Assembly: GCA_021513715.1 (NCBI GenBank)
Contig: CP084167.1
Coordinates: 1,696,001 to 1,760,000, forward strand
Direction of reading: 5' to 3'
DNA: 64,000 bases
From: Candidatus Heimdallarchaeum endolithica
GTDB lineage: Archaea > Asgardarchaeota > Heimdallarchaeia > Heimdallarchaeales > Heimdallarchaeaceae
Shown here: positions 1 through 64,000 of the stretch, one piece after another
Layout: every line of letters begins with the position of its first letter
How positions within the stretch are numbered: the stretch's first letter is position 1
Program-made: the position numbers and the translations under genes
The notes under the pieces: generated by a model
What the model saw: the letters and a program-made list of their open reading frames with translations, nothing else
Told to the model about the DNA's origin: nothing
Databases searched by the model: none

Positions 1-1254
1 CATACTTACATGGTCTTCTTGGTCTGCAGAAACAGGAGTATTATCAATTGTTGCAGGACTGCTTAATACTTTATTCTCAGAAGATAATGCTGCATCAGCA
101 TATTGAAGAATCATAAGACCAGAATTTAACCCTGGATTTCCAGTTAAGAAAGCAGGAAGATTTGATAAGGAGGTGTTTAACAATTGATTAACACGCCTCT
201 CAGATATTGTTCCTAGTTCTGTCATCGCTATTGAGAGAAAATCCATGACAAGAGAGATAGGTTCTCCATGAAAGTTTCCACCAGAAAAAGCATGATTTTC
301 ACTTACTGAAATTAGAGGATTATCTGTTACTGAGTTTATTTCAATTTCAACAACATCTTTTGCGTATCTGATTGTATCGAGAATCGCTCCATGGACCTGA
401 GGAGAACAGCGTATAGAATAGGGGTCTTGAACTCTAGGAGCTTTAATTTTTTCTATATCACTATCTTTTATAAGTTTCAAAACAGTTTTTGCAAAATCAC
501 GTTGTCCTTTATGCGCTCTATTTTCCATTATAAATGGTGAAAAAGCATCAGTATTTCCATGAAAAGCTTCTAGAACCAAAGCAACACTAATTGCTGAATG
601 CTTCATAATACTTAACGCATCATAAACTGTATGAGCAGCATAAGAAGATAAAACATGTGTCCCATTTACTAATGAAAGACCTTCTTTAGCAACAGGATTA
701 ACTGGTTTTAATCCTAAAATATTCAACAATTCTTTTCCATCGTAAGTTTTCCCATTATACTTTGCTTTTCCCTCACCCATTAAAATGCTAGCAATGTATG
801 ATAAAGGAGCAAGATCACCACTAGCTCCTAAAGAACCAACACTTGGAACTAAAGGAATAACCTCATTATTAACTAGTTCTATATATAGATCAACAGTGGA
901 TAGCCTTATTCCACTACTACCTTTACAATAAGAATTAATTGCAATAACCATTGCCCCCCTAACTATTTCATCAGGAAGAAAATCTCCAAAACCAATACTA
1001 TGGGAACGAATTATATTTTCTTGTAAAGTAGATTGTTCTTCACTAGAAATGAGCACATTCGCTAGTTTTCCAAAACCTGTGGAAACACCATAAATAGCTT
1101 CATTCCCTGAAATTAATTCTTCAATTATCTTTCTTGATTCTATGATTCTTTGTTTACTTTCATCACTTATTTGAATTTTATATCCTTTTCTTGTTATTTT
1201 TATTAAATCTTGAATTGTAAGTGAATTCCCATCAAGGACAATAATATTATTCAT
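1..1254 (-). CDS. hutH: Histidine ammonia-lyase (3' end runs off the window)
   Basis: Not in the ORF track. Manual translation from ATG at 1254 gives MNNIIVLDGNSLTIQDL..., IYGVSTGFG, the MIO-forming GSLGASGDLAPL, QDPYSIRC and GGNFHGEP. Divergent from hutI. Confidence 0.93.
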   Translation of the reverse strand, partial: MNNIIVLDGNSLTIQDLIKITRKGYKIQISDESKQRIIESRKIIEELISGNEAIYGVSTGFGKLANVLISSEEQSTLQENIIRSHSIGFGDFLPDEIVRGAMVIAINSYCKGSSGIRLSTVDLYIELVNNEVIPLVPSVGSLGASGDLAPLSYIASILMGEGKAKYNGKTYDGKELLNILGLKPVNPVAKEGLSLVNGTHVLSSYAAHTVYDALSIMKHSAISVALVLEAFHGNTDAFSPFIMENRAHKGQRDFAKTVLKLIKDSDIEKIKAPRVQDPYSIRCSPQVHGAILDTIRYAKDVVEIEINSVTDNPLISVSENHAFSGGNFHGEPISLVMDFLSIAMTELGTISERRVNQLLNTSLSNLPAFLTGNPGLNSGLMILQYADAALSSENKVLSSPATIDNTPVSADQEDHVSM

Positions 1255-1599
1255 GATTAAAGTTTTTTCATTACTAATTTAAAAATTTGGATAGAAGAAG
1301 TTGAACTTAAGAAAAATTGAATTAACTAAATGAATGAAATTTTTTAGGATCGATATAATTTGAAAACAAATTCATTATTTTTGAAATTTGGAAAATCGTT
1401 TCAGTCTTTTCAAGCATTATCAAAAAAGATTCCATTATTACTTTTTTTTCAACAAAAATTAAGGAATAAAATAGTTAACTCTTCTTTTTCTTCATTTAAT
1501 AAAGTAAAAGTCTTTTTAACTGAAAAGACCAATATAATATCTTAAAAAAAAACATTTTGCAAAAAAAATAAATTATAGCTTTTACACTTTAAAATTAAC

Positions 1600-2907
1600 A
1601 TGCTCCGACATGAAAAAGAAGGAATAATTATAGCAAATATAGCCGATCTTTTTTTAGGTGAAGTAACAAAATATGAACCATCCTACCCTAACGAAAAACC
1701 AGACGCTCTTGTAATAAAAGATGGAAAAATAGAAGCTATTGGTGAAACTGGGAGAATATTAGCAGACTATAACAGAACAGATTATGAATATATCAACTGT
1801 AATAATGAACAAAGTGTTTGCCCAAGTTTTGTAGATTCACATACCCATCTTGTTTTTGCGGGGAATAGATCTCATGAGCTAGAAATGAAAATTAAAGGAA
1901 TAAGTTATAGTGAAATAGCAGCAAAAGGGGGCGGAATAAATTATACAGTAAGAGAGACAAGAAATGCATCAAAAAAGGAGTTAAAGGCTGCTGCATTAAA
2001 GATATTAGATAAAATGCTACTACACGGAACAACAACCATTGAAGCAAAATCCGGATATGGGTTAAACCATGAAAGTGAACTAAAAATACTTGAAGTAATT
2101 AATGAATTAAATGAAGAACATCCAATTGAAATAGTTCCAACATTTTTAGGTTGTCATATTAAACCCGAAGACTTTATGGGAAACACATACGAATATATTG
2201 AAACAATGATGTATTTGCTCCCCGAAATTAAAAAAAGAAACTTAGCTGAATATGTAGATATATGGACAGATTTAGGAGCATTTACTGTTGAAGAATCAGA
2301 ATTTTTTCTTAAAGAAGCTGTAAAACAAGGCTTCAAAATAAGAGTGCATGCAGACGAGATGGATAATGTGGGTGCGGGAATAATGGCAGCCAATTTGGGA
2401 GCAGTATCAGCAGATCATTTACTAAAATCAGAAGCAATAACTGCAGAAGCGATGGCTGAAAAAGAAGTAGTCGCAAATTTGCTTCCTGGAACACCATTTG
2501 TTTTAATGAGCAGAAAGTATGCTAATTACAGAATGTTTCGGGATGCAAATTGCACTGTTGCACTGAGCACAGATTTCAATCCAAATTGTTATATATTAAA
2601 CATGCAAACAATTCTAACACTTGGAACATATATGATGAAAATGACACCAAAAGAAGCCCTAAAAGCAGCAACTTTTGGAGGAGCAAAAGCATTGAACAGA
2701 GAAAAAAGGATTGGGTCAATAGATTTAGGAATGCAAGCAGATGTTTTAATCTTAGATGTACCATCAATAGACGATTTAGTTTATCAATTTGGAACAAATA
2801 ATGTTTCTACTGTGATTAAAGAAGGAAAAATACTGGTGAAAGATAAAGAAATAATACTGAAAAAAAATGAACCAAAAAAAAAGATAAAATACGAACTTAA
2901 AATTTAG
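1600..2907 (+). CDS. hutI: Imidazolonepropionase
   Basis: Amidohydrolase motifs DSHTHLVF, EAKSGYG, HADE, SADHL and STDFNP; next to hutH. Confidence 0.93.
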   Translation: MLRHEKEGIIIANIADLFLGEVTKYEPSYPNEKPDALVIKDGKIEAIGETGRILADYNRTDYEYINCNNEQSVCPSFVDSHTHLVFAGNRSHELEMKIKGISYSEIAAKGGGINYTVRETRNASKKELKAAALKILDKMLLHGTTTIEAKSGYGLNHESELKILEVINELNEEHPIEIVPTFLGCHIKPEDFMGNTYEYIETMMYLLPEIKKRNLAEYVDIWTDLGAFTVEESEFFLKEAVKQGFKIRVHADEMDNVGAGIMAANLGAVSADHLLKSEAITAEAMAEKEVVANLLPGTPFVLMSRKYANYRMFRDANCTVALSTDFNPNCYILNMQTILTLGTYMMKMTPKEALKAATFGGAKALNREKRIGSIDLGMQADVLILDVPSIDDLVYQFGTNNVSTVIKEGKILVKDKEIILKKNEPKKKIKYELKI

Positions 2908-2909
2908 GT

Positions 2910-2960
2910 TGTCGAACAAAACCTCGACACTAAATCTAGTTGTCGAAAATTTATTCGACA
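2910..2960. promoter_or_regulatory. Two tandem palindromes TGTCGA-N8-TCGACA upstream of the thermosome gene (candidate operator)
   Basis: Copies at 2910-2929 and 2941-2960, both with perfect 6-bp arms, 31 bp apart. Confidence 0.55.
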
Positions 2961-3220
2961 GGGAAAAAAAGTCAAGCACTGAAAAATTTTTAAATAAAAC
3001 ATTTAGAGCAACCTTTTCTCTTCGAATTCCCTAAAAATTGTATAAAGTTGACTGACAGTAAATTTTATATATCAGTCTAAGTCGAATTTTTACGGAAATT
3101 GTTTCTCGTGTGATAAAAGACAAGTGAAAAAACACAATTAAACAATTATCAAATAAATATAATTCTAAAATAATTATAATCTATAACACAGAGAAATAAA
3201 AAATTAAAGGTGAAAAAAAA

Positions 3221-4891
3221 ATGTATGGGCAAGGCCAAGTACCAGTGATAGTCCTAAAAGAAGGAACAGAAAGGACAAAAGGAAAAGATGCACAGAGAAA
3301 TAACATAATGGCAGCACAAGTAGTTGCTGAAACAATTAAGACTACCCTAGGACCAAAGGGTATGGATAAAATGCTCGTTGATGGGCTAGGAGATATTTTA
3401 ATATCTAATGATGGTAAAACTATTCTTGACGAGATTGATGTCAAGCATCCTGCAGCAAAGATGATGGTTGAAGTAGCTAAAGCTCAAGACCAAGAAACAG
3501 GTGATGGTACTACTTCAAGTGTTACTCTTGCAGGTGAACTACTAAAGAACGCTACTGATCTTTTGGACAAACAGATTCATCCTTCAATAATTGTTGAAGG
3601 TTACAAAGCAGCTGCTGAGAAAGCAGAAGAAATCCTACAAGAATTAGCCACACAATTTGATCCTTTTGGCGACGAACAAATTTTATTCAAGATAGCAAAT
3701 ACTTCATTAAACAGTAAGTCAGTATCTGGTGCTAAAGAGCACATTGCACAGCTAGCAATCAGCGCCGTCAAAAAAGTTGCAGACGAGGATAATGGTAACC
3801 ATGTTGTTGAACTTGATAATATTAAGATTTTACAAAAATCAGGTAAGAGTTTAGCTGAGTCTGAACTTATTGAAGGAGTAATTGTTGATAAAGAAGTTGT
3901 TCACCCTGGCATGCCAAAGCAAGTTAAAGATGCAAAGATTCTTTTACTTAACCAAAACATTGAGATCGAAAAAGGAGAATTTGATAAAGAGATTAGAATT
4001 AGTGATCCCCTACAGATGCAAAGTTTCTTAGAAAATGAAGAAGCTATGTTAAAAGAAATGGTTGAGCAGATAGCTGCTACAGGAGCCAATGTTTTAATCT
4101 GTCAGAAAGGAATCGATGACATGGCCCAATATTTCCTTGCAAAAAAGGGTATTATGGCTATTCGTCGAGTTAAAAAATCGGATATGGAGAAACTTTCACG
4201 TGCAACTGGAGGAAAAGTCATTAGCAATTACAAAGACGCTAAAGCTGAAGATCTGGGTTACGCTGGACTAGTTGAAGAAGTCAAAATTGGTGATGATGAT
4301 CACGTTTTTGTTCGTGAATGCAAGAATCCTAAAAGTGTTTCTATTATTCTCCGTGGAGCCACAAAATACGTCACTGATGAAGCTGAACGTGCTCTTCATG
4401 ATGCTCTATGTGTAGCTCGTAATGCTGTTGAAGACAAAACCTATTTACCCGGCGGAGGAGCGACCTATCTTGAGCTTGCTAAACGACTAAGTGTTTTCGC
4501 TGAAGAGTTCAAAGATAAACGTCAAATGGCAGTTAAGGCTTTTGCTCAAGCTCTTGAAGTTATTCCTACTACTTTAATTGAAAATGCAGGTTTAGATCCT
4601 ATTTCAATCATGAACGAATTAAAAGCTGCACATGCTTCTGAAAATAATGTTTCTATGGGTCTAAATCTTTTGAAGAATGGTCAAGTTCTTGACATGTTCA
4701 CTGAAGGAATAATTGAACCTCTTCGAGTAGTTAGTCAGGCTGTTAAGTCAGCTTCTGAATCAGCTATAATGATTCTAAGAATCGATGATGTAATTGTCGC
4801 CAAGGCTTCCGCTCCACAAGGCCCACCTGGTGGAGGTATGGGTGGCATGGGTGGCATGGGTGGCATGGGCGGCATGCCTGGTATGATGTAA
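3221..4891 (+). CDS. ths: Thermosome (group II chaperonin) subunit
   Basis: GPKGMDKM and GDGTTS motifs, GGM-rich tail; GGTGA Shine-Dalgarno 7 nt before ATG. Confidence 0.97.
4832..4876 (+). repeat. GGTGGCATG-type tandem repeat encoding the GGM tail
   Basis: Three exact 9-mers at 4841-4867 plus flanking variants. Confidence 0.85.
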
Positions 4892-4940
4892 TTTTTTTCC
4901 CGGTAATTTTTTTATTAATTTTTATTTTCCATTTTCTTGC
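4892..4940 (+). terminator. Oligo-T tracts after the thermosome stop
   Basis: Several T5-T7 runs directly after TAA, typical of archaeal terminators. Confidence 0.6.
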
Positions 4941-4992
4941 TTTATTTATTCATTGGGAAAATATTTTTATTGTTCCTCTCCCACAACGTAGA

Positions 4993-5296
4993 TATGACCA
5001 AGAGAAATAAATCAAAATTTGATCGTATTACTTGGATTGTCACAGAGTTGATTATTGGCTTTGCTGCCGCAGGTTATGGAGTTTATGGTTTATTTAAAGG
5101 TTTACCGGAACAAAAGATTGTCCACATAATTATTTCTTCTATTGGTGGGGTTTTATTATTACTTGCTTTTAGTCAGATTCTTATATTAAGAGTTAAAAAG
5201 AAAAGAATTAAAGAAATCAAGCATTGCCCCAAATGTGGGGTTGAAGTCCAAAAAGGGGATGAACACTGCAGAAAATGTGGAGAAAAATTAAATTAA
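4993..5296 (+). CDS. Two-TM membrane protein with C-terminal double zinc ribbon
   Basis: Two hydrophobic helices then CPKCG...CRKCG. ATG at 4993 preferred over TTG at 4937. Confidence 0.7.
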
Positions 5297-5298
5297 TA

Positions 5299-5703
5299 TT
5301 ATTGCTTGCTCTTTTCCTCTTTCCAAACTTTTAGAAACTCGGGCATTTCTTCGAAGTTTACAATTGGTATTGATACAGGCCATCTAGCATCACTTACTTC
5401 ATCAGCAAATTCAAACTCTTCCTTTGGACTTGTTCTATATCTTATAAATGATCCTGCAGGAGGTTTATCACTTTCTATCCATACAACTATTGGAAGAGCT
5501 CTTAAGTTGTAGTATCCTAAGCTAGTATTAAACATGAAAAAAATATTCTTATTCTCTTCTTTTTCATAAAAATATCCTATGTAACCTGTCATTCTATCTG
5601 TTAAAGTTGAAGCTATAAGCTTTATTATATCTGATAATCCCTTAAGTTTTATTGACGCAGCTTTTTTTATATTATCTACAATTTCATCCATATTAACCAC
5701 CAA
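5299..5703 (-). CDS. Conserved archaeal hypothetical protein (resembles the 'cren protein' family)
   Basis: GYYNLRALPIVV...FIRYR...IPIVNFEEMPEFL pattern; family recognised from memory only. Confidence 0.6.
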   Translation of the reverse strand: MVVNMDEIVDNIKKAASIKLKGLSDIIKLIASTLTDRMTGYIGYFYEKEENKNIFFMFNTSLGYYNLRALPIVVWIESDKPPAGSFIRYRTSPKEEFEFADEVSDARWPVSIPIVNFEEMPEFLKVWKEEKSKQ

Positions 5704-5722
5704 AAATAAAAAAATAAGAAGT

Positions 5723-6031
5723 TTAGAAGATTAATAGAATAGCTACAAGTAGACCATAAATTGCTACTGCTTCAATAAGCACGATGAACAAGAAGATTTT
5801 ACCAAAAATCTCTGGTTTTTCAACTAGTGCGCCTATACCAGCTGAACCTGCTGAACCCATTCCGAGACCACTACCAATACCTGCCAGACCTATTGCCAGA
5901 GCAGCTCCTAGAGGTCTCATATCTCCTTCTTCACCTAGAGGAATTTTTTCTGCAGCGAATGTACCTTTTGAAGTTAAAATGATAAGCGCAACAATTGCTA
6001 GTAGTCCAATAATCAGATCATTTTTTTTCAT
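5723..6031 (-). CDS. atpK: V/A-type ATP synthase proteolipid subunit c (K)
   Basis: Signal-like N-terminus, GAALAIGLAGIGSG, EKPE loop and carboxylate in LIEAVAIYG. ATG at 6031 preferred. Confidence 0.92.
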   Translation of the reverse strand: MKKNDLIIGLLAIVALIILTSKGTFAAEKIPLGEEGDMRPLGAALAIGLAGIGSGLGMGSAGSAGIGALVEKPEIFGKIFLFIVLIEAVAIYGLLVAILLIF

Positions 6032-6124
6032 AATATTTCCCTTTTTCACGTGTTTAAAATTACAAATCATCGTTTCTTTATTAGTTTTTTGTATTGGATA
6101 CTTTTTAATATAGAATATATTATT

Positions 6125-6238
6125 TATAGTACTTCCGCAATAAGTTGACCGATTTCTATAGGTTAAAATTATAGGCGTTCATACTATCATTGGCGTGTTC
6201 TCAATTCATACTTTTTGAGATAATTCGGAAGTACTATA
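6125..6238. other. 114-bp element closed by a perfect 13-bp inverted repeat (structured RNA or regulatory DNA)
   Basis: TATAGTACTTCCG (6125-6137) pairs with CGGAAGTACTATA (6226-6238); internal hairpins TTGACC/GGTTAA and TCTCAA/TTGAGA. Confidence 0.5.
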
Positions 6239-6290
6239 TTTAATAAAAAGGTTTTTTAAGAATATTAATATTGTATATTTTATATAACAA

Positions 6291-7301
6291 AAGCATGTCC
6301 AAAAATTCTTTTTCACCAACTATACAGTCCGAAGGAGCAAAAGGTAGTTGTAACAGAGAAGAGAACTGTACAAGGTAGAGAGGATGGTGGAGGGTAAGCG
6401 ATCAAGGATGGGGGAAGAGAGAGTTTGAGGAGACCAAAGACGTGTTCAATACTACTACGATACTCGGGGTGATGATTATGATAAACGATACAGACCAGGG
6501 TAGAGACGATGAACTTGAACTATTGGTCCAAGGAGAGGAGGAGAGGGATAACGAGCATTACTTTTTTGGGGGAATAACAGGAAAAAAGAATGTTGTCTAA
6601 GAAGACCGACGATATTTTCTGTCCAGTAGGCACAGTCACCATAGAATCTCAAGAAAGGTCTTAAGAGTGCAGAAGGAAGTTTCTGCCATAGTAAACCGAA
6701 GACTTTACTATCGTGAGTGTTACTAGCAGAATGTGCTAGAGAGACTATAGCTCTGGAGGGTAAACCAACTATAAGGTGTATCTTCCAGAAAAGTTTAGTT
6801 GGAGGTTTTCTTTAGTGCTCCCCTTGACCACTTGAGAAAACGCCAAACAGAAGCTTGACGAATTTTAAACCCTGAACTATCCACCGCCATAGCTTTCAAC
6901 TCTTTTTTTCTCACTATTTCTCCCCCTAAATCTATTATCCACTGCTCTAAGATTTTACTTTCTGTCGCTCTCCACACAGCATGAAAAGTGGATTTAGAAG
7001 GAATCTTCTTCATCCACCCCTCTTCTATCAAAAAAGCGCATAGAGACAACTTTTCTTCTAACTTCCTCCAAGCAATTCCTTCTATTCTAGCAATGATCGC
7101 TAAAGCCAGTATCACCCACCTTTCTGCTATTCTTTTTCTCCCTCTCTTACTTTCTCTCGGTTCCACTTTCACCAGTTTCTTAAGGAAAGGTTCATTAATG
7201 ATTATAAATTCTCTTACGCTGTGGAGTTTTATGATCTGAAAGAAACTCATAATTCCGACATAAACCCCCATATCAATAAAAATTAATTTTTGGACATGCT
7301 T
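6291..7301 (-). mobile_element. IS5/IS982-like DDE insertion sequence, degenerate copy
   Basis: 17-bp perfect TIR AAGCATGTCCAAAAATT; 6-bp TSD TAACAA (6285-6290 and 7302-7307); highly similar to 51469-52472. Confidence 0.93.
6320..7271 (-). pseudogene. Frameshifted transposase
   Basis: Relative to the intact copy it has two 4-bp insertions (near 6799 and 6480) and single-base indels, net +7 bp. The ORF is truncated at 6795. Confidence 0.88.
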
Positions 7302-7368
7302 TAACAAGTAAGAAAGCAAAGCTATAATAAATGGGAAAACTTTATGATTATTAAGAAAAGATTCTATC

Positions 7369-7986
7369 GTGAGTAAAATGTTTGGAAACTTTATGAAATG
7401 GTTATTAGGAACTCAAAAATCAAGCCGAGACCATATAGTAAATCTTAAACTAACAATTCGTAGACTGGAAAGAGCTCAGAGAAAACTTGAAAGAGATGAA
7501 TCAAGAATTCAATTAAAGATGCGTACAGCAATTCAACGTGGTGATTTAGAAGGAGCCCGCCTTTATGCTACAGATATTGTTCGTTCTCGTAAATGGGTTT
7601 TAGGTTATCAGCGTTTAGTTTCTCGTATTAATGGTCTTATTTTTAAATTAGAACGAGCTGATTCTGCAGCTAATTTAGCTGCTGAAATGCATTCCATTGC
7701 AGGAGCTCTTCGACAAGCTAACGCTCAATTAAATGTTCCTGATTTAGATCATGTTATTCAAGACATGGAACGAAGTATTGATGGAATTGAGGATTCAACT
7801 GAAACAATTGAAGACGGAATTGATGATCTTCTTATTGCTGACACTGACCCTGCTGAAGTTGACAGGTTAATCGATCAAACTGCCACTGAAATGGGTGTCA
7901 GTGTAGGAGGAGAACTCCCTTCAGTAAGTGCTGTTGCTACAGACGATCTTGAGGAAGAGATTCAAAAATTAAGAAAAAAAGAGTAA
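7369..7986 (+). CDS. ESCRT-III, Vps2/24/46 class
   Basis: Snf7-fold helices, GDLEGARLYATDIVR and an amphipathic N-terminus; in an operon with Snf7 and Vps4. Confidence 0.9.
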   Translation: MSKMFGNFMKWLLGTQKSSRDHIVNLKLTIRRLERAQRKLERDESRIQLKMRTAIQRGDLEGARLYATDIVRSRKWVLGYQRLVSRINGLIFKLERADSAANLAAEMHSIAGALRQANAQLNVPDLDHVIQDMERSIDGIEDSTETIEDGIDDLLIADTDPAEVDRLIDQTATEMGVSVGGELPSVSAVATDDLEEEIQKLRKKE

Positions 7987-8000
7987 TATGAGGTGTTTAT

Positions 8001-8660
8001 ATGGGTATGAAAAACTGGTTATTTGGAACCAAACGCAAAGATGATGCAGAAGCTTTAGCTACACTCAAAGCTCAGATTAATCGTTATGAGCACGAGTCTC
8101 GTAATTTGGAGCGTCAAGCTGATGAACAAAAGTCTTTAGCAGCTAAGATGTTGAAATCAGGTAATAAAGCTGGGGCCAAGCAAGCTCTTAAGCGCCGAGC
8201 TATTTACATGAAACGTTTAAATCAAGTCCAAAACATGTTAATGAACCTTCAGAGTCAAATTGACAGCATTCAGACAGCAACTTCTACCGTTGAAACAGTA
8301 AAAGCAATGGAGTTAGGCACTAAAGTTGTTAAGACTAAAATGCAAGAAGTTGATGTTGAGAAAACTGAACGTGTTATGGATGAAGTTATGAGTCAACGTG
8401 ATGAGATTGAAATGATGACTGAAGCTTTATCTGACACTGCATTAAGCGAGAGCATTTTAGATTATGAGGATGATGTAGCAATTGATGATCAACTTGCTCA
8501 GTTAGAAGCAGAGATGAATCTTGGTAAGACAGAAGAATTACCAGATCTTTCAGATCTTCCTTCTACGCCAACAGAAAAACCAACAGAAAAAGAAGAAGAT
8601 ACTTCTGACCTTGAAGCTGAATTAGCGTCTCTTAAGAAAAAATTAAGCGATGACAAATAA
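8001..8660 (+). CDS. ESCRT-III, Vps20/32/60 (Snf7) class
   Basis: GNKAGAKQALKRR motif, acidic C-terminus and MIM2-like LPDLSDLPSTP. Confidence 0.92.
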   Translation: MGMKNWLFGTKRKDDAEALATLKAQINRYEHESRNLERQADEQKSLAAKMLKSGNKAGAKQALKRRAIYMKRLNQVQNMLMNLQSQIDSIQTATSTVETVKAMELGTKVVKTKMQEVDVEKTERVMDEVMSQRDEIEMMTEALSDTALSESILDYEDDVAIDDQLAQLEAEMNLGKTEELPDLSDLPSTPTEKPTEKEEDTSDLEAELASLKKKLSDDK

Positions 8661-8899
8661 TAATCAAATTCTTTTTTCAATTCTTTTTTTAAATAATATT
8701 CGAATATTGATTTTTTTTCTATTTTTTTAATGATACCATATAAGTTTTGAAATGATAACTCTAGTCTTTTATAGGATCCACTTTTTTGCTTTTTTCATGT
8801 ATAAAATTGATTTTAGAAACGAACAGTTTTTTAACGATAATGATGTTACTAGTTTAGTAATTCAATTAATATGATTATTCAATTAGAGAGGTTGAAGAA

Positions 8900-10045
8900 T
8901 TGAGCGCACAAGGACTGATTGAACACGCACGCAAATTTGCAAAAAAAGCTTATGAACTTGATAAAGCAAAACAGTACAATGAAGCAATACCACTTTATCT
9001 TGACGCAGCAGAAGCTCTAATGAAAGCAATAAAATTTGAAAGGAACCCACAAGTAGGAAAAACATTAAAGAAAAAAGCTGAGATGTACATTGAACGAGCA
9101 AAAGATCTAAAAGAAATTATTGAGAAAAAAGCTGAGAAGGGAACAGAAACAGGTTCAAACGAGGAATCTGACAAATTAGAAGGAGCAATTAGCGATATAA
9201 TAGTGACAGAAAAACCATCAGTTACTTTAGATGATATTGCTGGATTAGAAGAAGCAAAACAGAATCTCAGAGAAGCCATAGTTTTACCCCTTGTAAGACC
9301 AGACCTGTTTAGTGGCGCAAGAAGACCATGGAAAGGGATTTTACTCTTTGGTCCGCCAGGTTGTGGAAAAACTCTTTTAGCAAAAGCAACAGCAGCAGAA
9401 GTAGAAGCTACTTTTTTTAATGTCAGTGCAGCAGCAGTTATATCAAAATGGTTAGGAGAATCTGAAAAATTAGTTCATACTCTATTCAAAATTGCGCGTG
9501 AAAAGCAACCAAGTATAATTTTCATTGATGAAGTAGATGCTCTTACTGGTTCACGTGGAGGTGAACATGATGCCATGCGCAGAGTTAAGACAGAATTATT
9601 AACATCTATGGACGGTTTGTCTAGTTCTGCTAAAGATCGTCTTGTTGTTATTGGAGCAACTAACCTTCCTGAGTCAATTGATGGAGCTTTTCGCCGTCGT
9701 TTTGAACGTCGTATTTACATTAAACTTCCTGATTTTGAAGCACGTAAAGCTATCTTTCAATTAAATGTGAAAGGAGTGGACTTAGCTTCAGATGTTGATT
9801 TTGAATCTCTAGCAGAGATTACAGAAGGTTATTCTGGAGCAGATATTGCTATGGTTTGCCGCGATGCTATTATGACCCCTATTCGTGAACTTGATTTATC
9901 CGGAAACATTCATGACCCCAATATTAAAGCCAGACCAGTCACGCAAAAAGATTTTCTTGAGTCTATTCAATCAGTTAATCCTTCTGTAAGTGCAGATGAA
10001 ATCAAGAAATATGAAAAATGGAATGAAGAATTTGGTTCTGCATAA
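8900..10045 (+). CDS. vps4: Vps4 AAA+ ATPase with MIT domain
   Basis: N-terminal MIT domain, GPPGCGKT, SKWLGESEK, IFIDEVD, RRRFERR and C-terminal YEKWNEEFG. Confidence 0.95.
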   Translation: MSAQGLIEHARKFAKKAYELDKAKQYNEAIPLYLDAAEALMKAIKFERNPQVGKTLKKKAEMYIERAKDLKEIIEKKAEKGTETGSNEESDKLEGAISDIIVTEKPSVTLDDIAGLEEAKQNLREAIVLPLVRPDLFSGARRPWKGILLFGPPGCGKTLLAKATAAEVEATFFNVSAAAVISKWLGESEKLVHTLFKIAREKQPSIIFIDEVDALTGSRGGEHDAMRRVKTELLTSMDGLSSSAKDRLVVIGATNLPESIDGAFRRRFERRIYIKLPDFEARKAIFQLNVKGVDLASDVDFESLAEITEGYSGADIAMVCRDAIMTPIRELDLSGNIHDPNIKARPVTQKDFLESIQSVNPSVSADEIKKYEKWNEEFGSA

Positions 10046-10057
10046 AGAGGTGATTAT

Positions 10058-10858
10058 ATGGCTACAATGGAAAAACAAAAAGATAATGAATTCGAGCAAA
10101 TTAATCTTGAAAAATTAAAAGAAGAAAAAAAAATATCAGAGGATAAACTTAAGCTTATTGAAGCTAGTATTAAAGGATTAAAAGTTTCAGAAGAAGAACT
10201 GAAGTCCACGAAACCTATCGTTAGAGAGGAAGCAAGATTAGAGCTAACAGAAGACACAAAGATTAGGCTAATTAAAGAATTTGAGCAAAGTTTACCTGAT
10301 TGGGTTAACAAGCCTTGGATGTATGTTACTCCAAAAAAGGCAAACCAAGTTGAGTCATGGTTAGATAGTTGGTCATCAGTCATGCTTGATTACACAAAGA
10401 GATTCGTCATCCATATTGTAAATGTCAATTCTCTTAGAGAGACTTATCCTTTTAGCAATAAGAAAATAAAAAAAGAACTAACAATTGATCAGATTCGTGA
10501 TATCATCGATTTTCTTGAAACAAAGGGATTTGCTCTTTGGATAAACGATAGAACTAAATTCTTTGAAAAACTTTTGGCAAAAATACTTGGAAAGCCTTTA
10601 ACTAAAAAGATTCGTGCAAAGATTGAATGGAAAACAAAGGAAGAATTTGCTGAAGATTTACTTAAATGGATGATTGAAACAGGAAGAGTGGTTGAAGTTC
10701 ACTCTTTATATGACTTAACAAGATATGAACAACCTTGGTCTTCCTTACCTTCTGATGATTTAATCAACGTATGTAATTTACTTGTAGAAAAAGGATCAGC
10801 TAGATGGTTAAATAGAGAAAAAACAATAATTGCTTTCGAAGCGACCAAAGTTTTTTAA
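10058..10858 (+). CDS. ESCRT-II Vps25-like protein
   Basis: PWMYVTP...SWLDSWSS...YPFSNKKIKKELT and WKTKEEFAEDLLKWM match the Vps25 tandem winged helices; ESCRT operon context. Confidence 0.82.
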   Translation: MATMEKQKDNEFEQINLEKLKEEKKISEDKLKLIEASIKGLKVSEEELKSTKPIVREEARLELTEDTKIRLIKEFEQSLPDWVNKPWMYVTPKKANQVESWLDSWSSVMLDYTKRFVIHIVNVNSLRETYPFSNKKIKKELTIDQIRDIIDFLETKGFALWINDRTKFFEKLLAKILGKPLTKKIRAKIEWKTKEEFAEDLLKWMIETGRVVEVHSLYDLTRYEQPWSSLPSDDLINVCNLLVEKGSARWLNREKTIIAFEATKVF

Positions 10859-10940
10859 TCTTGATTTTTGGTTCACCACCTTTTTTTGTGTTATAATGCT
10901 ATGTTTAAAAATTATATATGAAATAGACTTTTGAGATAAT

Positions 10941-11339
10941 ATGTCTTTAGACGATGAAGAATTACAAAGAATTAGAGAAAGAAAAGCACAGCAACTTAAA
11001 CAGATATTAGAGCAAAGAAAATCTAAAATGGAACAATTAAAGCAAGAGGAAACAGCACCAAAAGGAATTACAAAAGATGACAAATATCGCTTAATGAACT
11101 ATTTTCTCACAGATGATGCTTTCACTTACTGGAAGAGTTTATATGAAAATCCAGAAAAGCATAATACTGCTGAAACAATTTTCATTAATCTGCTCTATTT
11201 AATCAAAATTGGCTTTATGGAAGGTAAACTTATTTCCCTATTAGGTATTAAAAAATTGGAGAGAAAAATCGATAATATTCCTTCTAAAATCACAATTAAG
11301 CGAAAAGGAGAAAAAGAGAAATCTAAAATTTTGGATTAA
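10941..11339 (+). CDS. PDCD5-like (dsDNA-binding family) protein, divergent
   Basis: DDEELQRIRERKAQQL N-terminus, LTDDA helix and KITIKRK C-terminus. Confidence 0.65.
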   Translation: MSLDDEELQRIRERKAQQLKQILEQRKSKMEQLKQEETAPKGITKDDKYRLMNYFLTDDAFTYWKSLYENPEKHNTAETIFINLLYLIKIGFMEGKLISLLGIKKLERKIDNIPSKITIKRKGEKEKSKILD

Positions 11340-11415
11340 CAATTAGTTTTTAATTATTAGGTTACATTTATTTACTATAATGAAAATAAAGTATTAAAAA
11401 GGAGTTGGTGGATAA

Positions 11416-11652
11416 ATGAAGTTAAGTATTGTCACCGCAATAGGAGGAGGTCTTTTAGAATTAGATGTTGACAGCCATCAAACAATTGCACAACTTAAAA
11501 GAGAAGTTTCAAGAATGAAAAAAATACCTGCAAATACTGTTATTTTAGTTCATCATGGTCAACAATTAGATGATGGTGAAACAATTAAGAGTTGTGGCTT
11601 GCAAGAAGGAGATAAACTCTATCTAATTGCAAGAACTAAAGGTGGATTTTAA
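11416..11652 (+). CDS. Ubiquitin-like protein
   Basis: Beta-grasp pattern TIAQLK...GQQLDDGETIKSCGLQEGDKLYL, ending RTKGG-F. Confidence 0.92.
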   Translation: MKLSIVTAIGGGLLELDVDSHQTIAQLKREVSRMKKIPANTVILVHHGQQLDDGETIKSCGLQEGDKLYLIARTKGGF

Positions 11653-11728
11653 GTTCTCTTATTTTAAAATTTTTTTAGAAGAATAGAAACTATTTTATTG
11701 CTTGTAAAAGATTTTTTTGTGAAAGTAG

Positions 11729-12733
11729 ATGTCTAAAGAAGGTAGATACGCAAGACAGACTCTCATACCTGGTTGGGACCAGAAGAAGCTTAACAAATCA
11801 ACAGCTATTGTTGTTGGTGTAGGAGCTATAGGATCTTATGTGGCAACTATTTTAGTTTCTTCAGGAGTAAAAAACCTTATTCTAATTGATTTTGACACCA
11901 TTGAAATCTCTAATCTTAATCGTCAGTTACTATTTCGGGATAAAGACATAGGAAAATCAAAATCTGAAATTGCAGCTATAAGATTGTCTGAATTGAATCC
12001 CGATATTAACATTAGTTTTTATCATGAGAAGATGCAAAATGTACCTATTTCTATTTATAAAAAGTCAGACATAATCGTTGCTTGTCTTGATACCTTCATT
12101 GGAAGAAGATGGATAAACTCACTTGCTGTTAAGATAAATAAACCTTTAATTTTAGGGGGAATGTTTGCTTTTTTGGGAGATGTTCAAGTTGTTTTACCAA
12201 AAAAAACTGCTTGTTTCGAATGTCAACCTTTAGTAGCAGAAAGAGAACTTGCTCAAGCATGTACTCCCTTCGGTGAAGAAAGAGAAAAAGATAGAAAAGA
12301 CAAAGAAGAAGAAGCAAAACTACCTTCCGTAGCCACATTGTCTGCGATTATTGGGGGGATTATGGCACAAGAAGCCTTGAAACTTCTTTTAAACATAGGC
12401 GAACCAATTAAGAATTATCTGTTTTATGACGGATTACACAATGCAACAACGATAATTGAACTTGCAAGAAGAGAAAAGGATTGTCCAACTTGTGGAGAAT
12501 TATATGAACTAGAGCAAGTTGAATTTGTAGTAAACAAAAATAACACAATAAAAGAATTATTGGTTCAATTAGGATTACAATTTGGACTTGAGAATCCAGA
12601 TATCATGATTAAAGGAAAAATACTCCCTCATGATTCAAAAATCCAAGAACTAGGTATTAGAAACAACATGAAAGTGTTTGTAATGGATAAGAATTTAGCC
12701 TCACCAATCAAGTTGAAGTTAAAAATAGAATAA
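11729..12733 (+). CDS. Ubiquitin-activating E1-like enzyme with C-terminal ubiquitin-fold domain
   Basis: RYARQ, GVGAIG, SNLNRQLLF, two CxxC zinc pairs and a candidate catalytic Cys in QACT. Confidence 0.9.
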   Translation: MSKEGRYARQTLIPGWDQKKLNKSTAIVVGVGAIGSYVATILVSSGVKNLILIDFDTIEISNLNRQLLFRDKDIGKSKSEIAAIRLSELNPDINISFYHEKMQNVPISIYKKSDIIVACLDTFIGRRWINSLAVKINKPLILGGMFAFLGDVQVVLPKKTACFECQPLVAERELAQACTPFGEEREKDRKDKEEEAKLPSVATLSAIIGGIMAQEALKLLLNIGEPIKNYLFYDGLHNATTIIELARREKDCPTCGELYELEQVEFVVNKNNTIKELLVQLGLQFGLENPDIMIKGKILPHDSKIQELGIRNNMKVFVMDKNLASPIKLKLKIE

Positions 12734-12743
12734 AAAGAGAAAA

Positions 12744-13469
12744 TTAAGTATGTGATAAACCAGGAAAATAGTATTTTGTTCCTTCAGCATAGGAACTATC
12801 AACTCTTGCTATACCACTTTCTTCGAAAAACGATAAACAACGATTAATTCTTTCTTCTGCCCACCCTGTCCGAAGTAACAGATCTTCTTTTGTTACAAAA
12901 CCTGTTCTAGAGGCCATATTTAATATCACATCATGATCTGGGCTAAACTCAACAGGTGCAAATTCAACTAATTTTACACCAGATTCTAAAACTTTGAAAG
13001 GTGGGATTAATTTTGAATTTATTAATTTATCTAGTGAACGATATAAATCATCAATTGTAACTAGTTTTCCTGGTCTTGCTTTATTTAGTTGGGTAAAAAG
13101 TTCTCCTACAGACATAATTCCTCCATTTTCTTCTATAAGTTTTTGACCTAAATCCATTATTTCGTTTGCTAAAACATCATAGAAGCCTTTTCCTGTCAAT
13201 CTGTCTTTTAGAGTTGGTGCTTCTTTCCATTCATATCTACCTATTTCCGTAGGCAATCCGAGCTCTTCTCGAAGGCCAGCTAATTTTTCATAATATTCTT
13301 TATTTTCAACAATCTTATCTCCATATTTCTTTTCAAATTTCTTTAGTTGTTTTTTTACTTGCTTAATATTTTCCAGCATTTGTTCTAATTCTTTTATCAT
13401 TAATTCGGCTTCTTTAACTTGGAAAGCTGATTTCACTTTTAATTTCTTTTCAATATCTCTCAAGCCCAA
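12744..13469 (-). CDS. ESCRT-II Vps22/36 (EAP30)-like protein
   Basis: FYDVLANEI...ENGGIMSVGEL...TIDDLYRSL...TGWAEERI...YYFPGL. Confidence 0.88.
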   Translation of the reverse strand: MGLRDIEKKLKVKSAFQVKEAELMIKELEQMLENIKQVKKQLKKFEKKYGDKIVENKEYYEKLAGLREELGLPTEIGRYEWKEAPTLKDRLTGKGFYDVLANEIMDLGQKLIEENGGIMSVGELFTQLNKARPGKLVTIDDLYRSLDKLINSKLIPPFKVLESGVKLVEFAPVEFSPDHDVILNMASRTGFVTKEDLLLRTGWAEERINRCLSFFEESGIARVDSSYAEGTKYYFPGLSHT

Positions 13470-13540
13470 CTTTAATCACTATTTTTTATTTGTCAGTGAG
13501 ATATAAAAAATATACTATTTAAATTAGCAATTATTCAGAG

Positions 13541-13849
13541 CTAAAAAAGAAGAGGAAGCCTTCTAATCCATTCTTTAATTGAATTTGTGAGTTTTTTAGA
13601 TTCATTTGGAGGAAGAAAAGCAGCTAGTTTATTCTTATATTTTTTGTATAGCTTCTGATAAACACTATCCATTTCATCAACAATTGTATCATTTACTAAA
13701 TTGATTTTCTTAACAAGGTGCTTTATTTCTTCTAGTTCCTCTAAAATATATGAGCAGTCTATTTTTATTTCTAAGAGATCCATCAATTCAAATAAACTAT
13801 CCTTTGCTTTATTATAGGTATTTTCCAAAGATTTTCTCCTAGAAATCAT
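13541..13849 (-). CDS. Helical protein, possible stand-alone Vps28 C-terminal-like domain
   Basis: Aligns by eye with the C-terminal domain of the neighbouring gene (ELMDLLEIK vs ELIDLTRLK). Confidence 0.5.
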   Translation of the reverse strand: MISRRKSLENTYNKAKDSLFELMDLLEIKIDCSYILEELEEIKHLVKKINLVNDTIVDEMDSVYQKLYKKYKNKLAAFLPPNESKKLTNSIKEWIRRLPLLF

Positions 13850-13886
13850 GGCTACTCCTCTAAAAAGGGTGGATAAAAAGATAGAG

Positions 13887-15305
13887 TTACATATCTTTTA
13901 GAATCCGTCTAAATTCGTTTAACCATCTTGATGCTTGAAATTCTAGTTTATCACAATCATCTTCATTTATTATCTCATTAGGTTTATAATTTGAGAGAAT
14001 ATCTTTCCAGTTTTTCATATCTTCCATCATCCAATGATCTTGCGGAATAGAAGGAAATGAATGTAACACATGAATTAGTTCTTCTACATCAGATAACAAT
14101 AGATCAGCACGCGCAACAGATTTAAGTCTTGTTAGATCAATTAATTCAATTGCAGCAGAAACAAAATCTGCTGTTTTTGCAGGCATTTTCTTCAAGGATT
14201 CAAATGGTATCATCTCTACATCTTTCGCTCCTGTTCCCTCTGCCATTTGTAACAATCTCATTCCTTTATCAAACCTATTAAACAGATTTTCTCTTTCAAC
14301 AAATGAATCAAGATCAAATCCGCCTAAATCTTCTAATTTCATTCTTGTTTTGAATACTGTTCTTATTAATGATCTTAGCTGTTTCTTATATGCAACTTGT
14401 TCAATTTCGCCATTTTCATATCCCCTTGCCAGATTATCTAGTGTTACAATTGCTGCATATAAATCAGCTTCAAAATCCAATCTTTTTTCCAAATCAATAG
14501 GCATTACTTGTCCTCCAACATTTTCTAAATAAGCTATTTTTTTATTTGTCTTATAACTTTCCACTGAATATTTCCTATATAGTTTCAAGTAATCAACACT
14601 TGAAAGATCTCCATCATCAAATTTCTCATTTAACAGCTCTAATAAATCATTTGATGCTCTTGAACTTGCTTTTAGATCATCTAATACTGAAATTGTAAGT
14701 TCTTTTAATGAATGAGAAGGTTCAGCTTTTTTGATAAGAGCAGCTCTTTTTTTCTCTATCTGCTTATTTAATTCGTTTATTTGATGCTGATATGCTTCTA
14801 TTTCAGCTTCTATAGTGCTTTTTTCAATTGATGTTTGGCTCCTTTCGTTAAAGGTTGGAACACTTTGTTTGCTCACAGTATGATGAGAAACTGTTCTTGG
14901 TTCTATAGGTTGAACTACAGACCTAGACACACTCCTAGCTGTAGACATATGTTTAGTCCTTAACGGTCTCGCAGGAACATTAGCGAACAATCGTCGAACA
15001 TCATTTATAACTTGATATATATGATAACGTGGTTTCCATTGAGCTAGTATTTGTAAACTAAGAAAATCATTATCATCAACATTAGGATGATTTACTTTAG
15101 GAGTGATCTCAACTTGAGGAGGAATCCTTGGGAATTCTGGAGAAATATATATTGTAGCATAGACAGTAATATTAGTTCCTTGAATTATTCCTACAGGTCC
15201 TTTCCACTTTCGCAAATTGCCTCCAACTGGTTCAAAACCTTCAACATTATTATAAATTAATTGCATCTCATTAGCAAGAATCTGATCTAGAGAAATTTGT
15301 CTCAC
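13887..15305 (-). CDS. ESCRT-I fusion: UEV - coiled coil - steadiness box (Vps23) - Vps28
   Basis: UBC fold with HPNV but Ser at the catalytic Cys position (FLSLQIL); SB motif DGDLSSVDYLKLYR; Vps28 motif ADLYAAIVTLDNL. Confidence 0.88.
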   Translation of the reverse strand: MRQISLDQILANEMQLIYNNVEGFEPVGGNLRKWKGPVGIIQGTNITVYATIYISPEFPRIPPQVEITPKVNHPNVDDNDFLSLQILAQWKPRYHIYQVINDVRRLFANVPARPLRTKHMSTARSVSRSVVQPIEPRTVSHHTVSKQSVPTFNERSQTSIEKSTIEAEIEAYQHQINELNKQIEKKRAALIKKAEPSHSLKELTISVLDDLKASSRASNDLLELLNEKFDDGDLSSVDYLKLYRKYSVESYKTNKKIAYLENVGGQVMPIDLEKRLDFEADLYAAIVTLDNLARGYENGEIEQVAYKKQLRSLIRTVFKTRMKLEDLGGFDLDSFVERENLFNRFDKGMRLLQMAEGTGAKDVEMIPFESLKKMPAKTADFVSAAIELIDLTRLKSVARADLLLSDVEELIHVLHSFPSIPQDHWMMEDMKNWKDILSNYKPNEIINEDDCDKLEFQASRWLNEFRRILKDM

Positions 15306-15448
15306 CTTTACTCTTCTATTATGTTATAAACTTCAAAGTTTAAAAAATATTGCATTTGAAAAAAGAGTTTCTTTTTGCGTATCTAAAAGATTTAATAAAA
15401 AACTTGATTGCAATTAGAAATAAATTTCATATTTAGGAACAAAACTTT

Positions 15449-15991
15449 TCATTTTTTATTTTTCACTAAAAGCGTAGCTAGTTGTACAAATGCTTCTTGA
15501 ACATGTTCTCCAGTAAGAGCACTTGTTTTTATGAAATCCAAACTATTAATTTTGTTTTGCAATGATTTACATTCATCATCAGAAACAGCGATTTTGTCTT
15601 CTAAATCATTTTTATTTCCAACTAAAATAGTTAGGGTATTCTTTCCACAATTCTTAACAAGTTCAGAGTTCCACTTTTCTAGATCAGTTAGTGTGGAATT
15701 TCTAGTTAAATCAAAAACCATTAACGCTGCTTTTGCTCCTTTAAAGAAAGTATGTCTTATAAACCTAAATCTATCTTGCCCTGCTAGATCCCAAATTGAA
15801 AGAGCTACAACTGTATTATCTTTTAACGTAACGAATTTCTCACTTGGTTCCATACCTATTGTCATCAGATAACTTTGTTCAAAACGATTATGAACGAAAC
15901 GTTGTACTAGAGATGTTTTTCCTACAGCTGCTGCACCTAACAGGAGTATTTTAAAATTAAAATCTGGACGAATTGAACGCATTATTCTCAA
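15449..15991 (-). CDS. Rab-like small GTPase
   Basis: GAAAVGKT, WDLAGQDRF, NKND and TSA motifs; no C-terminal Cys prenylation motif. Confidence 0.93.
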   Translation of the reverse strand: MRIMRSIRPDFNFKILLLGAAAVGKTSLVQRFVHNRFEQSYLMTIGMEPSEKFVTLKDNTVVALSIWDLAGQDRFRFIRHTFFKGAKAALMVFDLTRNSTLTDLEKWNSELVKNCGKNTLTILVGNKNDLEDKIAVSDDECKSLQNKINSLDFIKTSALTGEHVQEAFVQLATLLVKNKK

Positions 15992-15994
15992 CTT

Positions 15995-16291
15995 TTACAT
16001 TTTTTTTGCTTTAACAAGTTCTTCTTTTAAACTCTTAAGATAGTGTTGTTCAAACCTTTCTTCTGCTCGTTTAATTGTGGTAAGAGAGATGCAGAGGTCT
16101 AGTATAAACTCGTATTGCTCTTTCTTCTCTTTTTGTGGTTTAAATGCTTTAAATTTCTTTAACAAATGTTCTGCTAACTTTGATGCTTCTTTTTTTGTCA
16201 ATGTTCCTTGTTCATATAAATTAATAATTAACTCCATTTTTTCGATGGTAACATCATTATTAATTTCTTTTAGCGACAAGATTTTACTCAT
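15995..16291 (-). CDS. Hypothetical helical protein co-transcribed with the GTPase
   Basis: 98 aa; 3-bp gap to the GTPase start. Confidence 0.7.
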   Translation of the reverse strand: MSKILSLKEINNDVTIEKMELIINLYEQGTLTKKEASKLAEHLLKKFKAFKPQKEKKEQYEFILDLCISLTTIKRAEERFEQHYLKSLKEELVKAKKM

Positions 16292-16352
16292 ATACTATCT
16301 ATTCATTTTTTTCTGTTAATATATGTTTTGCTGTTAAACTGTTTAGAAAATT

Positions 16353-16370
16353 ACTACTGGGGTTTATAAG
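16353..16370 (-). promoter_or_regulatory. TATA box with downstream motif TTATAAACCCCAGTAGT
   Basis: Near-identical to TTATAAACCCAGTAGT at 18474-18489. Confidence 0.5.
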
Positions 16371-16508
16371 CAAATAAAAATCAAATACTTTCTTATTGAA
16401 TCTTTAGTAAGAGAATTAAACAAAAACAACCTCAAAAAAGTAAAAAAATAAAAATAGAACTATTTTTTGGGTGAAATATAAATTTAAAAACAGAAAAAAA
16501 ATTTAGGG

Positions 16509-17219
16509 ATGATGACAAAAAAAACAATACTTGCTTGTTTTGCTCATCCAGATGATGAATTAGGTTGTATTGGAACCTTAGCAAATCATGCGAAAAATGG
16601 AGATAGGGTTGTAATTGCTTGGACAACTAGTGGAGAAATGGCTTCTTTTTTTGAAGGAATGAGTTTTGACGAGGTAAAAGAGATAAGAGAAAAACAAGGA
16701 AAAGAAATTGGTAAAATTATTGGAAGTAATGTAGAAACTATTTTTTTAGGTTATGGCGATACAGAAGTTATCCCCACAAGAGAAAATGCAATTAAAATGG
16801 CCAAAATTATTGCTAAAATCAAACCAGACGCTGTAATTAGCTGGGGATTCAATAACAGGCACCCAGACCATAGAGGAACAGTACAGTTATTGTATGACGC
16901 TATGACATATGCTAGAATCCCAAGAATAACAAACCCTGACCCCCCGCATAGACCGCCATTTCATATTCCTATGTTCTTATATTATGAGAAAATCAGCCCT
17001 TTGCGAACAGTTTACGTTGATATCAGCGAGACCTATCCTCAAGTGGAAAAAGCATTTAAGCTTTATGCTGATTTCTATGGATGGTCAGTAAAAGATTGGA
17101 TTCATGTAAGAAGAAGAACAGATGGTATGGATTGTGGAGTAAAATTTGCAGAGAAATTTAATGTTTTTTCAAGATATGAACCCTATTCATCACTATTACC
17201 TATAAATAATGATGAATAG
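16509..17219 (+). CDS. PIG-L/LmbE family deacetylase
   Basis: AHPDDE, TSGE and HPDH motifs. Confidence 0.9.
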   Translation: MMTKKTILACFAHPDDELGCIGTLANHAKNGDRVVIAWTTSGEMASFFEGMSFDEVKEIREKQGKEIGKIIGSNVETIFLGYGDTEVIPTRENAIKMAKIIAKIKPDAVISWGFNNRHPDHRGTVQLLYDAMTYARIPRITNPDPPHRPPFHIPMFLYYEKISPLRTVYVDISETYPQVEKAFKLYADFYGWSVKDWIHVRRRTDGMDCGVKFAEKFNVFSRYEPYSSLLPINNDE

Positions 17220-17257
17220 ACAGAATTAAAAAAAAACAGCGTTAATATTTTCTTTTT

Positions 17258-17890
17258 CTATTTATCATCAGTATTTTGCTTCTCTTCTTTTTCTTCGTCA
17301 TTTTCTTCATTGTCTTCTTCAAAAAAGTCATCATCAAACATTAATACACTATCTAAAACTGAATCAAGTGAAGGTCTTTCAGGAGGAGTTAGAGGTATGT
17401 CTCCTTTATCAGCAACAGAAATATCTAAAGATGAAAGATCAGCTCTCGCTCTTCTTCTTGCCGTAGGAGATGTACTTACATATTGGATATTTTTTAACAT
17501 TGATTTAACTGAACTGATTTCTTCTTTCAAGTCTTGCAGAGAACTGAGCGCATTAATTTTTTCTAAAAGTTCATCTACTTTTTCTAACTCTTTTTTAGTT
17601 TTCTCTTCAAACTTTTTACTTGTTTCAGTTATTTTTGCAAATTGACCATCAGTTATATTTATTCGTCTAGAAATTGAGGGTTCAGTGGGTTTAAAAAATA
17701 ATGCAGGAGAAGCTTTTAGTTCTTCAAGAGAACCAAATTTTTCGCTATGGTGAGCCTTGATTGACGCAAGAATAGCAGTTATAGGATTTCCGTATTCAGT
17801 CATTAAATCTTCAATCATATCCCATATTGCTACAGGAATTGGTACTTCTATTATTCTAGCTATTCTTTGCTTCTTTTTTTGAGAATACAT
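17258..17890 (-). CDS. Hypothetical protein (RHH-like N-terminus, coiled coil, acidic tail)
   Basis: Composition and heptad pattern only. Confidence 0.65.
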   Translation of the reverse strand: MYSQKKKQRIARIIEVPIPVAIWDMIEDLMTEYGNPITAILASIKAHHSEKFGSLEELKASPALFFKPTEPSISRRINITDGQFAKITETSKKFEEKTKKELEKVDELLEKINALSSLQDLKEEISSVKSMLKNIQYVSTSPTARRRARADLSSLDISVADKGDIPLTPPERPSLDSVLDSVLMFDDDFFEEDNEENDEEKEEKQNTDDK

Positions 17891-18126
17891 TACTTTCTAC
17901 CAAACTAATTAGTGTTTTGAGTATTTAATTAAAGACCGCTAATTTACAATCTCTGATAATACTTCTCCGTATATAAATATACTTTTTAATCTACTAAAAC
18001 AAAAAATGACAAATATTAAACAATAAGAAACATTTTCCCTTAATTAAAAAACATAAACAGTAAGAATAAGAAGATAAAGTAGAAAGGAAGGATCCTTTCT
18101 CTCTCTCCCTTTAAATTTAATTTATA

Positions 18127-18399
18127 CTATGCAGTGTCTGTTACTTTGCTTTCTTCGTGTAGGAAATCAAAAGTTTCACGTAACTCAGGAGCTAAGTAAT
18201 AATAGACTGACCGCATATCAGATAGATTAGACATTTTCTTTAGAATGCCTTTTTCTAGAAGGCGCCTAATACCATAACGAACAGTTCGTTCTGGTTGTTC
18301 TACAGATGCTAAGATCTGTTTCTGTGTCATTGGTCCTTTTTCGTCCAATACTTTTATTATATCTTCTCCGCCTCGGGGTAATTTTCGTCTTTTCATCAT
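18127..18399 (-). CDS. Winged-helix (MarR-like) transcription regulator
   Basis: GPMTQKQI...RTVRYGIRRLLEKGIL...DMRSVYY; GGTGA SD upstream. Confidence 0.88.
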   Translation of the reverse strand: MMKRRKLPRGGEDIIKVLDEKGPMTQKQILASVEQPERTVRYGIRRLLEKGILKKMSNLSDMRSVYYYLAPELRETFDFLHEESKVTDTA

Positions 18400-18420
18400 G
18401 ATTCACCTTTTTTTGTTCAT

Positions 18421-18584
18421 CTAGTGTTTCTACACTAGCTTTTACACGTGCATATTGAGCGTAACTCAATCAAACTACTGGGTTTATAAACTTTTGCCTA
18501 GTCCGAGAGCATATCTACTAATACAATGAATACGTATCATCGCTGCGTATGTTTAAACACACGCACAACTCGGACATAGGAAAA
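18421..18584. promoter_or_regulatory. Palindrome-rich upstream region of the wHTH gene
   Basis: CTAGTGT-N4-ACACTAG (18421-18438), ATTGAG-N5-CTCAAT (18454-18470), TATA at 18483-18490 and a long stem 18492-18507/18569-18584. Confidence 0.55.
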
Positions 18585-18695
18585 CGCCCAAACCCCAAGT
18601 TTATTGAAGTTACTGTTGCTCAGTGTATACTTTCCTCATTTAAATATATAATAATTTCTATATAACAAAACGAAAAAATTAGAAATATTTTTATT

Positions 18696-19598
18696 TTATA
18701 AGCTGTTTATAAAATAATTTAATCTTTGAAGAGCGAGTCTACTTTCAGGTAGCATTTTTCCAAAAAGAGTGAAACAATGTGTCATTTCTTCCCAGATATC
18801 GATTTTTATATCTACTCCAGATTCAAGAGCCTTTTTTGCAAATCTCACAGAATCATCAAGCAATATTTCAGAAGTTCCAACTTGAATAAATATCGGAGGT
18901 AATCCATGAAGTTCTCCAAACAAAGGAGAAACTAAAGGATTTCTGGGATTCTGCCCTTGTAAGTACATCTCTGCTGCAAACTCCAAATTCTTTTTTGATA
19001 ATTGGGGATCCTCATCTTCTTTAGTCAAAATAGATTCACCTGATAAAGTTAAATCAGTCCAAGGTGAAATACATATAGCTGCTCGAGGAAGAGGTTTTTT
19101 TATTGATTTCAGGTTAAGCATCGTAGATAGAGCCAAACCCCCTCCTGCAGAGTCACCCATTAGAATTACTTTATCTGGTTCAAGTTCCATATCACTTATC
19201 AATTCCAAATATGTTTTTGTTGCATCTTCAAGAGCTACTGGAAAAGGATACTCTGGAGCTAAACGATAATCTAGAAGTAACACTTGTGTTTCTGTCAGCA
19301 TTGAGAATCTTCCTGCAAAAGCTCTATGCGTTTTCGGAGATCCAATTACATAAGCTCCTCCGTGTAAGTATAAAATTGTATATTCAGATTTCATATAACC
19401 AATTTTAGTTGGATATAACCATTCTGCATATAAATTGTTTATTTGAGTTTGTTCAACACTTATTGTTTTTGGGACTTTTAAAATTGAAAGAGTTCTTTCT
19501 AAAATATGTCTTTTTCGTTCTACACTTCTATCTCCAGAAGATTTTACAGGCAGAGAACGTAAAAGGTTTAACAAAATTTTTGCTTTACGACTAACCAC
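18696..19598 (-). CDS. Alpha/beta hydrolase, HSL-family esterase
   Basis: HGGAY, DYRLAPE and GDSAGG motifs. Confidence 0.93.
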   Translation of the reverse strand: MVSRKAKILLNLLRSLPVKSSGDRSVERKRHILERTLSILKVPKTISVEQTQINNLYAEWLYPTKIGYMKSEYTILYLHGGAYVIGSPKTHRAFAGRFSMLTETQVLLLDYRLAPEYPFPVALEDATKTYLELISDMELEPDKVILMGDSAGGGLALSTMLNLKSIKKPLPRAAICISPWTDLTLSGESILTKEDEDPQLSKKNLEFAAEMYLQGQNPRNPLVSPLFGELHGLPPIFIQVGTSEILLDDSVRFAKKALESGVDIKIDIWEEMTHCFTLFGKMLPESRLALQRLNYFINSL

Positions 19599-19716
19599 AA
19601 TAATAGGAAATTATTACACAGAACATAAATGTTTTCTTTAAACATTTATGCAAAAAAACAACATATAACCTATAGTTAAGAAAAGATTTAAAGTTTAATA
19701 AAAATTAAAAACATCA

Positions 19717-20682
19717 ATGCCTCAAAAAATAGAAGATGTCTATGGAAATATAAAACAGTATATTAATAAAACGCCGGTAATGACATCTACAACACTAAAT
19801 AAATTAACTGAATCAAGTTGCTTTTTAAAGTGTGAGAATTTCCAAAAGATGGGTGCTTTCAAAATTAGGGGGGCAGTTAATGCTTTACTAAATTTAACTA
19901 AAAAACAAAAAGATAAAGGGGTAATAACACACAGTTCTGGAAATCATGCTCAAGCTTTATCACTTGCAGCTTCATTTTTTAATGTTAAAGCTACAATTGT
20001 TATGCCTGAAAATGCACCAAAGGTTAAAATTGAAGCAACAAGAAATTACGGTGGAGAAGTTATTTTTTGTGGGAACAAACCATTAGATAGAGAAAAGAAA
20101 ACAGAAGAATTAATTAAGCAACACGATTATACATTAATTCATCCTTCAAATAATTGGAACATTATTCGTGGAGCAGGAACAGCATCCTATGAATTGATAC
20201 ATGAGACCCGAGATCTAGATTATATTTTTGCTCCTGTGGGAGGAGGAGGGCTATTAAGTGGAACATCTTTAGCAGTTAAAGAATTATCTGAAAAAACAAA
20301 GGTGATTGGTGTTGAACCAGAAAACGCTGACGATGCATTTAGGTCAATAAGAGATAATAGGATATATCCATCAACAAATCCTAATACAATAGCAGATGGC
20401 CTTAGAACTTCATTAGGAAATATCACTTTTCCTATAATCAGAGACAATGTTCATAAAATCATTCTAGTATCAGAAGAGGAGATAGTCAAAGCTATGGAGT
20501 TTCTATGGACTCGAATGAAATTAGTTGTTGAGCCCTCAGGTGCTGTTTCATTAGCAGGATTATTAAAACAAAAAGAAAGTATAAGAAACAAACGTGTAGG
20601 AGCAATCATTTCAGGTGGAAATATTGATTTGACCGATTTCTTTGCCAAATTCAAGGGAGTGGAAAACAATTCAAAACAGTGA
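19717..20682 (+). CDS. PLP-dependent serine/threonine dehydratase (serine racemase-like)
   Basis: FKIRGA, SSGNHAQ, VGGGGL and SGGN motifs. Confidence 0.92.
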   Translation: MPQKIEDVYGNIKQYINKTPVMTSTTLNKLTESSCFLKCENFQKMGAFKIRGAVNALLNLTKKQKDKGVITHSSGNHAQALSLAASFFNVKATIVMPENAPKVKIEATRNYGGEVIFCGNKPLDREKKTEELIKQHDYTLIHPSNNWNIIRGAGTASYELIHETRDLDYIFAPVGGGGLLSGTSLAVKELSEKTKVIGVEPENADDAFRSIRDNRIYPSTNPNTIADGLRTSLGNITFPIIRDNVHKIILVSEEEIVKAMEFLWTRMKLVVEPSGAVSLAGLLKQKESIRNKRVGAIISGGNIDLTDFFAKFKGVENNSKQ

Positions 20683-22208
20683 AAGTTATGGAAGAATCTT
20701 CAAAAAAGCCAATTGCATTTATACCTACACCAAAAGAGATAGCTTCTCTAATGGTTTCTTTGATAACAAAATCTAAAACTGACAGTATATTAGATCCAGG
20801 ATGTGGAAAAGGTATTTTCATTGAATGTTTAAAGGAACAAAACTTCACCAACATAACAGGGGTAGAATTAAACAAAGAGTTGTACAATTTTTGTAAAAAT
20901 AAATTATCGCAAAGTATTATCATTAACAACGATTTTCTAGATTTAAGCGAAAATAACAAATTTGATGTAATCATTGGTAACCCTCCTTATACCCATTATA
21001 ACTCTCTTCCTACAAGTATGAAAGAAAAAGTTTATTCAATTACGAAAACAAGAGAAACAGATATCTATTATGCTTTTATCATAAAAGCTGTAAAATTATT
21101 GAAGGATGAAGGCGAACTTATTTTTATTGTACCATATAGCTTTTTTTATAATACATTTGCAAAAACAGTAAGAGAGATTCTTGCAAAAAATGGATTCTTT
21201 GAACTAATAATAGATTTAGACGAAGTAAATTTATTTGAAGGGGAGTTGCCAGAAACAATAATATTTAAGTTTAAGAAGGTAAAGGAGAAAAGAGATACAA
21301 TCATTCTAAAAATTAAAACAAGACTAGCAAAACCAGCACGAGTCACTGAAAAAGCATTAGAGAGTTTAGAAAAAAGGAGAGAAAATGAACTATTTTCCTA
21401 TTTCATAAAAAAGTTTGATTATAAATCAGAAACATGGTCAACTTTCCCATATATTGAGGTCAGTTTTTTTAACAGACTATCAGAATTAGCTTTTGTTGGA
21501 GTAGGAATGGTTTCAGGTTATGATAAAGCCTTTAGACTAGAAGAAAAAACAATCAAATTACTAAATGATGAAGAACAAAAAAGAGTTTTTCCATTTGTAA
21601 AAGGAGAAAACTGTAAGGGTTATTTTATTCAGGGATGCGTATATTATTTCCTACTTGATAGCAGCATAAAATCAGAGGAAGAGCTAAGTAAAAAATATCC
21701 AAATTTTTATTCTATAATTTTGTCTTCTAAAGAGAATATGATTAAAAGGTATTTACCTAAAAACAGAAAATGGTTTCATTGGCAAGCTCTTAGAAACTAT
21801 GAAACATACAGAAAGAGATTAGATGCGCCCAAGATTTTTGTTCCTACATTAGATAGAAGTAAGATAAACCGTTTCAGTCTTACCTATGAGAAATTCTTTC
21901 CTTCAGGAGATGTTATTACAATCATTCCTTACAAAGATGTTGATCCTTTTTTTCTTCTAGGTTATTTGAATAGTGACTTCTTTAGGAGATATTATTTTTC
22001 ATATGGAGGAAAAAGAGGAAACAGAGTTTCGTATACACAACGGTTATTATCCAACGCTAAAATACCCAAATTTTCTGAGAAAATAAGAAAAATAATTTCA
22101 TCTGAATCCAAAAAGATCTTTAATCAAAAGTCATTTCAAGATTGTAGGGAAAAAATAGAAAAAACCATACTCAAATCTTTCGAGGAAAATCTTTTTGATT
22201 CAGTATAG
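20679..22208 (+). CDS. N6-adenine DNA methyltransferase (gamma class, TaqI/Eco57I-like), no adjacent nuclease
   Basis: Motif I DPGCGKG, motif IV GNPPY and C-terminal TRD with FLLGYLNS. Confidence 0.9.
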   Translation: MKVMEESSKKPIAFIPTPKEIASLMVSLITKSKTDSILDPGCGKGIFIECLKEQNFTNITGVELNKELYNFCKNKLSQSIIINNDFLDLSENNKFDVIIGNPPYTHYNSLPTSMKEKVYSITKTRETDIYYAFIIKAVKLLKDEGELIFIVPYSFFYNTFAKTVREILAKNGFFELIIDLDEVNLFEGELPETIIFKFKKVKEKRDTIILKIKTRLAKPARVTEKALESLEKRRENELFSYFIKKFDYKSETWSTFPYIEVSFFNRLSELAFVGVGMVSGYDKAFRLEEKTIKLLNDEEQKRVFPFVKGENCKGYFIQGCVYYFLLDSSIKSEEELSKKYPNFYSIILSSKENMIKRYLPKNRKWFHWQALRNYETYRKRLDAPKIFVPTLDRSKINRFSLTYEKFFPSGDVITIIPYKDVDPFFLLGYLNSDFFRRYYFSYGGKRGNRVSYTQRLLSNAKIPKFSEKIRKIISSESKKIFNQKSFQDCREKIEKTILKSFEENLFDSV

Positions 22209-22241
22209 TAATTATTTTAAATAAAAACACATTGTGCCTAT

Positions 22242-22883
22242 ATGACCTCTAGAACTTCAACAAACGGTCTATTTTTAGTCATTGAAGGAATCGATGGTGT
22301 AGGTAAAACTACTCAAGCGAAGAAGCTAGTTGAGTTCCTAAAGTCCAAGAAATTAAAAGCCGAATATACTACTGAGCCCACTCATTGGAGTATTTATGGA
22401 AAAAAATTGAGAGAAAGTTTTTTTGCTCCAGAAAGATTATCAGTTGAAGAAGAATTTAGACTTTTTTTGGAAGATAGAAAAGAACATATTGCGAAGGAGG
22501 TTTTACCTCTTATAGAGCAAGGAATAATAGTTGTATGTGACAGGTATTATTTTTCATCTGCTGCATATCAGGGATCTAGAGGATTAGATTGGAAATATAT
22601 TTTACAAGAAAATATGAAAGTTGTTTTTTCTCCAGACATAACATTCTTAATTGACATCCCTGTAGAAAAAGCAATTGAAAGAATTGCTAATGGACGAGCA
22701 GGAAAAATTAATACATTTGAAAAAAGAGAAAATCTCATCAAAGTCAGGAAAATCTATCAAGAAATTGCCCAAGAGTTCAGTGAGTTAATAACAGTTATAG
22801 ACGGAAATTACAGTATAGACACAGTTCACGAGTTAATAATTGAACACTTAAAACCTAAACTCTTTGAAAAAAACTTAATTTAG
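22242..22883 (+). CDS. tmk: Thymidylate kinase
   Basis: EGIDGVGKTT and CDRYYFSSAAYQG motifs. Confidence 0.95.
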   Translation: MTSRTSTNGLFLVIEGIDGVGKTTQAKKLVEFLKSKKLKAEYTTEPTHWSIYGKKLRESFFAPERLSVEEEFRLFLEDRKEHIAKEVLPLIEQGIIVVCDRYYFSSAAYQGSRGLDWKYILQENMKVVFSPDITFLIDIPVEKAIERIANGRAGKINTFEKRENLIKVRKIYQEIAQEFSELITVIDGNYSIDTVHELIIEHLKPKLFEKNLI

Positions 22884-22936
22884 GTAATCTCGACGTCTAG
22901 TCTTTAAATTTCTTAAAAAGTTTCAAAAACAAAGCA

Positions 22937-23094
22937 TTTTTAAATAAAAAGGAATGATGCTATTTGAGGACTAATGAGTATAGGTGAATTTGTTCCGAAC
23001 TTGCAGTAGCAACATTGTTTTACTTAGGAGTAGGAACAACACCTCAAAGAGTCTTTTTTTCTATGAGAAAAAATATGAGAAGGATGTGAAATAG
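22937..23094 (+). promoter_or_regulatory. proS leader: TATA, hairpin, Pro-sensing uORF and +1-frame coupling ORF
   Basis: TTTTTAAA at 22937-22944; stems TTTGAGG/CCTCAAA and TTGTTCC/GGAACAA; +1 frame open to TAG at 23092-23094, abutting the proS ATG. Confidence 0.75.
22974..23009 (+). CDS. Leader peptide MSIGEFVPNLQ
   Basis: ATG AGT ATA GGT GAA TTT GTT CCG AAC TTG CAG TAG; Pro codon at the same position as the cognate codon in the thrS and leuS leaders. Confidence 0.7.
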   Translation: MSIGEFVPNLQ

Positions 23095-24531
23095 ATGTCA
23101 GTTTTTACAAAGAAAAAGGATGAACAATTCATGGCATGGTATCTTGATGTCATTCGAAGAGCAGAAATTGTAGATACTCGAACAGGAGTCAAAGGTGCTA
23201 ATGTACTCATGAGCAATGGATATGAAATTTGGAAAAGGATGCAAAACATCTTGGATGAGAAATTCTATGGAACCAATCATAAAACTATGATATTCCCTTT
23301 ACTAATTCCTGAAAAATTCTTAATGATGGAAAAAGAACACTTTGCAGGATTCGTTCCAGAAGTAGCTCTCGTTACTCACGCAGGAGAAAAAAAATTAGAA
23401 GAAAATTATGCTTTAAGGCCAACATCTGAAACTATAATGTATCACTTGTATAGTCAATGGATCAGAAGTTACACAGATCTACCTTTAAAAGTAAATCAAT
23501 GGTGCAATATTATTAGAATTGACACAAAAGACACTAGACCTTTACTTCGTGACAGAGAATTCTACTGGACAGAGGCCCACACGTGCCATGAAACAGCAGA
23601 AGAAGCAGAAGAACAAGTGAAAGAATCAATGTGGATTTATTCAACATTCTTTGATGAATGTTGCTTACCTTATTTAGTACTCAAGCGTCCAAAACATGAC
23701 ACTTTTCCGGGAGCAGAATATAGCGTAGCTTATGATTGTCCTCTCCCAGATGGAAAAAGTCTCCAAATAGGAACTACACACAATCTCGCACAAGGATTTA
23801 GCAAAGTATTTAAAATCAAATTTCAGAAAGCTGATGGAAAACATGATTTTGCTTATCAAACTTGTTATGGATTATCCACGAGAGTTATAGCTGCCGTAAT
23901 TGGTGTTCATGGTGATGATCGAGGGTTAATTTTACCTCCATATCTAGCACCAACCCAAGTAGCTATTATTCCAATTATATTCAAAAGCAAAGAAGAAAAA
24001 GTGCAAAAGATTAGTAAAGAATTATATGAGAAAATCAAGTTGTCTGGTATAAGGGTAATATTAGATGACGGGCCTAAAACTAGTGGTTGGAAATTTAATG
24101 AATATGAGCTTCGAGGGGTACCAATAAGAATAGAAGTAGGCCCACGAGATGTAGAAAAAGGTTCTGTGGTTATTGTTCGTCGTGATACAAAGGAAAAGAT
24201 CGAAGTCAAAAATGAAGATATGATAGAAGAGATACAAAAATTGTTTAAAGCAATTACTATAGAATTAAAACAAAGAGCCAAGGCCTTATTGAAAAAATCT
24301 GTTTCAACACTAGAAACTTTAGAAGAAATTGAAGAGAAATTCAGCACAAAAAAACCTGGTTTCATCAGAACAAACTGGTGCGGAAATAAGAAATGTGCTG
24401 AATATGTAAAAGAAAACTTCCGAGCTAATATTCTTGGTACAAAGTATGGTGAAGTAGAGCAAGTTTTTGGAGATTGCCCTGTTTGCGGTGAAAAAGCTAA
24501 ACATGTTGTGTATCTTTCAAGAACTTACTAG
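23095..24531 (+). CDS. proS: Prolyl-tRNA synthetase, archaeal/eukaryotic type
   Basis: LRPTSET, REFYWTEAHT, QIGTTHNL and C-terminal zinc domain ending SRTY. Confidence 0.97.
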   Translation: MSVFTKKKDEQFMAWYLDVIRRAEIVDTRTGVKGANVLMSNGYEIWKRMQNILDEKFYGTNHKTMIFPLLIPEKFLMMEKEHFAGFVPEVALVTHAGEKKLEENYALRPTSETIMYHLYSQWIRSYTDLPLKVNQWCNIIRIDTKDTRPLLRDREFYWTEAHTCHETAEEAEEQVKESMWIYSTFFDECCLPYLVLKRPKHDTFPGAEYSVAYDCPLPDGKSLQIGTTHNLAQGFSKVFKIKFQKADGKHDFAYQTCYGLSTRVIAAVIGVHGDDRGLILPPYLAPTQVAIIPIIFKSKEEKVQKISKELYEKIKLSGIRVILDDGPKTSGWKFNEYELRGVPIRIEVGPRDVEKGSVVIVRRDTKEKIEVKNEDMIEEIQKLFKAITIELKQRAKALLKKSVSTLETLEEIEEKFSTKKPGFIRTNWCGNKKCAEYVKENFRANILGTKYGEVEQVFGDCPVCGEKAKHVVYLSRTY

Positions 24532-24639
24532 TTCTTCACTTTCCTATTTTATTTTTAAAATCTGTGACAAACGATAGATTTTTTTGTTTGAAAGATAGTT
24601 TTTTAATATTAATACAGTAATTAAGAAAGGAAGAGTAAA

Positions 24640-25020
24640 ATGTCAATAAGTTTACCACCAGAAAAGAAAAAAGAATTAATTAAAATATTAAAACAAATTT
24701 CACAAGGTTGTGAATTGGAAGCTTTAGCAGTTGTAACAGATGAGGGAATTAAAGTAGCTTTTTTTGCTGAGAAAAGTGCAGACCCTGATTTACTCAGTGC
24801 TGTAAGCTCTGCTGTTCTTTCCACCGGAGAGATGGTTACAAAACAGCTTTCTCACGGTTTTTTGGAACAAGTATTAATCCGTGGTGCTAAAGGATTTACA
24901 ATCTTATCTAATTTAGATAACTATCTTTTAATTGGAGCTTCTAAGGATTTACACAGCGTTGGTTTAGCTATACAAGTAATAAGAAGACATAGCCCCACAA
25001 TCTCAGAATTGTTAAACTAA
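24640..25020 (+). CDS. Roadblock/LC7 domain protein
   Basis: ALAVVTDEG...LLSAVSSAVLSTGE...LEQVLIRGAKG. Confidence 0.88.
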   Translation: MSISLPPEKKKELIKILKQISQGCELEALAVVTDEGIKVAFFAEKSADPDLLSAVSSAVLSTGEMVTKQLSHGFLEQVLIRGAKGFTILSNLDNYLLIGASKDLHSVGLAIQVIRRHSPTISELLN

Positions 25021-25056
25021 AAAAATAAAATAATAGAACTGATTAGTAAAAGAGAG

Positions 25057-26058
25057 TTAATAAAAGAGGAAACTCTTCTCTATTTCCTCTTGGCTAAAAC
25101 CAGCATTAATTCCAACAATTATTCTAATAAGGTCAGAGATTTCTGCATACTTCATTTCAAAAAAGGCAATTAATATCTCAATATCAGTTGAGGATTTTTG
25201 ACGAAATATTTTTTTCCATTTTTTGATTTGGAAACGTTCAACAGCAAATTCTATGTCATGTAAAGGGATATCATCTTTTCCCATGTAGTCAGCAAATATT
25301 CTTTTGTATACTCCAAAGTTGTACATGCTTAAGACTTCAGGAATAGAATTTGATTCTAATGCTTTAGCAATAAATGTTGTTGGTTTAATATAACGATAGG
25401 GAGCAATCCCAAGATTAATACATCTACACACCCATATTATATTCTTCAAATTAACGTATATATCAAATTCACGGGAAATTATAGGGAGAATATAATATTC
25501 AAACTGATCTATTGCTGCGTCAACTGGTACAAAACGTCCTGTTTTCTGAAATTCAGAATAACCTTGTTCTAGTAATTGTTTAAAAGTTTGAATTTTTTCT
25601 GACTTAATGATATCAGCAATTGATGAGGAGGAAGTAAGAACTTTTTCATAATATTCATAGCTATATTTTCCCACAGGAGAAACTCTTTCTAATATCTCTT
25701 CATGAGGTTGTTTCATAAAAAGTCCACGGAGAATATATCGGATATTCTCTGCATGAAATCGTTGAGAATGAAGATCGATTATTTTTTTTGCTCTACTTGA
25801 ACCTTGTTTATAAAAAGTGCTTACAGTTCGAGCAAAATGATTTTTTAATTGTTTTGCAACTTCTGGCATCTCTGTAACGAAATTTATATCTTGAACGATT
25901 GAACCATATTGTGTTTGCCGAAAAGCAGCTTGTAGTTCTTTAAGATTAGAGGAGGATAGAAGAAAATTTATCTGGCTTCGGCTAAGTACCTTGCCTATTA
26001 TTCCATGAGCTCTTCCATATAGATATCCATCTCCTGAGAACATTTTATTCACCAGCAA
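25057..26058 (-). CDS. atpC: V/A-type ATPase subunit C (AC39/d family)
   Basis: GYLYGRAHG, ENIRYILRG and EISDLIRIIVG; overlaps the subunit I stop. Confidence 0.8.
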   Translation of the reverse strand: MLVNKMFSGDGYLYGRAHGIIGKVLSRSQINFLLSSSNLKELQAAFRQTQYGSIVQDINFVTEMPEVAKQLKNHFARTVSTFYKQGSSRAKKIIDLHSQRFHAENIRYILRGLFMKQPHEEILERVSPVGKYSYEYYEKVLTSSSSIADIIKSEKIQTFKQLLEQGYSEFQKTGRFVPVDAAIDQFEYYILPIISREFDIYVNLKNIIWVCRCINLGIAPYRYIKPTTFIAKALESNSIPEVLSMYNFGVYKRIFADYMGKDDIPLHDIEFAVERFQIKKWKKIFRQKSSTDIEILIAFFEMKYAEISDLIRIIVGINAGFSQEEIEKSFLFY

Positions 26059-29000
26059 CAGTTGTGTATTGAATAAATTTGGTTTTCTCTAGTAATGGAG
26101 TATATTGGACACCTTCTCCTTTGTAGAATTTGGAAAAGAATTCTACCCAATGCAACCTCAGTGTCTGTAAGAATGAGAACATTCCTTCAATAGGTACAAT
26201 TACAACAAGTCCCCAAACAATGCCAACAAGCCAATAAATCCAAGAGGAAGCTAAAGCAGAGACGTTATGAGTATCAACACCAGCTAAAATATATGGAAGA
26301 CCACTCAAAATTGCATGGACTAGTAACATAGCTAAAATACGGCTAAAGGATAGTGTATTAGAGAATAGAGCAATGAGATGGTCTATAGCTTCCATGATCC
26401 CTTCTGTTCCTTCATGGAGATATTCGAAGAGGAAAACTAGAGGAATTGAAACTAAGGCAATAATTGTAAATATTGTAGAATAGGGTTTCGGTATACTAGG
26501 AAGTGCATTTCCTCCAATAAGTCGTGAAGTAGCGCCAGCACCCATTAAATTATACAAAACTGCAAAAAGTCCTACGTAAAAAATAGAAAGTATAATTGGA
26601 GAAACCCATGAAGCAACACCGTGACCATATTTTTTGTTTTCTATAAATCTTAACCAAATACCAAGTTGTATAAGTACAAAACCGATAGAAATGGAAAACA
26701 ATAAGAATAAGGGCACTTCTTTTGTAGGCTCAATTAAAGGCAACCATTCAATATGCAAAACATTTTCATAAATATGAGGTAGAAATACTTCATCACCTAG
26801 AAGTGCTCCAAATAGGAAACCGAAGATAATTGAAGAAAAACCAGAAAGAGTAAGTAACTCAGAACCTTTATACAGAAATCCAGACATTGATTCATCAGGT
26901 TCAATATTCTTTTTGTTTTTCTTATAAGTTAGAAACAATCCAATCAAGAAGAGAAGTATTCCATGTCCCACATCAGCGAACATTATACCAAATATCAAGG
27001 GAAAAGTAAATTGTATAATTTTGAAGGGGTCAACTTCATGAGTTGAAGGGATACCCATTCCATCAACTATTCCTCGAAAAACTTTAGTAACCTTATTTCC
27101 ATGTTTTGTCATAGAAGGATTCGTTAATGGTACTTTTTGTTTTTCAGACATAGTTATTGGAAAATCCAATTTTTCGGTTTCTTTCTTTAAGTCTTCAACC
27201 TTATCTTTAGGAACCCAACCCCAAATTGTTGTAGTAGTTTCATCAGTTTTACATTTTTCTTCTGTTTCCAACCTTTTAATTTCTGTTTCTATTAACTCTT
27301 CTAGTGCGAAGATTTTGTCTTCTACTTTCTCCCTAATTTCATCCAATTCATGTTCTTTATGTTCTATTTCAGTCTGAAGATTCGTGAGCTGACTTTCAAT
27401 AGATTCTGAAGATATCATGCTATAGTCAATAGATAACAGCTCAAAGGAATATTCTTCTAGAATTTGTTGTATAGACTTCTTATAGTCTATTAGAGACAAT
27501 ATATAGACAAAGACTGTGTCACTTTTTTCTGGTTGATCAACCTCAATGAAAACTAATTGCCCATCAGAAACTTCATTTAGGAAAAACTTTACAGCCTTAA
27601 CATTCTTTTTTGGGATATTCCCCAAAAAGGTGCAAGTTTCAAAATCTGGATCATCCAAGTATGGTTTAACATCAGAGCTTAAATAGGAATAAATAGGAAT
27701 GTATGTTTTTAATTCTGTTTCCTTCGCTTTTAATTCTTTAAGTTCGGAACTAAGATTTTCTATTTTTTCTCCATAATCTGCAATAAATTGCTCAACAAAA
27801 GATATAGCTTCATCATAGTTATCTTTTACAGCAATCTTAGAATCAGATATTGCTGGAGGAATAGATAATCCAAGGGCTTGTTTGTATCTGCTAATTTTGG
27901 AAGATAGTAAAGTTAAATTCTGTCTTTTTTGTTTTATGTCGTTTAAAATATCTTCTGACTGTCTTCCTATCTTCTCTTGATGAAGGATACCAGTGTTATG
28001 AATAAAGGAGATTAACTTACGTGTGTGCTCCTTTGGGACTTCCATTTTAACAAACTCTACATCCTTTGGAAATAAAGCTCCTCCCTTACTGTTACCTAAA
28101 TGATGATAAGGAGGAATTTCTTTTTCAATTGTTTTTTCTTCTTTCAAAGTCAAAGAACCACGATCCTTGGAAATTTTTTTAGATTTTTTATATTTCAGAG
28201 GAACATCCCTCAATTGAGTGAGTTTAACAGGAAAAGGAAGCTCTTTGAGTTCCTTTTCGAGAATAAGATAATCATTGGGTTTAATCCAACCCCAAAGGGT
28301 AAAATTAGTTTCAGTTGTTCGACCCTGTTCTAGAATATCAAATAATTCAAGCATGAGATTAATAGAAGTAAGAAAATGCAAAAGAGTCTCACGATGTTCA
28401 TCACGCAATTCTGAAATTTGAGATAAAATTTCATCGTGCTTTTCGTGCAGAAAGTCATGTACGTTAGCTACTGTAAGCTTGCTAGTTTCTTCATCACTGA
28501 ACATGTCGGCAAAAACAGAAAGCTCAAAATCTATTGAGGAAAAATAGAAATCTTCAAGAATAGTCGAAACCTCATCTTGATATTCTTGAGGGGTGAGAAT
28601 AAAAACCAAACGAAAATCAGGGTCAGATGATTCAATACTCCAAAAGTAATAAAGACCTTTAGTTATCTCATCGATATAGAAGGAGATAACTTCCTCATAC
28701 GAATGATGAATTTCTCCAACGATAGAAAAGGTGGAAGGTCCAGGAGAAAGTAAATCTAAAGAGATATCAGCATTCTTAAATTTATGCCGAAAATAATGAA
28801 GTTTATCAGCAATTAGATGTTTCTTTGTTAAAGAACGATTTTCTTCAAAAAGAGAGATATAAGAAGTTTCATGTGTGTCTAAGAAAGATTTTAGTTCGGA
28901 GAGAAATCTAGAAGCATCAAAAACATCAGAGTAGTTTTTTTCCGAATATAAATAAACATTAGAAAGATCTAGATCTAGTTCTTGTGAAATGGTAGTAAAA

Positions 29001-29173
29001 CGCTTTAACAAATCAGAAAAAAGCTGGCGATTATCTTCAATTTTAGCTAATTCTGAAGGAGATTGAGTATCAATTTGAACAAAATCAAAACAATCTAAAT
29101 AATGTAATTTGGATACAAGAAGAAGGGAGTCGGAGGGTGACACCTGAACCTTTGAAAGTACTCTTTTTGCCAT
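26045..29173 (-). CDS. atpI: V/A-type ATPase subunit I (a) with duplicated soluble N-terminal domain
   Basis: FGIMFADVGHG, SNTLSFSRILA (essential Arg) and LRLHWVEFFSKFY; two WGW-ending N-domains. ATG at 29173 has a GGTGA SD. Confidence 0.9.
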   Translation of the reverse strand: MAKRVLSKVQVSPSDSLLLVSKLHYLDCFDFVQIDTQSPSELAKIEDNRQLFSDLLKRFTTISQELDLDLSNVYLYSEKNYSDVFDASRFLSELKSFLDTHETSYISLFEENRSLTKKHLIADKLHYFRHKFKNADISLDLLSPGPSTFSIVGEIHHSYEEVISFYIDEITKGLYYFWSIESSDPDFRLVFILTPQEYQDEVSTILEDFYFSSIDFELSVFADMFSDEETSKLTVANVHDFLHEKHDEILSQISELRDEHRETLLHFLTSINLMLELFDILEQGRTTETNFTLWGWIKPNDYLILEKELKELPFPVKLTQLRDVPLKYKKSKKISKDRGSLTLKEEKTIEKEIPPYHHLGNSKGGALFPKDVEFVKMEVPKEHTRKLISFIHNTGILHQEKIGRQSEDILNDIKQKRQNLTLLSSKISRYKQALGLSIPPAISDSKIAVKDNYDEAISFVEQFIADYGEKIENLSSELKELKAKETELKTYIPIYSYLSSDVKPYLDDPDFETCTFLGNIPKKNVKAVKFFLNEVSDGQLVFIEVDQPEKSDTVFVYILSLIDYKKSIQQILEEYSFELLSIDYSMISSESIESQLTNLQTEIEHKEHELDEIREKVEDKIFALEELIETEIKRLETEEKCKTDETTTTIWGWVPKDKVEDLKKETEKLDFPITMSEKQKVPLTNPSMTKHGNKVTKVFRGIVDGMGIPSTHEVDPFKIIQFTFPLIFGIMFADVGHGILLFLIGLFLTYKKNKKNIEPDESMSGFLYKGSELLTLSGFSSIIFGFLFGALLGDEVFLPHIYENVLHIEWLPLIEPTKEVPLFLLFSISIGFVLIQLGIWLRFIENKKYGHGVASWVSPIILSIFYVGLFAVLYNLMGAGATSRLIGGNALPSIPKPYSTIFTIIALVSIPLVFLFEYLHEGTEGIMEAIDHLIALFSNTLSFSRILAMLLVHAILSGLPYILAGVDTHNVSALASSWIYWLVGIVWGLVVIVPIEGMFSFLQTLRLHWVEFFSKFYKGEGVQYTPLLEKTKFIQYTTVAGE

Positions 29174-29658
29174 TAATTTCTCACCAGAATAGTAAGCACG
29201 ATAGTTTAACAAAAAAAAAGAAGAACAATTTTAAAATCTTCCTACTGAACATAAGACAAAAAAGATAGTGATCTTATAACTAAAAAATATGAGTAAATAT
29301 TGGAGAAGAAACAAGAAAGAAAAGAATGAACTACAAAAACAAAGAAGAGAGTTAAAAAATTAAAAAAGAGATTTGAAAAAAAGAATTGTTTGGTTTAAAA
29401 ATCAGTGAAATTTTTAAATTTTATTCGAGAATAATTTATTTTAAATGGAAAAACAGTAAAAAAAGAGAAATAATAACAAATATGCAAATAATCCAAAAAC
29501 AAAAAATGGAAGATGAATTCATTTAAAAAGAATGACCTAAGAATAACAAAAAGTTTAATAACTTTCTAAAGGTAACTAAGGTCAGTAACCAAATAGGTTA
29601 GATTTGTAAAGACAAGTCGAAAAAAAATTGAAAAAACCAAACAATAGGTGAAAAATTT

Positions 29659-30795
29659 ATGGAAGAAATAGTATCTGATAAACCGTTGGTAATAGACAAC
29701 GGAACAGGATTCACAAAAAATGGATTCGCAGGAGAAGATCAACCAAGAAGTGTGTTCCCAACGCTAATAGGTTATCCAAAATACCAAATAATAATGACTG
29801 ATGTTGAACATTACGTGAGAGAATACTATATAGGAGAAGAAGCACTAAACTTGAGAGGAGTGCTAAAACTAGTATACCCAATAGAACATGGACAAATAGG
29901 TGACTGGGACGCTATGGAAAGAATCTGGCATTACACCTTCTATAACGACCTAAGAGTTAATCCTAACGAGCATCCTATTTTGCTCACTGAACCTCCTCTG
30001 AACAAGAATGTAAACAAGGAAAAAATGGCAGAATTAATGTTTGACACCTTTAATGTTCCGGCTATGTATATTAGCATGCAAGCTATTCTTTCGCTTTATG
30101 CTTCAGGTCGTACTACAGGTATTGTAGTAGATAGTGGAGATGGTGTCACACACATAGTTCCTGTTTACGAAGGGTTCGCAATTAGCCATGCTATTCGAAG
30201 AGCAGATATTGGTGGACGTGACATTACAGACTATCTACGTCGGCTATTAAGACAAAGAGGATATTCATTAACAAGCAGTGCAGAAAGAGAAATTGTTCGT
30301 GATATTAAGGAACGTCTGTGTTACGTAGCTTTAGATCCTGAAAAAGAACTTAAACTTGCAGAAAAAGTTTCAGGTATGGAAAAGACTTACACATTACCAG
30401 ATGGAGAAACACTAAGCATTGGCGCAGAGCGCTTTATGGCTCCAGAATTATTCTTCAACCCTGGAGCAATAGGATCAGAAGAACTGCCTATGGATGAACA
30501 AATATATCAATCTATCACTGATTGTGATGTCGATCTTAGAAGAGATCTTTATTCCAACATCGTCCTTTCTGGTGGGTCAACAATGTTCCCAGGTTTGAAA
30601 GAGAGATTACACAAGGAACTAACGGAACTAGTACCAGAGACTATGGAAGTAAAAATCATTGCTCCTCCAGAAAGACGTTACAGCGTATGGATAGGAGGAA
30701 GCATACTAAGTAGTCTGAAAACATTTACAAAACTGTGGGTAACTAAGAAAGAATATAAGGAAACTGGGCCTACAGCCGTTTATAGATGCATTTAA
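29659..30795 (+). CDS. Asgard actin (eukaryote-like actin)
   Basis: [45 protein letters not shown] and [15 protein letters not shown]. Confidence 0.98.
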
Positions 30796-30799
30796 CTTA

Positions 30800-30880
30800 A
30801 TTTTTTTCTCTTTCTTTTCCTTTTTAATTTTAATTTTTATTTATAATTTTTTAATTATAATTTATAATTTTTTAATTTTC
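30800..30880 (+). terminator. Long T-rich terminator region with a 17-bp direct repeat
   Basis: T tracts after the actin stop; TTTATAATTTTTTAATT at 30840-30856 and 30861-30877. Confidence 0.6.
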
Positions 30881-31440
30881 GGCTGTAGGTTAGTTTCCTT
30901 ATTTATATTCCATCTTAGTTACCCACAATTTTTTTAATTGCTACATAGCTATTTCTTTTTTAAATGCTTTTTAGACTGCTTCTTGTTATGTTATTTTTGT
31001 TTTTTCTACTCTCTTTTTCTATTTGTTAGTGTTTGTTATTATTGTTTTTTTCTTATTTTTTTTTGGTCCCCCACGGTTTTCTCTTCTAAATTAATTCAAA
31101 CATTACCAATTTGTGTACTAATTTCACCTTCTAGAACTGTTATTTTTTGCTTTACTAATTTTTGAATAGTATTTTTGTACACACCGCCGCTCATTGCAAC
31201 AAGTTTCAGACGATTTCTTCACCTTCTTCCTTATATCTATTTCATTTAAGATGAATATTTTGAGATATTTTTTCCTTCAACACGATCAATAAACTTTTGT
31301 ACTTTCTTCCTTTTTCTTTTTCCATTTTTTGTTTGCTTACCTCTTTCATCTATTTCTCCAAAATTTTTTGTTATATTTTCTGGGTCATGATGAGAAAACT
31401 TTATTTTATTCTTTGAGTATACATTCTTTTAGGGGGTATA

Positions 31441-32379
31441 TTGTTGGACGTCAATTTACTCAGATCTTATTTATCTGAGCCTAGCTATCGCGCTGTTTTA
31501 TCAGAGATTATTCATTCCCATCGTAGCCGTTCTATTGACGAACTTTCTTCTCTTTTTCCTTCTTTAACTAGTAACTACTCTTTGACTAAAATTCTTAAGA
31601 AGTTTGTAGATATCGGTATAATTAAACGCAAGAAAATTTCTCTTGGTGCTCAAGAGCGCGAATTTTATTTTCCCAACAGGGAGCTCTTACGTAGCAATTT
31701 TTATCAAGATTTGCTTTTAGAATATGAAGATCTAAACTATCCATCTAAACTAGATCTGGAATTTACTTATCTCTGGGAAGATTGGCCCCAGTGCCTTATT
31801 GACAATTATTCTTTAACACTATATATTGTCACCAGTACTTACTTACCTGAAAACGTAGATATTTCACACTTAACAAAGCTCCTTACTGTTTGGGCTTTAA
31901 AATATGCTAATCTTTCTATTGAAAATATTCAGATTTCTAATATTGTTGATACTAAAGCAACCCCTGTTAAAACTAACAATTTAATAGTTATTGGCTCTGG
32001 AGAAGTCAACAGGGTTACTGCTGATATTTTATCTCTTTATGGTGACTCTTTACCTATTCGTTTTCAATCTAAATCCATATATAGTTCCTTAACTTCCAAA
32101 AATTATTCTTCTACAAAAGGTTCTATTGTAGGTTTACTTCCAAATCCTTGGAATCCTAGCAAAATTGCTTTAATCTGCTCTAGTATGAGTTATTTTGGAA
32201 CTAATATTTCGCTTAAAGCATTAATTGATGACCTTGATTCTATTATTCATCAAAAACCTAGAATTCTATCTAATCACTCTGTTTACTCTGAAATTCCCAT
32301 TCGTGTTCTTGCATCAGAAGAGAACACTAAAAATAAAGAAAAACTTGAAGGGCTAAAATCTTACATTTTTAAGGAGTAA
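31441..32379 (+). CDS. N-terminal winged helix fused to an S-layer-C-like alpha/beta domain
   Basis: LTKILKKFVDIGII...EFYF wing; NLIVIGSGEVNRVT and PNPWN motifs. Confidence 0.6.
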   Translation: MLDVNLLRSYLSEPSYRAVLSEIIHSHRSRSIDELSSLFPSLTSNYSLTKILKKFVDIGIIKRKKISLGAQEREFYFPNRELLRSNFYQDLLLEYEDLNYPSKLDLEFTYLWEDWPQCLIDNYSLTLYIVTSTYLPENVDISHLTKLLTVWALKYANLSIENIQISNIVDTKATPVKTNNLIVIGSGEVNRVTADILSLYGDSLPIRFQSKSIYSSLTSKNYSSTKGSIVGLLPNPWNPSKIALICSSMSYFGTNISLKALIDDLDSIIHQKPRILSNHSVYSEIPIRVLASEENTKNKEKLEGLKSYIFKE

Positions 32380-32529
32380 TTTTCACAATATTATTCAAAT
32401 ATACCCCCTTTTTTTTAGAACTTCTGCTTTTTTTCGTAATATCTTAATCAATTAATACTCTCATAATAATGATAGTTTCAAAGAGAGTTTACAAAAGAGA
32501 TATAAAGTTTGATATTTCTGGCACTTTTT

Positions 32530-33318
32530 TTATTTTCTCACGCTTACTTCAAGTTCAGGTAATCCTCCTATTTTCAATAAAACTGTATCACCCACTTTTA
32601 TTTTTCCTACTCCTTCTGGTGTTCCTGTTGCAATAATATCTCCTGGCTCTAAGGACATCACTTCAGAGACATATTCTATTATTCTTTCTGGTGGAAAAAT
32701 CATTTTCTTCGTGTTACTATTTTGTTTTAATTCTCCATTTACAAATGTTTGAATATTCAAGTTCTTTACTTGAGTGGTCAAGTCTATCCACGGGCCTAAA
32801 GGTCCAAAGGTGTCGAACCCTTTCGCTCTTGTCCACAATCTATCTTTTTTTTGTAAATCTCTAGCAGTTATATCTAAAAAACCAGTCCAAGCGTAATACT
32901 CTTCAGGCCATTGTGCTATATTTTCTGCTTTTTCACCTTTTATTTTTCTTCTTATTACTAGAGCTAGCTCTCCTTCAAAATCCACATGGCTTGACAAGGA
33001 AGGATAAATTATTCTTCCCTTATGAGGGATTAGAGAACTAGGAGGTTTTAAAAAGATTATTGGCTCTTCAGGTACTTCATTATCCAATTCTTTTGCGTGT
33101 TCACTATAATTTCTTCCAACACAAACAATTTTTGTTGGAGTTATTGGAATATCAATTTTTACCTTCTCTATCTCAATACCTGTTGGATCAAGGTCTATCT
33201 CTTCATGATTTTTTAAGATTTGCTCAATAGGAGATAGTATTTCATACACTTTCTCCTCTTTTTGATCAAATAGCACACTAAATTTTCTTTTTTCATAAAT
33301 GACCTTTCCTATTAACAA
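32530..33318 (-). CDS. Fumarylacetoacetate hydrolase family protein
   Basis: CVGRNYSEH, FEGELA, DITARD and GDIIATGTP motifs. Confidence 0.93.
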   Translation of the reverse strand: MLIGKVIYEKRKFSVLFDQKEEKVYEILSPIEQILKNHEEIDLDPTGIEIEKVKIDIPITPTKIVCVGRNYSEHAKELDNEVPEEPIIFLKPPSSLIPHKGRIIYPSLSSHVDFEGELALVIRRKIKGEKAENIAQWPEEYYAWTGFLDITARDLQKKDRLWTRAKGFDTFGPLGPWIDLTTQVKNLNIQTFVNGELKQNSNTKKMIFPPERIIEYVSEVMSLEPGDIIATGTPEGVGKIKVGDTVLLKIGGLPELEVSVRK

Positions 33319-33339
33319 AATAATCCCTTTTTTGCATTT

Positions 33340-35019
33340 TTATTTTTTAATTTTTGTTTTCTCTTTATTTTTTGTTTTAAATAATTCAAACTTTTCTGGC
33401 CGTAATAACATATAAGTTAGAATTCCAATTACAATTATCAATGCTGCAATATAAAAAGTTACTTTGTATGAATAAGCATCAGAATTTCCTCCTGAACTTA
33501 TCCAGTTAGCTATTTTTTGTGAGAACAGAAAGGCAACAATTACAGAAAAAACAAAAGAAATACTAAAAGATGATATCTGAATACTTTTTGTTTTATTTAA
33601 CTTAAAATAAGAAATAAAGAATGTAGCTAACCACATACATACGCTTACAATAAAGAATCCTACATATATTGAAAGAGTCACTAGATTTACGCCAACTATA
33701 CTATCTGCAACTGGACCTGTGATTAACGTTCCTCCTAGTCCCCAAGATAAATAAAAAGCAGCATTATAGTAACCCATCATTTTTCCTCTTATTTCAAGTG
33801 GAATAATCTTTGTTATCATTGAATAAGAGATAGTCTGTATCCAGACCCTAGATAATCCTAAAAGAGCCATATAGACAAAGATAAGTACAATAGACGGCGC
33901 AAAAGGTAGAATTAATGTTCCAACAAACAAAAAACTAAATCCAATTAACAATAGTGTATGATCACTGAAATGTTTAGTTAAAAAACCAACAAGCAACCCA
34001 CCAATTATCATTGCAATACTACTTGTATTTCTTAATTGAGCAACAATTACATCAGAAGCAGCAAAAGTTGACGGTAATCTTATGTAAATACTTACCATTT
34101 GGTTAATGCTATTTCCTCCGATATTTACAATTCCAAGAACTACTAAAATCCATACAAATAATTGCCATTCCCAACATATTTTTTGAGGATTCTTTACAGT
34201 GTTATTTTCTCCTTTTTTCTTCATGCTTTCTTCATTTTTATTCAAAATCGTATTGTTAATTGATACTACATCACTATCTTCTAGTTCAGCATAAGATTCA
34301 GGTATAAGGAACAAGGCTATAATACTGAAAACCATTATCCCTGAAGAAATAAAAAACAGATTTCCATTGGAAAATCCTTCTCCACCTAAGTATAAAAATC
34401 CACTTGCAGTAACACCTAATATATTTCCTATTCCTCCAATAAATTGGAGTCTACCCATTATTTTTCCTCTTTCAGTTTCTTTTGTTAGATCTGCTATCAG
34501 TGCAGTCCACCCTAGGTTACTACTACTCCATCCAGCTTCAATGATTGTGAAACCTATTATTATTGTATAAGCTGCTGCGTGAAGACTCTTGTTTATGGCC
34601 ATGTTCTTGTGAATAAAATATACTACAATATAACCCACAGCAGCATATAATTCTCCAAAAATGATTAATAGTCTCCTTTTTTGGAATTTGTCAGAAATTC
34701 TTCCCCAAACTGCTGATTGAGTTAGAATGTTTGCGACCATCGGTAATGTTGCATAAAGTGTCATTTCTGTGTTAGTTACACCCAGATTCTCCTTCAAATA
34801 TATACTTAGAAAAAAATAGAAGATCCCTCTTCTAAACATAGCCATTATCTGAAATATAGACAAGCTTACAAAATGCTTATTTCTCAAAGGTTTCACTCCA
34901 AGGAATATTTTATTTTTTGTCGTTTTGCTTTTTTTTGTAACGAATAAATAGTTTGTGTTTTGCCTATTTTTGTAATAAAAAAAAATTAAGTTAAAGTAAA
35001 CTTTTTTATATCGGTGCAA
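33340..35019 (-). CDS. MFS transporter (true start probably near 34896)
   Basis: Many TM helices; motif A WGRISDKFQKRR. Confidence 0.88.
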   Translation of the reverse strand: MHRYKKVYFNLIFFYYKNRQNTNYLFVTKKSKTTKNKIFLGVKPLRNKHFVSLSIFQIMAMFRRGIFYFFLSIYLKENLGVTNTEMTLYATLPMVANILTQSAVWGRISDKFQKRRLLIIFGELYAAVGYIVVYFIHKNMAINKSLHAAAYTIIIGFTIIEAGWSSSNLGWTALIADLTKETERGKIMGRLQFIGGIGNILGVTASGFLYLGGEGFSNGNLFFISSGIMVFSIIALFLIPESYAELEDSDVVSINNTILNKNEESMKKKGENNTVKNPQKICWEWQLFVWILVVLGIVNIGGNSINQMVSIYIRLPSTFAASDVIVAQLRNTSSIAMIIGGLLVGFLTKHFSDHTLLLIGFSFLFVGTLILPFAPSIVLIFVYMALLGLSRVWIQTISYSMITKIIPLEIRGKMMGYYNAAFYLSWGLGGTLITGPVADSIVGVNLVTLSIYVGFFIVSVCMWLATFFISYFKLNKTKSIQISSFSISFVFSVIVAFLFSQKIANWISSGGNSDAYSYKVTFYIAALIIVIGILTYMLLRPEKFELFKTKNKEKTKIKK

Positions 35020-35144
35020 TTTTCATCTTTTGAGGACAATGAATCCTGGTGAATATGAAACAATACAGTAAAATGCTTTCTTTTGGTTTAGTAGTTTATC
35101 TTTGTCCTCTTGGGAAAAAATGTTTTAAGGTGGAAAGATGGTAG
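35002..35144 (+). promoter_or_regulatory. thrS leader: TATA, hairpin, Thr-sensing uORF and +1-frame coupling ORF
   Basis: TTTTTTATA at 35002-35010; stem GAGGACAA (35032-35039) with TTGTCCTC (35102-35109); +1 frame open to TAG at 35142-35144, overlapping the thrS start. Confidence 0.75.
35039..35071 (+). CDS. Leader peptide MNPGEYETIQ
   Basis: ATG AAT CCT GGT GAA TAT GAA ACA ATA CAG TAA; Thr codon at the conserved position. Confidence 0.7.
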   Translation: MNPGEYETIQ

Positions 35145-37063
35145 AAGTAAAAGTAAAATTACCTGATAACAGTGAGATCGCCATTGAAAAGGGTAAAACA
35201 ATATTGGATTTAGCCAATAAAATAAGCCCCAATTTAGCAAAAGCATCTTTAGCAGCAAAAATAGATGATAAATTAGTGGATCTTACTTACCCAATTGAAC
35301 AAGATTGTAAAATAGAATTAATTACAGCCAGATCAGATGAAGCTTTTCATATTCTAAACCATAGTGCAGCTCATGTATTAGCTAGTGCTGTCGTTGAATT
35401 GTTTCCTGAAGCGAAGCCAACTATTGGACCCTCTGTTGATGAGGGATTTTATTACGATTTCGAGGTAAAAAAGCCCTTTTCTCAAGAGGATTTGGAAAAA
35501 ATAGAAAAGAAAATGATAGAGATAATAGAAGAAGATACTCCGTTTATTAGAGAAGAAGTTCCAATTCAAGAAGCTATCAAATACTATGAAAAAGTTGAGA
35601 AGAATAAATTCAAAGTAGAGATATTGAAAGAGATGCCAGATGTTGACACCGTTTCTTTTTATTCCCACCGAAACGGTAAATTCAAAGATCTTTGTAGAGG
35701 TCCCCATATCCCTTCAACAAAGAAAATTAAAGCAGTAAAAGTGCTTAATGCTTCTTCTGCTTTTTGGAGAGGAGATGCAAAAAGAGAATCCCTTCAAAGA
35801 GTATATGGTATCGCTTTTACTGACGCTAAAAAGTTAAAAAAACACTTGAAAATGCTTGAAGAAGCAAAAAAACGTGACCATAGAATTTTGGGACCACAAC
35901 TTGATCTATTCGATACTGCAGATGAGTGGGGACCTGGAATGCCATTAATTTATCCAAAAGGAACAATCCTCTTAGAAGTTATCAAAGAGTTTTGGAAAAA
36001 AGAACATAAAAAAGCAGGATATAAAGTTGTACAAACTCCTCATCTATTCAAAGAGATTGTATGGAAAACAAGTGGGCATTTAGATTATTACCTTGAAAAC
36101 ATGTATCCAGTAGATGCTAGAGGTGAACGTTGGTATGTTAAACCTATGAATTGTCCAGGACATATGATGATTTACAATAGAAAGACTTATTCTTACAGAG
36201 AGTTACCTGAACGAATAGCAGAAATGGGTACTGTGTATAGATATGAACTTTCAGGAGTATTACATGGTTTATTCAGAATTCGTGGTTTCACCCAAGATGA
36301 TAGTCACATTTTCATGCTTCCAGAGCAACTAGAAGATGAGATAGTAAAAATTATAGAGATGGTAAATCACTTTTATTCAGTGTTTGGATTCAAAGAATGG
36401 GAATTTTTCATTAGTACTAGACCTGAAAAATCTATTGGAACAGATGAAGGATGGGAACATGCTACAAAATCTTTAATGAATGCTATTGAAAGAGTTGGAA
36501 TCAAATATAAAATTAAACAAGGAGATGGAGCTTTTTATGGTCCAAAAATTGATGTTGATGTTAAAGATGCAATAGGAAGACGTTGGCAACTAGCAACCAT
36601 ACAAGTAGACTTTAACTTGCCAGAAAGATTTGATATAAATTACATTGGTGAAGATGGTCAAAAGCACAGACCATTCATTATTCATCGTGTAATATATGGA
36701 GCACTTGAACGCTTTTTAGCAATATTGGTAGAACATTATGCTGGAAAATTGCCTATATGGTTGAGCCCTGTACAAGCGATTGTTATTCCAATTACTGATG
36801 AACATATAAATTATGCAAAAAAGGTTGTAGAAATACTCGACAAGGAAGGAATTAGAGCAGAAGCTGATCTTTCAGGAGAACGAATGGAGTACAAAATAAG
36901 GCAAGCTAATCTTCAGAAAATACCTTACATTATTAATGTTGGAGGAAAAGAAATAGAAAACAATACTATAGCTGTTCGTGATCGAACTAATAAAGTGAGA
37001 TTCGGCGTAAAAATTGAAGAATTTGTTAAAGAAGTTAAAGAAAAAATAACAAATTATGAATAA
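35138..37063 (+). CDS. thrS: Threonyl-tRNA synthetase, bacterial/eukaryotic type (TGS and N2 editing domains)
   Basis: HSAAH, DLCRGPH, RDHR, KPMNCPGH and GAFYGPKID motifs. Confidence 0.97.
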   Translation: MVEVKVKLPDNSEIAIEKGKTILDLANKISPNLAKASLAAKIDDKLVDLTYPIEQDCKIELITARSDEAFHILNHSAAHVLASAVVELFPEAKPTIGPSVDEGFYYDFEVKKPFSQEDLEKIEKKMIEIIEEDTPFIREEVPIQEAIKYYEKVEKNKFKVEILKEMPDVDTVSFYSHRNGKFKDLCRGPHIPSTKKIKAVKVLNASSAFWRGDAKRESLQRVYGIAFTDAKKLKKHLKMLEEAKKRDHRILGPQLDLFDTADEWGPGMPLIYPKGTILLEVIKEFWKKEHKKAGYKVVQTPHLFKEIVWKTSGHLDYYLENMYPVDARGERWYVKPMNCPGHMMIYNRKTYSYRELPERIAEMGTVYRYELSGVLHGLFRIRGFTQDDSHIFMLPEQLEDEIVKIIEMVNHFYSVFGFKEWEFFISTRPEKSIGTDEGWEHATKSLMNAIERVGIKYKIKQGDGAFYGPKIDVDVKDAIGRRWQLATIQVDFNLPERFDINYIGEDGQKHRPFIIHRVIYGALERFLAILVEHYAGKLPIWLSPVQAIVIPITDEHINYAKKVVEILDKEGIRAEADLSGERMEYKIRQANLQKIPYIINVGGKEIENNTIAVRDRTNKVRFGVKIEEFVKEVKEKITNYE

Positions 37064-37076
37064 TTATTCTACTTTT

Positions 37077-38222
37077 TTATTCTTCTTCAAATAGTTCAAT
37101 AATTGTTTCCAATAACAAATTTGAATAAGTCACAACCTCGTCTTTTAATGTATATTCATCAGTCACATGTAATTGATCTAGTCTACCAGGACCAAAAATC
37201 ACAAAATCAGTATTGTTAGGTGGAACTAATACTGCTCCATCTGTGCCGTAGGTAACACCAACTATTTCCAAAATACCTTTCTTTTTGAGTTTTTCCTTTA
37301 ATTTGCCTAGAAATGCTATTTCTGAATTTGATTCGATTGGAGGGATAATATGCACTTCTTCAAACTTTGCTTGTGCATCCTCTTTAGAATTAAATAGTTT
37401 CAATATTCTATTTATTTTTTCTCTTATTTCATTATAATTAACAGAAGGAACAACTCTATAATCTAGAGTAAATTCACAATATTCAGGAACAACGTTGAAA
37501 GAAGTCCCTCCACTTATTTTACCAATATTAAGCGTTGAGTGGTTTAAAAGAGGGTGCTTAGTTGACGGTATAGTTGTCTTAATTTTTGCTATTAACTCAG
37601 CGGCTTTTTCTATAGCATTAACACCCAACTCAGGAGTTGAACCGTGAGCTGATTTACCAAATACTTTTATTTTTGCCCAATAAACGCCTTTTTGAGCAAT
37701 AGAAAGTTTTAATTCTGTTGGTTCACCTATTATAAGAAAATGAGTTGATTCCATTATATCAGTGTTTAAAGCAGCTTTAGCTCCCCCCATTCCAACCTCT
37801 TCATCACTTGTTATTAATAATTTTATTTTTTTTGTTAACTTTACGTTCTTTTCTTTTAATTTTAATAGAATTGCTATGTATGAAGCGATAGCTCCTTTCA
37901 TATCTGTTGCTCCTCGCCCATATATTCGTCCATTATGCTCAATCCCTTCAAATGGATCAAAAGCCCATTTTTTTTTATCTCCAGCAGGGACAACATCAAT
38001 ATGACCACATAATACTATACTTTCTTCACCTGAGCCATACTCTGCAAAAAGGTTGGCTCGATCTTCTGAGTACTCTTGAATTTCACACAATATACCTTTT
38101 TTAGAAAGGATTTTTTTCACATAATTAATTGCATCTATTGTTTTTCCAGGAGGATTTACTGTTTTAAACTGGATTAGTTTTTGTAAAATTGGAATTACTT
38201 CTATTTCTTTTATTTCATTCAT
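37077..38222 (-). CDS. M20 metallopeptidase (ArgE/DapE family)
   Basis: GHIDVV, GRGATDMKG, DEE and GEPT motifs. Confidence 0.92.
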   Translation of the reverse strand: MNEIKEIEVIPILQKLIQFKTVNPPGKTIDAINYVKKILSKKGILCEIQEYSEDRANLFAEYGSGEESIVLCGHIDVVPAGDKKKWAFDPFEGIEHNGRIYGRGATDMKGAIASYIAILLKLKEKNVKLTKKIKLLITSDEEVGMGGAKAALNTDIMESTHFLIIGEPTELKLSIAQKGVYWAKIKVFGKSAHGSTPELGVNAIEKAAELIAKIKTTIPSTKHPLLNHSTLNIGKISGGTSFNVVPEYCEFTLDYRVVPSVNYNEIREKINRILKLFNSKEDAQAKFEEVHIIPPIESNSEIAFLGKLKEKLKKKGILEIVGVTYGTDGAVLVPPNNTDFVIFGPGRLDQLHVTDEYTLKDEVVTYSNLLLETIIELFEEE

Positions 38223-38402
38223 TATTGTTCTTGAGGAATTATAGGCCCTTCTATAAAATTTTTGTTCTATTAATATTCTTTAGATTTCAATGTTTTGAGA
38301 TCGAAAATTTGCACCTAAAAATTAAGATATTTATAATCAAATTTTCCAGATATTACATTCATTTTAAAAACCCCTCATTATTTTTTTGTTGGTTGAACCA
38401 TC

Positions 38403-39821
38403 TTGTTAGTATTATCAAGTTGTCAATATTGTGGTAATAAAGCTCAATATTATTGTACAAATTGTGGAAAATTACTATGTGCAGATCACGTAACAGTAGC
38501 CCACACCGTTTACTACTGCAAAAATTGTGATTTAGAAGTATATGAAGAACAATGTCCTAAATGTGAAAATAAAGCAGAATTTTCTAGAAATGATAATGTA
38601 CTTTTATGTGAATGGTGCAAAACACCCACTGTAGTCGATGGTTACGCTTATCATCAGCAATTACCAGAAAAAATATTTAGTTCAATACTTCGAATAAATA
38701 AAAAGATAGCTGATTTACTTTATTTAACAGATAGATACCACAAATTAGTAGATGAGATACTGAAAGTCAGATATGCTAAAATAAAATTATTTCCAGATAT
38801 AGAAGATGATCTTTCCATATTAAGAACAAAAATAGACAACTTAATCAAAAAACTAAGAATTATTAGTGACAGTTTATTTTTGAAAATAAACAAGAAATTA
38901 CAATCATTAAACTATCTTAGATCTCCAAATTTGAACAATCTTGAACCAGCTGAAGAATTAATTAATTATTTAGACAAAAACTATGAATCTTTAGAACATA
39001 GCTTACATCTTAAAATTGAACAAATAGAGGAATATTTTGCAGCTATAGGCAAAAAGGTTGATTTTCTTAATTATCAATATACTCTTTTAAAAATAATATA
39101 CAGGATTATTCCTGAAGTTGAAGGAGAAGAATTAATTGCAATTATTCCTAGAATGTGGATAAAAAAGGGTGTAAAACTTCCTAAGCGTTTTGTATTTGTT
39201 TTCACAAATAAAAATATATATCTCTTGAGAGAAAAAGGAATGTTTCGTACAATGCTAAAATTGAAAGAAAAAATTGATCTCTCAAATGTAAGATTAGTTT
39301 CAGAATCTCAAACATTATTGAAAGGAAAGGTTGTAAAGATTTCAACATTACTTTCGCAATATTCATTGTTTGGGAGAGATATTGCTATTTCAGAGTTATC
39401 AAAATATTTCAGTATCTATTATGAATACTTCAAATACTCTACAAGTGACCTCACAGTAATTAATGAATTCAAATATTATAATTTGTCTGTAAAAGATTTA
39501 AGGGAAGCAATAAATAAATACCTCAACAATCTCCGTGTTTCTCTTCTTAAAAAGAGAGAAATAAAAAAAGAAATAATGTATAAAAATAGTTTAGTAGCAA
39601 GACGACAACAGATATTACAACGATTAGCAAATATAAGACGTAAAATCCAAGAAATAACACAATCTAGAGCCGGGAGATACCAAAGTCCCAAAGTTTTCAA
39701 CAACTTGTTACAGAGACTTATGGAAGAGCAATCTCGTTTAGAAAAAGAAATAAGAATGAATGATGCCAAAATCAGAGAGATAGATGAATTGTGGGGTGTT
39801 TTTTATGATCAAGTTTCTTAA
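38403..39821 (+). CDS. Zinc-finger (B-box-like) / coiled-coil / PH-like domain protein
   Basis: CxxC-x7-CxxC-x4-CxxH plus three more CxxC, a helical region, FVFTNKNIYL (PH-like) and a C-terminal coiled coil. Confidence 0.6.
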   Translation: MLVLSSCQYCGNKAQYYCTNCGKLLCADHVTVAHTVYYCKNCDLEVYEEQCPKCENKAEFSRNDNVLLCEWCKTPTVVDGYAYHQQLPEKIFSSILRINKKIADLLYLTDRYHKLVDEILKVRYAKIKLFPDIEDDLSILRTKIDNLIKKLRIISDSLFLKINKKLQSLNYLRSPNLNNLEPAEELINYLDKNYESLEHSLHLKIEQIEEYFAAIGKKVDFLNYQYTLLKIIYRIIPEVEGEELIAIIPRMWIKKGVKLPKRFVFVFTNKNIYLLREKGMFRTMLKLKEKIDLSNVRLVSESQTLLKGKVVKISTLLSQYSLFGRDIAISELSKYFSIYYEYFKYSTSDLTVINEFKYYNLSVKDLREAINKYLNNLRVSLLKKREIKKEIMYKNSLVARRQQILQRLANIRRKIQEITQSRAGRYQSPKVFNNLLQRLMEEQSRLEKEIRMNDAKIREIDELWGVFYDQVS

Positions 39822-39905
39822 CCCCCCTTTTTCTTTCCTATTAATATAGAAAAACTAATAAGGACTGTAATTAACTCTATTTTAGTTAATTCAAGAGTTG
39901 AAAAA

Positions 39906-41054
39906 ATGAATCCAATTCCTGTTGTAGATGTGAATATTAAAGAGAAAGAGTTAGAAGCAGTGAAAAAAGTAATTGAAAGCAAATATCTTGTAGAGGGTAA
40001 AAACGCAAGAGAATTCGAAAATAAATTCGCTAAATTCACGGGTGCAAAGTATGTTACTACAGTTGTAAACGGAACAGCTGCTCTACATCTTGCATTGACT
40101 GCATTAGATATTGGTCCTGGAGATGAGGTTATAACTACTCCTTTTACTTTTATTGCTTCGTCGAATGCTATTCTTTTTAATGGAGGAATACCAATTTTTG
40201 TTGATGTTGATAAAGAGACTTTTAACATAGACCCAGAGAAAATTGAGGACGCAATTACTGAAAAAACAAAAGCCATTCTTCCCGTACATATTTTTGGAAA
40301 TCCATGTGATATGAAAGCTATAGCTGATATAGCAGAAGATCATGATTTAATAGTAATTGAGGATTGTGCCCAAGCACATGATGCAAGGATTGATGGTATT
40401 CATACTGGAAATTTTGGACAGATCGGTTCATTCTCTTTCTATGGAACGAAAAACCTAATAGGGGGAGAAGGTGGGGCAGTAATCTGTAATGATGAAGAAC
40501 TTTTTGAAAAAATAAAAAGTATAAAAAATCATGGAAGAAGCCCAAAAGGGGGATATTATCATTATAGGATTGGTTTTAATTATCGAACAACAGATATGTC
40601 AGCAGCTATTATGAACGTACAAATGGATAGAGCTCAAGAAATTTTAGAAAGAAGGCATAAGAATGGAGAACTTTATAGAAAGTTACTTTCAGAACAAGAA
40701 AATTTAATGATACAAAAAGTTCTTCCTGGCCATCAACACAGTGACTACATAATGACTCCTATAATACTAAATGAACAAGTGAAAACTGAAGATATTATTA
40801 GCTACTTAAAAGAGAATGGTATTTCATCAAGAACAATTTACTCGATTCTTTCTTATGAACAACCATCGTATACAGATCTTTCAAATTGGCACATGTCTCG
40901 TGTTGTTAACTACCCTGATTATTCTAAAGTATCTTGTCCTAATGCAGAATTTTTAGCAAGAAACCACTTTGAAATCCCGATGGTATCCACACTTTCAGAT
41001 AAAGAAATTGCTTTCATTGTAGAGAAAATAAATGATTTCTTTAAAAAAAAATAA
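39906..41054 (+). CDS. DegT/DnrJ/EryC1/StrS aminotransferase
   Basis: NGTAALH, EDCAQAH and SFYGTKN motifs. Confidence 0.94.
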   Translation: MNPIPVVDVNIKEKELEAVKKVIESKYLVEGKNAREFENKFAKFTGAKYVTTVVNGTAALHLALTALDIGPGDEVITTPFTFIASSNAILFNGGIPIFVDVDKETFNIDPEKIEDAITEKTKAILPVHIFGNPCDMKAIADIAEDHDLIVIEDCAQAHDARIDGIHTGNFGQIGSFSFYGTKNLIGGEGGAVICNDEELFEKIKSIKNHGRSPKGGYYHYRIGFNYRTTDMSAAIMNVQMDRAQEILERRHKNGELYRKLLSEQENLMIQKVLPGHQHSDYIMTPIILNEQVKTEDIISYLKENGISSRTIYSILSYEQPSYTDLSNWHMSRVVNYPDYSKVSCPNAEFLARNHFEIPMVSTLSDKEIAFIVEKINDFFKKK

Positions 41055-41178
41055 TATAAACTTCTAAAAAACAATTTTTTCTTTTTTTCTGAATTTTCCT
41101 ATTTTTCTTATAACCAAAAAAAAGGAAATTCAATCTTTTTCCAAAACATTTTTTTGCTCTTACTGAAAACAATAATCA

Positions 41179-42108
41179 ATGAGTAACTTACCGTCAGAGT
41201 TTCCTTTGTATCTTAGTAATATTTCAGTAAAAGAAAAAGACACTCCAGAACTAGTCTTAACATATGAGGGAGATGAAACCCTCGTTGACAAACTATTTCT
41301 AATTGGAAAAAATAATGGCTTACCTGACAACATTAATGCAGCCATTCCTTTTGAACAAAAAAAACTAAAAGGAAGAGTAGTCTTTCAGATCACTATCCCG
41401 ATCTACGAAGATGGAGAATTCCAGGCTGTTGTGGAATATGAAGATGGATATATTTATGAACCAGGGCAAGCTCACAGTATAGTTTTTAGAGGAAAAGGTA
41501 TCTTTTTGGACTTTAGAAAAATATATCACCTACAAAAAGAAGTTTTAAGACCAAAAGGAGCACCTAAACCAACAAAAAAAGAAGCAGAAACGGAAAAAAT
41601 TGAAACCATCAAAGAGGAAAAAAAGGCTACTTCAACTCTTGAAAAGAAGAAAGAAATAGCTCCTATTGCTGATAAAGATAATCTACTAAAAGTTCAACCA
41701 AAGGATTTTAGAAACTTTGATAAAAATCTTAAAGCTAAACTGCTCCAAATACTGGATTACTTAGCTAATGATAAAAGCAAAAAACTAATTCTAGACACTG
41801 TAATTCTGCCAGATATATCTAGAACACTCAAAAGATTAATTTTGGAGGAAATGAGAAAAAGTGTCTACGAAGCATGTTTTCCTGTAATTGTATTAATTGA
41901 GAAAGCTCTGATATTGGGCGGTATGGTTTTCCAAGTAATTTTTACTGAAGAAACCTATGAGGAATATAAAAAAGAAATTGTTGAAAAAATCCCAGAAATA
42001 AAAGAAAGAATCAACCATATTGAGTTTGAACCCACAAATACAATGATAAAAGTAAAATATGATAAAGATAAGCATTCCTTTAAGAAAATGTTATATCACC
42101 AGATATAG
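41179..42108 (+). CDS. Hypothetical two-domain protein
   Basis: 309-aa ORF; beta-rich N-domain, K/E linker and helical C-domain. Confidence 0.75.
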   Translation: MSNLPSEFPLYLSNISVKEKDTPELVLTYEGDETLVDKLFLIGKNNGLPDNINAAIPFEQKKLKGRVVFQITIPIYEDGEFQAVVEYEDGYIYEPGQAHSIVFRGKGIFLDFRKIYHLQKEVLRPKGAPKPTKKEAETEKIETIKEEKKATSTLEKKKEIAPIADKDNLLKVQPKDFRNFDKNLKAKLLQILDYLANDKSKKLILDTVILPDISRTLKRLILEEMRKSVYEACFPVIVLIEKALILGGMVFQVIFTEETYEEYKKEIVEKIPEIKERINHIEFEPTNTMIKVKYDKDKHSFKKMLYHQI

Positions 42109-42140
42109 TTCTTTTTTTTATTTTCAAAAAAAATAAAAAA

Positions 42141-43256
42141 CTAGTGGGTGTCTAATTTAACTTTTTTTACTTTATACTGATGATAAGCTGTTAACACTCT
42201 AATGAACCCATTATTTAATTCGGGAATATCCACTTCACCATTTAAGTCAATTTTAATGCTTTCAATTGTTTGAATCTTTGAACTTGTTGAAACAACTATA
42301 AGATTAACTTTCTTACAACTATTAATTACTCTTGCACTTATTTGTTGATTCCCCCTACCCAAGAGAAAACCTTGTCCTCCAATAGGTGACAGAAGGATTT
42401 TAACTTCTTTATCTTTCACCAGTTCATATAACTTCTCCTCATCAACATCTTTTGAAACAATTCGTCCATTCTCCATAAAATCTACGCCCAAAAGAGTTTT
42501 ATCGAAACCCAAATATTTCATTACTTGATAAATTGTACTCCCTGTACCTAGTATAACTGATCCGTTTAATATATTGTAACTAATTTTTAGATCCTCTGCA
42601 ATAGATTCATATTCAATTTCATCACTGTGTCCTGTAGGAATCTTTCCTCCTTGTATCAGACCGCTCTTTACAGGCGTTAGAACAGAACCAAAAAAATTTG
42701 CTGAAACTTGTCCATTTCTGAATAGTTCTTCATCAACGTCAAGAACATCTTCTAAAGTGTATTGAATTTCGCCATTTTCTATTGCTTTGATTATCTCTCC
42801 TAGATAAGTGGGATATTGCAAGAAACAACCACTAAACATTTTCACTCCAGAAGGTATACCCACTATAGGAACTTGTTGCTTAACCACTGTTAATATGTCT
42901 CTAGCTGTTCCATCTCCTCCAACAAAAACAATTAAATCAACCTTTTTATCTAAAAACAATTTACAAGCATTTTTTGTATCTTCAGCTGTTGTATGATTCT
43001 TAGAAAATAAATATACTAATTCTTTTTTAAAAGGATAATTTTGCAGTATTGATTCACCCATAGGATCTGAACAATAGTAGAAAAAAAGTGATTGTTTTTT
43101 AGAAATTGAAGAAAGAGCCTTATTTACTCTTTCATAAGCATATTTTTCTTTTTCAAAGATAGTCCATGCTTCTTCTATTCCATCAGTTCCTTTCCAAGCT
43201 CTTTTTCCTCCAATCCCTGCAATTGGGTTAATTATAAAACCGATTTTAATTGTCAT
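42141..43256 (-). CDS. ATP-NAD kinase / AcoX-like family protein
   Basis: NPIAGIGG, GGDGTARD and GQGFLLGRGNQQ motifs. Confidence 0.88.
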   Translation of the reverse strand: MTIKIGFIINPIAGIGGKRAWKGTDGIEEAWTIFEKEKYAYERVNKALSSISKKQSLFFYYCSDPMGESILQNYPFKKELVYLFSKNHTTAEDTKNACKLFLDKKVDLIVFVGGDGTARDILTVVKQQVPIVGIPSGVKMFSGCFLQYPTYLGEIIKAIENGEIQYTLEDVLDVDEELFRNGQVSANFFGSVLTPVKSGLIQGGKIPTGHSDEIEYESIAEDLKISYNILNGSVILGTGSTIYQVMKYLGFDKTLLGVDFMENGRIVSKDVDEEKLYELVKDKEVKILLSPIGGQGFLLGRGNQQISARVINSCKKVNLIVVSTSSKIQTIESIKIDLNGEVDIPELNNGFIRVLTAYHQYKVKKVKLDTH

Positions 43257-43395
43257 TGAAAAGGAATTAAGTATAAGGAATTTTAATTTTCCGCATTACC
43301 AAAAAAAAAGAAAGAGAAGAGGTCAATTTAATAATTTACTTTTCTTGAAAGTTACACATTAAAAAAACTTAAAACAATATCAAAAAAGTTATCTT

Positions 43396-43767
43396 GTGAT
43401 TACCTTAAAGAAAAAAGACTTGCTAATATATTATGGTGGAGCTTATTTACTAGTCGCCATACTTGAAACATTATTATTTACTACTATTCATGGAAGTTGG
43501 ACTTTCAGGAACATAATACTAAATTTTAGTATTTGGGGAATTATCTGGCTAATATCAATGTTTGCTTATCCTTCACTAATTACCGATGCAAACAGTGAAA
43601 TGTTAGCATTATCGCCATATTTTTCACTTCTTGGTTATGTAATCATCATTTTAGTTTTCTATGTAGTTTTTAGAGTTCATAAACAAAAAGTGGAAAAAAA
43701 ATTAGGGAAAAAATTATCCTTTGGAAAACTTATGGATTTATACTTCCCCATTAAAGAAGAAACATAA
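43396..43767 (+). CDS. Small membrane protein
   Basis: Three hydrophobic segments. Confidence 0.65.
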   Translation: MITLKKKDLLIYYGGAYLLVAILETLLFTTIHGSWTFRNIILNFSIWGIIWLISMFAYPSLITDANSEMLALSPYFSLLGYVIIILVFYVVFRVHKQKVEKKLGKKLSFGKLMDLYFPIKEET

Positions 43768-43871
43768 ACTCCTTTTTCTTATTGTTAGAATAGAGAGTTC
43801 TTTTTTTGAGTTGCATACAAACCAATAATTTTATTTTAACTCAATATAATTAACAATAAAAGGTGTAATTT

Positions 43872-45077
43872 ATGAAAATATCAAATAGAGCTTCTAGTTT
43901 TAGTTATGCAATCCGAGACATCTTATCTGTAGCTAAAGAAGTAGAAGAAAAAGGACACAAACTAATAAAATTAAACATCGGAGATCCTATTAAGTATGAC
44001 TTTAAAACTCCGGACATATTAACCGAACAATTAAAATATGCAAAAACAGAAAATTACAATTTTTATGCTGATTCTCAAGGTTTACCTGAATTTAGAGAAC
44101 AAGTAGCAAATTATGAAAATAGAAAACATGGATTAAATATTTCTAAAGAAAATGTACTAGCTACTTCAGGAGTAAGTGAAGGTATTGCTTTTACATTCAT
44201 GGCTTTCACAAATGAGGGAGATGATGTATTAATTCCAGGAATACATTATCCTAGTTATTCTGGAAATTCTTCAATCTATGGAACCAATTCAATATTCTAT
44301 AAGACTGTAGTTGAAGAAAACTTTTACCCTGACCCTGATGAAATCCGTTCTCTTATGACAGAAAAAACAAAGCTGGTATTTCTTAATACACCTAATAATC
44401 CTACTGGAAGTGTCTATCCTGAAAAGGTTATTAAAGAGATTGTTGATATAGTTGGAGAATATGATGCTTGCATTGTTTCTGATGAAACTTATGACCAACT
44501 AATTTTAGATGATGAACTTAAACACGTTCCTACAGCAAAAGTGGCAAAAGATGTTCCAGTAATAGCTTATAATGGTTTTAGTAAAGTTTTTTTGGCTCCC
44601 GGGTGGAGATTAGGCTATATTTATGTTCATGATCCTGAGGGAAAAATAGAAGAACCTTGGGAAGGAATCAATAAATTAGCCAGAATTCGTTTATGTGCTT
44701 CCACACCTTTACAAAAAGCAGGAACAGAAGCTCTAAAAGTTGACCAAAGCGTTTACTTACCAAAAGTAATTGAAGATTTGAGAAAAAGAAGAGATTTAAT
44801 GTATAATAGATTAAAAGAAATGGATAGCATTTCTGTTTATAAGCCTCAAGCAGCTTTCTACATCTTTCCAGTACTTAACATGGAACAATTTACTTGGAAA
44901 AATGATAAGGAATTTGTTATAGATTTTCTAAAAAAGAAACATGTATTAACAGTCTTTGGCACTGGTTTTGGTCCATACGGGAAAAATGGTTTTCGTATGG
45001 TCTTTTTACCTACAGCTGAAGAAATAGATGAATCAATGAACAGACTTGAGGAAATATTAAAAGAAAATAGAAAGTGA
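43872..45077 (+). CDS. Class I/II aminotransferase (AlaAT-like)
   Basis: LNIGDP, NNPTG, DETYD and SKVFLAPGWRLG motifs. Confidence 0.93.
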   Translation: MKISNRASSFSYAIRDILSVAKEVEEKGHKLIKLNIGDPIKYDFKTPDILTEQLKYAKTENYNFYADSQGLPEFREQVANYENRKHGLNISKENVLATSGVSEGIAFTFMAFTNEGDDVLIPGIHYPSYSGNSSIYGTNSIFYKTVVEENFYPDPDEIRSLMTEKTKLVFLNTPNNPTGSVYPEKVIKEIVDIVGEYDACIVSDETYDQLILDDELKHVPTAKVAKDVPVIAYNGFSKVFLAPGWRLGYIYVHDPEGKIEEPWEGINKLARIRLCASTPLQKAGTEALKVDQSVYLPKVIEDLRKRRDLMYNRLKEMDSISVYKPQAAFYIFPVLNMEQFTWKNDKEFVIDFLKKKHVLTVFGTGFGPYGKNGFRMVFLPTAEEIDESMNRLEEILKENRK

Positions 45078-45087
45078 GAAAGTGTTT

Positions 45088-46062
45088 TTACTCTGCTCCT
45101 ACTTCTTCTTTTGTTTTTTTCAAATTTTGTGAAATAGATGTTAAGCCAATACCTATTATCACTATTAATGCATAAGCAAGGGTGATTAATTCTGGAATTT
45201 GATCTAAAAAAACTATACCTAAAATAGTGGCCCCGATAGGTTCTGCAACTATTACAGTCCCTACAATAAAAGCAGGAATTTTTCTAAGAGAGTAATTATA
45301 CGTAGCATGACCAATAAGTGATGGTCCTAAAGCCATTAGTATAATAAATAAAAATGCCTTTCCTGGAAAAACAAAACTATTACGCTGGACTAAATTATAA
45401 AACATTAAAGCAACAGCAGAAACTATGTTTACAACTCCAAAATAAGGCCATAGTGGAGAATCCTTTAAAATCTTCTTTCCTATTAAGAAATAGAAACTTA
45501 CAGTGACTGCACCTATAACAGCTAAAATACCACCTAGCAAAGGGTTAATCGAATCAGAAGATTGAGAAGTTGAGAGCGTTAATAAAACACTACCTACAAT
45601 GGCAATAACTATTCCAGTAACCCCTATCCAGTTAACCCTTTCTCTAAAGAATAAAAAACCAAAAATAGCCATAAAAATAGGAACAGTATCTACCAGTGTT
45701 GTAGAGATTGCAACAGAAATAAAGCGTAATGACAAAAACCAAGTTGCAAAATGAATTCCTAAAAGAATACCAGAAAGAACTATCCAATGATATCTCTTTA
45801 TAGTTTTTTCTGATTTTAACCATTTTACATCCTTATTCATTATCGAAATAACAAGGGCGCCAATTCCAGCAAATAAAGTTCTATACATTGCTACAATTTC
45901 AGAAGAAACATCATATTTTTGAATTAAAACAACAAGAGGAGCAGCAAATGAAACAGCAATAATCGCTATAAATAAAAGAATAAAAGGGATGTATTTTTTT
46001 ATCCAAGTGCTGTTTCGAATTTTTTTCATTTGTACCATTCCAAGCTTCTCTGCGTTCAACAA
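45088..46062 (-). CDS. DMT/EamA family transporter
   Basis: About 10 TM helices; HFATWF and EPIGATIL motifs. Confidence 0.9.
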   Translation of the reverse strand: MLNAEKLGMVQMKKIRNSTWIKKYIPFILLFIAIIAVSFAAPLVVLIQKYDVSSEIVAMYRTLFAGIGALVISIMNKDVKWLKSEKTIKRYHWIVLSGILLGIHFATWFLSLRFISVAISTTLVDTVPIFMAIFGFLFFRERVNWIGVTGIVIAIVGSVLLTLSTSQSSDSINPLLGGILAVIGAVTVSFYFLIGKKILKDSPLWPYFGVVNIVSAVALMFYNLVQRNSFVFPGKAFLFIILMALGPSLIGHATYNYSLRKIPAFIVGTVIVAEPIGATILGIVFLDQIPELITLAYALIVIIGIGLTSISQNLKKTKEEVGAE

Positions 46063-46077
46063 AGCAAATTTTTCCTT

Positions 46078-47313
46078 TTAAGCTCCAAACTTTTCTACTA
46101 AGTGTAACTCATTTAATAGCAATTTCATTAGATGTTTTCCTTTAATTCTTCCTAATCCACCATTATATGCATAACGTTCTCCAAAATGCTTAACATCGTC
46201 TTTCACACAAGTTGGAGAACAAATTATTAGTGGAACTGGATCTGCAGAATGGTCCTTAAAAGAACAAGGAGTACTGTGATCTCCAGAGATCATTATAACT
46301 AGCTCTTCTTTAAATTTTTCAGGAAGAAATCTATATAGCTCTTTGTCAACTTTCTCAATAAATTCAACCTTTCCATTGTAATTTCCATCATGTCCATAAT
46401 TATCCGTTCCTTTAAAGTGTAAAAATATAAAATCATGAGTCTTTAAAAGATCAAAAGCAGTTTCAGCTTTTAAACTTACATCAGTATCTGTTCCTCCAGT
46501 CATTCCATCTTTTTCAATTATTTCCATCCCAAGCATTCGAGCAACACCTTTGTATAGTCCTCCACCAGCTACACAAGCTGTTTGCAACCCATATTCTTTC
46601 TCAAAATTTGGCAATTTTGGAACTTTTCCAGCCCCTCTAATTAATAAATAATTAGCAGCTAATTTACCTGCTTCAATTCGTTGTTTATTTAAGGAAGAGT
46701 CAGACAATATTTCGTGGGACTTCTTAGCAAACTCAGATAAAACCCTAGCAGTTTTTTCTGCTGATTCTGAATCTTCTAAAGCTTTGAATGAATATGGAGC
46801 TTTTCCTTCAACTTTAGGGTCATTAGCTGAAACTTTATCCGACAAATTTTTACCACGAAGAACTAAAGCAGCCCTATGTTCGGTACCTGCTTTCATAAGA
46901 AATTGTACGCCTTCTATCTCTATTCCATTTAGCTGTTCAATAAATTCATCTGTTCCCTCTTTTATACGTCCAGCACGCCGATCAACAATAATGCCGTTTT
47001 CATCTATCGTGGCAAAATTTACTCGAAAAGCGATATCTCCTTCTTTTACAGTCAACCCTACACCTGAAGCTTCAAATGGTCCTCGTCCAGTATAATACTG
47101 AAAAGGATCAACTCCAAATAGTGCAAGATGAGCAGTGTCACTTCCTGGTGTCTGTCCAGTTTCAATCACATCCATGATTCCAGTTACACCCAATTCAGCA
47201 AATTTATCCATATTGGGTGTTTTGGCATACTCTAAGGGAGTTTTACCACCTAATTCAGGAATTGGGCGGTCACCTAACCCATCAAGAATAATAAATAATA
47301 ATTTTCCAGTCAT
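46078..47313 (-). CDS. apgM: 2,3-BPG-independent phosphoglycerate mutase, archaeal type
   Basis: DGLGD, PGSDTAHL, GRGPFEA and GDHSTP motifs. Confidence 0.95.
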   Translation of the reverse strand: MTGKLLFIILDGLGDRPIPELGGKTPLEYAKTPNMDKFAELGVTGIMDVIETGQTPGSDTAHLALFGVDPFQYYTGRGPFEASGVGLTVKEGDIAFRVNFATIDENGIIVDRRAGRIKEGTDEFIEQLNGIEIEGVQFLMKAGTEHRAALVLRGKNLSDKVSANDPKVEGKAPYSFKALEDSESAEKTARVLSEFAKKSHEILSDSSLNKQRIEAGKLAANYLLIRGAGKVPKLPNFEKEYGLQTACVAGGGLYKGVARMLGMEIIEKDGMTGGTDTDVSLKAETAFDLLKTHDFIFLHFKGTDNYGHDGNYNGKVEFIEKVDKELYRFLPEKFKEELVIMISGDHSTPCSFKDHSADPVPLIICSPTCVKDDVKHFGERYAYNGGLGRIKGKHLMKLLLNELHLVEKFGA

Positions 47314-47459
47314 TAATGAGAAAAATTAATGAATACAAATAAATGTTGCTTTAAATCAGCAATTATTTTGAATTAATCTATTTTCTCTGTAAGAATTTAA
47401 GTAAGAAGGAGTTCTTTTATTTGTATTAAGTTAAAATATACCATTTATTGAAAAACGTA

Positions 47460-48191
47460 TTATTTCAAAAAAAATGAAAGAACGCAAATGATTATTGAAA
47501 TAAAAGAAAATAAAAAATCTTTTATTCTAAATTGCCTATTGATGCTATATTTTCGTTTGATAGAAGGGTTATATCCTTTCATGACTAGAGCTTCTGCAAA
47601 CAAAATGCTATTATTAATAGCTCTAATAAATACTGTCTTTAACATTTTTTTTAGAATAAAAAATTGGTTGATGATATTCCATCTAGGAGAAACAAATCCT
47701 TTTATTCTCCTTGAATAATTTAAAACAGATATTTCTTTTGTGAAAAGGGGTATTAGTTGGTAAAGACTGGTAAAAATAGTTGTTAATTTTTGTGGAAAGT
47801 GCATTTTGTTCATTACAATGGATAACTCATTTGTTGAAACTGTTTGAAAAAACCAAGTAATCAAACAAAATGAAGTGATAAAACGATTAAAGAAAAAATA
47901 AAACAATATTATCAATTCATACAATGTTTGTTTTTTATATAAGAAAAAAAGCCCCAATAATGAAAAGAATAGGAAAAATAAAATTATTTTTAGCAGTGTT
48001 CTTATGGGAAATTTAATGTTAACTAGCAGCAATAATGATAAAACTATAAGATAAGAATGATACCATATAGATTTTGAAGTGAATAGGATAACTAATTGAG
48101 TAATTAGAAAAACAACTTTAGTTCTTGGATCAATTGTTTTGGGTTCAATCAATCTGTTAATTGTCTTGTCTGAATCTAACATTTTTTTCAC
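47460..48191 (-). CDS. ECF transporter T component
   Basis: IDPRTK, TM helices and coupling helices (RRIKG, MKGY). Confidence 0.8.
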   Translation of the reverse strand: MKKMLDSDKTINRLIEPKTIDPRTKVVFLITQLVILFTSKSIWYHSYLIVLSLLLLVNIKFPIRTLLKIILFFLFFSLLGLFFLYKKQTLYELIILFYFFFNRFITSFCLITWFFQTVSTNELSIVMNKMHFPQKLTTIFTSLYQLIPLFTKEISVLNYSRRIKGFVSPRWNIINQFFILKKMLKTVFIRAINNSILFAEALVMKGYNPSIKRKYSINRQFRIKDFLFSFISIIICVLSFFLK

Positions 48192-49669
48192 TCTTGATCT
48201 TTAGTTTTCCTCTTAACTTTGTTTAATTGTTTATTCTTAAGAACAAATATTTCATCAGCAACTGAATTCAAAAACATTAAATCATGACTTGCAAATAATA
48301 TTATTTTTCCTTTTTCTTTTTCTTTAATTAATTGCTTTTGGAGCCATCTTTTATTTTCAAAGTCCATCCCATTTGTAATTTCATCTAGCAGAATAACCTT
48401 TGGATTATGAAAAGTAGAAGCAATAAATGCTAACCTTCCTTTTTCCCCTTCAGATAATGAAAAGGGGCTATAAAGAGAATAATTGCCCAATCCAGCTTCT
48501 TTCAATACTTCAATGATCCTTTCTTTAGCTGGAACCTTTCTTTTTAAATTTCGGAGAATTAATGTTACTTCATTCTCTACTGTTTCTTCAAAAAATTGTA
48601 ACTCTGGGTTTTGAGATACAAAACCAAAGAGAGAAGCTTTCTCCAGCCATTTAAACTTATGAATATATCTGTTATTTATTGCTATTTGGCCTTTTATGGG
48701 TTTTAAAAGACCAGTAATTAATGAGAGTAAAGTTGTCTTTCCTGTACCATTATTTCCTATAATTCCAACTATTTTTCCATTATTTATAGAAAGAGATAAA
48801 TTTTCAAAAACACTTTCTTCTCTTTCCTTATATTTAAAGTGAACTTTATCAAGTACCAAAGAAAAGGGAGTATTTTCATTTTTTGTTAATGAATTATTTT
48901 GAGGATAAATTCTCTTAATTTTCAATAGAAAAGAGTCCCTATTTTCAATTTCATTAAAACGTATTTCCGTTATTTTTTTATTTTGAATCTGAAAGATTTT
49001 AGGAGATAGAAACGAATACTTTGATATATCATGACTTGCAATTATAATTGTATATTTTTGTTCTTTTAGTTTTAGTAACAGATTTGTTGTCTTCTTCTGG
49101 TTTATCTCATCAAGATTTGCCAGAGGTTCATCTGCAATAATCAGTTCGGGGTAAGAAATAAGAGTTGAACCTAGACAAGTTTTTTGTTTTTCTCCTTCAG
49201 ATATATTTCTTGGATTTCGGGGTAGAAGTTCTTTTAGTGACAAATCCTCTGCAATTGAAAGAACCCTTACTCTAGTTTCACTTGAAGGGGTCTGTTTATA
49301 TTCTAAACCAAAAGACAACTCTTCATAAACTGTAGGTTCTGTAATAAAATTGTTTACTCGTTGAGGAATATACCCTACTTGTTCTGTAATTCTTGAAATT
49401 TTTGAAAAGAGTACATTTTTTCCATTGACATAAACTTCACCTTTTGTATCGCCCTTATAAAGGTGTGGAATCAAACCTAAAATTGAATATAAGATAGTTG
49501 ATTTTCCTGAACCACTAAAGCCAGTTAAGAGAATTGTTTCTCCTTGGTTTATCTTAAAGGACAGATTTTCTATTACATATTTCTCCCTAAAGTGATATTT
49601 AAAACTAAAGTTCTTAAACTCTACAATTGGTATATTTAAAACTGAATCAAGACCTTGCATTTGAACCAA
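48188..49669 (-). CDS. ECF transporter fused double ATPase
   Basis: Two Walker A motifs (GFSGSGKS, GNNGTGKT) and two signature/Walker B sets. Confidence 0.9.
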   Translation of the reverse strand: MVQMQGLDSVLNIPIVEFKNFSFKYHFREKYVIENLSFKINQGETILLTGFSGSGKSTILYSILGLIPHLYKGDTKGEVYVNGKNVLFSKISRITEQVGYIPQRVNNFITEPTVYEELSFGLEYKQTPSSETRVRVLSIAEDLSLKELLPRNPRNISEGEKQKTCLGSTLISYPELIIADEPLANLDEINQKKTTNLLLKLKEQKYTIIIASHDISKYSFLSPKIFQIQNKKITEIRFNEIENRDSFLLKIKRIYPQNNSLTKNENTPFSLVLDKVHFKYKEREESVFENLSLSINNGKIVGIIGNNGTGKTTLLSLITGLLKPIKGQIAINNRYIHKFKWLEKASLFGFVSQNPELQFFEETVENEVTLILRNLKRKVPAKERIIEVLKEAGLGNYSLYSPFSLSEGEKGRLAFIASTFHNPKVILLDEITNGMDFENKRWLQKQLIKEKEKGKIILFASHDLMFLNSVADEIFVLKNKQLNKVKRKTKDQE

Positions 49670-49676
49670 AACTAGC

Positions 49677-50702
49677 CTAGTAAACTTTATCTAAAATTAA
49701 TTTTAGCACTTCATGTTTAAGTTTATCGATATCATTAGGTAAGTTACCTAAATTTGGCAAGTTTATTCCTGCTGCAGTTATGTGTCCCCCTCCAGTACCA
49801 CCTAAACTTAGTGAAAGTTGATATGCTATATCGCCTAAATCTATATTATGTTTCCTAGCAAAAGACTTCTTACATCTAAGACTTATTCTTAGATTTGAGG
49901 ACTTTTGTTTTGAAACAACAATTGCTAAATCTGCACCTACAGAGGTTAAACTTCTCGCTACTGCTGATTCAAAAGAACTTACATGCGATATTGCAATTAA
50001 ATCATCATCTATTTTTTTTAATATTGCTCTTTGCATTCCTTTAATTTTCGCAATTCTTTCTGATAGGGAAATAGGAATGGCTAATACAGATAATGCTTTT
50101 TCATAATCACCATATTTGGTTAGAAAATTAGTTACTTCAAAAATGTGCTCTGATGTAATAAGAAAACGACGAGAATCAGACATTATACCGGCCAACAATA
50201 GAGTTGCGACATCTGTTGGTAAAGATATACATGATTTATAGAATATATAGGAAATTATCTCTGAAGCAGAACTAAATGATTGATCAATTATAGTGACATC
50301 AGCTTTTTCACTAAATTCATGAAAAGAGTGGTGATCAATAATAAAAAATAATTTATCTCTTGGAAAATCTTGATTTAGAACTAGCTCTCCTAGTTGTAAC
50401 AGATTATTTACATCACAGAAGAAAAAAGCTTTGTACTCGTCAACTATCAAGTTGTTATAGACACTTATGTTAAAAGTCGAACATAAATTTCCTGTTAACG
50501 AATTTAAAGAAGAAGCAAATAAATGTATAGTAGTTAAGGGAATAAAATGATTTATTAATTCTTTTAACCCCATTGCACTAGCTATTGCATCAGCATCTGC
50601 ATTCTGGTGGAGAAGTATTGCTATTTTTGATATTTTTCTTTCTTTTAAGAGGGAAATTATTCTTTGGAATTTTTGTAGCAACGGAGTTCCTCCTCCAACC
50701 AA
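49677..50702 (-). CDS. DHH family phosphoesterase (true start probably TTG at 50682)
   Basis: HQNADADA, IDHH and GGGH motifs. Confidence 0.9.
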   Translation of the reverse strand: MVGGGTPLLQKFQRIISLLKERKISKIAILLHQNADADAIASAMGLKELINHFIPLTTIHLFASSLNSLTGNLCSTFNISVYNNLIVDEYKAFFFCDVNNLLQLGELVLNQDFPRDKLFFIIDHHSFHEFSEKADVTIIDQSFSSASEIISYIFYKSCISLPTDVATLLLAGIMSDSRRFLITSEHIFEVTNFLTKYGDYEKALSVLAIPISLSERIAKIKGMQRAILKKIDDDLIAISHVSSFESAVARSLTSVGADLAIVVSKQKSSNLRISLRCKKSFARKHNIDLGDIAYQLSLSLGGTGGGHITAAGINLPNLGNLPNDIDKLKHEVLKLILDKVY

Positions 50703-50968
50703 ACGGTTAGTAATTCTGATATTTTATTGTGTAATTCATTTAATTTCTCATTATTAAGTGCTCCAGAAGATTCAATTTCTAAATTAAGAGTGAGCTTATT
50801 GTTTTTATCTTGTTCTAGATCAATTATTATTGAATACTCAGTGAGAATAGACATCAATTTCTCGGAAGTTAAATAATCAAATAATCTTTCAGTCAATTTT
50901 TCAGCAAAGTTTTCTAGTTCTTTAGATGAAAAAGAAGGAAGTCCGATTTCAATGAAATCTTCTGTCAT
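50657..50968 (-). CDS. Conserved archaeal protein (DUF3194-like)
   Basis: EIGLPSFS N-terminus; located between prefoldin beta and DHH genes. Confidence 0.6.
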   Translation of the reverse strand: MTEDFIEIGLPSFSSKELENFAEKLTERLFDYLTSEKLMSILTEYSIIIDLEQDKNNKLTLNLEIESSGALNNEKLNELHNKISELLTVWLEEELRCYKNSKE

Positions 50969-50998
50969 ATATTACACACCGCTAAAAGGGAATAATCC

Positions 50999-51337
50999 CT
51001 AAATTTTTAGTCGCTCTTGAATTTCCTTTAGAGAGTTCAATATGTTTTTCTCTCTTTTTTGAAGAGAAGACAGATGTACCTCTATTCTTTCAAGTTCATC
51101 TGTTAACGATTTTTTCACAGTTTCAACGTCTGATTGAAAAAGTATTGGACCAGTAGAGCGATAAATTACAGTTGAATTATCTAATTCATCGACCACTTTC
51201 AGAGCATTCGAACTATCATGTTTCATGATTTCATATTGCTGGATGTTTATTCTAATTGAATCTAAACTTTGACGGAGTTCATAATATCGTTGAACATCTT
51301 TTTCTTGTTCTGGTGTAAGTTTTCCTGGACTTGACAT
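50999..51337 (-). CDS. pfdB: Prefoldin beta subunit
   Basis: Coiled coil, IYRSTGPIL beta hairpin, coiled coil. Confidence 0.88.
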   Translation of the reverse strand: MSSPGKLTPEQEKDVQRYYELRQSLDSIRINIQQYEIMKHDSSNALKVVDELDNSTVIYRSTGPILFQSDVETVKKSLTDELERIEVHLSSLQKREKNILNSLKEIQERLKI

Positions 51338-51468
51338 AATATATCCTCATTTAATGATATGAACTTCAAGTAATAGAGGAAATAAAGTTTTTGTTAAGTC
51401 ATATCTATCAAAGTCTTTTAGAAAACAATTATTTTGATTTAGTTATAGAATCTTTTTTTACTTATATT

Positions 51469-52472
51469 AAGCATGTCCAAAAATTCTTTTTCACCAACTA
51501 AACGGTCCGAAGGAGTAAAAGGTAGTTGTAACAGAGAAGAGAACTGTACAAGGTAGAGAGAATGGTGGAGGGTAAACGATCAAGGATTGGGGGAAGAGAG
51601 AGTTTAAGGAGACCAAAGACGTGTTCAATACTACTACGATACTCGGGATGATGATTACGACGATACAGACCAGGGTAGAGACGATGAGCTTGAACTATTG
51701 GTCCGAGGGGAGGAGGAGAGGGATAACGAGCATTACTTTTTGGGGGAATAACAGGGAAAAAGGAATGTTGGCTAAGAAGTCCAACGATATTTTCTGTCCA
51801 GTAGGCACAGTCTCCATAAAATCGCAAGAAAGGTCTCAAGAGTGCAGAAGGAAGTTTCTGCCAGAGTAAACCGAAGACTTTACTATCGTGAGTGTTACTA
51901 GCAGAATGAGCGAGAGAGACTATAGCTCGAGAGGGTAAACCAACTATAAGGTGTATCTTCCAGAAAAGTTTAGAGGTTTTCTTTAGTGTCCCTCTTGACC
52001 ATTTGAGAAAACGCCAAACAGAAGCTTGACGGATTTTAAACCCTGAACTATCCACTGCCATAGCTTTCAAGCCTTTTTTCCTCACTATTTCCCTACCTAA
52101 ATCTATTATCCACTGCTCTAAGATTTTACTTTCTGTCGCTCTCCACACTGCATGAAAAGTAGATTTAGAAGGAATCTTCTTCATCCACCCCTCTTCTATC
52201 AAAAAATCGCATAAAGACAACTTTTCCTCTAACTTCCTCCAAGCTATCCCTTCTATTCTAGCAATGATTGCTAAAGCCAGTATCACCCATCTTTCTGCTA
52301 TTCTCTTTCTCCCTCTCTTGCTTTCTCTCGGTTCCTCTTTCACCAGTTTCTTAAGGAAAGGTTCATTAATGATTATGAATTCTCTTGCTTTGTGGGGGTC
52401 TATGATCTGAAAGAAATTCATACTTCCGACATAAACCCCCACATTAATAAAAATTAATTTTTGGACATGCTT
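51469..52472 (-). mobile_element. IS5/IS982-like DDE insertion sequence, intact copy
   Basis: 17-bp perfect TIR AAGCATGTCCAAAAATT; 6-bp TSD TATATT (51463-51468 and 52473-52478). Confidence 0.95.
51498..52442 (-). CDS. DDE transposase
   Basis: AVDSSG (D), GDCAY (D) and RSSIEHVF (E). Confidence 0.92.
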   Translation of the reverse strand: MGVYVGSMNFFQIIDPHKAREFIIINEPFLKKLVKEEPRESKRGRKRIAERWVILALAIIARIEGIAWRKLEEKLSLCDFLIEEGWMKKIPSKSTFHAVWRATESKILEQWIIDLGREIVRKKGLKAMAVDSSGFKIRQASVWRFLKWSRGTLKKTSKLFWKIHLIVGLPSRAIVSLAHSASNTHDSKVFGLLWQKLPSALLRPFLRFYGDCAYWTENIVGLLSQHSFFPVIPPKSNARYPSPPPLGPIVQAHRLYPGLYRRNHHPEYRSSIEHVFGLLKLSLPPILDRLPSTILSTLYSSLLCYNYLLLLRTV

Positions 52473-52521
52473 TATATTATAAAAAATAAAAAAGAAGTTA
52501 AAGTTTGAAATTTAAAAACAA

Positions 52522-53205
52522 TTATTTCAGTTTGGCAAATTCTTCTTCAATATGAGATATTTTAATGCCAAGACTATCCATTAAAACAAAGCACCAACCC
52601 AACCAAATATTTACAAAACCCTTTGCTCCTGCATCTACAACTCCAGCTTCTTTCAAAACAGGTAATAGATTGGGGGTTTCTTTTAGAGATTCTACTGCAG
52701 TTAAATAGGTGCCACTGATCATTTCTACCCAATCACCACCATTTTCTGCTATTTCTCTGGCTTTGTCAGCAGTATCTTTTATTACTGTTAACATTGTTCC
52801 TTCTTGAGGATTCATTACAGCATCGTAAGCCCACTCTTTTCCTTCTTGTAATGCTTCTGCAAATTCTTTAATACCTATTTCTTCGTGTTCTTCAATTGAA
52901 GAAGAAAATCCTTGGAAAAATTGACTAATTATAACTCCAGAATTTCCTTTAGCTCCTAAAAATGAACCTTTAGAAATTAATTGAGCAGCTTCTGCAACTG
53001 ATTTAGCATTATCATCCGTGAATTGCTCAATTACTGTTCTGACAGTTAAAAACAGATTCACTCCAGTGTCTCCATCTGGAACTGGAAAAACGTTAATTGC
53101 ATTAATTTCTTCCTTTGTTCGTTCTAAATTATTAGCAGCAGTAATCATCATTTTCTTAAGAGTAGAGCCGTTAATTTTTGTGCTACTTAGCATCACTTTT
53201 TTCAC
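52522..53205 (-). CDS. DAK2/DhaL-domain protein (FakA N-terminal-like)
   Basis: NVFPVPDGDTG, GNSGVI, EGTMLTV and VVDAGA motifs. Confidence 0.9.
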   Translation of the reverse strand: MKKVMLSSTKINGSTLKKMMITAANNLERTKEEINAINVFPVPDGDTGVNLFLTVRTVIEQFTDDNAKSVAEAAQLISKGSFLGAKGNSGVIISQFFQGFSSSIEEHEEIGIKEFAEALQEGKEWAYDAVMNPQEGTMLTVIKDTADKAREIAENGGDWVEMISGTYLTAVESLKETPNLLPVLKEAGVVDAGAKGFVNIWLGWCFVLMDSLGIKISHIEEEFAKLK

Positions 53206-53382
53206 CGATTCTTATTGTTTGTTTCTCGAAATACAGTTTTACGGCTTCCTTTATAATACTTCCTAGTTTTTATGACCGTAAAATATTATTTTCAAAATTA
53301 TGTTTTTTCAATTCTTTTTAAGTTTAATCTTTGTTCGTTTCATAGCCGTATAATATTATATAGTCATAAAATAATAAAAAAA

Positions 53383-56319
53383 TTAAAGGAGTAAAATAGC
53401 TGGTTTCATAGGTCTTGCTTTACGGGCTTTATTTTGTGGGTCAAAAACATCTTTTGTATCAGAAATGTAAGTTTCAACTGTTATTTCAGGGTATTTTTTA
53501 TTGATTATTTTTATATACCCTTGAATTGCATTCAATTGTTCGTCTGGAGTTAGCATTGAGATTCTAAAGATTGTTGGATCTTTCATCATTAATTTTGCTT
53601 CATCTGCGATATTCTTCATATATTTATTTAATGTCTCATGGTTTTTCACTAGAGACATTATTTTGCCTATATTGAAAGCTTCCTCAGCGAATGAATCTTT
53701 GGCCAATTTATATAACTCATTTTTCCATTGTGGAGCTATATATATGATCATTTTTTTAGGTTCAGATTTAACTAATTTCATAACCTGTTCTATATCTTTC
53801 ATCAAATTAGTCAAGAATTTAAGTTGTAATGCAAGTTGTGTGTCTTCTTCTGTTAAAATTATGTCTTCTATTTTTTGTAAAGAAACAAAACCTGTATTCC
53901 CATACCGTTCATATATCTCTTCACAAATGTGAGGGATTACTGGTGCCATCAGTATTATCATGTTTTCAACAGTCTCTTTTATTACACTTTGAACCTCTTT
54001 CTCATTCGAGTTTGAAGATAATTTCAAGTAATTTTCTAGTTCTCGGATATTATCAAAGAACCCTGATAATATATAGTCTCTTGGATTAAATCGTTCCATT
54101 GCATCAATTGCCAACTTCATGTTACGTTTTACAGAAGCTAGAACAATCTTAGATATAAACGAATATGATTGTGGGTCAATTTTTTCACTCTTTTCAACCA
54201 TTATTGCAAATTCCCAAAACTTACGCAATTTTTCTTTAGAATGGTTAACTTCCACTTCTCTCCAGTCAACTACAGACTCTTGTGTTGCTATAGAAGCTAA
54301 ATGTAGGCGAGTTAAGTCAACACTATACTTCTCTGGGATTTTAGCTATTGGAATTACGTTTCCTTTGCTTTTTCCCATTTTTTCTCCTTCTCTATTTAAC
54401 ATTTCATTCAAAGAGAACATCTGAGGCCAATATTTTTCTTGGAAAATAGCTACATGATGGAAAATAGTAAAGGACAAATGATTGGAGATATGTGCAATTG
54501 CTGTATGTCGTAAATCATTGGGATACCAATACTCAAATTCACTTTTCATAGCATTTATAGTATCAACAGAGATACTTGTTTCTTTAGATACTGTTTCAAC
54601 ATCGTGGTTAGAGAGAAATATATGATCGAATAATATTGGTTTTAATTGTTCTGGTTTTATTTTAGATTCTTTAATTGTCTTAATAATTGTATAAAATGCC
54701 ATGTAAATAACAGAATCACTTAGTGATTCTATGATCCAGCCTTTTCCCTTTGTTATAGGAAATTCTGTTCCTAGCCCTCTCTTTCTCACACATGGACGCT
54801 TATCTAACCAATTGAACACATTCTCAAATGCTTGACGATATTTTTCAGGAACTATTTTCATATTGTTTAATGCTTTAAATGCAAGTTCTTTCCATTTTTT
54901 ATTTCCATAATTTAAGAAATATTGGTCTTCAATCACCGCAGCTATTATTTTTCCACCACACCTACATTTTGCTTTTGTTGAAACCTCATAGACATTTGAT
55001 GCTAAATTCAGTTCTTTGAGCTTTTTCGCCACAGCAACTTTTGCCTCCTCAACTTTTAAGCTATTAAATTCTCCTGTGTTGGATTTCATCACTCCAGAGT
55101 AAAACTCTTCTTTATATATTGTCTGTGTAGCTTTCTCCAATTTTTCTATATCTTCTTGACTCTGAACACCCATCTTTTCATATATTTCTACTGCAGGAAA
55201 CTCACCATACCCATCTAATTTAATTAAAGAGATTGGGATAATACTTTTTAGTTTACTTTCGTCCAAGGAATATTTCTTTATTAATTCTTCATTTTTTTGC
55301 AAATCTACCAAAGCCGCATAATCATAAGGCGCATGTCCTGGAACACTATATACTACTCCAGTTGCATGATCTGTATCAACAAATGTTGCAGGATAAATTG
55401 GAATAACAACTCCAGTTAACGGCACTTCAACTTCTTGGTCAAATAATTCTCTTCCCTTAAATTCTCTAGTTATCTCAATTTTATGATGTTGATTCTTTAG
55501 TTTACTTACAGCTTCAGATGATACTATCCAATTTTCATCATCTATTTTAATCTCACAATATTTATTTTCAGGATTTATCCAAACATTTGTTGCTCCAAAG
55601 ATAGTTTCAGGTCTGAAGGTAGCAGCAACCAAAAATGTGTTTTTGTTTTTTAATTTGAACTTAATTCCAACGAATTCAGAAACTTCTACTTTTGTTTCAT
55701 CTCCTGCATAAATATCATCCTCTCCAACAGCATTTTTACAGTTTGTACACCACAAAATAGGATATTCTCCTTTTGTTATGTATCCTTTTTCGTTAAGAAT
55801 TTTGTATTGCCATTCAATAAATTTGTTATATTCTGGATCACCTGTAGTAAATTCACGTGTATCATCTATTGAAAATCCCATTCTCTTAAAGTCTTCCATT
55901 AATTTTCCTGAAAAATACATAGCTACGTTCATCGGCTCTACAAATGAGCCAACAATTTCTTCTACTTTTTTTTCATCGGATTCGTAGATAGACACATAAT
56001 CTCGGTATTTTTTCCATTCTTTTTCATCTTTTTCTTTTATTTTTGCGGATACAGATAAAACAGGTGTTCCTGTAATATGATAAGCCATTGGCCACATCAC
56101 ATTAAATCCCCGTTGCCTTTTATAACGTGTAAATAGATCTCCAAGATTATATGTTCTACAATGCCCTATATGAAGAGTTCCGCTTGCATAGGGATAAGGT
56201 ACAGTAACAAAATACTTGGGTTTGGAATGGTCAACTTTACCTACAAATATTTTCTTTTCATCCCATCGTTTTTGCCATTTTGTTTCAATTTTACGTATTC
56301 CTTCTAAAAAACTAGCCAT
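53383..56319 (-). CDS. leuS: Leucyl-tRNA synthetase, archaeal type
   Basis: HIGH, ATFRPET (CP1) and KMGKSKGN motifs. Confidence 0.97.
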   Translation of the reverse strand: MASFLEGIRKIETKWQKRWDEKKIFVGKVDHSKPKYFVTVPYPYASGTLHIGHCRTYNLGDLFTRYKRQRGFNVMWPMAYHITGTPVLSVSAKIKEKDEKEWKKYRDYVSIYESDEKKVEEIVGSFVEPMNVAMYFSGKLMEDFKRMGFSIDDTREFTTGDPEYNKFIEWQYKILNEKGYITKGEYPILWCTNCKNAVGEDDIYAGDETKVEVSEFVGIKFKLKNKNTFLVAATFRPETIFGATNVWINPENKYCEIKIDDENWIVSSEAVSKLKNQHHKIEITREFKGRELFDQEVEVPLTGVVIPIYPATFVDTDHATGVVYSVPGHAPYDYAALVDLQKNEELIKKYSLDESKLKSIIPISLIKLDGYGEFPAVEIYEKMGVQSQEDIEKLEKATQTIYKEEFYSGVMKSNTGEFNSLKVEEAKVAVAKKLKELNLASNVYEVSTKAKCRCGGKIIAAVIEDQYFLNYGNKKWKELAFKALNNMKIVPEKYRQAFENVFNWLDKRPCVRKRGLGTEFPITKGKGWIIESLSDSVIYMAFYTIIKTIKESKIKPEQLKPILFDHIFLSNHDVETVSKETSISVDTINAMKSEFEYWYPNDLRHTAIAHISNHLSFTIFHHVAIFQEKYWPQMFSLNEMLNREGEKMGKSKGNVIPIAKIPEKYSVDLTRLHLASIATQESVVDWREVEVNHSKEKLRKFWEFAIMVEKSEKIDPQSYSFISKIVLASVKRNMKLAIDAMERFNPRDYILSGFFDNIRELENYLKLSSNSNEKEVQSVIKETVENMIILMAPVIPHICEEIYERYGNTGFVSLQKIEDIILTEEDTQLALQLKFLTNLMKDIEQVMKLVKSEPKKMIIYIAPQWKNELYKLAKDSFAEEAFNIGKIMSLVKNHETLNKYMKNIADEAKLMMKDPTIFRISMLTPDEQLNAIQGYIKIINKKYPEITVETYISDTKDVFDPQNKARKARPMKPAILLL

Positions 56320-56550
56320 TTTTACACCTCAATTCTGGAATAAAGAGCTTTTCTTTTCTATTGTAAATTACAGTTGCAATAAAACATGGTTCCATTATAA
56401 ATTTACTGTAAAAAGATTCTTTTCTAAAAATTCGGGAAACCTTATATCCAGTAACTATGTTAATAGAATAATTGTTTTCCAAGAAGAACATAGTCACCTT
56501 TCATCTTCTGGTCTCCTAAAAACAAAAAGGAGATATTAGTTAAAAAATTT
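56312..56550 (-). promoter_or_regulatory. leuS leader: TATA, hairpins, Leu-sensing uORF and +1-frame coupling ORF
   Basis: TTTTTTAA near 56547-56540; stems GGAGACC/GGTTTCC and GGTGACTATGTT/AACATAGTTACT; +1 frame (track ORF 56312..56497) ends in a TAG just past the leuS ATG. Confidence 0.75.
56460..56504 (-). CDS. Leader peptide MKGDYVLLGKQLFY
   Basis: ATG AAA GGT GAC TAT GTT CTT CTT GGA AAA CAA TTA TTC TAT TAA; tandem Leu codons at the conserved position. Confidence 0.7.
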   Translation of the reverse strand: MKGDYVLLGKQLFY

Positions 56551-56707
56551 ATTCATCAGTTAGAATTTCAAACCAGTTTTGATAAAAATTCAATATCCAC
56601 TTAAATGCAGCCTTAAATTAGAGCAAAAACTCGAACATATGTGTTTGTTCTTAATTAGTCAACAAATTTCTTAACCAATAATTTATTATAAAATTAAATT
56701 TATATTT

Positions 56708-56994
56708 GTGATTCTCAGGTTTTCTTTTCTTCTGATAACGATTTTCAATACAATACTTATTTTATTTTCTAAACAGAAAAAGAGAAGATTTACAAACTAA
56801 TAATCCTCTTTGTTTCTTTAGCACTTTCATTTTTGTTACATTGGAACTTTGTATTTATTTTTGCTTTATCAGTTTCTCTTTTGGCTATCCTTTGTCAAAA
56901 TTGCAATTCTCCAATTAAAGTATCTAACAAATTTTGTGATCATTGTGGCTTTAAAATAGAAAAACATAATGAAATCAAACCACTAAAAACATAA
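56708..56994 (+). pseudogene. Membrane plus double zinc-ribbon protein, frameshifted or truncated
   Basis: Frame 56773-56994 reads ...IILFVSLALSFLL...CQNCNSPIKVSNKFCDHCG... but is closed upstream by TAA at 56770. A hydrophobic GTG-started segment lies in another frame. Confidence 0.5.
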
Positions 56995-57100
56995 AAAAGT
57001 GTAACTATCTTCTAATAAATGCTATTTTATTCTTTTTTAAATTAGTAGAAAGATTAAAGAAAGTTTAAATATTGAATACGAAATCCTATTTAGTGATTTA

Positions 57101-58024
57101 GTGTCTCGTTTCAAGAACTTTATAATAAATTGCTTACCTGATTTTGCAGTTTATTTCTTTGCAAAACCTTATCTTGGTGGAAATAGCCTAGAAAAAGGAA
57201 TTACTAAAGCAAAATTACTTTGGGAAAAAGGATTATCTTCAACTATTGACATGCTTGGTGAAGATTTGAAAAGTGAAGAAGAAGTAGAGCATGCTATTAA
57301 TGTTTATTTAAAAGCTATAGATAGAGTTAATGAAGAGCAAATGAAAGATTTTACTTCAATTTCTGTTAAACCTTCATCTCTAGGATATTTGGTATCTGAA
57401 GAATATTATATTGCCAATTTAGAAAAAGTTGTTTCTTATGCATCAGAAAAAGGGATTGAGATATCAATTGATATGGAAGATCATAACTATACAGACGTCA
57501 CATTAAAATCATATAAACTACTAAAAGTGAAATATCCGCTTTTGGGCACTGTACTGCAAACTAGATTATTCAGAACAGACAGAGACATTGAAGAGTTAGG
57601 CGACATTAATGCGAGAATACGCTTATGCATTGGTATCTACAGAGAACCAAAAGAAATAGCTTACACCAATAAAAAATTGATGAAAGAACGATTAATAGCC
57701 TTTGCACAAGAACTAATTTCCAAGAATCATTATGTAGCCTTCGCAACACATGATGAAAAATATATTAAAAGAATGCTTGCCATTGTCGACGAAAAAAATT
57801 TAACAAAAGAGCAGATTGAATTTCAAATGCTCCTTGGAGTACCAAGAAGGAAGATACAAAGAGAGATTATTGAACGAGGATTTACTATGCGACTCTATGT
57901 ACCTTTTGCAGAAGAGAAAAAGTATTCAATTGCTTACTTAAGAAGAAGGCTCTATGAAAACCCGTTCATGGTCTTTTCAGTTTTACGAAATATTTTAAGA
58001 TCAATTTTTAAATTTGGAAATTAA
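57101..58024 (+). CDS. Proline dehydrogenase (monofunctional)
   Basis: DMLGE, SVKPS, IDMED, ATHD, FQMLLG and YLRRRLYE motifs. Confidence 0.93.
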   Translation: MSRFKNFIINCLPDFAVYFFAKPYLGGNSLEKGITKAKLLWEKGLSSTIDMLGEDLKSEEEVEHAINVYLKAIDRVNEEQMKDFTSISVKPSSLGYLVSEEYYIANLEKVVSYASEKGIEISIDMEDHNYTDVTLKSYKLLKVKYPLLGTVLQTRLFRTDRDIEELGDINARIRLCIGIYREPKEIAYTNKKLMKERLIAFAQELISKNHYVAFATHDEKYIKRMLAIVDEKNLTKEQIEFQMLLGVPRRKIQREIIERGFTMRLYVPFAEEKKYSIAYLRRRLYENPFMVFSVLRNILRSIFKFGN

Positions 58025-58065
58025 AATTAGGAAAAATTTTTTTACACCTCTTCTATTTTTATTTA

Positions 58066-59160
58066 ATGATATGGACATCATTAGTTTACATCACGTCTGC
58101 AATTTCAATCTTACTAATCGTAATATTCTCAATGCTAAAATATCAATTTCAGATTTCTAGCCAAGCATTTTACTATTTTCTTTCGATGTTAATTTTCCTA
58201 ATAATTTGGTTTATTGCTGATTTGGGTTTGATTATAGCAAGTAATTCAAGAAATTCTAATTTAGCTAGAATTTTTTCTAAATTAGGTACAACATTTAGTA
58301 TGGTCGCAATGATATCAGTAGTTTTTTATACACAATTTTTAACATCAAAAGAGTTTTTTAACTCTCCACATGTTGTTATTTCATCATTTTTGCTTGGAGG
58401 TGTAATTGCACTTACATTATCTCCAGCATATGATATACAAGAAGCGATTGTAGATTCCACCAATATTTTTTACATCGCAAAAGTAAACACATCGTGGTTT
58501 ATTTTTGATACAGCCCTACCTTTATATGCAGGTTGTTTGTTAATTTATTATTTAACTAGACAAAAAAAGATTGTCCCAGAAAAACACAATTCAGCTCTAA
58601 ATTTAATGATTATTGGAACAATAATATCTTTTTTTGGAACTATTACAATTTTTCTTTCTCGAAAGGTAATATTCATTATTTTTGACAAAATTATTTTACT
58701 TCACGTTGAATTGCTAGCAGTTGCAATTGGAGCAGTTATTATGCTTATTGCAACTATCCAAGGAGGAGTAAAAGCATTTTACTATTCATCTAAAATTCAT
58801 TCAATTCATATTTACGACAATCTGGGAATGGATATATACACAGCAACTTTTGAAACAAAGAGAAATGTATCAACTAGCATTATTCCTGGAGTAACAAGTG
58901 CCATATCAGTTTTTGCTACAGATTTAATAGGAAAAGATGTGAAACCAAATGAAATATCATTTGGTGAATATTCGCTAATGATTGAAGCTTATGGAGAGAT
59001 AAATTGTTTTGTCTGTGTTGAGTATCCAACAACAAATTTCAGAAAAGGTATACAAAATCTGATCAAACAAATAAAAGTAAACCAGTCACATCAAGAGATT
59101 TCTGAACTGATTGAAGAAAACTTAGCTATAACTCCAATTTATCACAAGAATGCTAGCTAA
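58066..59160 (+). CDS. 7-TM membrane protein with C-terminal longin/roadblock-like domain
   Basis: Seven hydrophobic segments, then IHSIHIYDNLG...SAISVFATDL...EISFGEYSLMIE. Confidence 0.65.
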   Translation: MIWTSLVYITSAISILLIVIFSMLKYQFQISSQAFYYFLSMLIFLIIWFIADLGLIIASNSRNSNLARIFSKLGTTFSMVAMISVVFYTQFLTSKEFFNSPHVVISSFLLGGVIALTLSPAYDIQEAIVDSTNIFYIAKVNTSWFIFDTALPLYAGCLLIYYLTRQKKIVPEKHNSALNLMIIGTIISFFGTITIFLSRKVIFIIFDKIILLHVELLAVAIGAVIMLIATIQGGVKAFYYSSKIHSIHIYDNLGMDIYTATFETKRNVSTSIIPGVTSAISVFATDLIGKDVKPNEISFGEYSLMIEAYGEINCFVCVEYPTTNFRKGIQNLIKQIKVNQSHQEISELIEENLAITPIYHKNAS

Positions 59161-59187
59161 AATGTGCTTCAAAGAAATAAGTAAATT

Positions 59188-59703
59188 TTATTTCTTATTT
59201 AAGGAATATTCAGATTCTTGTATTAGAAGTTTTTTCTTCAGTTCAATTCCTCCTTCTGCAGAAAAATCACCTATTTTTCCATTGGATAAGATAACCCTAT
59301 GACAAGGAATAATTGGAGAAAAACGGTTTTTTGCCATTACGCTACCTACAAATCTAGCTGCATTAGGCAGTCCAGCTAATTTAGCTAATTTACCATAAGA
59401 AATTGTTTTTCCTACAGGAATTGTGATTAACGCCTTTAATACCTGAATTTCTTTGTTTGTGTAGCCAGAGAAATCAAATTCAATCTTTGGAATTTCATAG
59501 TTCACACCGTTTACTATGTTATTTATTACTCTGATTATTGGATGTTCATATTCAATCACTTCAACATCTTCATTGCACCTTGACCTTAGATAAGAGAGAA
59601 GTCTTTCTTTTGTTGAAAAATTATAGGTAGAATAGAACAATTTATTATTTCTAAGAATTATTCCCGTCCAAGTTTTTCCATTTTTTGAAAATATAAGTTG
59701 CAT
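59188..59703 (-). CDS. ogt: Methylated-DNA-protein-cysteine methyltransferase
   Basis: GKTISYG, ARFVG and IPCHRV motifs. Confidence 0.95.
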   Translation of the reverse strand: MQLIFSKNGKTWTGIILRNNKLFYSTYNFSTKERLLSYLRSRCNEDVEVIEYEHPIIRVINNIVNGVNYEIPKIEFDFSGYTNKEIQVLKALITIPVGKTISYGKLAKLAGLPNAARFVGSVMAKNRFSPIIPCHRVILSNGKIGDFSAEGGIELKKKLLIQESEYSLNKK

Positions 59704-59893
59704 TTGATATTAGGAGCCCTCACATGCATTTATTTTTTACGTAATTTACAATTGTTGAGAAAGATAGAGAAAGAAAAAGGGAGAAAAGAGAGGAAGGAGA
59801 GGGGTTTTTATAGGGAAAAAAAGTAGAAGAAAAAGAGGAGAAGAAAAAAAAGAAAACAAAGGAAAAAGGAAAGGAAGGAAGGAAGGAAAAAGA

Positions 59894-61345
59894 ATGATGG
59901 AGGACGTCGTCAAAACCTTGAAAGTGAGAATAAAGAAGGAGGTATTGACGACGAGGAAGAAGGAAAGGTTAAGGAGAATATCGGGGAGAGATACGAGGAT
60001 AATAGAAAAGTATGTGAGAATAATACATCATAACAGAAGAAAAATATGTACTAAAACTAAAAAAGGGAAAATAAGGGTACACAGAGGAAAACTAGATGAA
60101 CTGACGCTAACTACTTCAAAAGTTAAAGAAGAAGAGAGAAGAAAGACTGTTCCTCACGATTTCAAGAAAATGTTCCCTTATTGTTCCCACAATGAATTCC
60201 AAGAGTGTAGAGATATAGCCGTACAATTATATGAGCAAGGGTATAGACCCCGTTCTACTCGTCCTCCAATAAAGAGAGCAAGAAGACAACTAATTAATGC
60301 AAAGAGGTTCATCCTTGTCCATTTACCTAAAGAGAAGAAGAATACTCTCACTCGTTGGTGGGTGGGGATAAGAGACTCGTTAGATACGTGGAGAAGAAAC
60401 ACCCCTTATCATCAGAAACTATGGTTACCTTTAGAGATGAGCACTTTCCACCAGAAGGAATTAAAGAAAGGGCGAATAAAAAGTCTAGAACTAAGATATA
60501 AACGTTCTACACGTGAGTGGTGGGTGTATTTCCAATTAAAAGTTCTTCCTTCTTCTTTTTATCCTCCTGAAGAAAAAAGTTCTTCTTCTCTTCCCCCAGC
60601 TGTGCTGGGAATAGATCTAGGGATAAACATTCCTGCTGCAGGAGTGTTACTGACCCCTAAAAAGAAATTAACAAACAAAGAAATAAAATTCTGGCATACC
60701 AAACAGTGGAATAGAGTCAATCATCGATATAAACTCAAACTTTCCCGTCTTCAGAGGAAAGCGGCTTTAAATGACCAGTCGGGTAAAAAACACCATATTT
60801 ACCGTTTTCTCGGTCTTCTCCGAAGAAGATATAGAAACGTTAAACGAGCTTATAATCACCAATTTATAAGTGAGGTTATGCAGACGATAGAGACTTATGC
60901 ACAAGTGTATGACCTTTTTGTCGTTGTAGGTTACCCTAAACATGTTCGCGAGGAGAAAGGAAAAGATAAAAGTACTCATAATTTTCGTAGAAAACTTCAC
61001 CAGTGGAATTTTTCTTTAGTTCTTACTCTTCTCCGTTGGGCATTGATATTAAGCGGTTTTGAACCTCACCGAATATTAACCGTGGAGGAAAGAGGGACAT
61101 CTTCTCACTGTGCTCGTTGTGGAAGGAAAGTTATCCGTCCCGTTAGAGGTTTAGTCCATTGCCCCTCTTGTGGTTATACTTTCCACTCTGACCTCACAGG
61201 AGCAATGAATATCGCTCGTAAATTCCTCGGGGCTCTTTTCCGTCCTCGAGGAACAACTATCACTGATTACCTCACTGGTCAAAGATACAGTTCTACTCAT
61301 TTCACTGTTTGCCTAGGGCTCAGCCATTGGTTGCAGTCCCAGTAG
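59894..61345 (+). CDS. tnpB: TnpB-family RNA-guided nuclease
   Basis: RuvC-I LGIDLG, VVGYP at the RuvC-II site with E in VEERGTS, zinc finger CARC/CPSC and RuvC-III HSDLTGAMNIA. Confidence 0.9.
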   Translation: MMEDVVKTLKVRIKKEVLTTRKKERLRRISGRDTRIIEKYVRIIHHNRRKICTKTKKGKIRVHRGKLDELTLTTSKVKEEERRKTVPHDFKKMFPYCSHNEFQECRDIAVQLYEQGYRPRSTRPPIKRARRQLINAKRFILVHLPKEKKNTLTRWWVGIRDSLDTWRRNTPYHQKLWLPLEMSTFHQKELKKGRIKSLELRYKRSTREWWVYFQLKVLPSSFYPPEEKSSSSLPPAVLGIDLGINIPAAGVLLTPKKKLTNKEIKFWHTKQWNRVNHRYKLKLSRLQRKAALNDQSGKKHHIYRFLGLLRRRYRNVKRAYNHQFISEVMQTIETYAQVYDLFVVVGYPKHVREEKGKDKSTHNFRRKLHQWNFSLVLTLLRWALILSGFEPHRILTVEERGTSSHCARCGRKVIRPVRGLVHCPSCGYTFHSDLTGAMNIARKFLGALFRPRGTTITDYLTGQRYSSTHFTVCLGLSHWLQSQ

Positions 61346-61576
61346 ACAAAAAGGAAAGTGACTCCTTCTCTCTTGTAGGAGGAGGAAATCTTTCTTTCTT
61401 TTTTGTCTCTCGTGGAGTGAAGAAAAGAACTCACAACTCTTTTCATCTTTATGATTCCCACGATTCGTGTATGATGTCTGTCTCACCCTCTTCATGACAT
61501 TGTATGACTTGGTTGAGTTCCAGAGATTAAACCCCTTCAGTTAGTTTTCTCTCTTGCAAGACAGAGTGCGAAAAAC
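61300..61576 (+). ncRNA. Candidate omega/reRNA scaffold
   Basis: Noncoding region at the tnpB 3' end with hairpins (e.g. CTCACC/GGTTGAG enclosing a TCATG...TATGA stem); position expected for TnpB guide RNAs. Confidence 0.5.
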
Positions 61577-61669
61577 TTTACGTAAAAAAGTAAATCATGT
61601 AATTAAAATTATTGGAATGAAATAAATAAAAAACAAAAATAATAGTGAAAACACAAAAATCTGTACTTA

Positions 61670-62482
61670 TTATTTTTCTTTGTTAATATTTTCAAGCATT
61701 TTGGTTACAATTTCATCAAAAACGCTTTTAGTTAGATCATCTAATTTCACAGCTGGTTTTCCTATGTCTCCAGCCTCACATATCTTTGGAATTAGTGGAA
61801 CAGCACCTAAAAATGGGATATTAAGCATCTTTGCAACATTTTTTCCTCCATCTTTAGCGAAGATGTAAGTGATATTTCCACAATGTTCACACTTGAAACC
61901 ACTCATATTTTCAACAATTCCTAGAATTGGAGTGTTAGTAACATTTGCAAAATTGATAGATTTTCTTACATCCAGTAGAGATACTGCTTGTGGAGTAGTA
62001 ACAACTACCATTCCATTTAAATCTTTAATTGTTTGTACGATTGACAATGGCTCATCACTACTTCCAGGAGGTAGATCAACAATTAGAAAATCAAGTTCTC
62101 CCCATGCAACATCGCCTATGAGTTGCTTTAAGCCTTTTATTTTTAGAGGACCGCGCCAAATAATAGCTTTACTTTTATCTTCAAGTAAAAACTCCATAGA
62201 AACAACTTTAACATTTCCTGCTTCAATTGGAAGTATCTTGTTTCCTTCAGACATTAGTTGTTCATTTTCTACTCCCAACATCAAAGGTACATTTGGTCCA
62301 GTTATATCTGCATCAAGAATACCTACCTTATATCCTTTATCTGCTAAAGTTTGAGCAATGTTAACTGTAACAGTTGTTTTTCCTGTTCCTCCTTTTCCGC
62401 TCAAAACAGCTATTTTATATTTGATCTTACTGAGTGTTTCCTCAATTTTTTGATCTTCTTCAGATTTTAATTTTAGTTCCAT
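61670..62482 (-). CDS. Mrp/NBP35 Fe-S carrier ATPase
   Basis: SGKGGTGKT, DADITGP, DLPPG and ENMSGFKCEHC motifs. Confidence 0.95.
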   Translation of the reverse strand: MELKLKSEEDQKIEETLSKIKYKIAVLSGKGGTGKTTVTVNIAQTLADKGYKVGILDADITGPNVPLMLGVENEQLMSEGNKILPIEAGNVKVVSMEFLLEDKSKAIIWRGPLKIKGLKQLIGDVAWGELDFLIVDLPPGSSDEPLSIVQTIKDLNGMVVVTTPQAVSLLDVRKSINFANVTNTPILGIVENMSGFKCEHCGNITYIFAKDGGKNVAKMLNIPFLGAVPLIPKICEAGDIGKPAVKLDDLTKSVFDEIVTKMLENINKEK

Positions 62483-62647
62483 TTTAATCCCTTCTTTTCG
62501 TTATGAAAACCAAATAAATAATTTAAAAACAATTTGTTTCGTCAATTTTTTTGAATTTTAAGAATAAACTTGGTGCCCCCTAGCTTAATACTTGATTGAA
62601 CTTTTTTATGTGATTAAAAGTTTATAATAAAAAAATTAAATAGAAAT

Positions 62648-63802
62648 CTATTTTAGTTTCTCAGTTGATTTAAAATCTCTATATAAAGATAATTCTTCTA
62701 GAATCCTTTTATCATCAGAAGTAAGTTCATTTGCGACTAATCTAAACAATAGTTCACCAAGTCCAGGTCCTAACATAAAACCTTGTCCACACATTCCAAC
62801 TGCATTAATATATCCTTTAATTTCATTTACTGGTCCAACAATAGGGCTACCGTCTGGAGTCATAGGATAAATACCTCTCCATGTTCTTCGTATTTTCAAA
62901 TGCTTGGTTCTTGGTAATAGTTCAGTTATACGTTGTGCAACTTGAGGAAGAAAAACTGACGTTTCTCTACAATCAGTTCCTGGAATTAAAGGGTCAGGAG
63001 TCAAACAGAGAATAAATTGACCATGTTTGTTTTGATAGAAATAAAAGTTTTTTGTACCAGGACGGCTTCGTATATCAACTACCAATGGTTTAACGAATTT
63101 TTTTACAGGTTCAGTGATACCTGATTCATGTGAATCTGGAAATATAGGGAGATCTATTCCCACCATTTTCCCTATTTTTGATGCTTCAGAGCCTGCAGCG
63201 TTTATAACGAAATCAGTTTCATAAACATTTTTATCAGTTTTAACCTGTTTTACTTGTCCATTTTCTGTCTTGATGTCTGTAACTGTTTCCTCAAAAAAGA
63301 AATCAGCCCCTTCTTTTTTTGCAGCATCATAAAATGCATATGAACAAAGTATAGGTGATGCAGTTCCATCTTCTGGTGAGTAAGTACCTCCTCGTAACTC
63401 TTCATCAACGATTCCAGGCACTAATTCTTTTATTTTCTCTTTAGTTACCCAGTTGATATTTAAACCAGCCTTTTGTTGGATATTTATTGTTTCTTTCAGC
63501 ATTTTCTCATCTTTTTCTGTATAAGCAACAAATACATATCCCCCTTGTTCCCACTCAATATCATGACCGTATTTGTCTTTCCAAGTAGAGAAGATACGTA
63601 TGGAATCAAGACAAATTTTAATTTTAGCAAAACTAGAATGAGTTGCTCTGACACCACCTATTGCACGTTTATTTTGTCCTTGTCCAGTCGCAGTATTACT
63701 TTCTATTACTGCAACTTTCAATCCTCTTTTCGCTGTTGATAAAGCAGTGGGAACTCCTACACTTCCTCCGCCTATAATTACAACATCATACTTTTTATTC
63801 AT
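62648..63802 (-). CDS. FAD-dependent oxidoreductase (sarcosine oxidase beta / dye-linked proline dehydrogenase beta-like)
   Basis: IIGGGSVG, TPDGSPIVG and GQGFMLGP motifs. Confidence 0.9.
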   Translation of the reverse strand: MNKKYDVVIIGGGSVGVPTALSTAKRGLKVAVIESNTATGQGQNKRAIGGVRATHSSFAKIKICLDSIRIFSTWKDKYGHDIEWEQGGYVFVAYTEKDEKMLKETINIQQKAGLNINWVTKEKIKELVPGIVDEELRGGTYSPEDGTASPILCSYAFYDAAKKEGADFFFEETVTDIKTENGQVKQVKTDKNVYETDFVINAAGSEASKIGKMVGIDLPIFPDSHESGITEPVKKFVKPLVVDIRSRPGTKNFYFYQNKHGQFILCLTPDPLIPGTDCRETSVFLPQVAQRITELLPRTKHLKIRRTWRGIYPMTPDGSPIVGPVNEIKGYINAVGMCGQGFMLGPGLGELLFRLVANELTSDDKRILEELSLYRDFKSTEKLK

Positions 63803-64000
63803 TTTTTTTCTCCTCCTTTGATGAAAAATTCTTTAGAGGTACTTCAACAAAGAGGGGTCTTTTTGAAGATGGCTTATATTCTCCTGGTTTATAGCCTTCC
63901 TCTCTATAAATGCGCTCAATTAGTGAAGAACAAGTTTTTCCTCCACATGCACCTAAACCAGCACGTGTAATTGCTTTTAGTTCATTCATATCTTTAACAC
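63795..64000 (-). CDS. C-terminus of a BFD-like (2Fe-2S) domain subunit (5' end outside the window)
   Basis: NELKAITRAGLGACGGKTC...RPL. Confidence 0.85.
   Translation of the reverse strand, partial: VKDMNELKAITRAGLGACGGKTCSSLIERIYREEGYKPGEYKPSSKRPLFVEVPLKNFSSKEEKKNE

Follow-up and report, generated by a model that had tools for sequence, protein, structure and literature searches.

Bacterial attenuators (trpL, thrL, hisL, pheL and pheM) and T-box riboswitches match the expression of aminoacyl-tRNA synthetases or amino acid pathways to the charging of the cognate tRNA. How archaea adjust their synthetase levels without T-boxes, known attenuators or Gcn2 is a question to which we know of no answer. 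The leaders described here would serve the same purpose as these bacterial devices, and they share with attenuators a short leader ORF containing a cognate codon. They differ in having no run of cognate codons, no called intrinsic terminator (the proS leader was scanned) and no T-box match, and in that their output would be a change of reading frame.

Hungry-codon frameshifting is established to work through slippage of one tRNA while the A site is empty (PMC8211752, PMC5009743). A 2016 review knew of no starvation-specific productive use of such shifting and judged the frameshifting at pheL to be incidental (PMC5009743), and in a 2021 review fucA1 was the only reported archaeal −1 case (PMC8211752). 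The +1 autoregulation of prfB (RF2) combines an internal Shine-Dalgarno (SD) element, a slippery P-site codon, product-dependent decoding of the A site and an early in-frame stop (PMC5009743); the leaders studied here resemble it in these parts, and the fused ileS genes of Njordarchaeia follow the same overall plan. However, prfB has UGA in the A site, where the Asgard cassettes have a sense codon decoded by a charged tRNA; the P codon is CUU.U in prfB and mostly GUU, GAA or UUU in Asgard archaea; the shifted frame encodes the prfB protein but mostly ends at the gene start in the Asgard leaders; and the Asgard cassette is reused before many genes and has a −1 class. In the ketolide-induced ermCL leader, too, the ribosome shifts within a short leader ORF, crosses the spacer and activates the downstream gene (PMC5009743). 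There the inducer is a ribosome-bound antibiotic and the target a single bacterial resistance gene, whereas the Asgard signal is probably a lack of the cognate aminoacyl-tRNA, and folding does not predict masking of the main SD. No hint of an antibiotic inducer was seen in the Asgard sequence. The yeast Ty1, ABP140 and EST3 +1 sites likewise depend on slippage of a single P-site tRNA at a slow A-site codon (PMC5009743, PMC8211752), but they use rare codons to make fusion proteins. At the oORF/mORF of C. elegans zip-2, the sensor of slowed elongation is a +1 shift out of an upstream frame, which switches the gene on (PMC11831180), in this case in a eukaryote and in answer to general elongation stress, not to a specific amino acid. 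The parts have precedents in prfB and ermCL, yet the cassette, as read from its sequence, is neither a prfB-type site nor an attenuator nor a T-box. Our literature search, with most subscription papers lying outside it, found no description of such an amino-acid-sensing frameshift system.

The window analysed here, a stretch of 64,000 nt, belongs to the closed, 3.33-Mb genome of Candidatus Heimdallarchaeum endolithica. Twenty synthetase genes were located genome-wide, and proS, thrS and leuS are the only ones in the window. A first-pass annotation had described, before each of the three, a short upstream ORF (uORF) with a shared cassette and a stop-free +1 frame ending at the synthetase start; on re-reading the sequence, we found all three cassettes, their positions, codons and early stops as described, and the +1 frames ran without a stop to a TAG at the synthetase start in 3/3 cases. 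On the forward strand, a TATA-like box at 22937..22946, with a similar box at a similar distance in orthologues, precedes the proS leader, whose 5' end (22963..22971; uORF SD and 5' arm of a predicted outer stem) is nearly identical to that of the thrS leader. The 11-codon proS sensor uORF (22974..23009) contains GGT GAA TTT GTT CCG, and the cassette is found in 28 proS leaders. Within it lie an internal SD-like GGTGA (22983..22987), conserved, complementary to the 3' end of the genome's 16S rRNA and placed 4 nt before the P-site codon, and the putative slip site GTT followed by the sensor CCG (22992..22997), where Pro was predicted by a profile trained on other genes. The open +1 frame (22993..23094) ends in a TAG (23092-23094) that abuts the ATG of proS (prolyl-tRNA synthetase, 23095..24531; TIGR00408 above cut-off). 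A predicted hairpin 3' arm followed by a T7 tract occupies 23033..23060, where no consensus intrinsic terminator was called.

The thrS leader, also on the forward strand, has a TATA-like box (35002..35010), a uORF SD within the 5' arm of a predicted 6-bp stem conserved in the alignment of relatives (35030..35038; 3' arm pairing with this SD at 35102..35112, from folding and relatives) and a 10-codon sensor uORF (35039..35071) with GGT GAA TAT GAA ACA and an internal GGTGA at 35048-35052. This cassette occurs in 19 thrS leaders, and its putative slip site GAA with the sensor ACA (Thr; 35057..35062) is invariant in all 19. The open +1 frame (35058..35144) closes with a TAG at 35142-35144, ending 4 nt past the ATG of thrS, which encodes a bacterial-type threonyl-tRNA synthetase (35138..37063; TIGR00418 above cut-off). 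On the reverse strand, the leuS leader comprises a TATA-like box (56539..56547), a uORF SD in a predicted stem 5' arm (56510..56517; the stem closes at 56441-56435) and a 14-codon sensor uORF (56460..56504) containing GGT GAC TAT GTT CTT CTT, with its internal GGTGA at 56498-56494 and the cassette present in 24 leuS leaders. Its putative slip site GTT and sensor CTT (Leu) lie at 56484..56489, as indicated by the profile and the cassette set, and the open +1 frame of about 59 codons (56312..56488) reaches a TAG (56314-56312) just past the ATG of leuS, an archaeal leucyl-tRNA synthetase gene (53383..56319; TIGR00395 above cut-off).

Frame 0 stops at the 4th codon after the sensor in proS, the 3rd in thrS and the 8th in leuS. 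In shuffled leaders, the probability of the open +1 frame was 0.19 for proS, 0.31 for thrS and 0.017 for leuS, or about 0.001 jointly. The TATA-like boxes lie 25-35 nt 5' of each uORF ATG and give a predicted transcription start. When a strict regular expression for the cassette was run over the whole genome, non-coding matches with a gene start 100-190 nt downstream were obtained at proS, thrS and leuS only.

The first-pass annotation had read these leaders as hungry-codon frameshift switches, and we retain that reading with the corrections given below: with a probability of roughly 0.8, they would be charged-tRNA sensors built on a programmed hungry-codon frameshift, a model in which slippage, its coupling to tRNA charging, the direction in which output is regulated and the output route are proposed. 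Direct observation gives the layout of the leaders, the conservation of the cassette, the match between sensor codon and enzyme, and selection on the uninterrupted shifted frame, and these support the reading. According to the model, a ribosome would start on the uORF and reach the slippery P-site codon with the cognate codon in its A site, the internal SD-like element holding it at the slip site. With plentiful charged tRNA, the cognate codon would be decoded and translation would stop a few codons later. With scarce charged tRNA, the A site would stay empty and the peptidyl-tRNA would re-pair one base away, through a +1 slip at GUU.C, CUU.C, UUU.N, GAA.A or CAA.A, or a −1 slip at G.GAA, G.GAC, G.GGU or C.CAA. 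The shifted ribosome would then translate a stop-free, non-conserved frame over the whole leader and stop at the synthetase start, and synthetase output would be raised by termination-reinitiation, by cover of the nascent RNA against aCPSF1/FttA termination, or by both.

The sensor codon tracked enzyme specificity, in agreement with the original claim. A cognate sense codon occupies the A site in all cassettes, one such codon being the rule and two occurring in many leuS leaders. Using a profile of the 12 nt preceding the sensor, trained without the gene under test, the top sites proved cognate in 14/16 proS, 18/20 thrS and 23/23 leuS leaders, over a background of 3-11%. The profile trained on pro/thr/leu found 0/35 ileS heads, because the SD form of the ileS head differs. 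The full profile was fixed before new loci were fetched; 23 of the 100 new leaders scored high, of which 19 had a cognate codon, 19 an open shifted frame and 18 both, the background being 9.6% cognate and 20% open. Whole-genome pattern scans placed 26 of 27 matches at thrS, proS or leuS leaders, with 0 in the control. When either a Leu or an Ile sensor was allowed, 15 Leu matches stood before a LeuRS-matched protein and 2 Ile matches before IleRS, and none was crossed; the remaining matches were truncated at the end of a contig, had an ambiguous assignment, or lay close to some other gene. In different lineages, the head ATG GAT NNN stands before ileS with an Ile sensor, before leuS with Leu, before proS with Pro and before one pheS with Phe, and is in effect a natural codon-swap experiment. 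Several sensor codons are common within their family (ACA 46%, ATT 49%), and therefore slow decoding would not stem from codon rarity.

Across the host genome, the cassette was found on 6/20 synthetases, namely proS, thrS, leuS and ileS in the +1 form and pheS and trpS in the −1 form. The ileS leader reads ATG GAT CGC GAA ATT CAC TAA, with a +1 frame ending in a TGA that abuts the ATG, and it surfaced in a genome scan that was not tuned to the window motif. The pheS leader (TTG GAA TTT CGA TAG) and the trpS leader (TTG GGT TGG) each have a −1 frame open up to the gene start, and the pheS pattern TTG GAA TTY, with a stop within 0-3 codons, is retained in 27/28 cases. No cassette was seen at the remaining 14/20 synthetases of this genome, most of which have a TATA-like box near the start and look leaderless or short-leadered. 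Most synthetases of the host thus lack the cassette, and the purely +1 character described in the first pass holds for its proS, thrS, leuS and ileS but not for the −1 class of pheS, trpS and some ileS. In a profile scan of the host genome, the clear intergenic cases were the four +1 synthetase leaders, and no other convincing regulon member emerged. Another pheS frame, M-P-W-N-F, was considered and dropped, as 7 relatives (8 with the degenerate L093) have lost its Phe and several have no start for it. When the genome was scanned loosely for uORFs of any kind whose shifted frame is open, 112 rows came back, mostly attributable to chance.

Relatives had been put forward as a check on the original reading; orthologous leaders kept the cassette there, and the shifted frame was uninterrupted. 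In a set of 151 Asgard cassettes, whose anchors included the cognate codon, with four anchors added by hand after the open frame had been seen, and whose related genomes are not independent, the shifted frame was open to ≤22 nt of the gene start in 150, the third frame in 21, and shuffles led us to expect 26.8; the unbiased checks on this set are the whole-genome Leu/Ile scan and the pre-fixed profile on new leaders. After clustering of the spacers at 60% identity, the shifted frame was open in 87/88 against 18 expected. Stops per spacer codon came to 1/3478 for the shifted frame, 280/3464 for the third and 396/3560 for frame 0. The leaders are 60-210 nt long and unrelated in sequence, so that the open shifted frame points to maintained selection, with the kinship of the genomes as a caveat. 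Shifted-frame stops fall nearly all between −9 and +32 of the start, 33 of them at an NTGA overlap, and avoid the interval from −24 to −10 (2 versus 61 and 58). The shifted frame is in frame with the gene in just 11/151 cassettes, where about 50 were expected, and 10 of these 11 end immediately ahead of the ATG, so that fusion is avoided.

In four of five Njordarchaeia ileS genes, by contrast with the usual end at the gene start, the shifted frame seems to be the enzyme itself. There the IleRS frame begins inside the cassette AGG GAT TAC GAA ATT, with no usable start before the conserved N-terminal motif: two of the four lack any ATG, GTG or TTG within the initial 50 codons, in one the earliest ATG falls beyond the conserved motif, and one has a TTG lacking a suitably placed SD. 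The only well-placed start at these four genes is that of the out-of-frame uORF. IleRS therefore appears to need the +1 slip in these archaea, which directly supports a productive slip, and the arrangement, judged by its reading frames, is prfB-like autoregulation through the same cassette site. The annotated starts of Njordarchaeia IleRS are likely to be wrong.

Each uORF had also been placed in the 5' arm of a hairpin. Predicted folds do pair the uORF region with the spacer, but the stems are weak, with z = −1.3 for proS, −1.2 for thrS and −2.5 for leuS, and z near 0 on average in relatives, where folding energies were ordinary (mean z +0.6 to −0.8). Short stems between the uORF start region and the spacer recur in every gene, with mostly one-sided variation; the consensus stems have 6-14 pairs and little double-sided covariation, and neither folding z nor the alignments supported a strong conserved hairpin across leaders. 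The predicted stems cover the uORF's own ribosome-binding region, an arrangement that would give the advantage to whichever ribosome comes first on the nascent RNA, much as in attenuation. The main SD has a mean pairing probability of 0.4-0.6 with no conserved masking stem, and these predictions lend little support to a simple unmasking of the synthetase start; that the synthetase genes keep good SDs, not predicted to be masked, counts against the frameshift model as well, since it gives low basal expression no evident cause. Rfam gave no match, T-box included, at the window leaders or at six other loci, and no intrinsic terminator was called at the proS leader, the one leader scanned, where such a scan may not apply given that archaeal termination is factor-aided. 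Spacer T tracts are modestly longer than A tracts.

These stems and T tracts, together with an aCPSF1 encoded by the host, could instead serve a stall alone, in which a pause at the cognate codon alters folding or polymerase coupling and the open frame is a by-product; the conserved cognate codon and early stop would fit equally. We consider this quite improbable, since stops are depleted in one frame only (1 vs 280) over unrelated leaders of 60-210 nt, the Njordarchaeia ileS genes seem to need a shift, the sensor is a single codon and not a run, and the folds are unremarkable, with no terminator called in the proS leader.

As for the slip proposed in the hungry-codon model, the P codon of the +1 class is NUU or NAA in 100/101 cassettes (CUU itself in only 6), and the base after it usually lets the tRNA pair again at positions 2 and 3. 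In the −1 class, the P codon follows a base identical to its own first base in 50/50 cassettes, and both bases switch together between G.GAA in Heimdallarchaeia and C.CAA in Thorarchaeia. The −1 form also precedes ileS in two families, and the +1 form precedes one trpS and one pheS. A weak point is that the first-position pair is not regained after a slip at GUU.C or GAA.A and that re-pairing at G.GAC is weak. Transcriptional slippage was set aside, the sites having no long homopolymer.

The host 16S rRNA ends in the usual anti-SD, and GGUGA is therefore a valid SD core. Although only 4 nt separate the end of GGTGA from the P codon, this element pairs further inside the anti-SD; counted in the GGAGG register, the spacing is 7 nt, or 6 nt in the AGG GAT and GGG TAT heads. 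Bacterial +1 stimulation requires an SD 3 nt from the shift site, and −1 stimulation one at 9-14 nt (PMC5009743). The prfB-like SD geometry first ascribed to these sites does not hold at 6-7 nt in the anti-SD register against 3 nt in prfB; that match had come from counting at the GGUGA end. Because its spacing differs from the bacterial 3 nt, the internal SD may be a stimulator of the slip in a putative sense only. Spacings of 6-7 nt are close to those of start codons in these genomes, so the SD may hold a paused ribosome and not push it. At pheS, the P codon is 11-14 nt away from an upstream GAGG or GGGG, a distance that agrees with the −1 range.

Start-codon-like spacing would also suit two overlapping uORFs without any slip, GGTGA being the SD of a second, +1-frame uORF coupled to the synthetase, which a ribosome on the first uORF blocks or frees. 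An NTG does stand in the +1 frame 2 nt past GGTGA in all three window leaders (TTG, ATG and ATG), and the slip of the −1 class would bring ATG, CTG, TTG or ATT into the A site. However, that triplet is ATG, GTG or TTG in just 47/101 +1 cassettes and GCG, GCC, GTT or others elsewhere, and 36/151 shifted frames contain no ATG, GTG or TTG at all. The arrangement leaves unexplained why the slippery P codon is conserved and covaries with the base beside it, and the second start would lie under a stalled ribosome, so that starvation would bring repression. We hold it to be very improbable. The least probable reading is a fixed frameshift that gives a constant low synthetase level or a small functional peptide without sensing charging, for although several sensor codons are common (ACA, ATT), it offers no reason for the match of A-site codon and enzyme across eight specificities, and a conserved shifted-frame peptide is not supported, the peptides varying in length and having no consistent third-position bias (thrS is a partial exception).

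Within the hungry-codon model, re-initiation and escape from aCPSF1/FttA termination appear about equally likely as output routes; both need the same open frame, so sequence cannot separate them. Archaeal termination-reinitiation works, favours NTGA overlaps and fades beyond 30-40 nt (PMC12548453), and the positions of the shifted-frame stops, with their avoidance of −24 to −10, fit it. aCPSF1/FttA, which is encoded in the host genome, prefers U-rich RNA and has been proposed to act when coupling lapses (PMC11616081).

It is fairly probable that, alongside T-boxes and attenuators, the leaders make up a third class of tRNA-charging sensor, an archaeal one, in the form of a modular +1/−1 cassette that is ancient enough to occur in most Asgard classes and is retargeted by one codon, with output through re-initiation, aCPSF1/FttA escape or fusion. 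If so, hungry-codon frameshifting would here be put to purposeful use for sensing starvation for the first time, and the cassette would multiply the known programmed frameshifts of archaea. Across the host's order, the cassette is retained before thrS, proS, leuS, ileS, pheS and trpS. Both other sampled families of the host's class carry it, as do Thorarchaeia, Baldrarchaeia, Njordarchaeia and several further Asgard families, and it also precedes a single hisS and a single valS gene. The cassette was not seen in most sampled Lokiarchaeia, in families f7, f15 and f17 or in most f19 leaders, nor in the proS leaders of 17 non-Asgard genomes (DPANN and bacteria) or at three leuS loci that lie in operons and are probably not from Asgard archaea. 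In Ca. Lokiarchaeum ossiferum, which is in culture, leuS has the cassette, as ATG AGT GAT CAT TTT CTC with an early stop and a +1 frame that is open for 200 nt, to +13.

The leuS leader of Ca. Lokiarchaeum ossiferum (CP104013), a cultured Asgard archaeon, was found to carry the cassette (L463:480-715). While the LeuRS of this organism is 56% identical to that of the window, the other sampled Lokiarchaeia have a LeuRS of about 30% identity to the latter and no cassette at leuS. This comparison of sequences suggests that the leuS gene and leader of Ca. Lokiarchaeum ossiferum were transferred as one unit.

Within the window, the 5' ends of the leader of the bacterial-type thrS (35030-35071) and of the proS leader (22963-23009) are nearly identical; the bacterial-type thrS may be an acquired gene to which a copy of the cassette was added. 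We did not see the cassette at the archaeal-type thrS loci of relatives. Many family members have a second, more distant ProRS type of 503 aa (L053-L060; about 39% identity), which is without the cassette and looks leaderless.

We observed that the IleRS frame of the Njordarchaeia ileS loci L498, L499, L500 and L261 has no usable start codon and opens within the cassette, so that, judging from sequence, a +1 shift seems to be required to make IleRS at these loci, whose annotated ileS starts are likely wrong. At another ileS leader (L124), the head, GGATGGATC, is the same sequence as the stretch of 16S rRNA immediately before the anti-SD, and it can also form base pairs with the anti-SD in either of two registers offset by a single base. 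In one pheS leader (L112), the -1 frame continues in frame into PheRS with no stop between; this pheS nonetheless retains its own SD and ATG.

In a Thorarchaeia genome, a B12-binding radical SAM gene is preceded by a cassette-like uORF (L496:1454-1670) that contains an Ile codon and whose +1 frame is open for 190 nt; as a single case, it may be due to chance. The window's own genome encodes two tRNA-synt_1c enzymes (G000:C1:1225083-1226324 and 1597439-1598632, in frames of 656 and 586 aa), suggesting that both GlnRS and GluRS are present in an archaeon.

Among the other genes in the window, A/V-ATPase subunit I (26045-29212) reaches about 1050 aa, much above its usual length. An Rfam SNORD36 match (7773-7847), barely above threshold (E 0.7) and within a coding region, is probably spurious. 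Translations judged by eye gave a cluster of ESCRT-III-like, Vps4-like and E1/ThiF-like genes (7369-12733), and an actin-family gene (29659-30795); two related transposase-like ORFs together with a TnpB-like ORF (6795-7319, 51498-52442 and 59894-61345) were likewise recognised by eye.

Follow-up and report, generated by a model that had tools for sequence, protein, structure and literature searches.

A codon-sensing reading-frame cassette upstream of synthetase genes in Asgard archaea and Bathyarchaeia: a candidate for control by hungry-codon frameshifting

In the window (the whole 64,000-nucleotide stretch analysed here), a short leader region separates tmk (22242-22883) from proS (23095-24531), the latter encoding an archaeal/eukaryote-type prolyl-tRNA synthetase (ProRS) of 478 amino acids (TIGR00408, 574 bits; cut-off 437). 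The genome that holds the window, G000, comprises 3,326,783 bases in one contig, and that of a sister species 3.08 Mb; below, f1-f25 denote family groups and L numbers individual loci. All features of the leader are on the forward strand. A TATA-like motif at 22937-22946, which aligns without gaps in f1, is followed by an upstream ORF (uORF) of 11 codons plus TAG (22974-23009). Inside this uORF are a GGTGA resembling a Shine-Dalgarno (SD) motif (22983-22987), a predicted slip site, GTT-C (22992-22995), at which the P-site tRNA could re-pair one base forward, and the putative sensor, a CCG proline codon (22995-22997) that would stand in the A site and is the rarest Pro codon in G000; the frame-0 stop at 23007-23009 is four codons past it. 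From 22996 the +1 frame forms a bridge of 32 codons, closed by a TAG at 23092-23094 that abuts the in-frame proS ATG, and a weak SD-like site precedes the gene at 23082-23089, where most relatives have GGTGA. An inner hairpin (22990-23039; arms 22990-22996 and 23033-23039) would cover the slip site, an outer stem is predicted to pair 22963-22969, which holds a GAGG just 5′ of the uORF, with 23042-23048, and a T7 tract lies at 23054-23060. Each position that a sequence-only reading of this DNA had given for the uORF, the CCG codon, the +1 frame, the stems and the T7 tract proved correct when re-checked. Nearby in the window are a 509-residue adenine methyltransferase-like ORF 5′ of tmk (20679-22208, + strand; no adjacent nuclease in the ORF list), a 126-residue ORF past proS that looks roadblock/LC7-like by eye (24640-25020, + strand; no NCBIfam match at 1e-10) and, at 26045-29212 on the - strand, an A/V-ATPase subunit I-like ORF of ~1050 residues, far above the usual length.

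Taken alone, the G000 leader does not go beyond chance in its fold, its open frames or its T7 tract. The folding z-score on the + strand is -1.3 to -2.0 for this sequence by itself, the -1 frame is likewise open, to -8, and so falls little short of the +1 frame, and non-coding DNA of this genome has frequent T7 runs (0.18 per 100 nt per strand). A single-sequence fold and T tract of this kind are unremarkable, and to that extent would fit an arrangement that arose by chance in AT-rich intergenic DNA. A search of the genome for repeats found the leader to be single-copy, and with no second copy in G000 a repeat or MITE reading was dropped; SECIS, C/D and H/ACA RNAs, ideas based on motifs, were set aside as the conserved part is the reading frame, and Rfam returned no relevant family for the leader at E up to 10.

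Comparison with relatives gives a different weight to the arrangement. We found the Pro cassette, consisting in order of a promoter-proximal uORF, an SD-like GGTGA, a slippery NTT, a CCN sensor and an early stop, before proS at 49 loci in seven Asgard families and Bathyarchaeia. Read in codons, the orthologous leaders share GGT-GAN, one intervening codon, NTT and CCN, with a stop soon after. Between the sensor and a point 20 nt 5′ of the proS start, these loci contain 130 stop codons in frame 0 and 81 in the -1 frame, but 0 in the +1 frame, which is open in 49/49 cassettes against 11.5/49 expected from shuffles; a conservative product of probabilities across 8 lineages is 3e-5. The locus counts overstate independence because the loci are related, the set was drawn with a pattern that required TT-CC and thus had the NTT P-site codon built in, and for 30 of the 49 the proS start codon was picked near the +1 stop. 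A pattern blind to the sensor codon recovered 19 order-level proS loci with CCN, plus one off-site match, and the +1 frame reaches the proS start in all 19. Wider sampling added f5 (same class), f10 and f16 (other Asgard families) and Bathyarchaeia, and seven metagenome matches to the cassette motif likewise have ProRS downstream. The proposal that a Pro-sensing uORF carries a +1 frame ending at the proS start is thus supported by the cassettes of all 49 loci, with both the Pro codon and the open +1 frame, on whose conservation the sequence-only reading had staked its case, kept outside G000.

The pattern of variation within the cassette points to what is being selected. The sensor position makes use of each of the four Pro codons (CCG 23, CCA 13, CCT 11, CCC 2), the synonymous variation that the sequence-only reading had proposed looking for; in f1 leaders the sensor is invariably CCG, 3% of the Pro codons of G000, and nearly all the uORFs before proS have a single Pro codon. 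By contrast with this freedom, the Gly codon of the cassette is GGT in 41/49 cases (GGT makes up 32% of G000 Gly codons), which points to a role for this codon at the nucleotide level, and the GGTGA that contains it is complementary to the 3′ end of the G000 16S rRNA. The distance from uORF to proS takes every one of the three phases, and the peptide encoded by the bridge shows no conservation across the 49 loci, suggesting that selection acts on the openness of whichever frame the uORF sets. The exact abutment of TAG and ATG, which the sequence-only reading had singled out, is present in G000 and incidental: in relatives the +1 stop falls between -19 and +26 relative to the proS start, often as an ATGA overlap.

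The distribution of the Pro cassette is patchy. We found none before proS in f6-f8, f11-f15, f17-f21 or f23-f25 (1-5 samples per family), in ~70 bacterial and euryarchaeal proS leaders searched or in most Thermoproteota sampled. Two f22 proS loci, L166 and L415, have a variant with SD, TTG, ATT and CCA, the +1 frame of L166 closing at +5 relative to the start, and are possibly another chassis. Many genomes of the same order as G000 (loci L023-L025 and L027-L030, mostly genus g4) encode a divergent ProRS (~39% identity, ~500 amino acids) and have no cassette that we could find, which suggests that the gene was replaced and its leader lost.

The Pro element is, judging from sequence comparison, one member of a system that serves several synthetases. 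A genome scan identified two further cassettes in the window: a Thr cassette (35039-35071, + strand) with an ACA sensor (35060-35062) before thrS (35138), its +1 stop at +4 of the start, and a Leu cassette (56460-56504, - strand) with a CTT sensor (56486-56484) before leuS (start 56319), its +1 stop at 56314-56312. Reading all G000 synthetase leaders revealed two more outside the window, a +1-type Ile cassette with an ATT sensor before ileS (G000:C1 1827538, - strand) and a -1-type Phe cassette with a TTT sensor before pheS alpha (G000:C1 1562369, + strand). In relatives, the Thr sensor is ACA at all 19 loci and the +1 frame reaches the thrS start in 19/19; the Ile sensor is ATT at 19 loci, with the ileS start reached in 18/19; and the Leu sensor is CTN at 33 loci (CT being fixed by the search pattern), with the leuS start reached in 33/33, some of these uORFs carrying two Leu codons. 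For Phe, the sensor is TTY at 27 of 28 loci and the frame that reaches pheS is -1 (27/28) rather than +1 (0/28); at L133 both the sensor codon and the open frame have been lost. The pheS cassettes have their SD ~13 nt upstream, and this spacing together with the open -1 frame agrees with the known polarity of SD effects, in which 3 nt favours +1 and 9-14 nt favours -1 shifting (PMC5009743). We also considered pheS as a +1 type read through an upstream NTG frame; the last codon of that frame is not Phe in 7/28 and some loci have no start for it, so that a -1 shift out of the TTG-GAA-TTY frame is the better fit. The NTG frame is often conserved all the same, and the NTG itself, 5 nt 5′ of the TTG, is a second potential start conserved in most of the pheS leaders L131-L159 and L377-L384.

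Searches that left the sensor unspecified support the link between codon and gene. Across the whole of G000 such a scan gave 8 matches, five of them at these synthetases and three with neither SD nor TATA, and in five other genomes it gave 12, all of them cognate and six of them new. These include a single His case (L240, hisS of genome G044), where a CAT sensor is followed at once by a stop and the +1 frame runs as far as the start of hisS. Cognate sensors are thus seen on six synthetase types, and one upstream type of chassis bears different sensors on different genes. No cassette was found by these patterns, in the genomes examined, before the Val, Arg, Glu/Gln, Asp/Asn, Tyr, Trp, Gly, Ser, Lys, Met, Cys or Ala synthetases. 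At four g4 leuS loci (L072, L074, L075 and L086) an upstream gene appears to have taken the place of the cassette, with L075 retaining the 3′ part of the leader. The P-site codon tracks the first base of the sensor, being NTT before C or T and NAA before A (Thr and most Ile, apart from a few f3 ileS with TTT), as +1 re-pairing requires, and TTT-C and AAA-A would re-pair perfectly. With conservation across eight lineages, cognate codons on six synthetase types and a +1 frame free of stops, the comparative sequences refute a chance origin of the Pro leader, and we give that explanation practically no weight. The sequence-only reading had recognised the Pro sensor, while the internal SD-like motif, the slippery P-site codon and the multi-synthetase context were missing from its description.

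In some relatives the shifted frame does not stop beside the gene; it is the gene. In seven Bathyarchaeia ileS loci (L547, L548, L550, L588, L593, L594 and L616), the body of IleRS lies in the +1 frame and the N-terminus of the enzyme starts directly after the Ile codon of a short ORF1, in a prfB-like layout. To judge from these reading frames, synthesis of the fused IleRS probably needs a frameshift, and the annotated GTG starts of the seven genes may be wrong. Further fusions occur in leuS (L088, L111, L553 and L555) and pheS (L152).

Direct initiation in the +1 frame would need no frameshift. A GTG inside GGTGA (22984-22986 in G000) is in the +1 frame and open, and in several of the fused Bathyarchaeia ileS genes it is the sole early in-frame start; it could open a second uORF in the +1 frame that competes with the first. 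This GTG lies 13-14 nt from the upstream SD, against a mode of 7-9, and it is absent from the leuS, ileS, f5 proS, two Bathyarchaeia proS and pheS chassis, where the frame is open all the same. Direct initiation would also leave the cognate codon without a role, and we regard it as very improbable.

The position of the promoter is consistent with translation of the uORF. A TATA-like motif is found 34-47 nt 5′ of the uORF start in 48/49 Pro cassettes, at a distance fixed in each lineage. Over G000 as a whole, the TATA peak for SD-less lead genes is 27-30 nt 5′ of the ATG, which suggests that many mRNAs of this organism are leaderless. Counting this interval from the box at 22937-22939 predicts transcription to start at 22964-22969, ~5-10 nt 5′ of 22974, so by this calibration the start falls upstream of the uORF, as the sequence-only reading had presupposed.

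The RNA structures fare less uniformly. In nine f1 leaders, 87.5% of cells in the inner stem are paired, compared with 34-56% in slid controls; with one compensatory pair, and with 34 of 500 shuffles scoring as high, the covariation of this stem, a check that the sequence-only reading had proposed, is modest. Different helices occupy the position of the inner hairpin in f4, f10 and Bathyarchaeia, most of them not significant singly, and a hairpin overlapping the cassette is, in these alignments, conserved within lineages. The outer stem is partly kept, as TGAG/CTCA-type pairing in most f1 leaders and by means of two G-U wobbles in the sister species. The GAA/AGUA internal loop that had been likened to a loop E is absent beyond the sister species. 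Nor does the T7 tract, proposed as an attenuating terminator, behave as a conserved element, and such a role is unsupported: it is T6 in the sister species, and elsewhere the longest run varies from 2 to 8 T and in its place; a search of the leader for intrinsic terminators gave no match.

These structures bear on two further explanations. In a classical attenuator, an in-frame stall at CCG would switch the RNA structure and so expose the proS start or prevent termination; the short leader ORF with its cognate codon suggests this, as do the lineage-conserved hairpins overlapping the cassette. Such a stall would leave unexplained the stop-free +1 (for Phe, -1) frame, the P-site rule and the fused ileS genes, there is one sensor codon rather than a tandem run, and in admittedly crude folding predictions the accessibility of the proS start scarcely changes when the region of the stalled ribosome is removed (0.54 vs 0.48, f1), on which we rejected a switch that sequesters the ribosome-binding site. 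We consider stalling attenuation improbable. Somewhat easier to entertain, while still unlikely, is a transcriptional output, in which a shifted ribosome covers the leader and blocks termination by FttA/aCPSF1 or at a U tract, and proS initiates independently; it amounts to the terminator proposal of the sequence-only reading with no fixed terminator. A +1 frame that stays open as far as the start is equally compatible with this, many leaders have runs of 5-8 T, G000 encodes FttA/aCPSF1 (TIGR03675, 901 bits), so that an untranslated leader may undergo factor-dependent termination, and archaeal polarity has been ascribed to FttA (PMC12548453). Against it, the U tract is not conserved (most f10 leaders and several of f3 have 2-4 T), and the frequent ATGA overlaps, with the stop at +1, and the direct fusions point to a translational hand-over; the two outputs could also act together. 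A second aCPSF1-like match in G000, at G000:C1 3093544-3095097, has six internal stops and is perhaps a broken or split paralog.

We favour a reading in which hungry-codon frameshifting serves as a readout of tRNA charging and carries ribosomes to the proS start, raising ProRS synthesis, and we put its probability at roughly three in four. Sequence comparison establishes the layout, its conservation, the cognate codon and the open +1 frame; the dynamics that follow are our proposal. Transcription would start a few bases 5′ of the uORF, and ribosomes would initiate there. With ample Pro-tRNA, a ribosome would decode CCG, stop at 23007-23009 and leave ~85 nt before proS. When Pro-tRNA is scarce it would pause with an empty A site, a state in which +1 shifting is established (PMC12719033), and the P-site tRNA would slip from GTT to TTC, aided by pairing of GGTGA with 16S rRNA. 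The shifted ribosome would then read the bridge frame, stop beside the proS start and reinitiate there or, in some relatives, read straight on into the enzyme, and the extra ProRS would restore charging, giving negative feedback. Ribosome cover may also protect the leader against termination by FttA/aCPSF1, and the hairpins would probably damp ribosome loading on the uORF, which is the least supported step.

Several details weigh on this proposal in either direction. In archaea, translational coupling operates when the upstream stop is within ~30 nt of the downstream start (PMC6728339, PMC12548453), a distance found in the 49 loci, and these spacings count for a hand-over to proS. Re-pairing from GTT to TTC gives a first-position mismatch for tRNA-Val, which counts against the slip. 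GGTGA lies 4 nt 5′ of the P-site codon, or 3 nt when counted from the hexamer, and in the anti-SD register it is near the distance used for initiation (mode 5 in G000); its role as a stimulator is only putative because this spacing is less compressed than that of prfB. Uncoupled initiation is possible because the synthetase genes retain an SD and start of their own. For the wider system, we consider it likely that in Asgard archaea and Bathyarchaeia one cognate codon triggers programmed hungry-codon frameshifting that autoregulates several synthetases, with an essential IleRS of Bathyarchaeia made only by frameshifting.

The cassette resembles several known systems in part. In the T-box riboswitch, one specifier codon per synthetase gene is used by an RNA that binds tRNA directly; the job and the one-codon logic are the same, whereas the cassette would be read by the ribosome and has no Rfam match. 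In bacterial leader-peptide attenuators such as pheM-pheST and the thrL type, cognate codons in the leader ORF let the ribosome gauge charged tRNA and control a synthetase or biosynthetic gene, and here too a short leader ORF with a cognate codon would control a synthetase. Attenuators work with codon runs, with stalling and with terminator/antiterminator hairpins, whereas the cassette has one codon, an open shifted frame and no conserved terminator. Frameshifting in pheL was judged incidental (PMC5009743). prfB shares the short ORF1, the internal SD, a pyrimidine-rich slippery P-site codon able to re-pair in +1 and, on our reading, a slow A-site triplet decoded according to the level of the downstream gene product, and negative feedback (PMC5009743); the TAT-CTT run is also present in some relatives of the cassette. 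Unlike prfB, whose A-site triplet is a UGA stop, the cassette has there a sense codon cognate to the synthetase, it would sense charged tRNA, it would as a rule yield a disposable bridge ORF to which the gene is coupled, and it forms an archaeal multi-gene set with +1 and -1 versions and a less compressed SD in the anti-SD register. Nor is proS a trans-frame product (a TAG precedes its ATG), although the prfB layout is matched in the Bathyarchaeia ileS and some leuS and pheS genes. In ermCL, a ketolide-induced shift in the leader also sends ribosomes into the spacer and turns the downstream gene on (PMC5009743), but the trigger is an antibiotic, the shift unfolds an inhibitory structure and no cognate codon is involved. 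The C. elegans zip-2 oORF is likewise proposed to undergo a +1 shift upon elongation defects, including synthetase knock-down (PMC11831180); it differs as a eukaryotic, general stress sensor for a transcription factor, with no fixed cognate codon or SD. In its mode of action the cassette would thus resemble prfB and in its task the T-box, yet it belongs with neither of these, nor with the attenuators.

To our knowledge, little has been established about how synthetase levels in archaea are adjusted to tRNA charging. In the literature outside subscription journals, we found no description of such frameshift control of synthetases in archaea; a 2016 review knew of no productive use of hungry-codon frameshifting (PMC5009743), and for programmed -1 frameshifting in archaea one reported case appears in a 2021 review (PMC8211752). 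If our reading is true, some Bathyarchaeia ileS genes carry wrongly annotated starts, and the cassette would be a compact, modular amino-acid sensor that is retuned by swapping one codon. It would be a ribosome-read counterpart of the T-box that puts starvation frameshifting to productive use, and a new regulatory class in the lineage closest to eukaryotes.

Follow-up and report, generated by a model that had tools for sequence, protein, structure and literature searches.

The proS, thrS and leuS genes of Candidatus Heimdallarchaeum endolithica are each preceded by a short upstream ORF (uORF) that carries GGTGA at a fixed distance from a codon cognate to the downstream synthetase. Based on comparison with related leaders, this element is very probably a genuine complement of the anti-Shine-Dalgarno (anti-SD) sequence, constrained at the level of nucleotides and fixed in position. 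We further consider it likely that the complete cassette senses charged tRNA through a +1 frameshift at a hungry codon.

Leader cassettes of proS, thrS and leuS

The window, meaning the whole 64,000-nucleotide stretch analysed here, lies in a closed 3.33-Mb genome. Its three cassettes, and two initiation sites used for comparison, comprise the following features.

22938..22946, + strand: TATA-like box 5' of the proS uORF, putative promoter
22966..22969, + strand: GAGG, initiation SD of the uORF in the proS leader
22974..23009, + strand: uORF upstream of proS, zero frame, MSIGEFVPNLQ* (11 residues)
22982..22987, + strand: internal Shine-Dalgarno (A)GGTGA of the proS cassette, with its U at -7 from the P-site codon
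22989..22991, + strand: E-site codon TTT of the proS cassette; third base a pyrimidine in 96/97 homologues, amino acid free
22992..22995, + strand: slippery site GTT-C of the proS cassette, where tRNA-Val would re-pair from GUU to UUC (+1)
22995..22997, + strand: sensor codon CCG (Pro), matching the ProRS encoded downstream; 3% of this genome's Pro codons
22993..23094, + strand: +1 frame of the proS leader, without a stop from the slip site until the TAG immediately 5' of the proS ATG
23033..23060, + strand: predicted 3' arm pairing with the proS uORF and with the initiation SD of that uORF; a T7 tract comes next
23095..24531, + strand: proS, prolyl-tRNA synthetase
35039..35071, + strand: thrS uORF, with internal SD 35048-35052, slip site GAA-A 35057-35060 and sensor ACA 35060-35062
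End at 35144, + strand: thrS +1 frame, running over the thrS ATG (35138)
56460..56504, - strand: leuS uORF, with internal SD 56498-56494, slip site GTT-C 56489-56486 and sensor CTT 56486-56484
End at 56312, - strand: leuS +1 frame, running over the leuS ATG (56319)
3209..3213, + strand: GGTGA as initiation SD of the thermosome gene, 7 nt 5' of its ATG (3221)
29647..29651, + strand: GGTGA as initiation SD of the actin gene, 7 nt 5' of its ATG (29659)

Positions 22983-22997 read GGT GAA TTT GTT CCG and form codons 4-8 of the proS uORF. The corresponding codons are GGT GAA in the thrS leader and GGT GAC in the leuS leader, in agreement with the sequence-only reading, which had described all three as GGT GAN. 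Its distances also hold: in each of the three leaders, 4 nt separate GGTGA from the slippery P-site codon and 7 nt from the cognate codon, and the gap to the ATG is likewise 7 nt at thermosome and actin. That reading had further regarded GGTGA as the SD of this genome and proposed a comparison with the 16S 3' end, which proves to be GGAUCACCUCCU, complementary to GGUGA. In all three leaders, the +1 frame stays open from the cassette until a stop that abuts or overlaps the main ATG.

A fourth cassette of this genome is located outside the window, 5' of ileS (G000:C1:1827441-1827541, - strand, L247). It belongs to class C (see below), with the uORF MDREIH*, the slip site GAA-A, the sensor ATT and a +1-frame TGA directly 5' of the ATG. 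The same ileS motif is found in most family f1 genomes.

Elsewhere in the window, a cluster of two coiled-coil ORFs and an AAA-type ORF (7369-10858) resembles ESCRT-III and Vps4, judged by the translations only. An Rfam SNORD36 match inside a gene (7773-7847, E 0.7) is probably due to chance. Two near-identical transposase-like ORFs and one other mobile-element-like ORF, again recognised by translation only, occupy 6795-7319, 51498-52442 and 59894-61345.

Constraint on the internal Shine-Dalgarno and the sensor codon

Leaders were collected from the regions upstream of proS, thrS, leuS, ileS, valS and serS in 61 related genomes. Detection was blind to the SD and required a start codon, a slip-compatible P codon, a cognate A codon and a +1 frame reaching the start. 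Removal by hand of non-homologous singletons left 97 leaders from six Heimdallarchaeia families, f2-f6 being other families of the same order or class; these leaders are hand-curated from the SD-blind list and are kin rather than independent observations. The initial G-[E/D] pattern misses most leuS and all ileS leaders, a mismatch that revealed the non-Gly classes. Leaders were accordingly divided into class A (GGT GAN), class B (GGG or AGG followed by NAT) and class C (M-D-R or M-D-H, ATG GAT). Most leuS leaders belong to class B, reading G-Y-R, R-N-Y, R-Y-C or R-D-S, while the ileS leaders and the proS leaders of family f5 belong to class C.

All 52 G-[E/D] leaders, drawn from five families and three genes, use GGT, followed by GAA, GAC, GAG or GAT. 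Genome-wide, GGT accounts for 32% of Gly codons and for 25% of those before GAN. As a control, invariant Gly columns at the same loci were inspected: a single codon is used in 0/11 columns of ProRS and 0/13 of ThrRS (0/24 together), with a mean top-codon share of 0.5-0.6. The sequence-only reading had taken the G-[E/D] to be an internal SD rather than a peptide motif, and had named free synonymous variation of the Gly codon as the observation that would speak against this; no such variation is seen. The remaining 45 of the 97 leaders encode other peptides (G-Y-R, R-N-Y, M-D-R) and retain the anti-SD pairing. Since orthologous leaders change their peptide yet keep the pairing at a fixed place, the constraint appears to act on the nucleotides and not on the peptide, and the contrast between 52/52 and 0/24 bears out the internal SD. 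The same argument has been made for RF2, where alternation of GG_GGG with GG_AGG is taken, in the review by Atkins (2016, PMC5009743), to mean that the choice of 'Gly' codon is set by the SD.

The nucleotides are far steadier than the residues across the 97 leaders: every leader has a purine at -9, and 96 have A at -5 and 96 a pyrimidine at -1. Neighbouring codons are coupled as expected from the register, with GGT always before GA and GGG always before TAT. Anti-SD pairing of -5 kcal/mol or better is found in 40/40 distinct sequence windows vs 10% of matched coding sites, and in 90 of the 93 loci returned by a mechanical SD-blind rule. Of five relatives examined, three share the anti-SD tail itself. 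The exceptions occur in tandem arrangements, where three upstream cassettes have GGA or AGA; two of these pair best at -7 (about -4.6) and one barely pairs (-0.8 at register -7).

The slip-compatible P codon, NTT-C or NAA-A, is present in 96/97 leaders; it was a detection filter, but was also recovered in a search without that filter. With sensor, start and frame left free, every motif match that has both an in-frame ATG and a reaching +1 frame carries the cognate codon (89/89), and none of the 32 non-cognate matches has both. The -1 frame reaches the start in just 10/97 leaders, and a shuffled leader is open with a mean probability of 0.14. Leaders contain a single cognate codon, or two in most leuS leaders. 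In a genome-wide scan, which gave 848 structural candidates (29 with an SD), the window's three cassettes ranked 2, 3 and 5 and the ileS cassette 21, and no further cognate target was recognised. Sequence comparison thus establishes nucleotide-level constraint, anti-SD complementarity, a fixed register, a cognate sensor and an open +1 frame.

A proposed frameshift model and its alternatives

From these features we infer rRNA pairing itself, a shift, control by starvation and an output step. The proposed sensor consists of the internal SD, an E-site NRY codon, a slippery P-site codon (NUU-C or NAA-A) and the cognate A-site codon. GGTGA would pair with the 16S tail of the ribosome translating the uORF. 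When charged tRNA is plentiful, the ribosome would read through and end at the uORF stop. When it is scarce, the A site would stand empty and the SD duplex would keep the ribosome at the smallest spacing that it can bear. A step to -1 would squeeze this duplex, whereas a step to +1 would relax it into the normal range, so that the peptidyl-tRNA would slip +1. The new frame would then carry the ribosome to the main start, for termination-reinitiation, or directly into the enzyme where the two are fused, and the outcome would be higher output of a synthetase or biosynthetic enzyme. For coupled leaders, termination-reinitiation is the simplest output, and it has been documented in archaea at overlapping stop/start pairs (PMC6728339).

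The place of the SD was assessed by its register, which gives the distance of the SD U from the P codon. Any Gly codon makes G-[E/D] resemble an SD, so pairing strength alone barely separates GGT from GGA; free-register duplex energy fails to do so, and fixed-register energy was used instead. The best register is -7 in 30/30 class A windows, -6 in 23/23 class B windows, and -7 or -6 in class C. Initiation registers in this genome range from -7 to -10, with -6 rare (8 of about 180 GAGG starts, and never with GGTGA). A GGA variant would retain -6.7 kcal/mol and shift the duplex to -4, near the prfB spacing; 0/97 leaders use GGA.

It is possible, though we doubt it, that the same sensor uses its SD exactly as prfB does, namely as a spring under compression that would expel the E-site tRNA and weaken pairing in the P site. 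Base pairing comes to within 4 nt of the P codon in class A and 2-3 nt in classes B and C (where the duplex is bulged), the -6 register of class B is shorter than that of nearly all starts, and TAT, also the E-site codon of prfB, is the commonest E-site codon. However, the prfB motif places its SD at register -3, whereas class A sits at -7, the commonest initiation register here, and the GGA that would give -4 is missing from the 97 leaders. The short spacing that the sequence-only reading borrowed from prfB is therefore only partly upheld: there is an internal SD at a fixed place, but its duplex lies 3-4 nt farther from the P site than in prfB (-7/-6 vs -3), at the short edge of the initiation range. 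The position of the cassette SD appears to be selected, yet differs from that of prfB. A role in anchoring the stalled ribosome and steering its slip to +1 seems more likely for this SD than that of a strongly compressed spring; mild compression is most plausible in class B. The prfB SD spacing is 3 nt (PMC10798248; PMC5009743), although prfB shifting is able to run without SD pairing in some bacteria (PMC10798248). For E. coli, one study relates SD spacings under 4 nt to +1 shifting, describes 4-9 nt as initiation-like and relates 10-14 nt to -1 shifting (10.1101/2020.04.16.045807).

Conservation of GGTGA for pairing inside a leader hairpin, as in an attenuator-like switch, instead of with rRNA is improbable. 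A long hairpin and U-tract, though no conserved antiterminator, are predicted in the leaders; the uORF is the predicted 5' arm in all four leaders of this genome, the 12-bp leuS helix takes in GGTGA, and a run of 5 or more T follows the uORF stop in 72/94 leaders (a raw count with no matched background). Yet GGTGA has a confidently predicted partner in no more than about half of the class A leaders, remains constant while its partners vary (C, U or none), is left out of consensus folds, and recurs identically on unrelated genes and on leaderless fused cassettes. Given pairing in about half of class A, changing partners and persistence in leaderless fusions, the hairpin does not explain GGTGA. 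It may still shape the output by masking or termination. In the window, 3' arms at 23033-23060, 35090-35110 and 56430-56410 are complementary to the uORF initiation SD. Among leuS homologues this SD/3'-arm pair covaries, with GGAAACC/GGTTTCC against GGAGACC/GGTCTCC in L072.

Still less probable is that GGTGA serves as an ordinary initiation SD for a +1-frame start, an NTG spanning the E and P codons. TAT-G, TGT-G and TTT-G do create ATG, GTG and TTG in the +1 frame, and such a codon is the sole early start in some fused genes (thrA in G044, hisG in G040, proS2 in G052). It would lie at register -5, however, and GGTGA at starts is never closer than -7 except in one case at -3. Many homologues have no such codon (TGC-G, TAC-G, CGC-G, TAC-C), and the zero-frame uORF and its cognate codon would be left unexplained.

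An effect of the nascent peptide G-[E/D]-[F/Y] on the peptidyl-transferase centre, one of the alternatives allowed by the sequence-only reading, is already largely refuted and very unlikely. Gly at -3 (70/97 leaders) and Glu or Asp at -2 (62/97) are common, but synonymous freedom is absent, orthologues have R-N-Y, G-Y-R, M-D-R or C-S, and the chain is just 4-7 residues long at the stall. The [F/Y] part of the motif is not conserved at all, its position (-1) taking nine amino acids across the leaders. The other alternative allowed there, direct T-box-like reading of the codon by uncharged tRNA, draws on the presence of one cognate codon upstream of synthetase genes and can be set aside almost entirely, as the codon lies in frame at no fixed distance from the start, comes after a slippery codon and is present in fused genes, and the Rfam T-box model gives no match at its gathering score or at E up to 10.

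Distribution of the cassette and comparison with known systems

Besides proS, thrS and leuS, the cassette heads ileS, metS, hisG, thrA and a cysK-like gene, each with its cognate codon. A pattern with the sensor left unspecified recovered His codons at hisG operons (L298, L299, L301, L313), a Thr codon before the aspartokinase of a thrA-thrB-like operon (L304), a Met codon before metS, encoding MetRS (L303), and a Cys codon before a CysK-like PALP enzyme (L308), the last being uncertain, with a +1-frame ATG nearby. The same pattern is present with a Thr sensor at a 97-aa ORF (L302). Cassettes are either coupled to the main start or fused to it in the +1 frame, and some occur in tandem. In hisG, thrA, two leuS genes and the second proS (proS2) of family f6, it is the +1 frame that encodes the enzyme.

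Tandem cassettes precede the f6 proS2 and a Pro-sensing gene, the first +1 frame ending on the start of the second uORF. In the pairs observed (L130, L131 and L219 at the f6 second proS; L400 with L294 in G038; G043:C296), both cassettes sense Pro and the second is fused +1 to the protein; in the G052 tandem, the sole early start codon is an ATG inside the cassette. A fused Pro-sensing cassette also heads a family of 220-265 aa proteins in f3 genomes (L294-L297, L300), divergent from proS in G036. This ORF of about 250 aa has no Pfam match and no useful Atlas match, and we regard the family as a candidate proline-related protein. In many f1 genomes, a conserved uORF reading GGT GAA CGT TTT GTT precedes a +1-frame ORF of about 140 aa, with a methionine aminopeptidase-like gene also downstream (L291-L293, L351, L352). 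Here translation may simply begin in the ordinary way at a +1-frame TTG, which lies at register -8.

Within the loci searched, valS (21), serS (17), archaeal-type thrS (14) and the genus g4 503-aa ProRS yielded no convincing cassette. Inspection by eye of this genome found none at asnS, aspS, serS, glyS, hisS, metS, cysS, tyrS, argS, lysS, glnS or valS; alaS, pheS and trpS were not located. In other Asgard classes, none was found at the 18 proS loci searched, and a His/Pro class A pattern applied to 300 Asgard genomes found none among the 30 matches listed. A class B pattern search returned mostly noise. In many genus g4 genomes (L113-L127, L236, L237) the 503-aa ProRS is a different enzyme, about 40% identical, and leaderless. 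Several leuS genes of genus g4 (L071, L077, L084, L085, L088) lack a uORF because the upstream gene abuts; the leuS of L077 retains the 3' arm of the hairpin and has lost the 5' arm.

The closest known system is prfB, which encodes RF2. Shared features are an internal SD, an E-site codon that is often UAU, a +1 slip of the P-site tRNA from NUU to UUY, a slow A site as sensor and negative feedback. As in prfB, the 'Gly' would be driven by the SD (PMC5009743), and the fused proS2, hisG and thrA need the shift to make the enzyme. Unlike prfB, in which the sensor is a UGA stop in a release factor gene, the cassette has a sense codon reporting on charged-tRNA supply; its SD register is -6/-7 rather than -3. 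It is archaeal and modular, serves at least seven amino acids, usually takes the form of a uORF coupled to the main gene and at times stands in tandem. The cassette would work like prfB without being a member of that group, having a sense-codon sensor, another spacing and a modular regulon.

Other leaders share single aspects of the design. In the ermC leader (ermCL), a shift in the uORF sends ribosomes through the spacer and turns on the downstream gene; its trigger is a ketolide antibiotic and its target a single gene, and the accessible part of the review describes no cognate codon or internal SD (PMC5009743). Attenuators (E. coli trp, his and pheL) and T-boxes likewise use a cognate leader codon to sense aminoacylation for synthetase or biosynthetic genes, and hairpins and U-tracts are predicted in the cassette leaders as well. 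The cassette has one or two cognate codons where attenuators have a run; it also has a dedicated slip site and an open +1 frame that is conserved, and it lacks the T-box fold. Frameshifting at pheL has been judged incidental (PMC3082878; PMC5009743). In starved E. coli, hungry-codon frameshifting likewise takes place while the A site stands empty for want of an amino acid. A ribosome arrest peptide, for which conserved residues with free synonymous codons are expected, was also considered and rejected, the Gly codon being fixed.

We lean towards a class-wide regulon in Heimdallarchaeia of modular, SD-anchored hungry-codon +1 switches for Pro, Thr, Leu, Ile, Met, His and probably Cys, including direct fusions and tandem two-step cascades and using an SD spacing other than that of prfB. 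A literature search, with most subscription papers outside its reach, turned up no account of leaders like these, whether in Asgard archaea or in others. If the model is correct, the cassette would be a productive hungry-codon frameshift, of which none was known to the 2016 review (PMC5009743). It would also be a +1 programmed shift in archaea, for which a 2021 review lists only fucA1, a -1 frameshift (PMC8211752). Elongating archaeal ribosomes would then make rRNA-mRNA pairing, and the -6/-7 register would add a point to the SD-spacing relationship between the +1 of prfB and the -1 of dnaX. Gene callers are predicted to truncate or mis-start hisG, thrA and some proS and leuS genes in these genomes.

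The cassette offers a short, directly testable answer, in an archaeal class close to eukaryotes, to how archaea match synthetase and biosynthetic output to the supply of charged tRNA. From its sequence, it seems to let Heimdall (Asgard) archaea raise the output of a tRNA synthetase or amino-acid enzyme when the matching amino acid is short. If the class-wide regulon is real, it would be an archaeal counterpart of T-boxes and attenuators.

Follow-up and report, generated by a model that had tools for sequence, protein, structure and literature searches.

Frameshifting in which the ribosome acts as both sensor and effector, including cases where its movement in the new frame affects a downstream ORF, is a recognised class of regulation to which prfB, antizyme and the ermC leader belong (PMC5009743). 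In prfB, the gene of bacterial release factor 2 (RF2), a +1 frameshift takes place a few nucleotides downstream of an internal Shine-Dalgarno-like element, at a site where the E-site codon begins with U and the P-site codon can re-pair one base further on (CUU-U), and decoding in the A site depends on the gene product, such that low RF2 leads to more shifting and more shifting to more RF2. The E-site codon of E. coli prfB is UAU. The leader of thrS in the archaeon Candidatus Heimdallarchaeum endolithica, which we analyse here, shows a comparable arrangement, with UAU as the putative E-site codon, GAA-A as the putative slippery sequence and an A-site codon whose decoding would depend on the Thr-tRNA supplied by the encoded threonyl-tRNA synthetase (ThrRS). 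It differs from prfB in that its presumed sensor is not a stop codon but a sense codon that a charged tRNA decodes, in that the shift would occur in a separate upstream ORF (uORF) of ten codons whose +1 frame ends at the thrS start without forming a fusion protein, in that its internal GGUGA element stands at initiation spacing where that of prfB is compressed, and in that its host is an archaeon.

Other described systems share part of this design. The bacterial attenuators (thr, trp and his operons, and pheM, the pheST leader) likewise have a short leader ORF whose cognate codons report tRNA charging; they contain a run of such codons where the thrS leader has one, they rely on terminator and antiterminator hairpins that the thrS leader lacks, and they have no counterpart to its conserved open overlapping frame. 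In the ermC leader ORF, a frameshift takes the ribosome past the leader stop toward the main start and thereby switches the gene on (PMC5009743). The trigger there is a ribosome-bound antibiotic, and the shift opens a hairpin hiding the ribosome-binding site; the thrS leader would respond to an empty A site and is not predicted to form a hairpin of this kind. The ermC leader frameshift is, moreover, of the -1 type. The T-box riboswitches of aminoacyl-tRNA synthetase genes in Bacillota also place one cis element before each synthetase gene, sense tRNA charging and owe their specificity to a single cognate codon, but they are large structured RNAs to which tRNA binds directly, with no ribosome involved, and the thrS leaders show neither a match to the T-box family (RF00230) nor a conserved structure. 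Lastly, +1 frameshifting in Ty1 and at hungry codons involves P-site slippage brought about by slow decoding of the next codon when its tRNA is limiting, as we propose for thrS; in Ty1, a rare tRNA sets the ratio and the outcome is a fusion protein, and Ty1 is not known as a homeostatic sensor for a synthetase. To our knowledge, nothing is known of how archaea match aminoacyl-tRNA synthetase levels to demand, there being no T-boxes and no described leaders. In full-text literature searches we found neither frameshift-based control of synthetase genes nor recoding in Heimdallarchaeota described; a 2021 review on recoding in archaea contains nothing on such leaders, and the H. endolithica genome paper (PMC8813620) does not mention frameshifting.

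The thrS gene and its leader

The window, that is the whole stretch of 64,000 nucleotides analysed here, carries thrS at positions 35138-37063 (+). The gene encodes a threonine--tRNA ligase of 641 amino acids with TGS, SAD, class II core and anticodon-binding domains, which scores 687 bits against the ThrRS model TIGR00418 (cut-off 384) and is 42-49% identical to bacterial ThrRS (Paenibacillus, Rhodobacteraceae and similar). As judged from these similarities, the product is of bacterial and not archaeal type. Its score against a second ThrRS model, NF003068, is just 221 bits, which is under the cut-off of that model. No second ThrRS was found among the class IIa genes of the genome, and the nearest public ThrRS is that of Ca. 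Heimdallarchaeum aukensis (96% amino-acid identity). The gene is flanked by a divergent MFS transporter gene upstream and a convergent M20 peptidase gene downstream, and the following features could be delineated in its leader:

35003..35011 (+), TATA-like box (a T-run, then ATAT) from the sequence; in orthologues an equivalent box precedes the uORF ATG by about 27 nt
35032..35039 (+), GAGGACAA, conserved 5' motif and 5' strand of a possible helix P1
35039..35071 (+), frame-0 uORF of ten codons (MNPGEYETIQ, then stop) with an invariant ATG and a single Thr codon, ACA
35048..35052 (+), internal GGUGA resembling a Shine-Dalgarno sequence; it is complementary to the 3' tail of 16S rRNA and precedes the P-site codon by 4 nt
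35054..35062 (+), proposed shift site, with E-site UAU (35054-56), P-site GAA (35057-59) and A-site ACA (35060-62); GAAACA is invariant
35061..35144 (+), +1 frame of 27 sense codons, then TAG (35142-35144) overlapping the thrS start
35077..35089 (+), T-rich tract (T3-C-T4-GG-T3) just past the uORF stop, not significantly enriched
35102..35109 (+), TTGTCCTC, 3' strand of the possible helix P1
35127..35133 (+), thrS Shine-Dalgarno sequence AAGGTGG (GGTGAT in most orthologues), from the sequence and the alignment

The uORF ends at the TAA at 35069-35071. The initial annotation had described the uORF at 35039-35071, the ACA codon preceded by GGTGA, TAT and GAA, the +1 frame open to a TAG just beyond the thrS ATG, and the exact complementarity between GAGGACAA and TTGTCCTC, and all of these agree with the sequence in position and in letters. 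Counted from the A of the thrS ATG, the +1 stop begins 4 nt further on, and the +1 frame and thrS are read in different frames. With the distance that is usual between an archaeal TATA box and the start of transcription, the transcript of the leader is predicted to begin in or just before TTGAGGACA, which would make the uORF AUG the first AUG of the transcript. As a Shine-Dalgarno or initiator region, the segment GAGGACAA may additionally help translation of the uORF to start.

Conservation of the uORF and of the open +1 frame

For comparison, we collected 170 nt of sequence upstream of thrS in each of 24 other genomes with this thrS type, giving 25 leaders inclusive of that in the window. The alignment comprises 23 distinct leaders, whose segments between the ACA codon and the thrS start fall into 10 clusters at 75% identity. 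An ATG-started uORF of 8-12 codons containing GGTGA(A/C), a U-R-N codon and GAA ACA is present in all 25 leaders, and among the 23 distinct ones the ATG, the GGTGA, the T that follows it and the GAAACA are invariant. Differences in length between the ATG and the GGT amount to whole codons only in all 23, and the frame-0 stop of the orthologous leaders follows 1-3 codons past the ACA. The initial annotation had made its threonine-sensing reading contingent on an ACN codon at this position in orthologues; we find ACA at the same position in 25 out of 25 leaders, and the reading withstands this comparison.

Of the three frames downstream of the ACA codon, only the +1 frame stays open. In every one of the 25 leaders it is free of stops between the ACA and a point -14 to +26 nt from the thrS start, and the -1 frame closes early. 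Summed over the 10 clusters, which are less than 75% identical to one another, there are 34 stops in frame 0, none in the +1 frame and 34 in the -1 frame. An open +1 frame of such length is not rare in the single leader of the window (P = 0.09 by shuffling), and shuffling of the segments gives P values of 0.04-0.21 per cluster; these sum to a log10 P of -9.7, which is overstated because the thrS leaders share ancestry. The segments between ACA and the start codon have nevertheless diverged far enough for stops to have piled up had selection not kept them out. The peptides encoded by the +1 frame are not conserved between clusters, which indicates that selection acts on the openness of the frame, that is on the passage of ribosomes, and not on a protein. 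Taken at the level of sequence comparison, these observations give strong support to the initial annotation in its reading of the region as a Thr-sensing frameshift leader.

The GGUGA element and the geometry of the proposed shift site

The Gly codon of the uORF is GGT in all 25 thrS leaders and in all 15 proS leaders (see below), against a genome-wide usage in genes in which GGT accounts for 33% and GGA for 52% of Gly codons, and the codon that follows alternates between Glu and Asp yet retains GA. Such a pattern indicates that GGUGA is conserved as an RNA element complementary to the 16S tail and not as a Gly-Glu dipeptide. The 3' end of the host 16S rRNA reads ...GGAUCACCUCCU, and therefore (A)GGUGA can pair with it. 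Upstream of long ORFs genome-wide, the spacing between GGTGA and the start codon is 4 nt in 60 cases, 5 nt in 92 and 6 nt in 46; the 4 nt that separate GGUGA from GAA in the cassette are thus a normal initiation distance, and the strained short spacing of prfB is not seen. A +1 slip would shift the ribosome to the modal 5-nt register of GGUGA. With the anti-Shine-Dalgarno sequence paired to GGUGA 4 nt before GAA, the P site falls naturally on GAA and the A site on ACA. We infer that GGUGA acts as a holding or positioning site, contributing at most a mild forward bias.

In every cassette, a +1 slip would leave the P-site tRNA able to re-pair at two of its three positions (GAA to AAA, GUU or CUU to UUC, AAU to AUU). 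This follows from the codons and, where tRNA genes were found (Val-GAC, Leu-GAG, Asn-GUU), from their anticodons, with that of tRNA-Glu assumed; a tRNA-Glu gene was not recovered in the search of the genome for tRNA genes. The ACA codon is read by a single-copy tRNA-Thr(UGU). The same genome, searched as a whole with ARAGORN in its intron mode, also yielded two calls each of tRNA-Pyl(CUA) and tRNA-SeC(UCA) and one tRNA with a UUA anticodon, which are likely false calls of this permissive mode.

Parallel leaders of other synthetase genes

The initial annotation had noted that the 5' end of the thrS leader is nearly identical to that of the proS leader and had suggested a common ancestry of the two. 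We confirm the shared motif (TTTGAGGACTAATGA at 22963, where TTTGAGGAC(T)AATGA recurs) and find that the kinship is real and reaches further, to the leaders of leuS, ileS and pheS in the same genome, each with its own cognate codon:

22963..23097 (+), proS leader, uORF MSIGEFVPNLQ, then stop, with GUU-CCG; +1 frame ending at a TAG that abuts the proS ATG
56312..56520 (-), leuS leader, uORF MKGDYVLLGKQLFY, then stop, with GUU-CUU; +1 frame of 57 codons, whose end lies 5 nt inside leuS
genome about 1827442-1827544 (-) (L119:2443-2545), ileS leader, uORF MDREIH, then stop, with GAA-AUU; +1 frame of 27 codons whose TGA abuts the main start
genome about 1562335-1562468 (+) (L120:236-369), pheS (alpha) leader, uORF MPWNFDSAIMET, then stop, with AAU-UUC; +1 frame of 30 codons with an ATGA overlap

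In each of the five leaders the A-site codon is cognate to the downstream gene, and the +1 frames, open over 27-57 codons, stop at -3 to +5 of the main ATG. The proS leader is retained over a wider range, since a Pro codon (CCG or CCA, after GUU or CUU) together with an open +1 frame is kept in all 15 proS leaders, which come from four families. The cassettes of ileS and pheS are minimal and lack GGTGA. No cassette was seen by eye upstream of the putative valS, metS and cysS genes, of the three other class IIa genes or of the two class IIb genes of this genome, these identities resting on Pfam family and length only.

The parallel leaders bear on an explanation that dispenses with frameshifting, in which the +1 frame is an ordinary small ORF that begins at the GTG within GGTGA (or, in some leaders, at the ATG of GAATATG) and is coupled to thrS, and the frame-0 uORF merely competes with it. 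A +1-frame GTG, a potential start in principle, is indeed found within every thrS, proS and leuS cassette, with a GAGG located 10 nt upstream at an acceptable aligned spacing, and 15 of the 25 thrS leaders have a +1-frame ATG as well. The +1-frame ATG is absent from the remaining 10, however, and in the leaders of ileS and pheS the +1 frame is open yet offers no potential start (ATG, GTG or TTG) ahead of the sensor codon, which leaves a shift as the only way to enter that frame. A small ORF of this kind is also at odds with the in-frame ATG of the uORF, and would give no reason for a cognate codon in frame 0 of all five leaders, nor for insertions of whole codons between the ATG and the GGT; its products would be unconserved peptides of 27 to 57 codons, and ribosomes stalled in frame 0 would block the GTG start, giving regulation of the wrong sign. 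We therefore regard this explanation as quite unlikely, though less so for thrS taken by itself, and continue to read the +1 frame as one that is entered by shifting.

RNA structure and termination signals

Searches of the leader against Rfam found no relevant match at the gathering score or at E-values of up to 10, the T-box (RF00230) included, and RNAalifold predicted no consensus base pairs (0) for the thrS leaders. The fold of the window leader is no more stable than those of shuffled sequences (z = -0.1). Two helices, P1 and P2, could be named, for which 80% of the cells are paired with a covariation no better than that of shuffles. Helix P1 by itself (GAGGAC/GUCCUC) has 84% of its cells paired, with one compensatory change (L011) and one further double change; both of its strands are missing together in three leaders that retain the cassette and the open frame, and the predicted start of the transcript may lie within its 5' strand. 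Elsewhere in the window, positions 7773-7847 (+) give a borderline Rfam match to SNORD36 (C/D-box; 30.7 bits against a gathering score of 30, E = 0.7), which may represent an archaeal C/D-box sRNA or a chance similarity.

These results weigh on the idea that the leader is a structured RNA which binds uncharged tRNA-Thr, in the manner of a T-box with ACA as the specifier, or ThrRS itself, through an anticodon-arm mimic as in E. coli thrS. Such an RNA would account for a cognate codon in the conserved leader of a synthetase gene, and CUGGUGA is readable as an anticodon-like loop with GGU. The same GGU element is present in the proS and leuS leaders, so that it is not specific to Thr, and we dropped the anticodon-arm mimic on account of the GGUGA that these leaders share. 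The failure to match Rfam even at such permissive E-values and the want of a consensus structure or of excess stability argue against a structured RNA, which would also leave the frame pattern unexplained, and we consider this idea very improbable.

As for termination, a run of T5-T7 is located 2-3 nt past the uORF stop in 6 of 12 lineages, being neither universal nor enriched, for which reason we rejected the T-run as a terminator; a scan of the leader for bacterial-type (hairpin) terminators found none. The T-rich tract at 35077..35089 is possibly an archaeal termination signal. In the predicted folds of 12 leaders, the thrS Shine-Dalgarno sequence and AUG are not consistently paired, and the unmasking of a hidden ribosome-binding site is therefore not supported; nor do these folds give a reason for thrS to be silent when no shift occurs, which counts against a frameshift switch.

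A plain stalling attenuator has also to be considered, in which a ribosome stalled at ACA alters the folding of the RNA or its own distance from the polymerase and so blocks termination at a T-tract, the +1 frame being irrelevant. The short leader ORF with its cognate codon, reminiscent of bacterial leader-peptide attenuators, the T5-T7 run present past the uORF stop in half of the 12 lineages, and a helix P1 that encloses the uORF in most predicted folds are all in keeping with such a device. It would, however, offer no account of the absence of stops from the +1 frame alone (0 against 34 and 34), or of the openness of the +1 frame in the proS, leuS, ileS and pheS leaders. The alternative hairpins on which it would draw are not found (0 consensus pairs, z of -0.1, no hairpin terminator), and it would have to work with a single sensor codon and with a T-run that is not a general feature. 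Stalling alone is thus an unlikely explanation, and a shift of the ribosome into the +1 frame accords better with the frame pattern that stalling leaves unexplained.

Distribution of the cassette

A pattern describing the thrS cassette matches 27 of the 30 genomes in the family to which the window belongs, in addition to the genome of the window itself; the three family genomes without a match are 72-84% complete. Among 52 genomes from the other six families of the class, the pattern has no match. Three genomes (G216, G220 and G262) of another family of the phylum do possess the thrS cassette with an open +1 frame, upstream of a thrS of the same type (61-64% identity), and the sequences raise the prospect that gene and leader may have moved together between families. 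In these three leaders, the GAGGAC and GUCCUC motifs are absent while the cassette and the open frame are kept, which identifies the latter two as the core of the element and helix P1 as an accessory and dispensable part. The leader is not universal within the class for proS either, since at the proS loci of family f7 (L097, L100-L109) the gene lies directly behind another gene and has no leader cassette.

With the pattern reversed as a control, there were 7 matches in 400 genomes. The remaining matches that we examined outside the family of the window are coincidences, for example MDEGEWET within a protein of 200 amino acids, and four extra matches to the Thr cassette in the genome of the window were rejected as they have no gene downstream. 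We also note that ATG-GAx-GAG-GGTGAATGGGAAACA, encountered in several genomes of another family (L111-L114), encodes the N-terminus M[DEK]EGEWETPLGN of a conserved protein of about 200 amino acids; matches to this protein are a caution for searches that rely on the cassette pattern only.

A proposed mechanism

We judge it probable, on the comparative evidence given above, that the thrS leader is a sensor of tRNA charging that operates by programmed +1 frameshifting at a hungry codon. The ribosome would start at the 5'-proximal AUG of the uORF and, six codons on, would have GAA in its P site and face ACA in its A site, with the 16S tail paired to the GGUGA 4 nt upstream. When Thr-tRNA(UGU) is plentiful, ACA would be read and translation would terminate at the third codon beyond it, at a distance of about 70 nt from thrS. 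A shortage of charged tRNA-Thr would leave the A site empty, and peptidyl-tRNA-Glu would slip from GAA to AAA; the slipped ribosome would then cross the whole leader in the +1 frame and end where a +1 stop codon overlaps the start of thrS. That the uORF is translated, that the ribosome slips, that slipping responds to tRNA charging and that expression rises as a result are all parts of a model derived from the arrangement of the leader.

Two routes could lead from here to a higher synthesis of ThrRS, and neither is favoured. The first is termination and reinitiation at the overlapping stop and start. Archaeal coupling by termination-reinitiation needs overlaps or very short distances (PMC6728339, PMC10666635), for which the frame-0 stop, being about 70 nt away from thrS, is too far. 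The hallmark of such coupling, an upstream stop that overlaps or abuts the start, is present in the +1 frame, whose stop comes 4 nt after the thrS ATG; that the two codons are so near each other does not, however, exceed the genome background (P about 0.04-0.06), and because such closeness is common at gene starts of this AT-rich genome it speaks only weakly for coupling. In the second route, the translating ribosome would shield the nascent U-rich leader from factor-dependent or U-tract termination, in line with the anti-polarity by which a ribosome behind the polymerase guards against these kinds of termination (PMC13681488).

Implications

From its sequence and that of its orthologues, the thrS leader is best described as a putative sense-codon, tRNA-charging +1 frameshift sensor in a uORF, and as one of at least five in this genome. 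The evidence tips, by a modest amount, toward the broader view that Heimdall-group Asgard archaea, and perhaps other archaea, possess a modular, ribosome-based counterpart of the T-box, in which a uORF combines an internal pairing site for the anti-Shine-Dalgarno sequence, a slippery P-site codon and a single cognate codon that is exchangeable (Thr, Pro, Leu, Ile and Phe here), and the state of tRNA charging would act through a +1 frameshift to turn on the matching synthetase. As specificity would be set by one codon, the proposal is testable by codon swaps, and the cassette would make an attractive programmable sensor of amino acids.

If true, no earlier cis-acting control system of aminoacyl-tRNA synthetases would be known from archaea, and hungry-codon frameshifting would for the first time be seen to serve in nature as a homeostatic sensor. 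It would add to RF2 and antizyme a third natural +1 frameshift of the sensor type, one that reads tRNA charging. In eukaryotes, sensing of tRNA charging by means of uORFs is the rule (GCN4/ATF4). Since the cassette occurs in the archaeal group closest to eukaryotes, it would bear on the evolution of uORF-based control by tRNA charging.

Follow-up and report, generated by a model that had tools for sequence, protein, structure and literature searches.

Why should an open reading frame run through the leader of a synthetase gene and stop on top of that gene's start codon? The question is raised by leuS of Candidatus Heimdallarchaeum endolithica, which lies in the 64,000-nucleotide stretch analyzed here (the window) from this archaeon's closed genome (3.33 Mb, 30.8% GC). 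The gene (53383..56319, minus strand, ATG at 56319) encodes an archaeal-type leucyl-tRNA synthetase of 978 amino acids that, over its first 300 residues, is 95% identical to LeuRS of the sister species Ca. Heimdallarchaeum aukensis PM71.

Organization of the leuS leader

All features of the leader lie on the minus strand. The sequence places a Shine-Dalgarno (SD) element, GAGGUG (56325..56330), ahead of leuS, and farther upstream lies a putative sensor uORF of 14 codons (56460..56504; MKGDYVLLGKQLFY) that contains GGU GAC UAU GUU CUU CUU. The SD of this uORF, AGGAG (56510..56517), is conserved in alignment A1, matches the 3' end of the 16S rRNA of the same genome (GGAUCACCUCCU) and also serves as the 5' arm (GGAGACC) of a helix, P1. 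Within the uORF, an SD-like hexamer, AGGUGA (56494..56499), stands 4 nt before the slipping codon of a predicted +1 shift site, GUU-CUU(-CUU) (56481..56489), at which the P-site NUU would re-pair on UUC with a Leu CUN codon in the A site. From the shift site a Leu-poor +1 frame with an unconserved peptide stays open (56312..56488) as far as a TAG at 56314-56312, 5 nt beyond the leuS ATG. The ORF at 56497-56312 is the +1 frame of the uORF, its upstream limit being a TGA inside the uORF start. A preliminary description, made without database searches, had claimed this uORF with its codon string, the identity of the ORF with the +1 frame and an end over the leuS ATG, and all three claims held.

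A TATA-like box identified from the sequence (56539..56547) lies approximately 42 nt upstream of the uORF start; such a motif occurs 40-44 nt upstream in 31 of 74 leuS leaders and was not found in 26, and its position would put the uORF first on the transcript. A mobile element or repeat was rejected as the nature of the leader, as no second copy was found in the genome. A known RNA family was likewise rejected for lack of an Rfam match, the covariance models (T-box and other leaders) giving a best E of 3.2 and scores all far below gathering. The divergent intergenic region also holds a 53-aa ORF with a CxxC...CxxC zinc-ribbon pattern (56833-56994, plus strand), and the flanks contain, judging from translations only, a transposase-like ORF (51498-52442, minus strand) and a TnpB/Cas12f-like ORF (59894-61345, plus strand).

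Distribution of the cassette

We collected leuS loci from relatives, named genomes, metagenomes and a phylum sample, and defined the cassette as an SD, a start codon, 2-6 codons, NTT-CTN and an early stop, without use of the +1 frame; the patterns themselves were derived from the first loci seen. Of 115 Asgard loci for which upstream DNA was available, 89 carry the cassette. Its carriers include Heimdallarchaeia, Hodarchaeales, Thorarchaeia, some Lokiarchaeia and several unnamed families, among them the cultured MK-D1 (uORF MGEYFLVKI) and Loki-B35 (MSDHFLQNKQV). The genomes are related and not independent, and pooled counts therefore overstate the evidence. No cassette was found in the sampled families f7/Odin, f11, f13, f19, f20, f22 and f23, nor in three family members in which the upstream gene abuts leuS. 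At L010, L014 and L021 an upstream gene replaces the 5' part of the leader while the 3' part is kept; at L016 the uORF is missing through a deletion between two GATATCTG repeats, which may be a loss or an assembly collapse. Among the non-Asgard leuS loci examined there were isolated matches only, such as L149 (Micrarchaeota) and L169 (Bathyarchaeia), whose leaders carry a similar NUU-CUC uORF; the +1 frame of L149 ends at +7.

The +1 frame is kept open while its peptide drifts

For the window leader alone, an open frame of such length arises in 0.5% of dinucleotide shuffles; the strong evidence for openness comes from the relatives. Between the uORF stop and the leuS start, the 89 cassettes contain only 11 stops in 3,664 codons of the +1 frame, compared with 364 and 241 stops in the other frames. 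When leaders were thinned to less than 70% identity, the +1 frame was open in 41 of 49 against 5.5 expected; most of the apparent exceptions either stop 9-16 nt ahead of the start or have a wrongly chosen start, and two resemble chance cassettes. In 19 close pairs (one sequence serves twice, and three fall short by 9-10 nt) the frame stays open, against 6.7 expected when each pair's own substitutions are placed at random, and dN/dS in these pairs is 0.78 for the +1 frame versus 0.10 for LeuRS. Few stops combined with a high dN/dS among relatives indicate that the frame is kept open and that its peptide is largely free.

These comparisons support the earlier proposal of selection for openness, and the two checks suggested with it, on indels and on independent initiation, also came out in its favor. 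Leader indels between close pairs are rare and are multiples of three, one offsetting single-base pair, or within about 30 nt of the leuS start, and most leuS leaders lack an SD-led start of their own within the +1 frame.

The codon content of the frame is similarly skewed. Leu codons number 118 in leuS +1 frames against 228 expected (CUN, 42 against 116), while the leaders of other synthetases contain 278 against 289 expected. Such a Leu deficit is expected if selection favors ribosome passage when Leu is short, and it does not depend on the cassette definition. A -1/+2 shift was rejected, as the corresponding frame is closed (open in 4 of 89). A LeuRS fusion was also rejected, since the reading frame does not permit it: the +1 frame is out of frame with the main gene, or closed before it, in all but one of approximately 170 cassettes.

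The shift site and its internal SD

The Leu codon is always CUN and is almost always preceded by NUU (GUU most commonly, also UUU and AUU); the uORF stop follows 1-10 codons after the A-site Leu codon. A second Leu codon follows in only 40 of 86 leaders. What the leaders share is NUU-CUN, containing one Leu codon, and the tandem Leu sensor of the preliminary description failed as a conserved feature. A slip of the peptidyl-tRNA from NUU to UUC yields the open frame. An amino-acid-blind rule returned Leu in 54 of 60 leuS calls.

The internal SD also stands out: all 32 distinct leuS cassettes have better anti-SD pairing than 90% of in-gene NTT-CTN contexts, with a median of -7.2 kcal/mol versus -0.9 kcal/mol for the same codon pairs within genes, and the element was found in all six cassette types. 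Two observations count against the proposed slip. The spacing of the internal SD to the site varies from 3 to 5 nt, in two registers, and the re-pairing of GUU to UUC entails a first-position mismatch, unlike the case in prfB.

Folding of the leader

A 12-bp inner hairpin lies over the uORF (56450..56498; arms 56498-56487 and 56461-56450), and its counterparts are 80-82% paired in 19 family leaders. The 3' arm of helix P1, GGUUUCC (56435..56441), pairs with the uORF SD and is followed by a U-rich stretch; in the same 19 leaders 94% of P1 cells are paired and two pairs are changed on both sides, although covariation does not exceed that of shuffles and two Heimdallarchaeum rows of alignment A1 are misaligned at the 3' arm. 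A second long hairpin folds in the spacer (56368..56411), and ACAG/CUGU stems resembling it appear in the folds of L006, L015 and L018. Both hairpins had been noted earlier and both occur in the minimum-energy fold, but the predicted stability of the leader in its entirety is only modestly above that of shuffled sequences (z -1.7, 12 of 200). Helix P1 may conceivably restrict the uORF to the first round of translation, an inference that we regard as no more than a possibility.

Where the +1 frame ends

Measured from the main start, the +1 stop falls between -16 and +32 nt in 145 of 156 leaders. There are 26 NUGA overlaps, 31 stops at +5 and a single in-frame fusion. In nearly all leaders the frame extends across the leuS SD, and many overlaps measure 14-32 nt; in 35 leaders the frame ends before the start codon. 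Such stop-start spacing is where translational coupling works, Haloferax included (PMC12548453).

The main SD is not conserved as a paired element: its predicted pairing is 0.63 versus 0.67 in shuffles, and 0.65 versus 0.69 with a ribosome on the uORF, and simple unfolding of the ermC type is therefore unsupported. Transcription termination offers another possible output. The genome encodes FttA/aCPSF1, a factor that prefers U-rich RNA and is hypothesized to police coupling (PMC11616081), and the spacer is mildly U-rich (36% U, approximately three U4 runs per leuS leader, without a control comparison). No bacterial-type terminator was found in a scan that does not model archaeal U-tract terminators. 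Output may proceed by reinitiation, by protection from termination or by both.

Sister leaders before other synthetase genes

Scanning the whole genome and surveying its full set of synthetase genes revealed the same layout before thrS (GAA-ACA), proS (GUU-CCG), ileS (GAA-AUU), metS (AAA-AUG), trpS (ACU-UGG) and also pheS, which refines the initial view of the leuS leader by making it one of a family. Two of these elements lie on the plus strand of the window. The thrS element (35039..35144) has the uORF MNPGEYETIQ (35039-35071) and a +1 frame that closes over the thrS start (35138), with its stop codon at 35142-35144; the proS element (22974..23094) has the uORF MSIGEFVPNLQ (22974-23009) and a +1 frame that stops at 23092-23094, directly before the proS ATG (23095). 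Elsewhere in the genome are the cassettes of ileS (G000 C1 1827538, minus strand; MDREIH; L196), metS (G000 C1 2445906, plus strand; VDDSGDRKMLV; L197) and trpS (G000 C1 2004929, minus strand; VVTWVG...; L200).

Among relatives the +1 frame reaches the main start for thrS in 11 of 11, proS in 13 of 14, metS in 22 of 27, ileS in 12 of 13 and pheS in 16 of 17 leaders. Each synthetase's own codon is depleted in its own +1 frames, clearly for Thr (1 observed, 7 expected), Met (3, 14) and Ile (8, 18) and less clearly for Pro (7, 13). The amino-acid-blind rule returned the cognate residue for thrS in 12 of 12, ileS in 12 of 13 and trpS in 5 of 7 calls, and was weaker for proS (7 of 15) and metS (2 of 9), where an earlier uORF pair was picked or the cassette missed. 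The loose genome-wide rule also matches approximately 15 unrelated genes, probably by chance.

Two sets of leaders fit the pattern poorly. The metS +1 frames of L301 (H. aukensis), L302, L303 and L305 end 23-92 nt short of the start, for which decay, a looser requirement or a different output are possible explanations. In the pheS leaders (G000 C1 1562364, plus strand; L198/L360-L385) the pair conserved in the SD register is CCU/ACU-UGG (Trp), with AAU-UUY (Phe) two codons after it in most and UUA instead in five. A trpS gene behind pheS was rejected as the cause, the next gene being pheT-like with no trpS match in the flank examined; conceivably this leader senses Trp, or both Trp and Phe.

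No valS cassette was found in the genome and few in the phylum sample; at valS loci L428, L429 and L440 the uORFs end in WRCSKVS/WRCCKVNC, the +1 frame is open and AAR-GUN may be a Val pair. A possible lysS cassette, judged from this genome's sequence alone (G000 C1 ~2869442, plus strand; L199; MFPKDNKS, CCC-AAA), has a +1 frame that ends as AUGA, only 54 nt upstream. The genome also has a second gene in each of the Glu/Gln and Asp/Asn synthetase families (G000 C1 1224200-1226800 and 211000-212900; L213 and L205), suggesting GlnRS- and AsnRS-like genes in this archaeon.

Proposed mechanism

Cassette, conservation, open frame, codon bias and stop position are established from the sequence, and on comparative evidence only the element is real, conserved and specific. 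The reading that we infer from them, likely at a probability of roughly 0.8, is that the leader senses charged tRNA-Leu via a programmed +1 frameshift that activates leuS. A ribosome would start at the uORF and, with ample Leu-tRNA, would read CUN in frame and stop a few codons later, leaving approximately 140 nt of leader untranslated and allowing helix P1 to close over the uORF SD. With Leu-tRNA scarce, the A site would stand empty and the internal SD and the NUU P-site codon would let the peptidyl-tRNA slip to UUC; the slipped ribosome would then cross the stop-free, Leu-poor +1 frame and terminate atop the leuS start. LeuRS synthesis would be raised by termination-reinitiation, or alternatively or additionally by a ribosome kept on the nascent RNA, so that FttA/aCPSF1 could not end transcription in the leader. 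Ribosome shifting, its increase on starvation, activation and the output step are all inferred, with no reporter or ribosome-profiling data; the frameshift and Leu response proposed in the preliminary description are thus supported without a measured frameshift.

Alternative explanations

In classical leader-peptide attenuation, the ribosome would merely stall at the Leu codon and block P1, transcription would continue and the +1 frame would be incidental. The leaders do have a uORF with a cognate codon, as well as helix P1 and a U-rich stretch, but attenuation leaves unexplained the missing stops, the Leu depletion, the +1 stop position, the conserved NUU codon and the internal SD; moreover, the majority of leaders contain a single Leu codon, and no bacterial-type terminator was found in the scan, which does not model archaeal U-tracts. 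We consider this account very unlikely. No more plausible is the view that frameshifting is real but represses, +1 ribosomes covering the leuS SD and start and blocking initiation in the manner of eukaryotic overlapping uORFs. The passage of the frame over the SD, the common 14-32 nt overlaps and the finding that longer overlaps couple less well (PMC12548453) speak for it. Against it, stops cluster at NUGA, at +5 and just before the start, all coupling geometries, and in 35 leaders the frame closes ahead of the start codon. Bacterial synthetase regulators induce on uncharged tRNA, which also counts against repression.

Shifting at a fixed ratio could set no more than a basal synthetase level, and Ty1-type +1 sites with a slow sense codon do work at a set rate (PMC5009743). 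A fixed ratio, however, requires neither a codon matched to the amino acid of each synthetase nor a scarcity of such codons farther along, and we give this explanation very little weight. It is also very unlikely that the +1 ORF simply encodes a small protein, translated from a start of its own (GTG 56497 or ATG 56491) and overlapping leuS in operon style. Such start codons exist in the window leader and dN/dS is slightly below 1, but in 59 of 72 leuS leaders the 5' half of the +1 frame lacks an SD-led start, 26 leaders have no ATG or GTG in it at all, lengths range over 28-70 codons with sequences that differ between families, and the +1 ORF has no Pfam match. On dN/dS, missing starts and the absent Pfam match, a real small protein was rejected.

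Relation to known systems

The likeness drawn in the preliminary description to prfB, the gene of bacterial release factor 2 with its autoregulatory +1 frameshift, held with refinement. Both systems have a short zero-frame ORF, an internal SD near a slippery P-site codon, a slow A-site sensor codon and a +1 direction (PMC5009743); in bacterial +1 shifting the SD-like element lies 3 nt from the site (PMC5009743). In most cases it is the codon preceding Leu (GUU, UUU, AUU) that corresponds to the slipping CUU of prfB, and the Leu codon takes the role of UGA. Whereas prfB has UGA in the A site, the Asgard leaders have a sense codon for the synthetase's own amino acid; the prfB P site is CUU_U (rarely UUU_U), while that of the Asgard leaders is mostly GUU_C, also UUU_C and AUU_C, CUU_C being possible only where a second CUN follows. 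Furthermore, the +1 frame of prfB encodes the product, while the archaeal one is a disposable spacer ending at the gene start.

At the effector end the leaders resemble ermCL, in which a shift in the leader ORF carries ribosomes over a spacer and turns on the downstream gene (PMC5009743). However, ermCL is triggered by an antibiotic (ketolide) and unfolds structure over the ermC start, and the Asgard leaders have no conserved sequestration of the main SD. Bacterial attenuators (leuL, thrL, pheM-pheST, pheL) similarly sense charged tRNA through a cognate-codon uORF before amino-acid genes, but they use codon runs, stalling and terminator/antiterminator hairpins, and most Asgard leaders have no Leu run; frameshifting in pheL was judged incidental (PMC5009743). 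Ty1 and ABP140 (CUU_AGG_C) share the +1 slip from a slowly decoded sense codon but are eukaryotic, work at a set ratio without an SD and yield a fusion protein. The fucA1 gene of Saccharolobus solfataricus, the only reported archaeal programmed frameshift according to a 2021 review (PMC8211752), shifts in the -1 direction inside the gene. The Asgard leader is prfB-like at its sensor and ermCL-like at its effector, and belongs with neither of these nor with the classical attenuators.

Implications for Asgard archaea

How archaea match synthetase levels to tRNA charging has been little described, and a 2016 review knew of no example of starvation-specific products from hungry-codon shifting (PMC5009743). 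In the open-access literature searched, which leaves out most subscription papers, we found no description of such leaders, of hungry-codon frameshifting used as a natural amino-acid sensor or of regulatory +1 frameshifting in archaea. A bolder reading, which we also consider likely, is that the leaders form a phylum-wide class providing gene-specific feedback on aminoacyl-tRNA synthetases in Asgard archaea. If true, one modular cassette, its sensor codon swapped to fit each synthetase, would do for these archaea what T-boxes and attenuators do for bacteria, and would represent natural, selected hungry-codon frameshifting as an amino-acid sensor together with regulatory +1 frameshifting in archaea.
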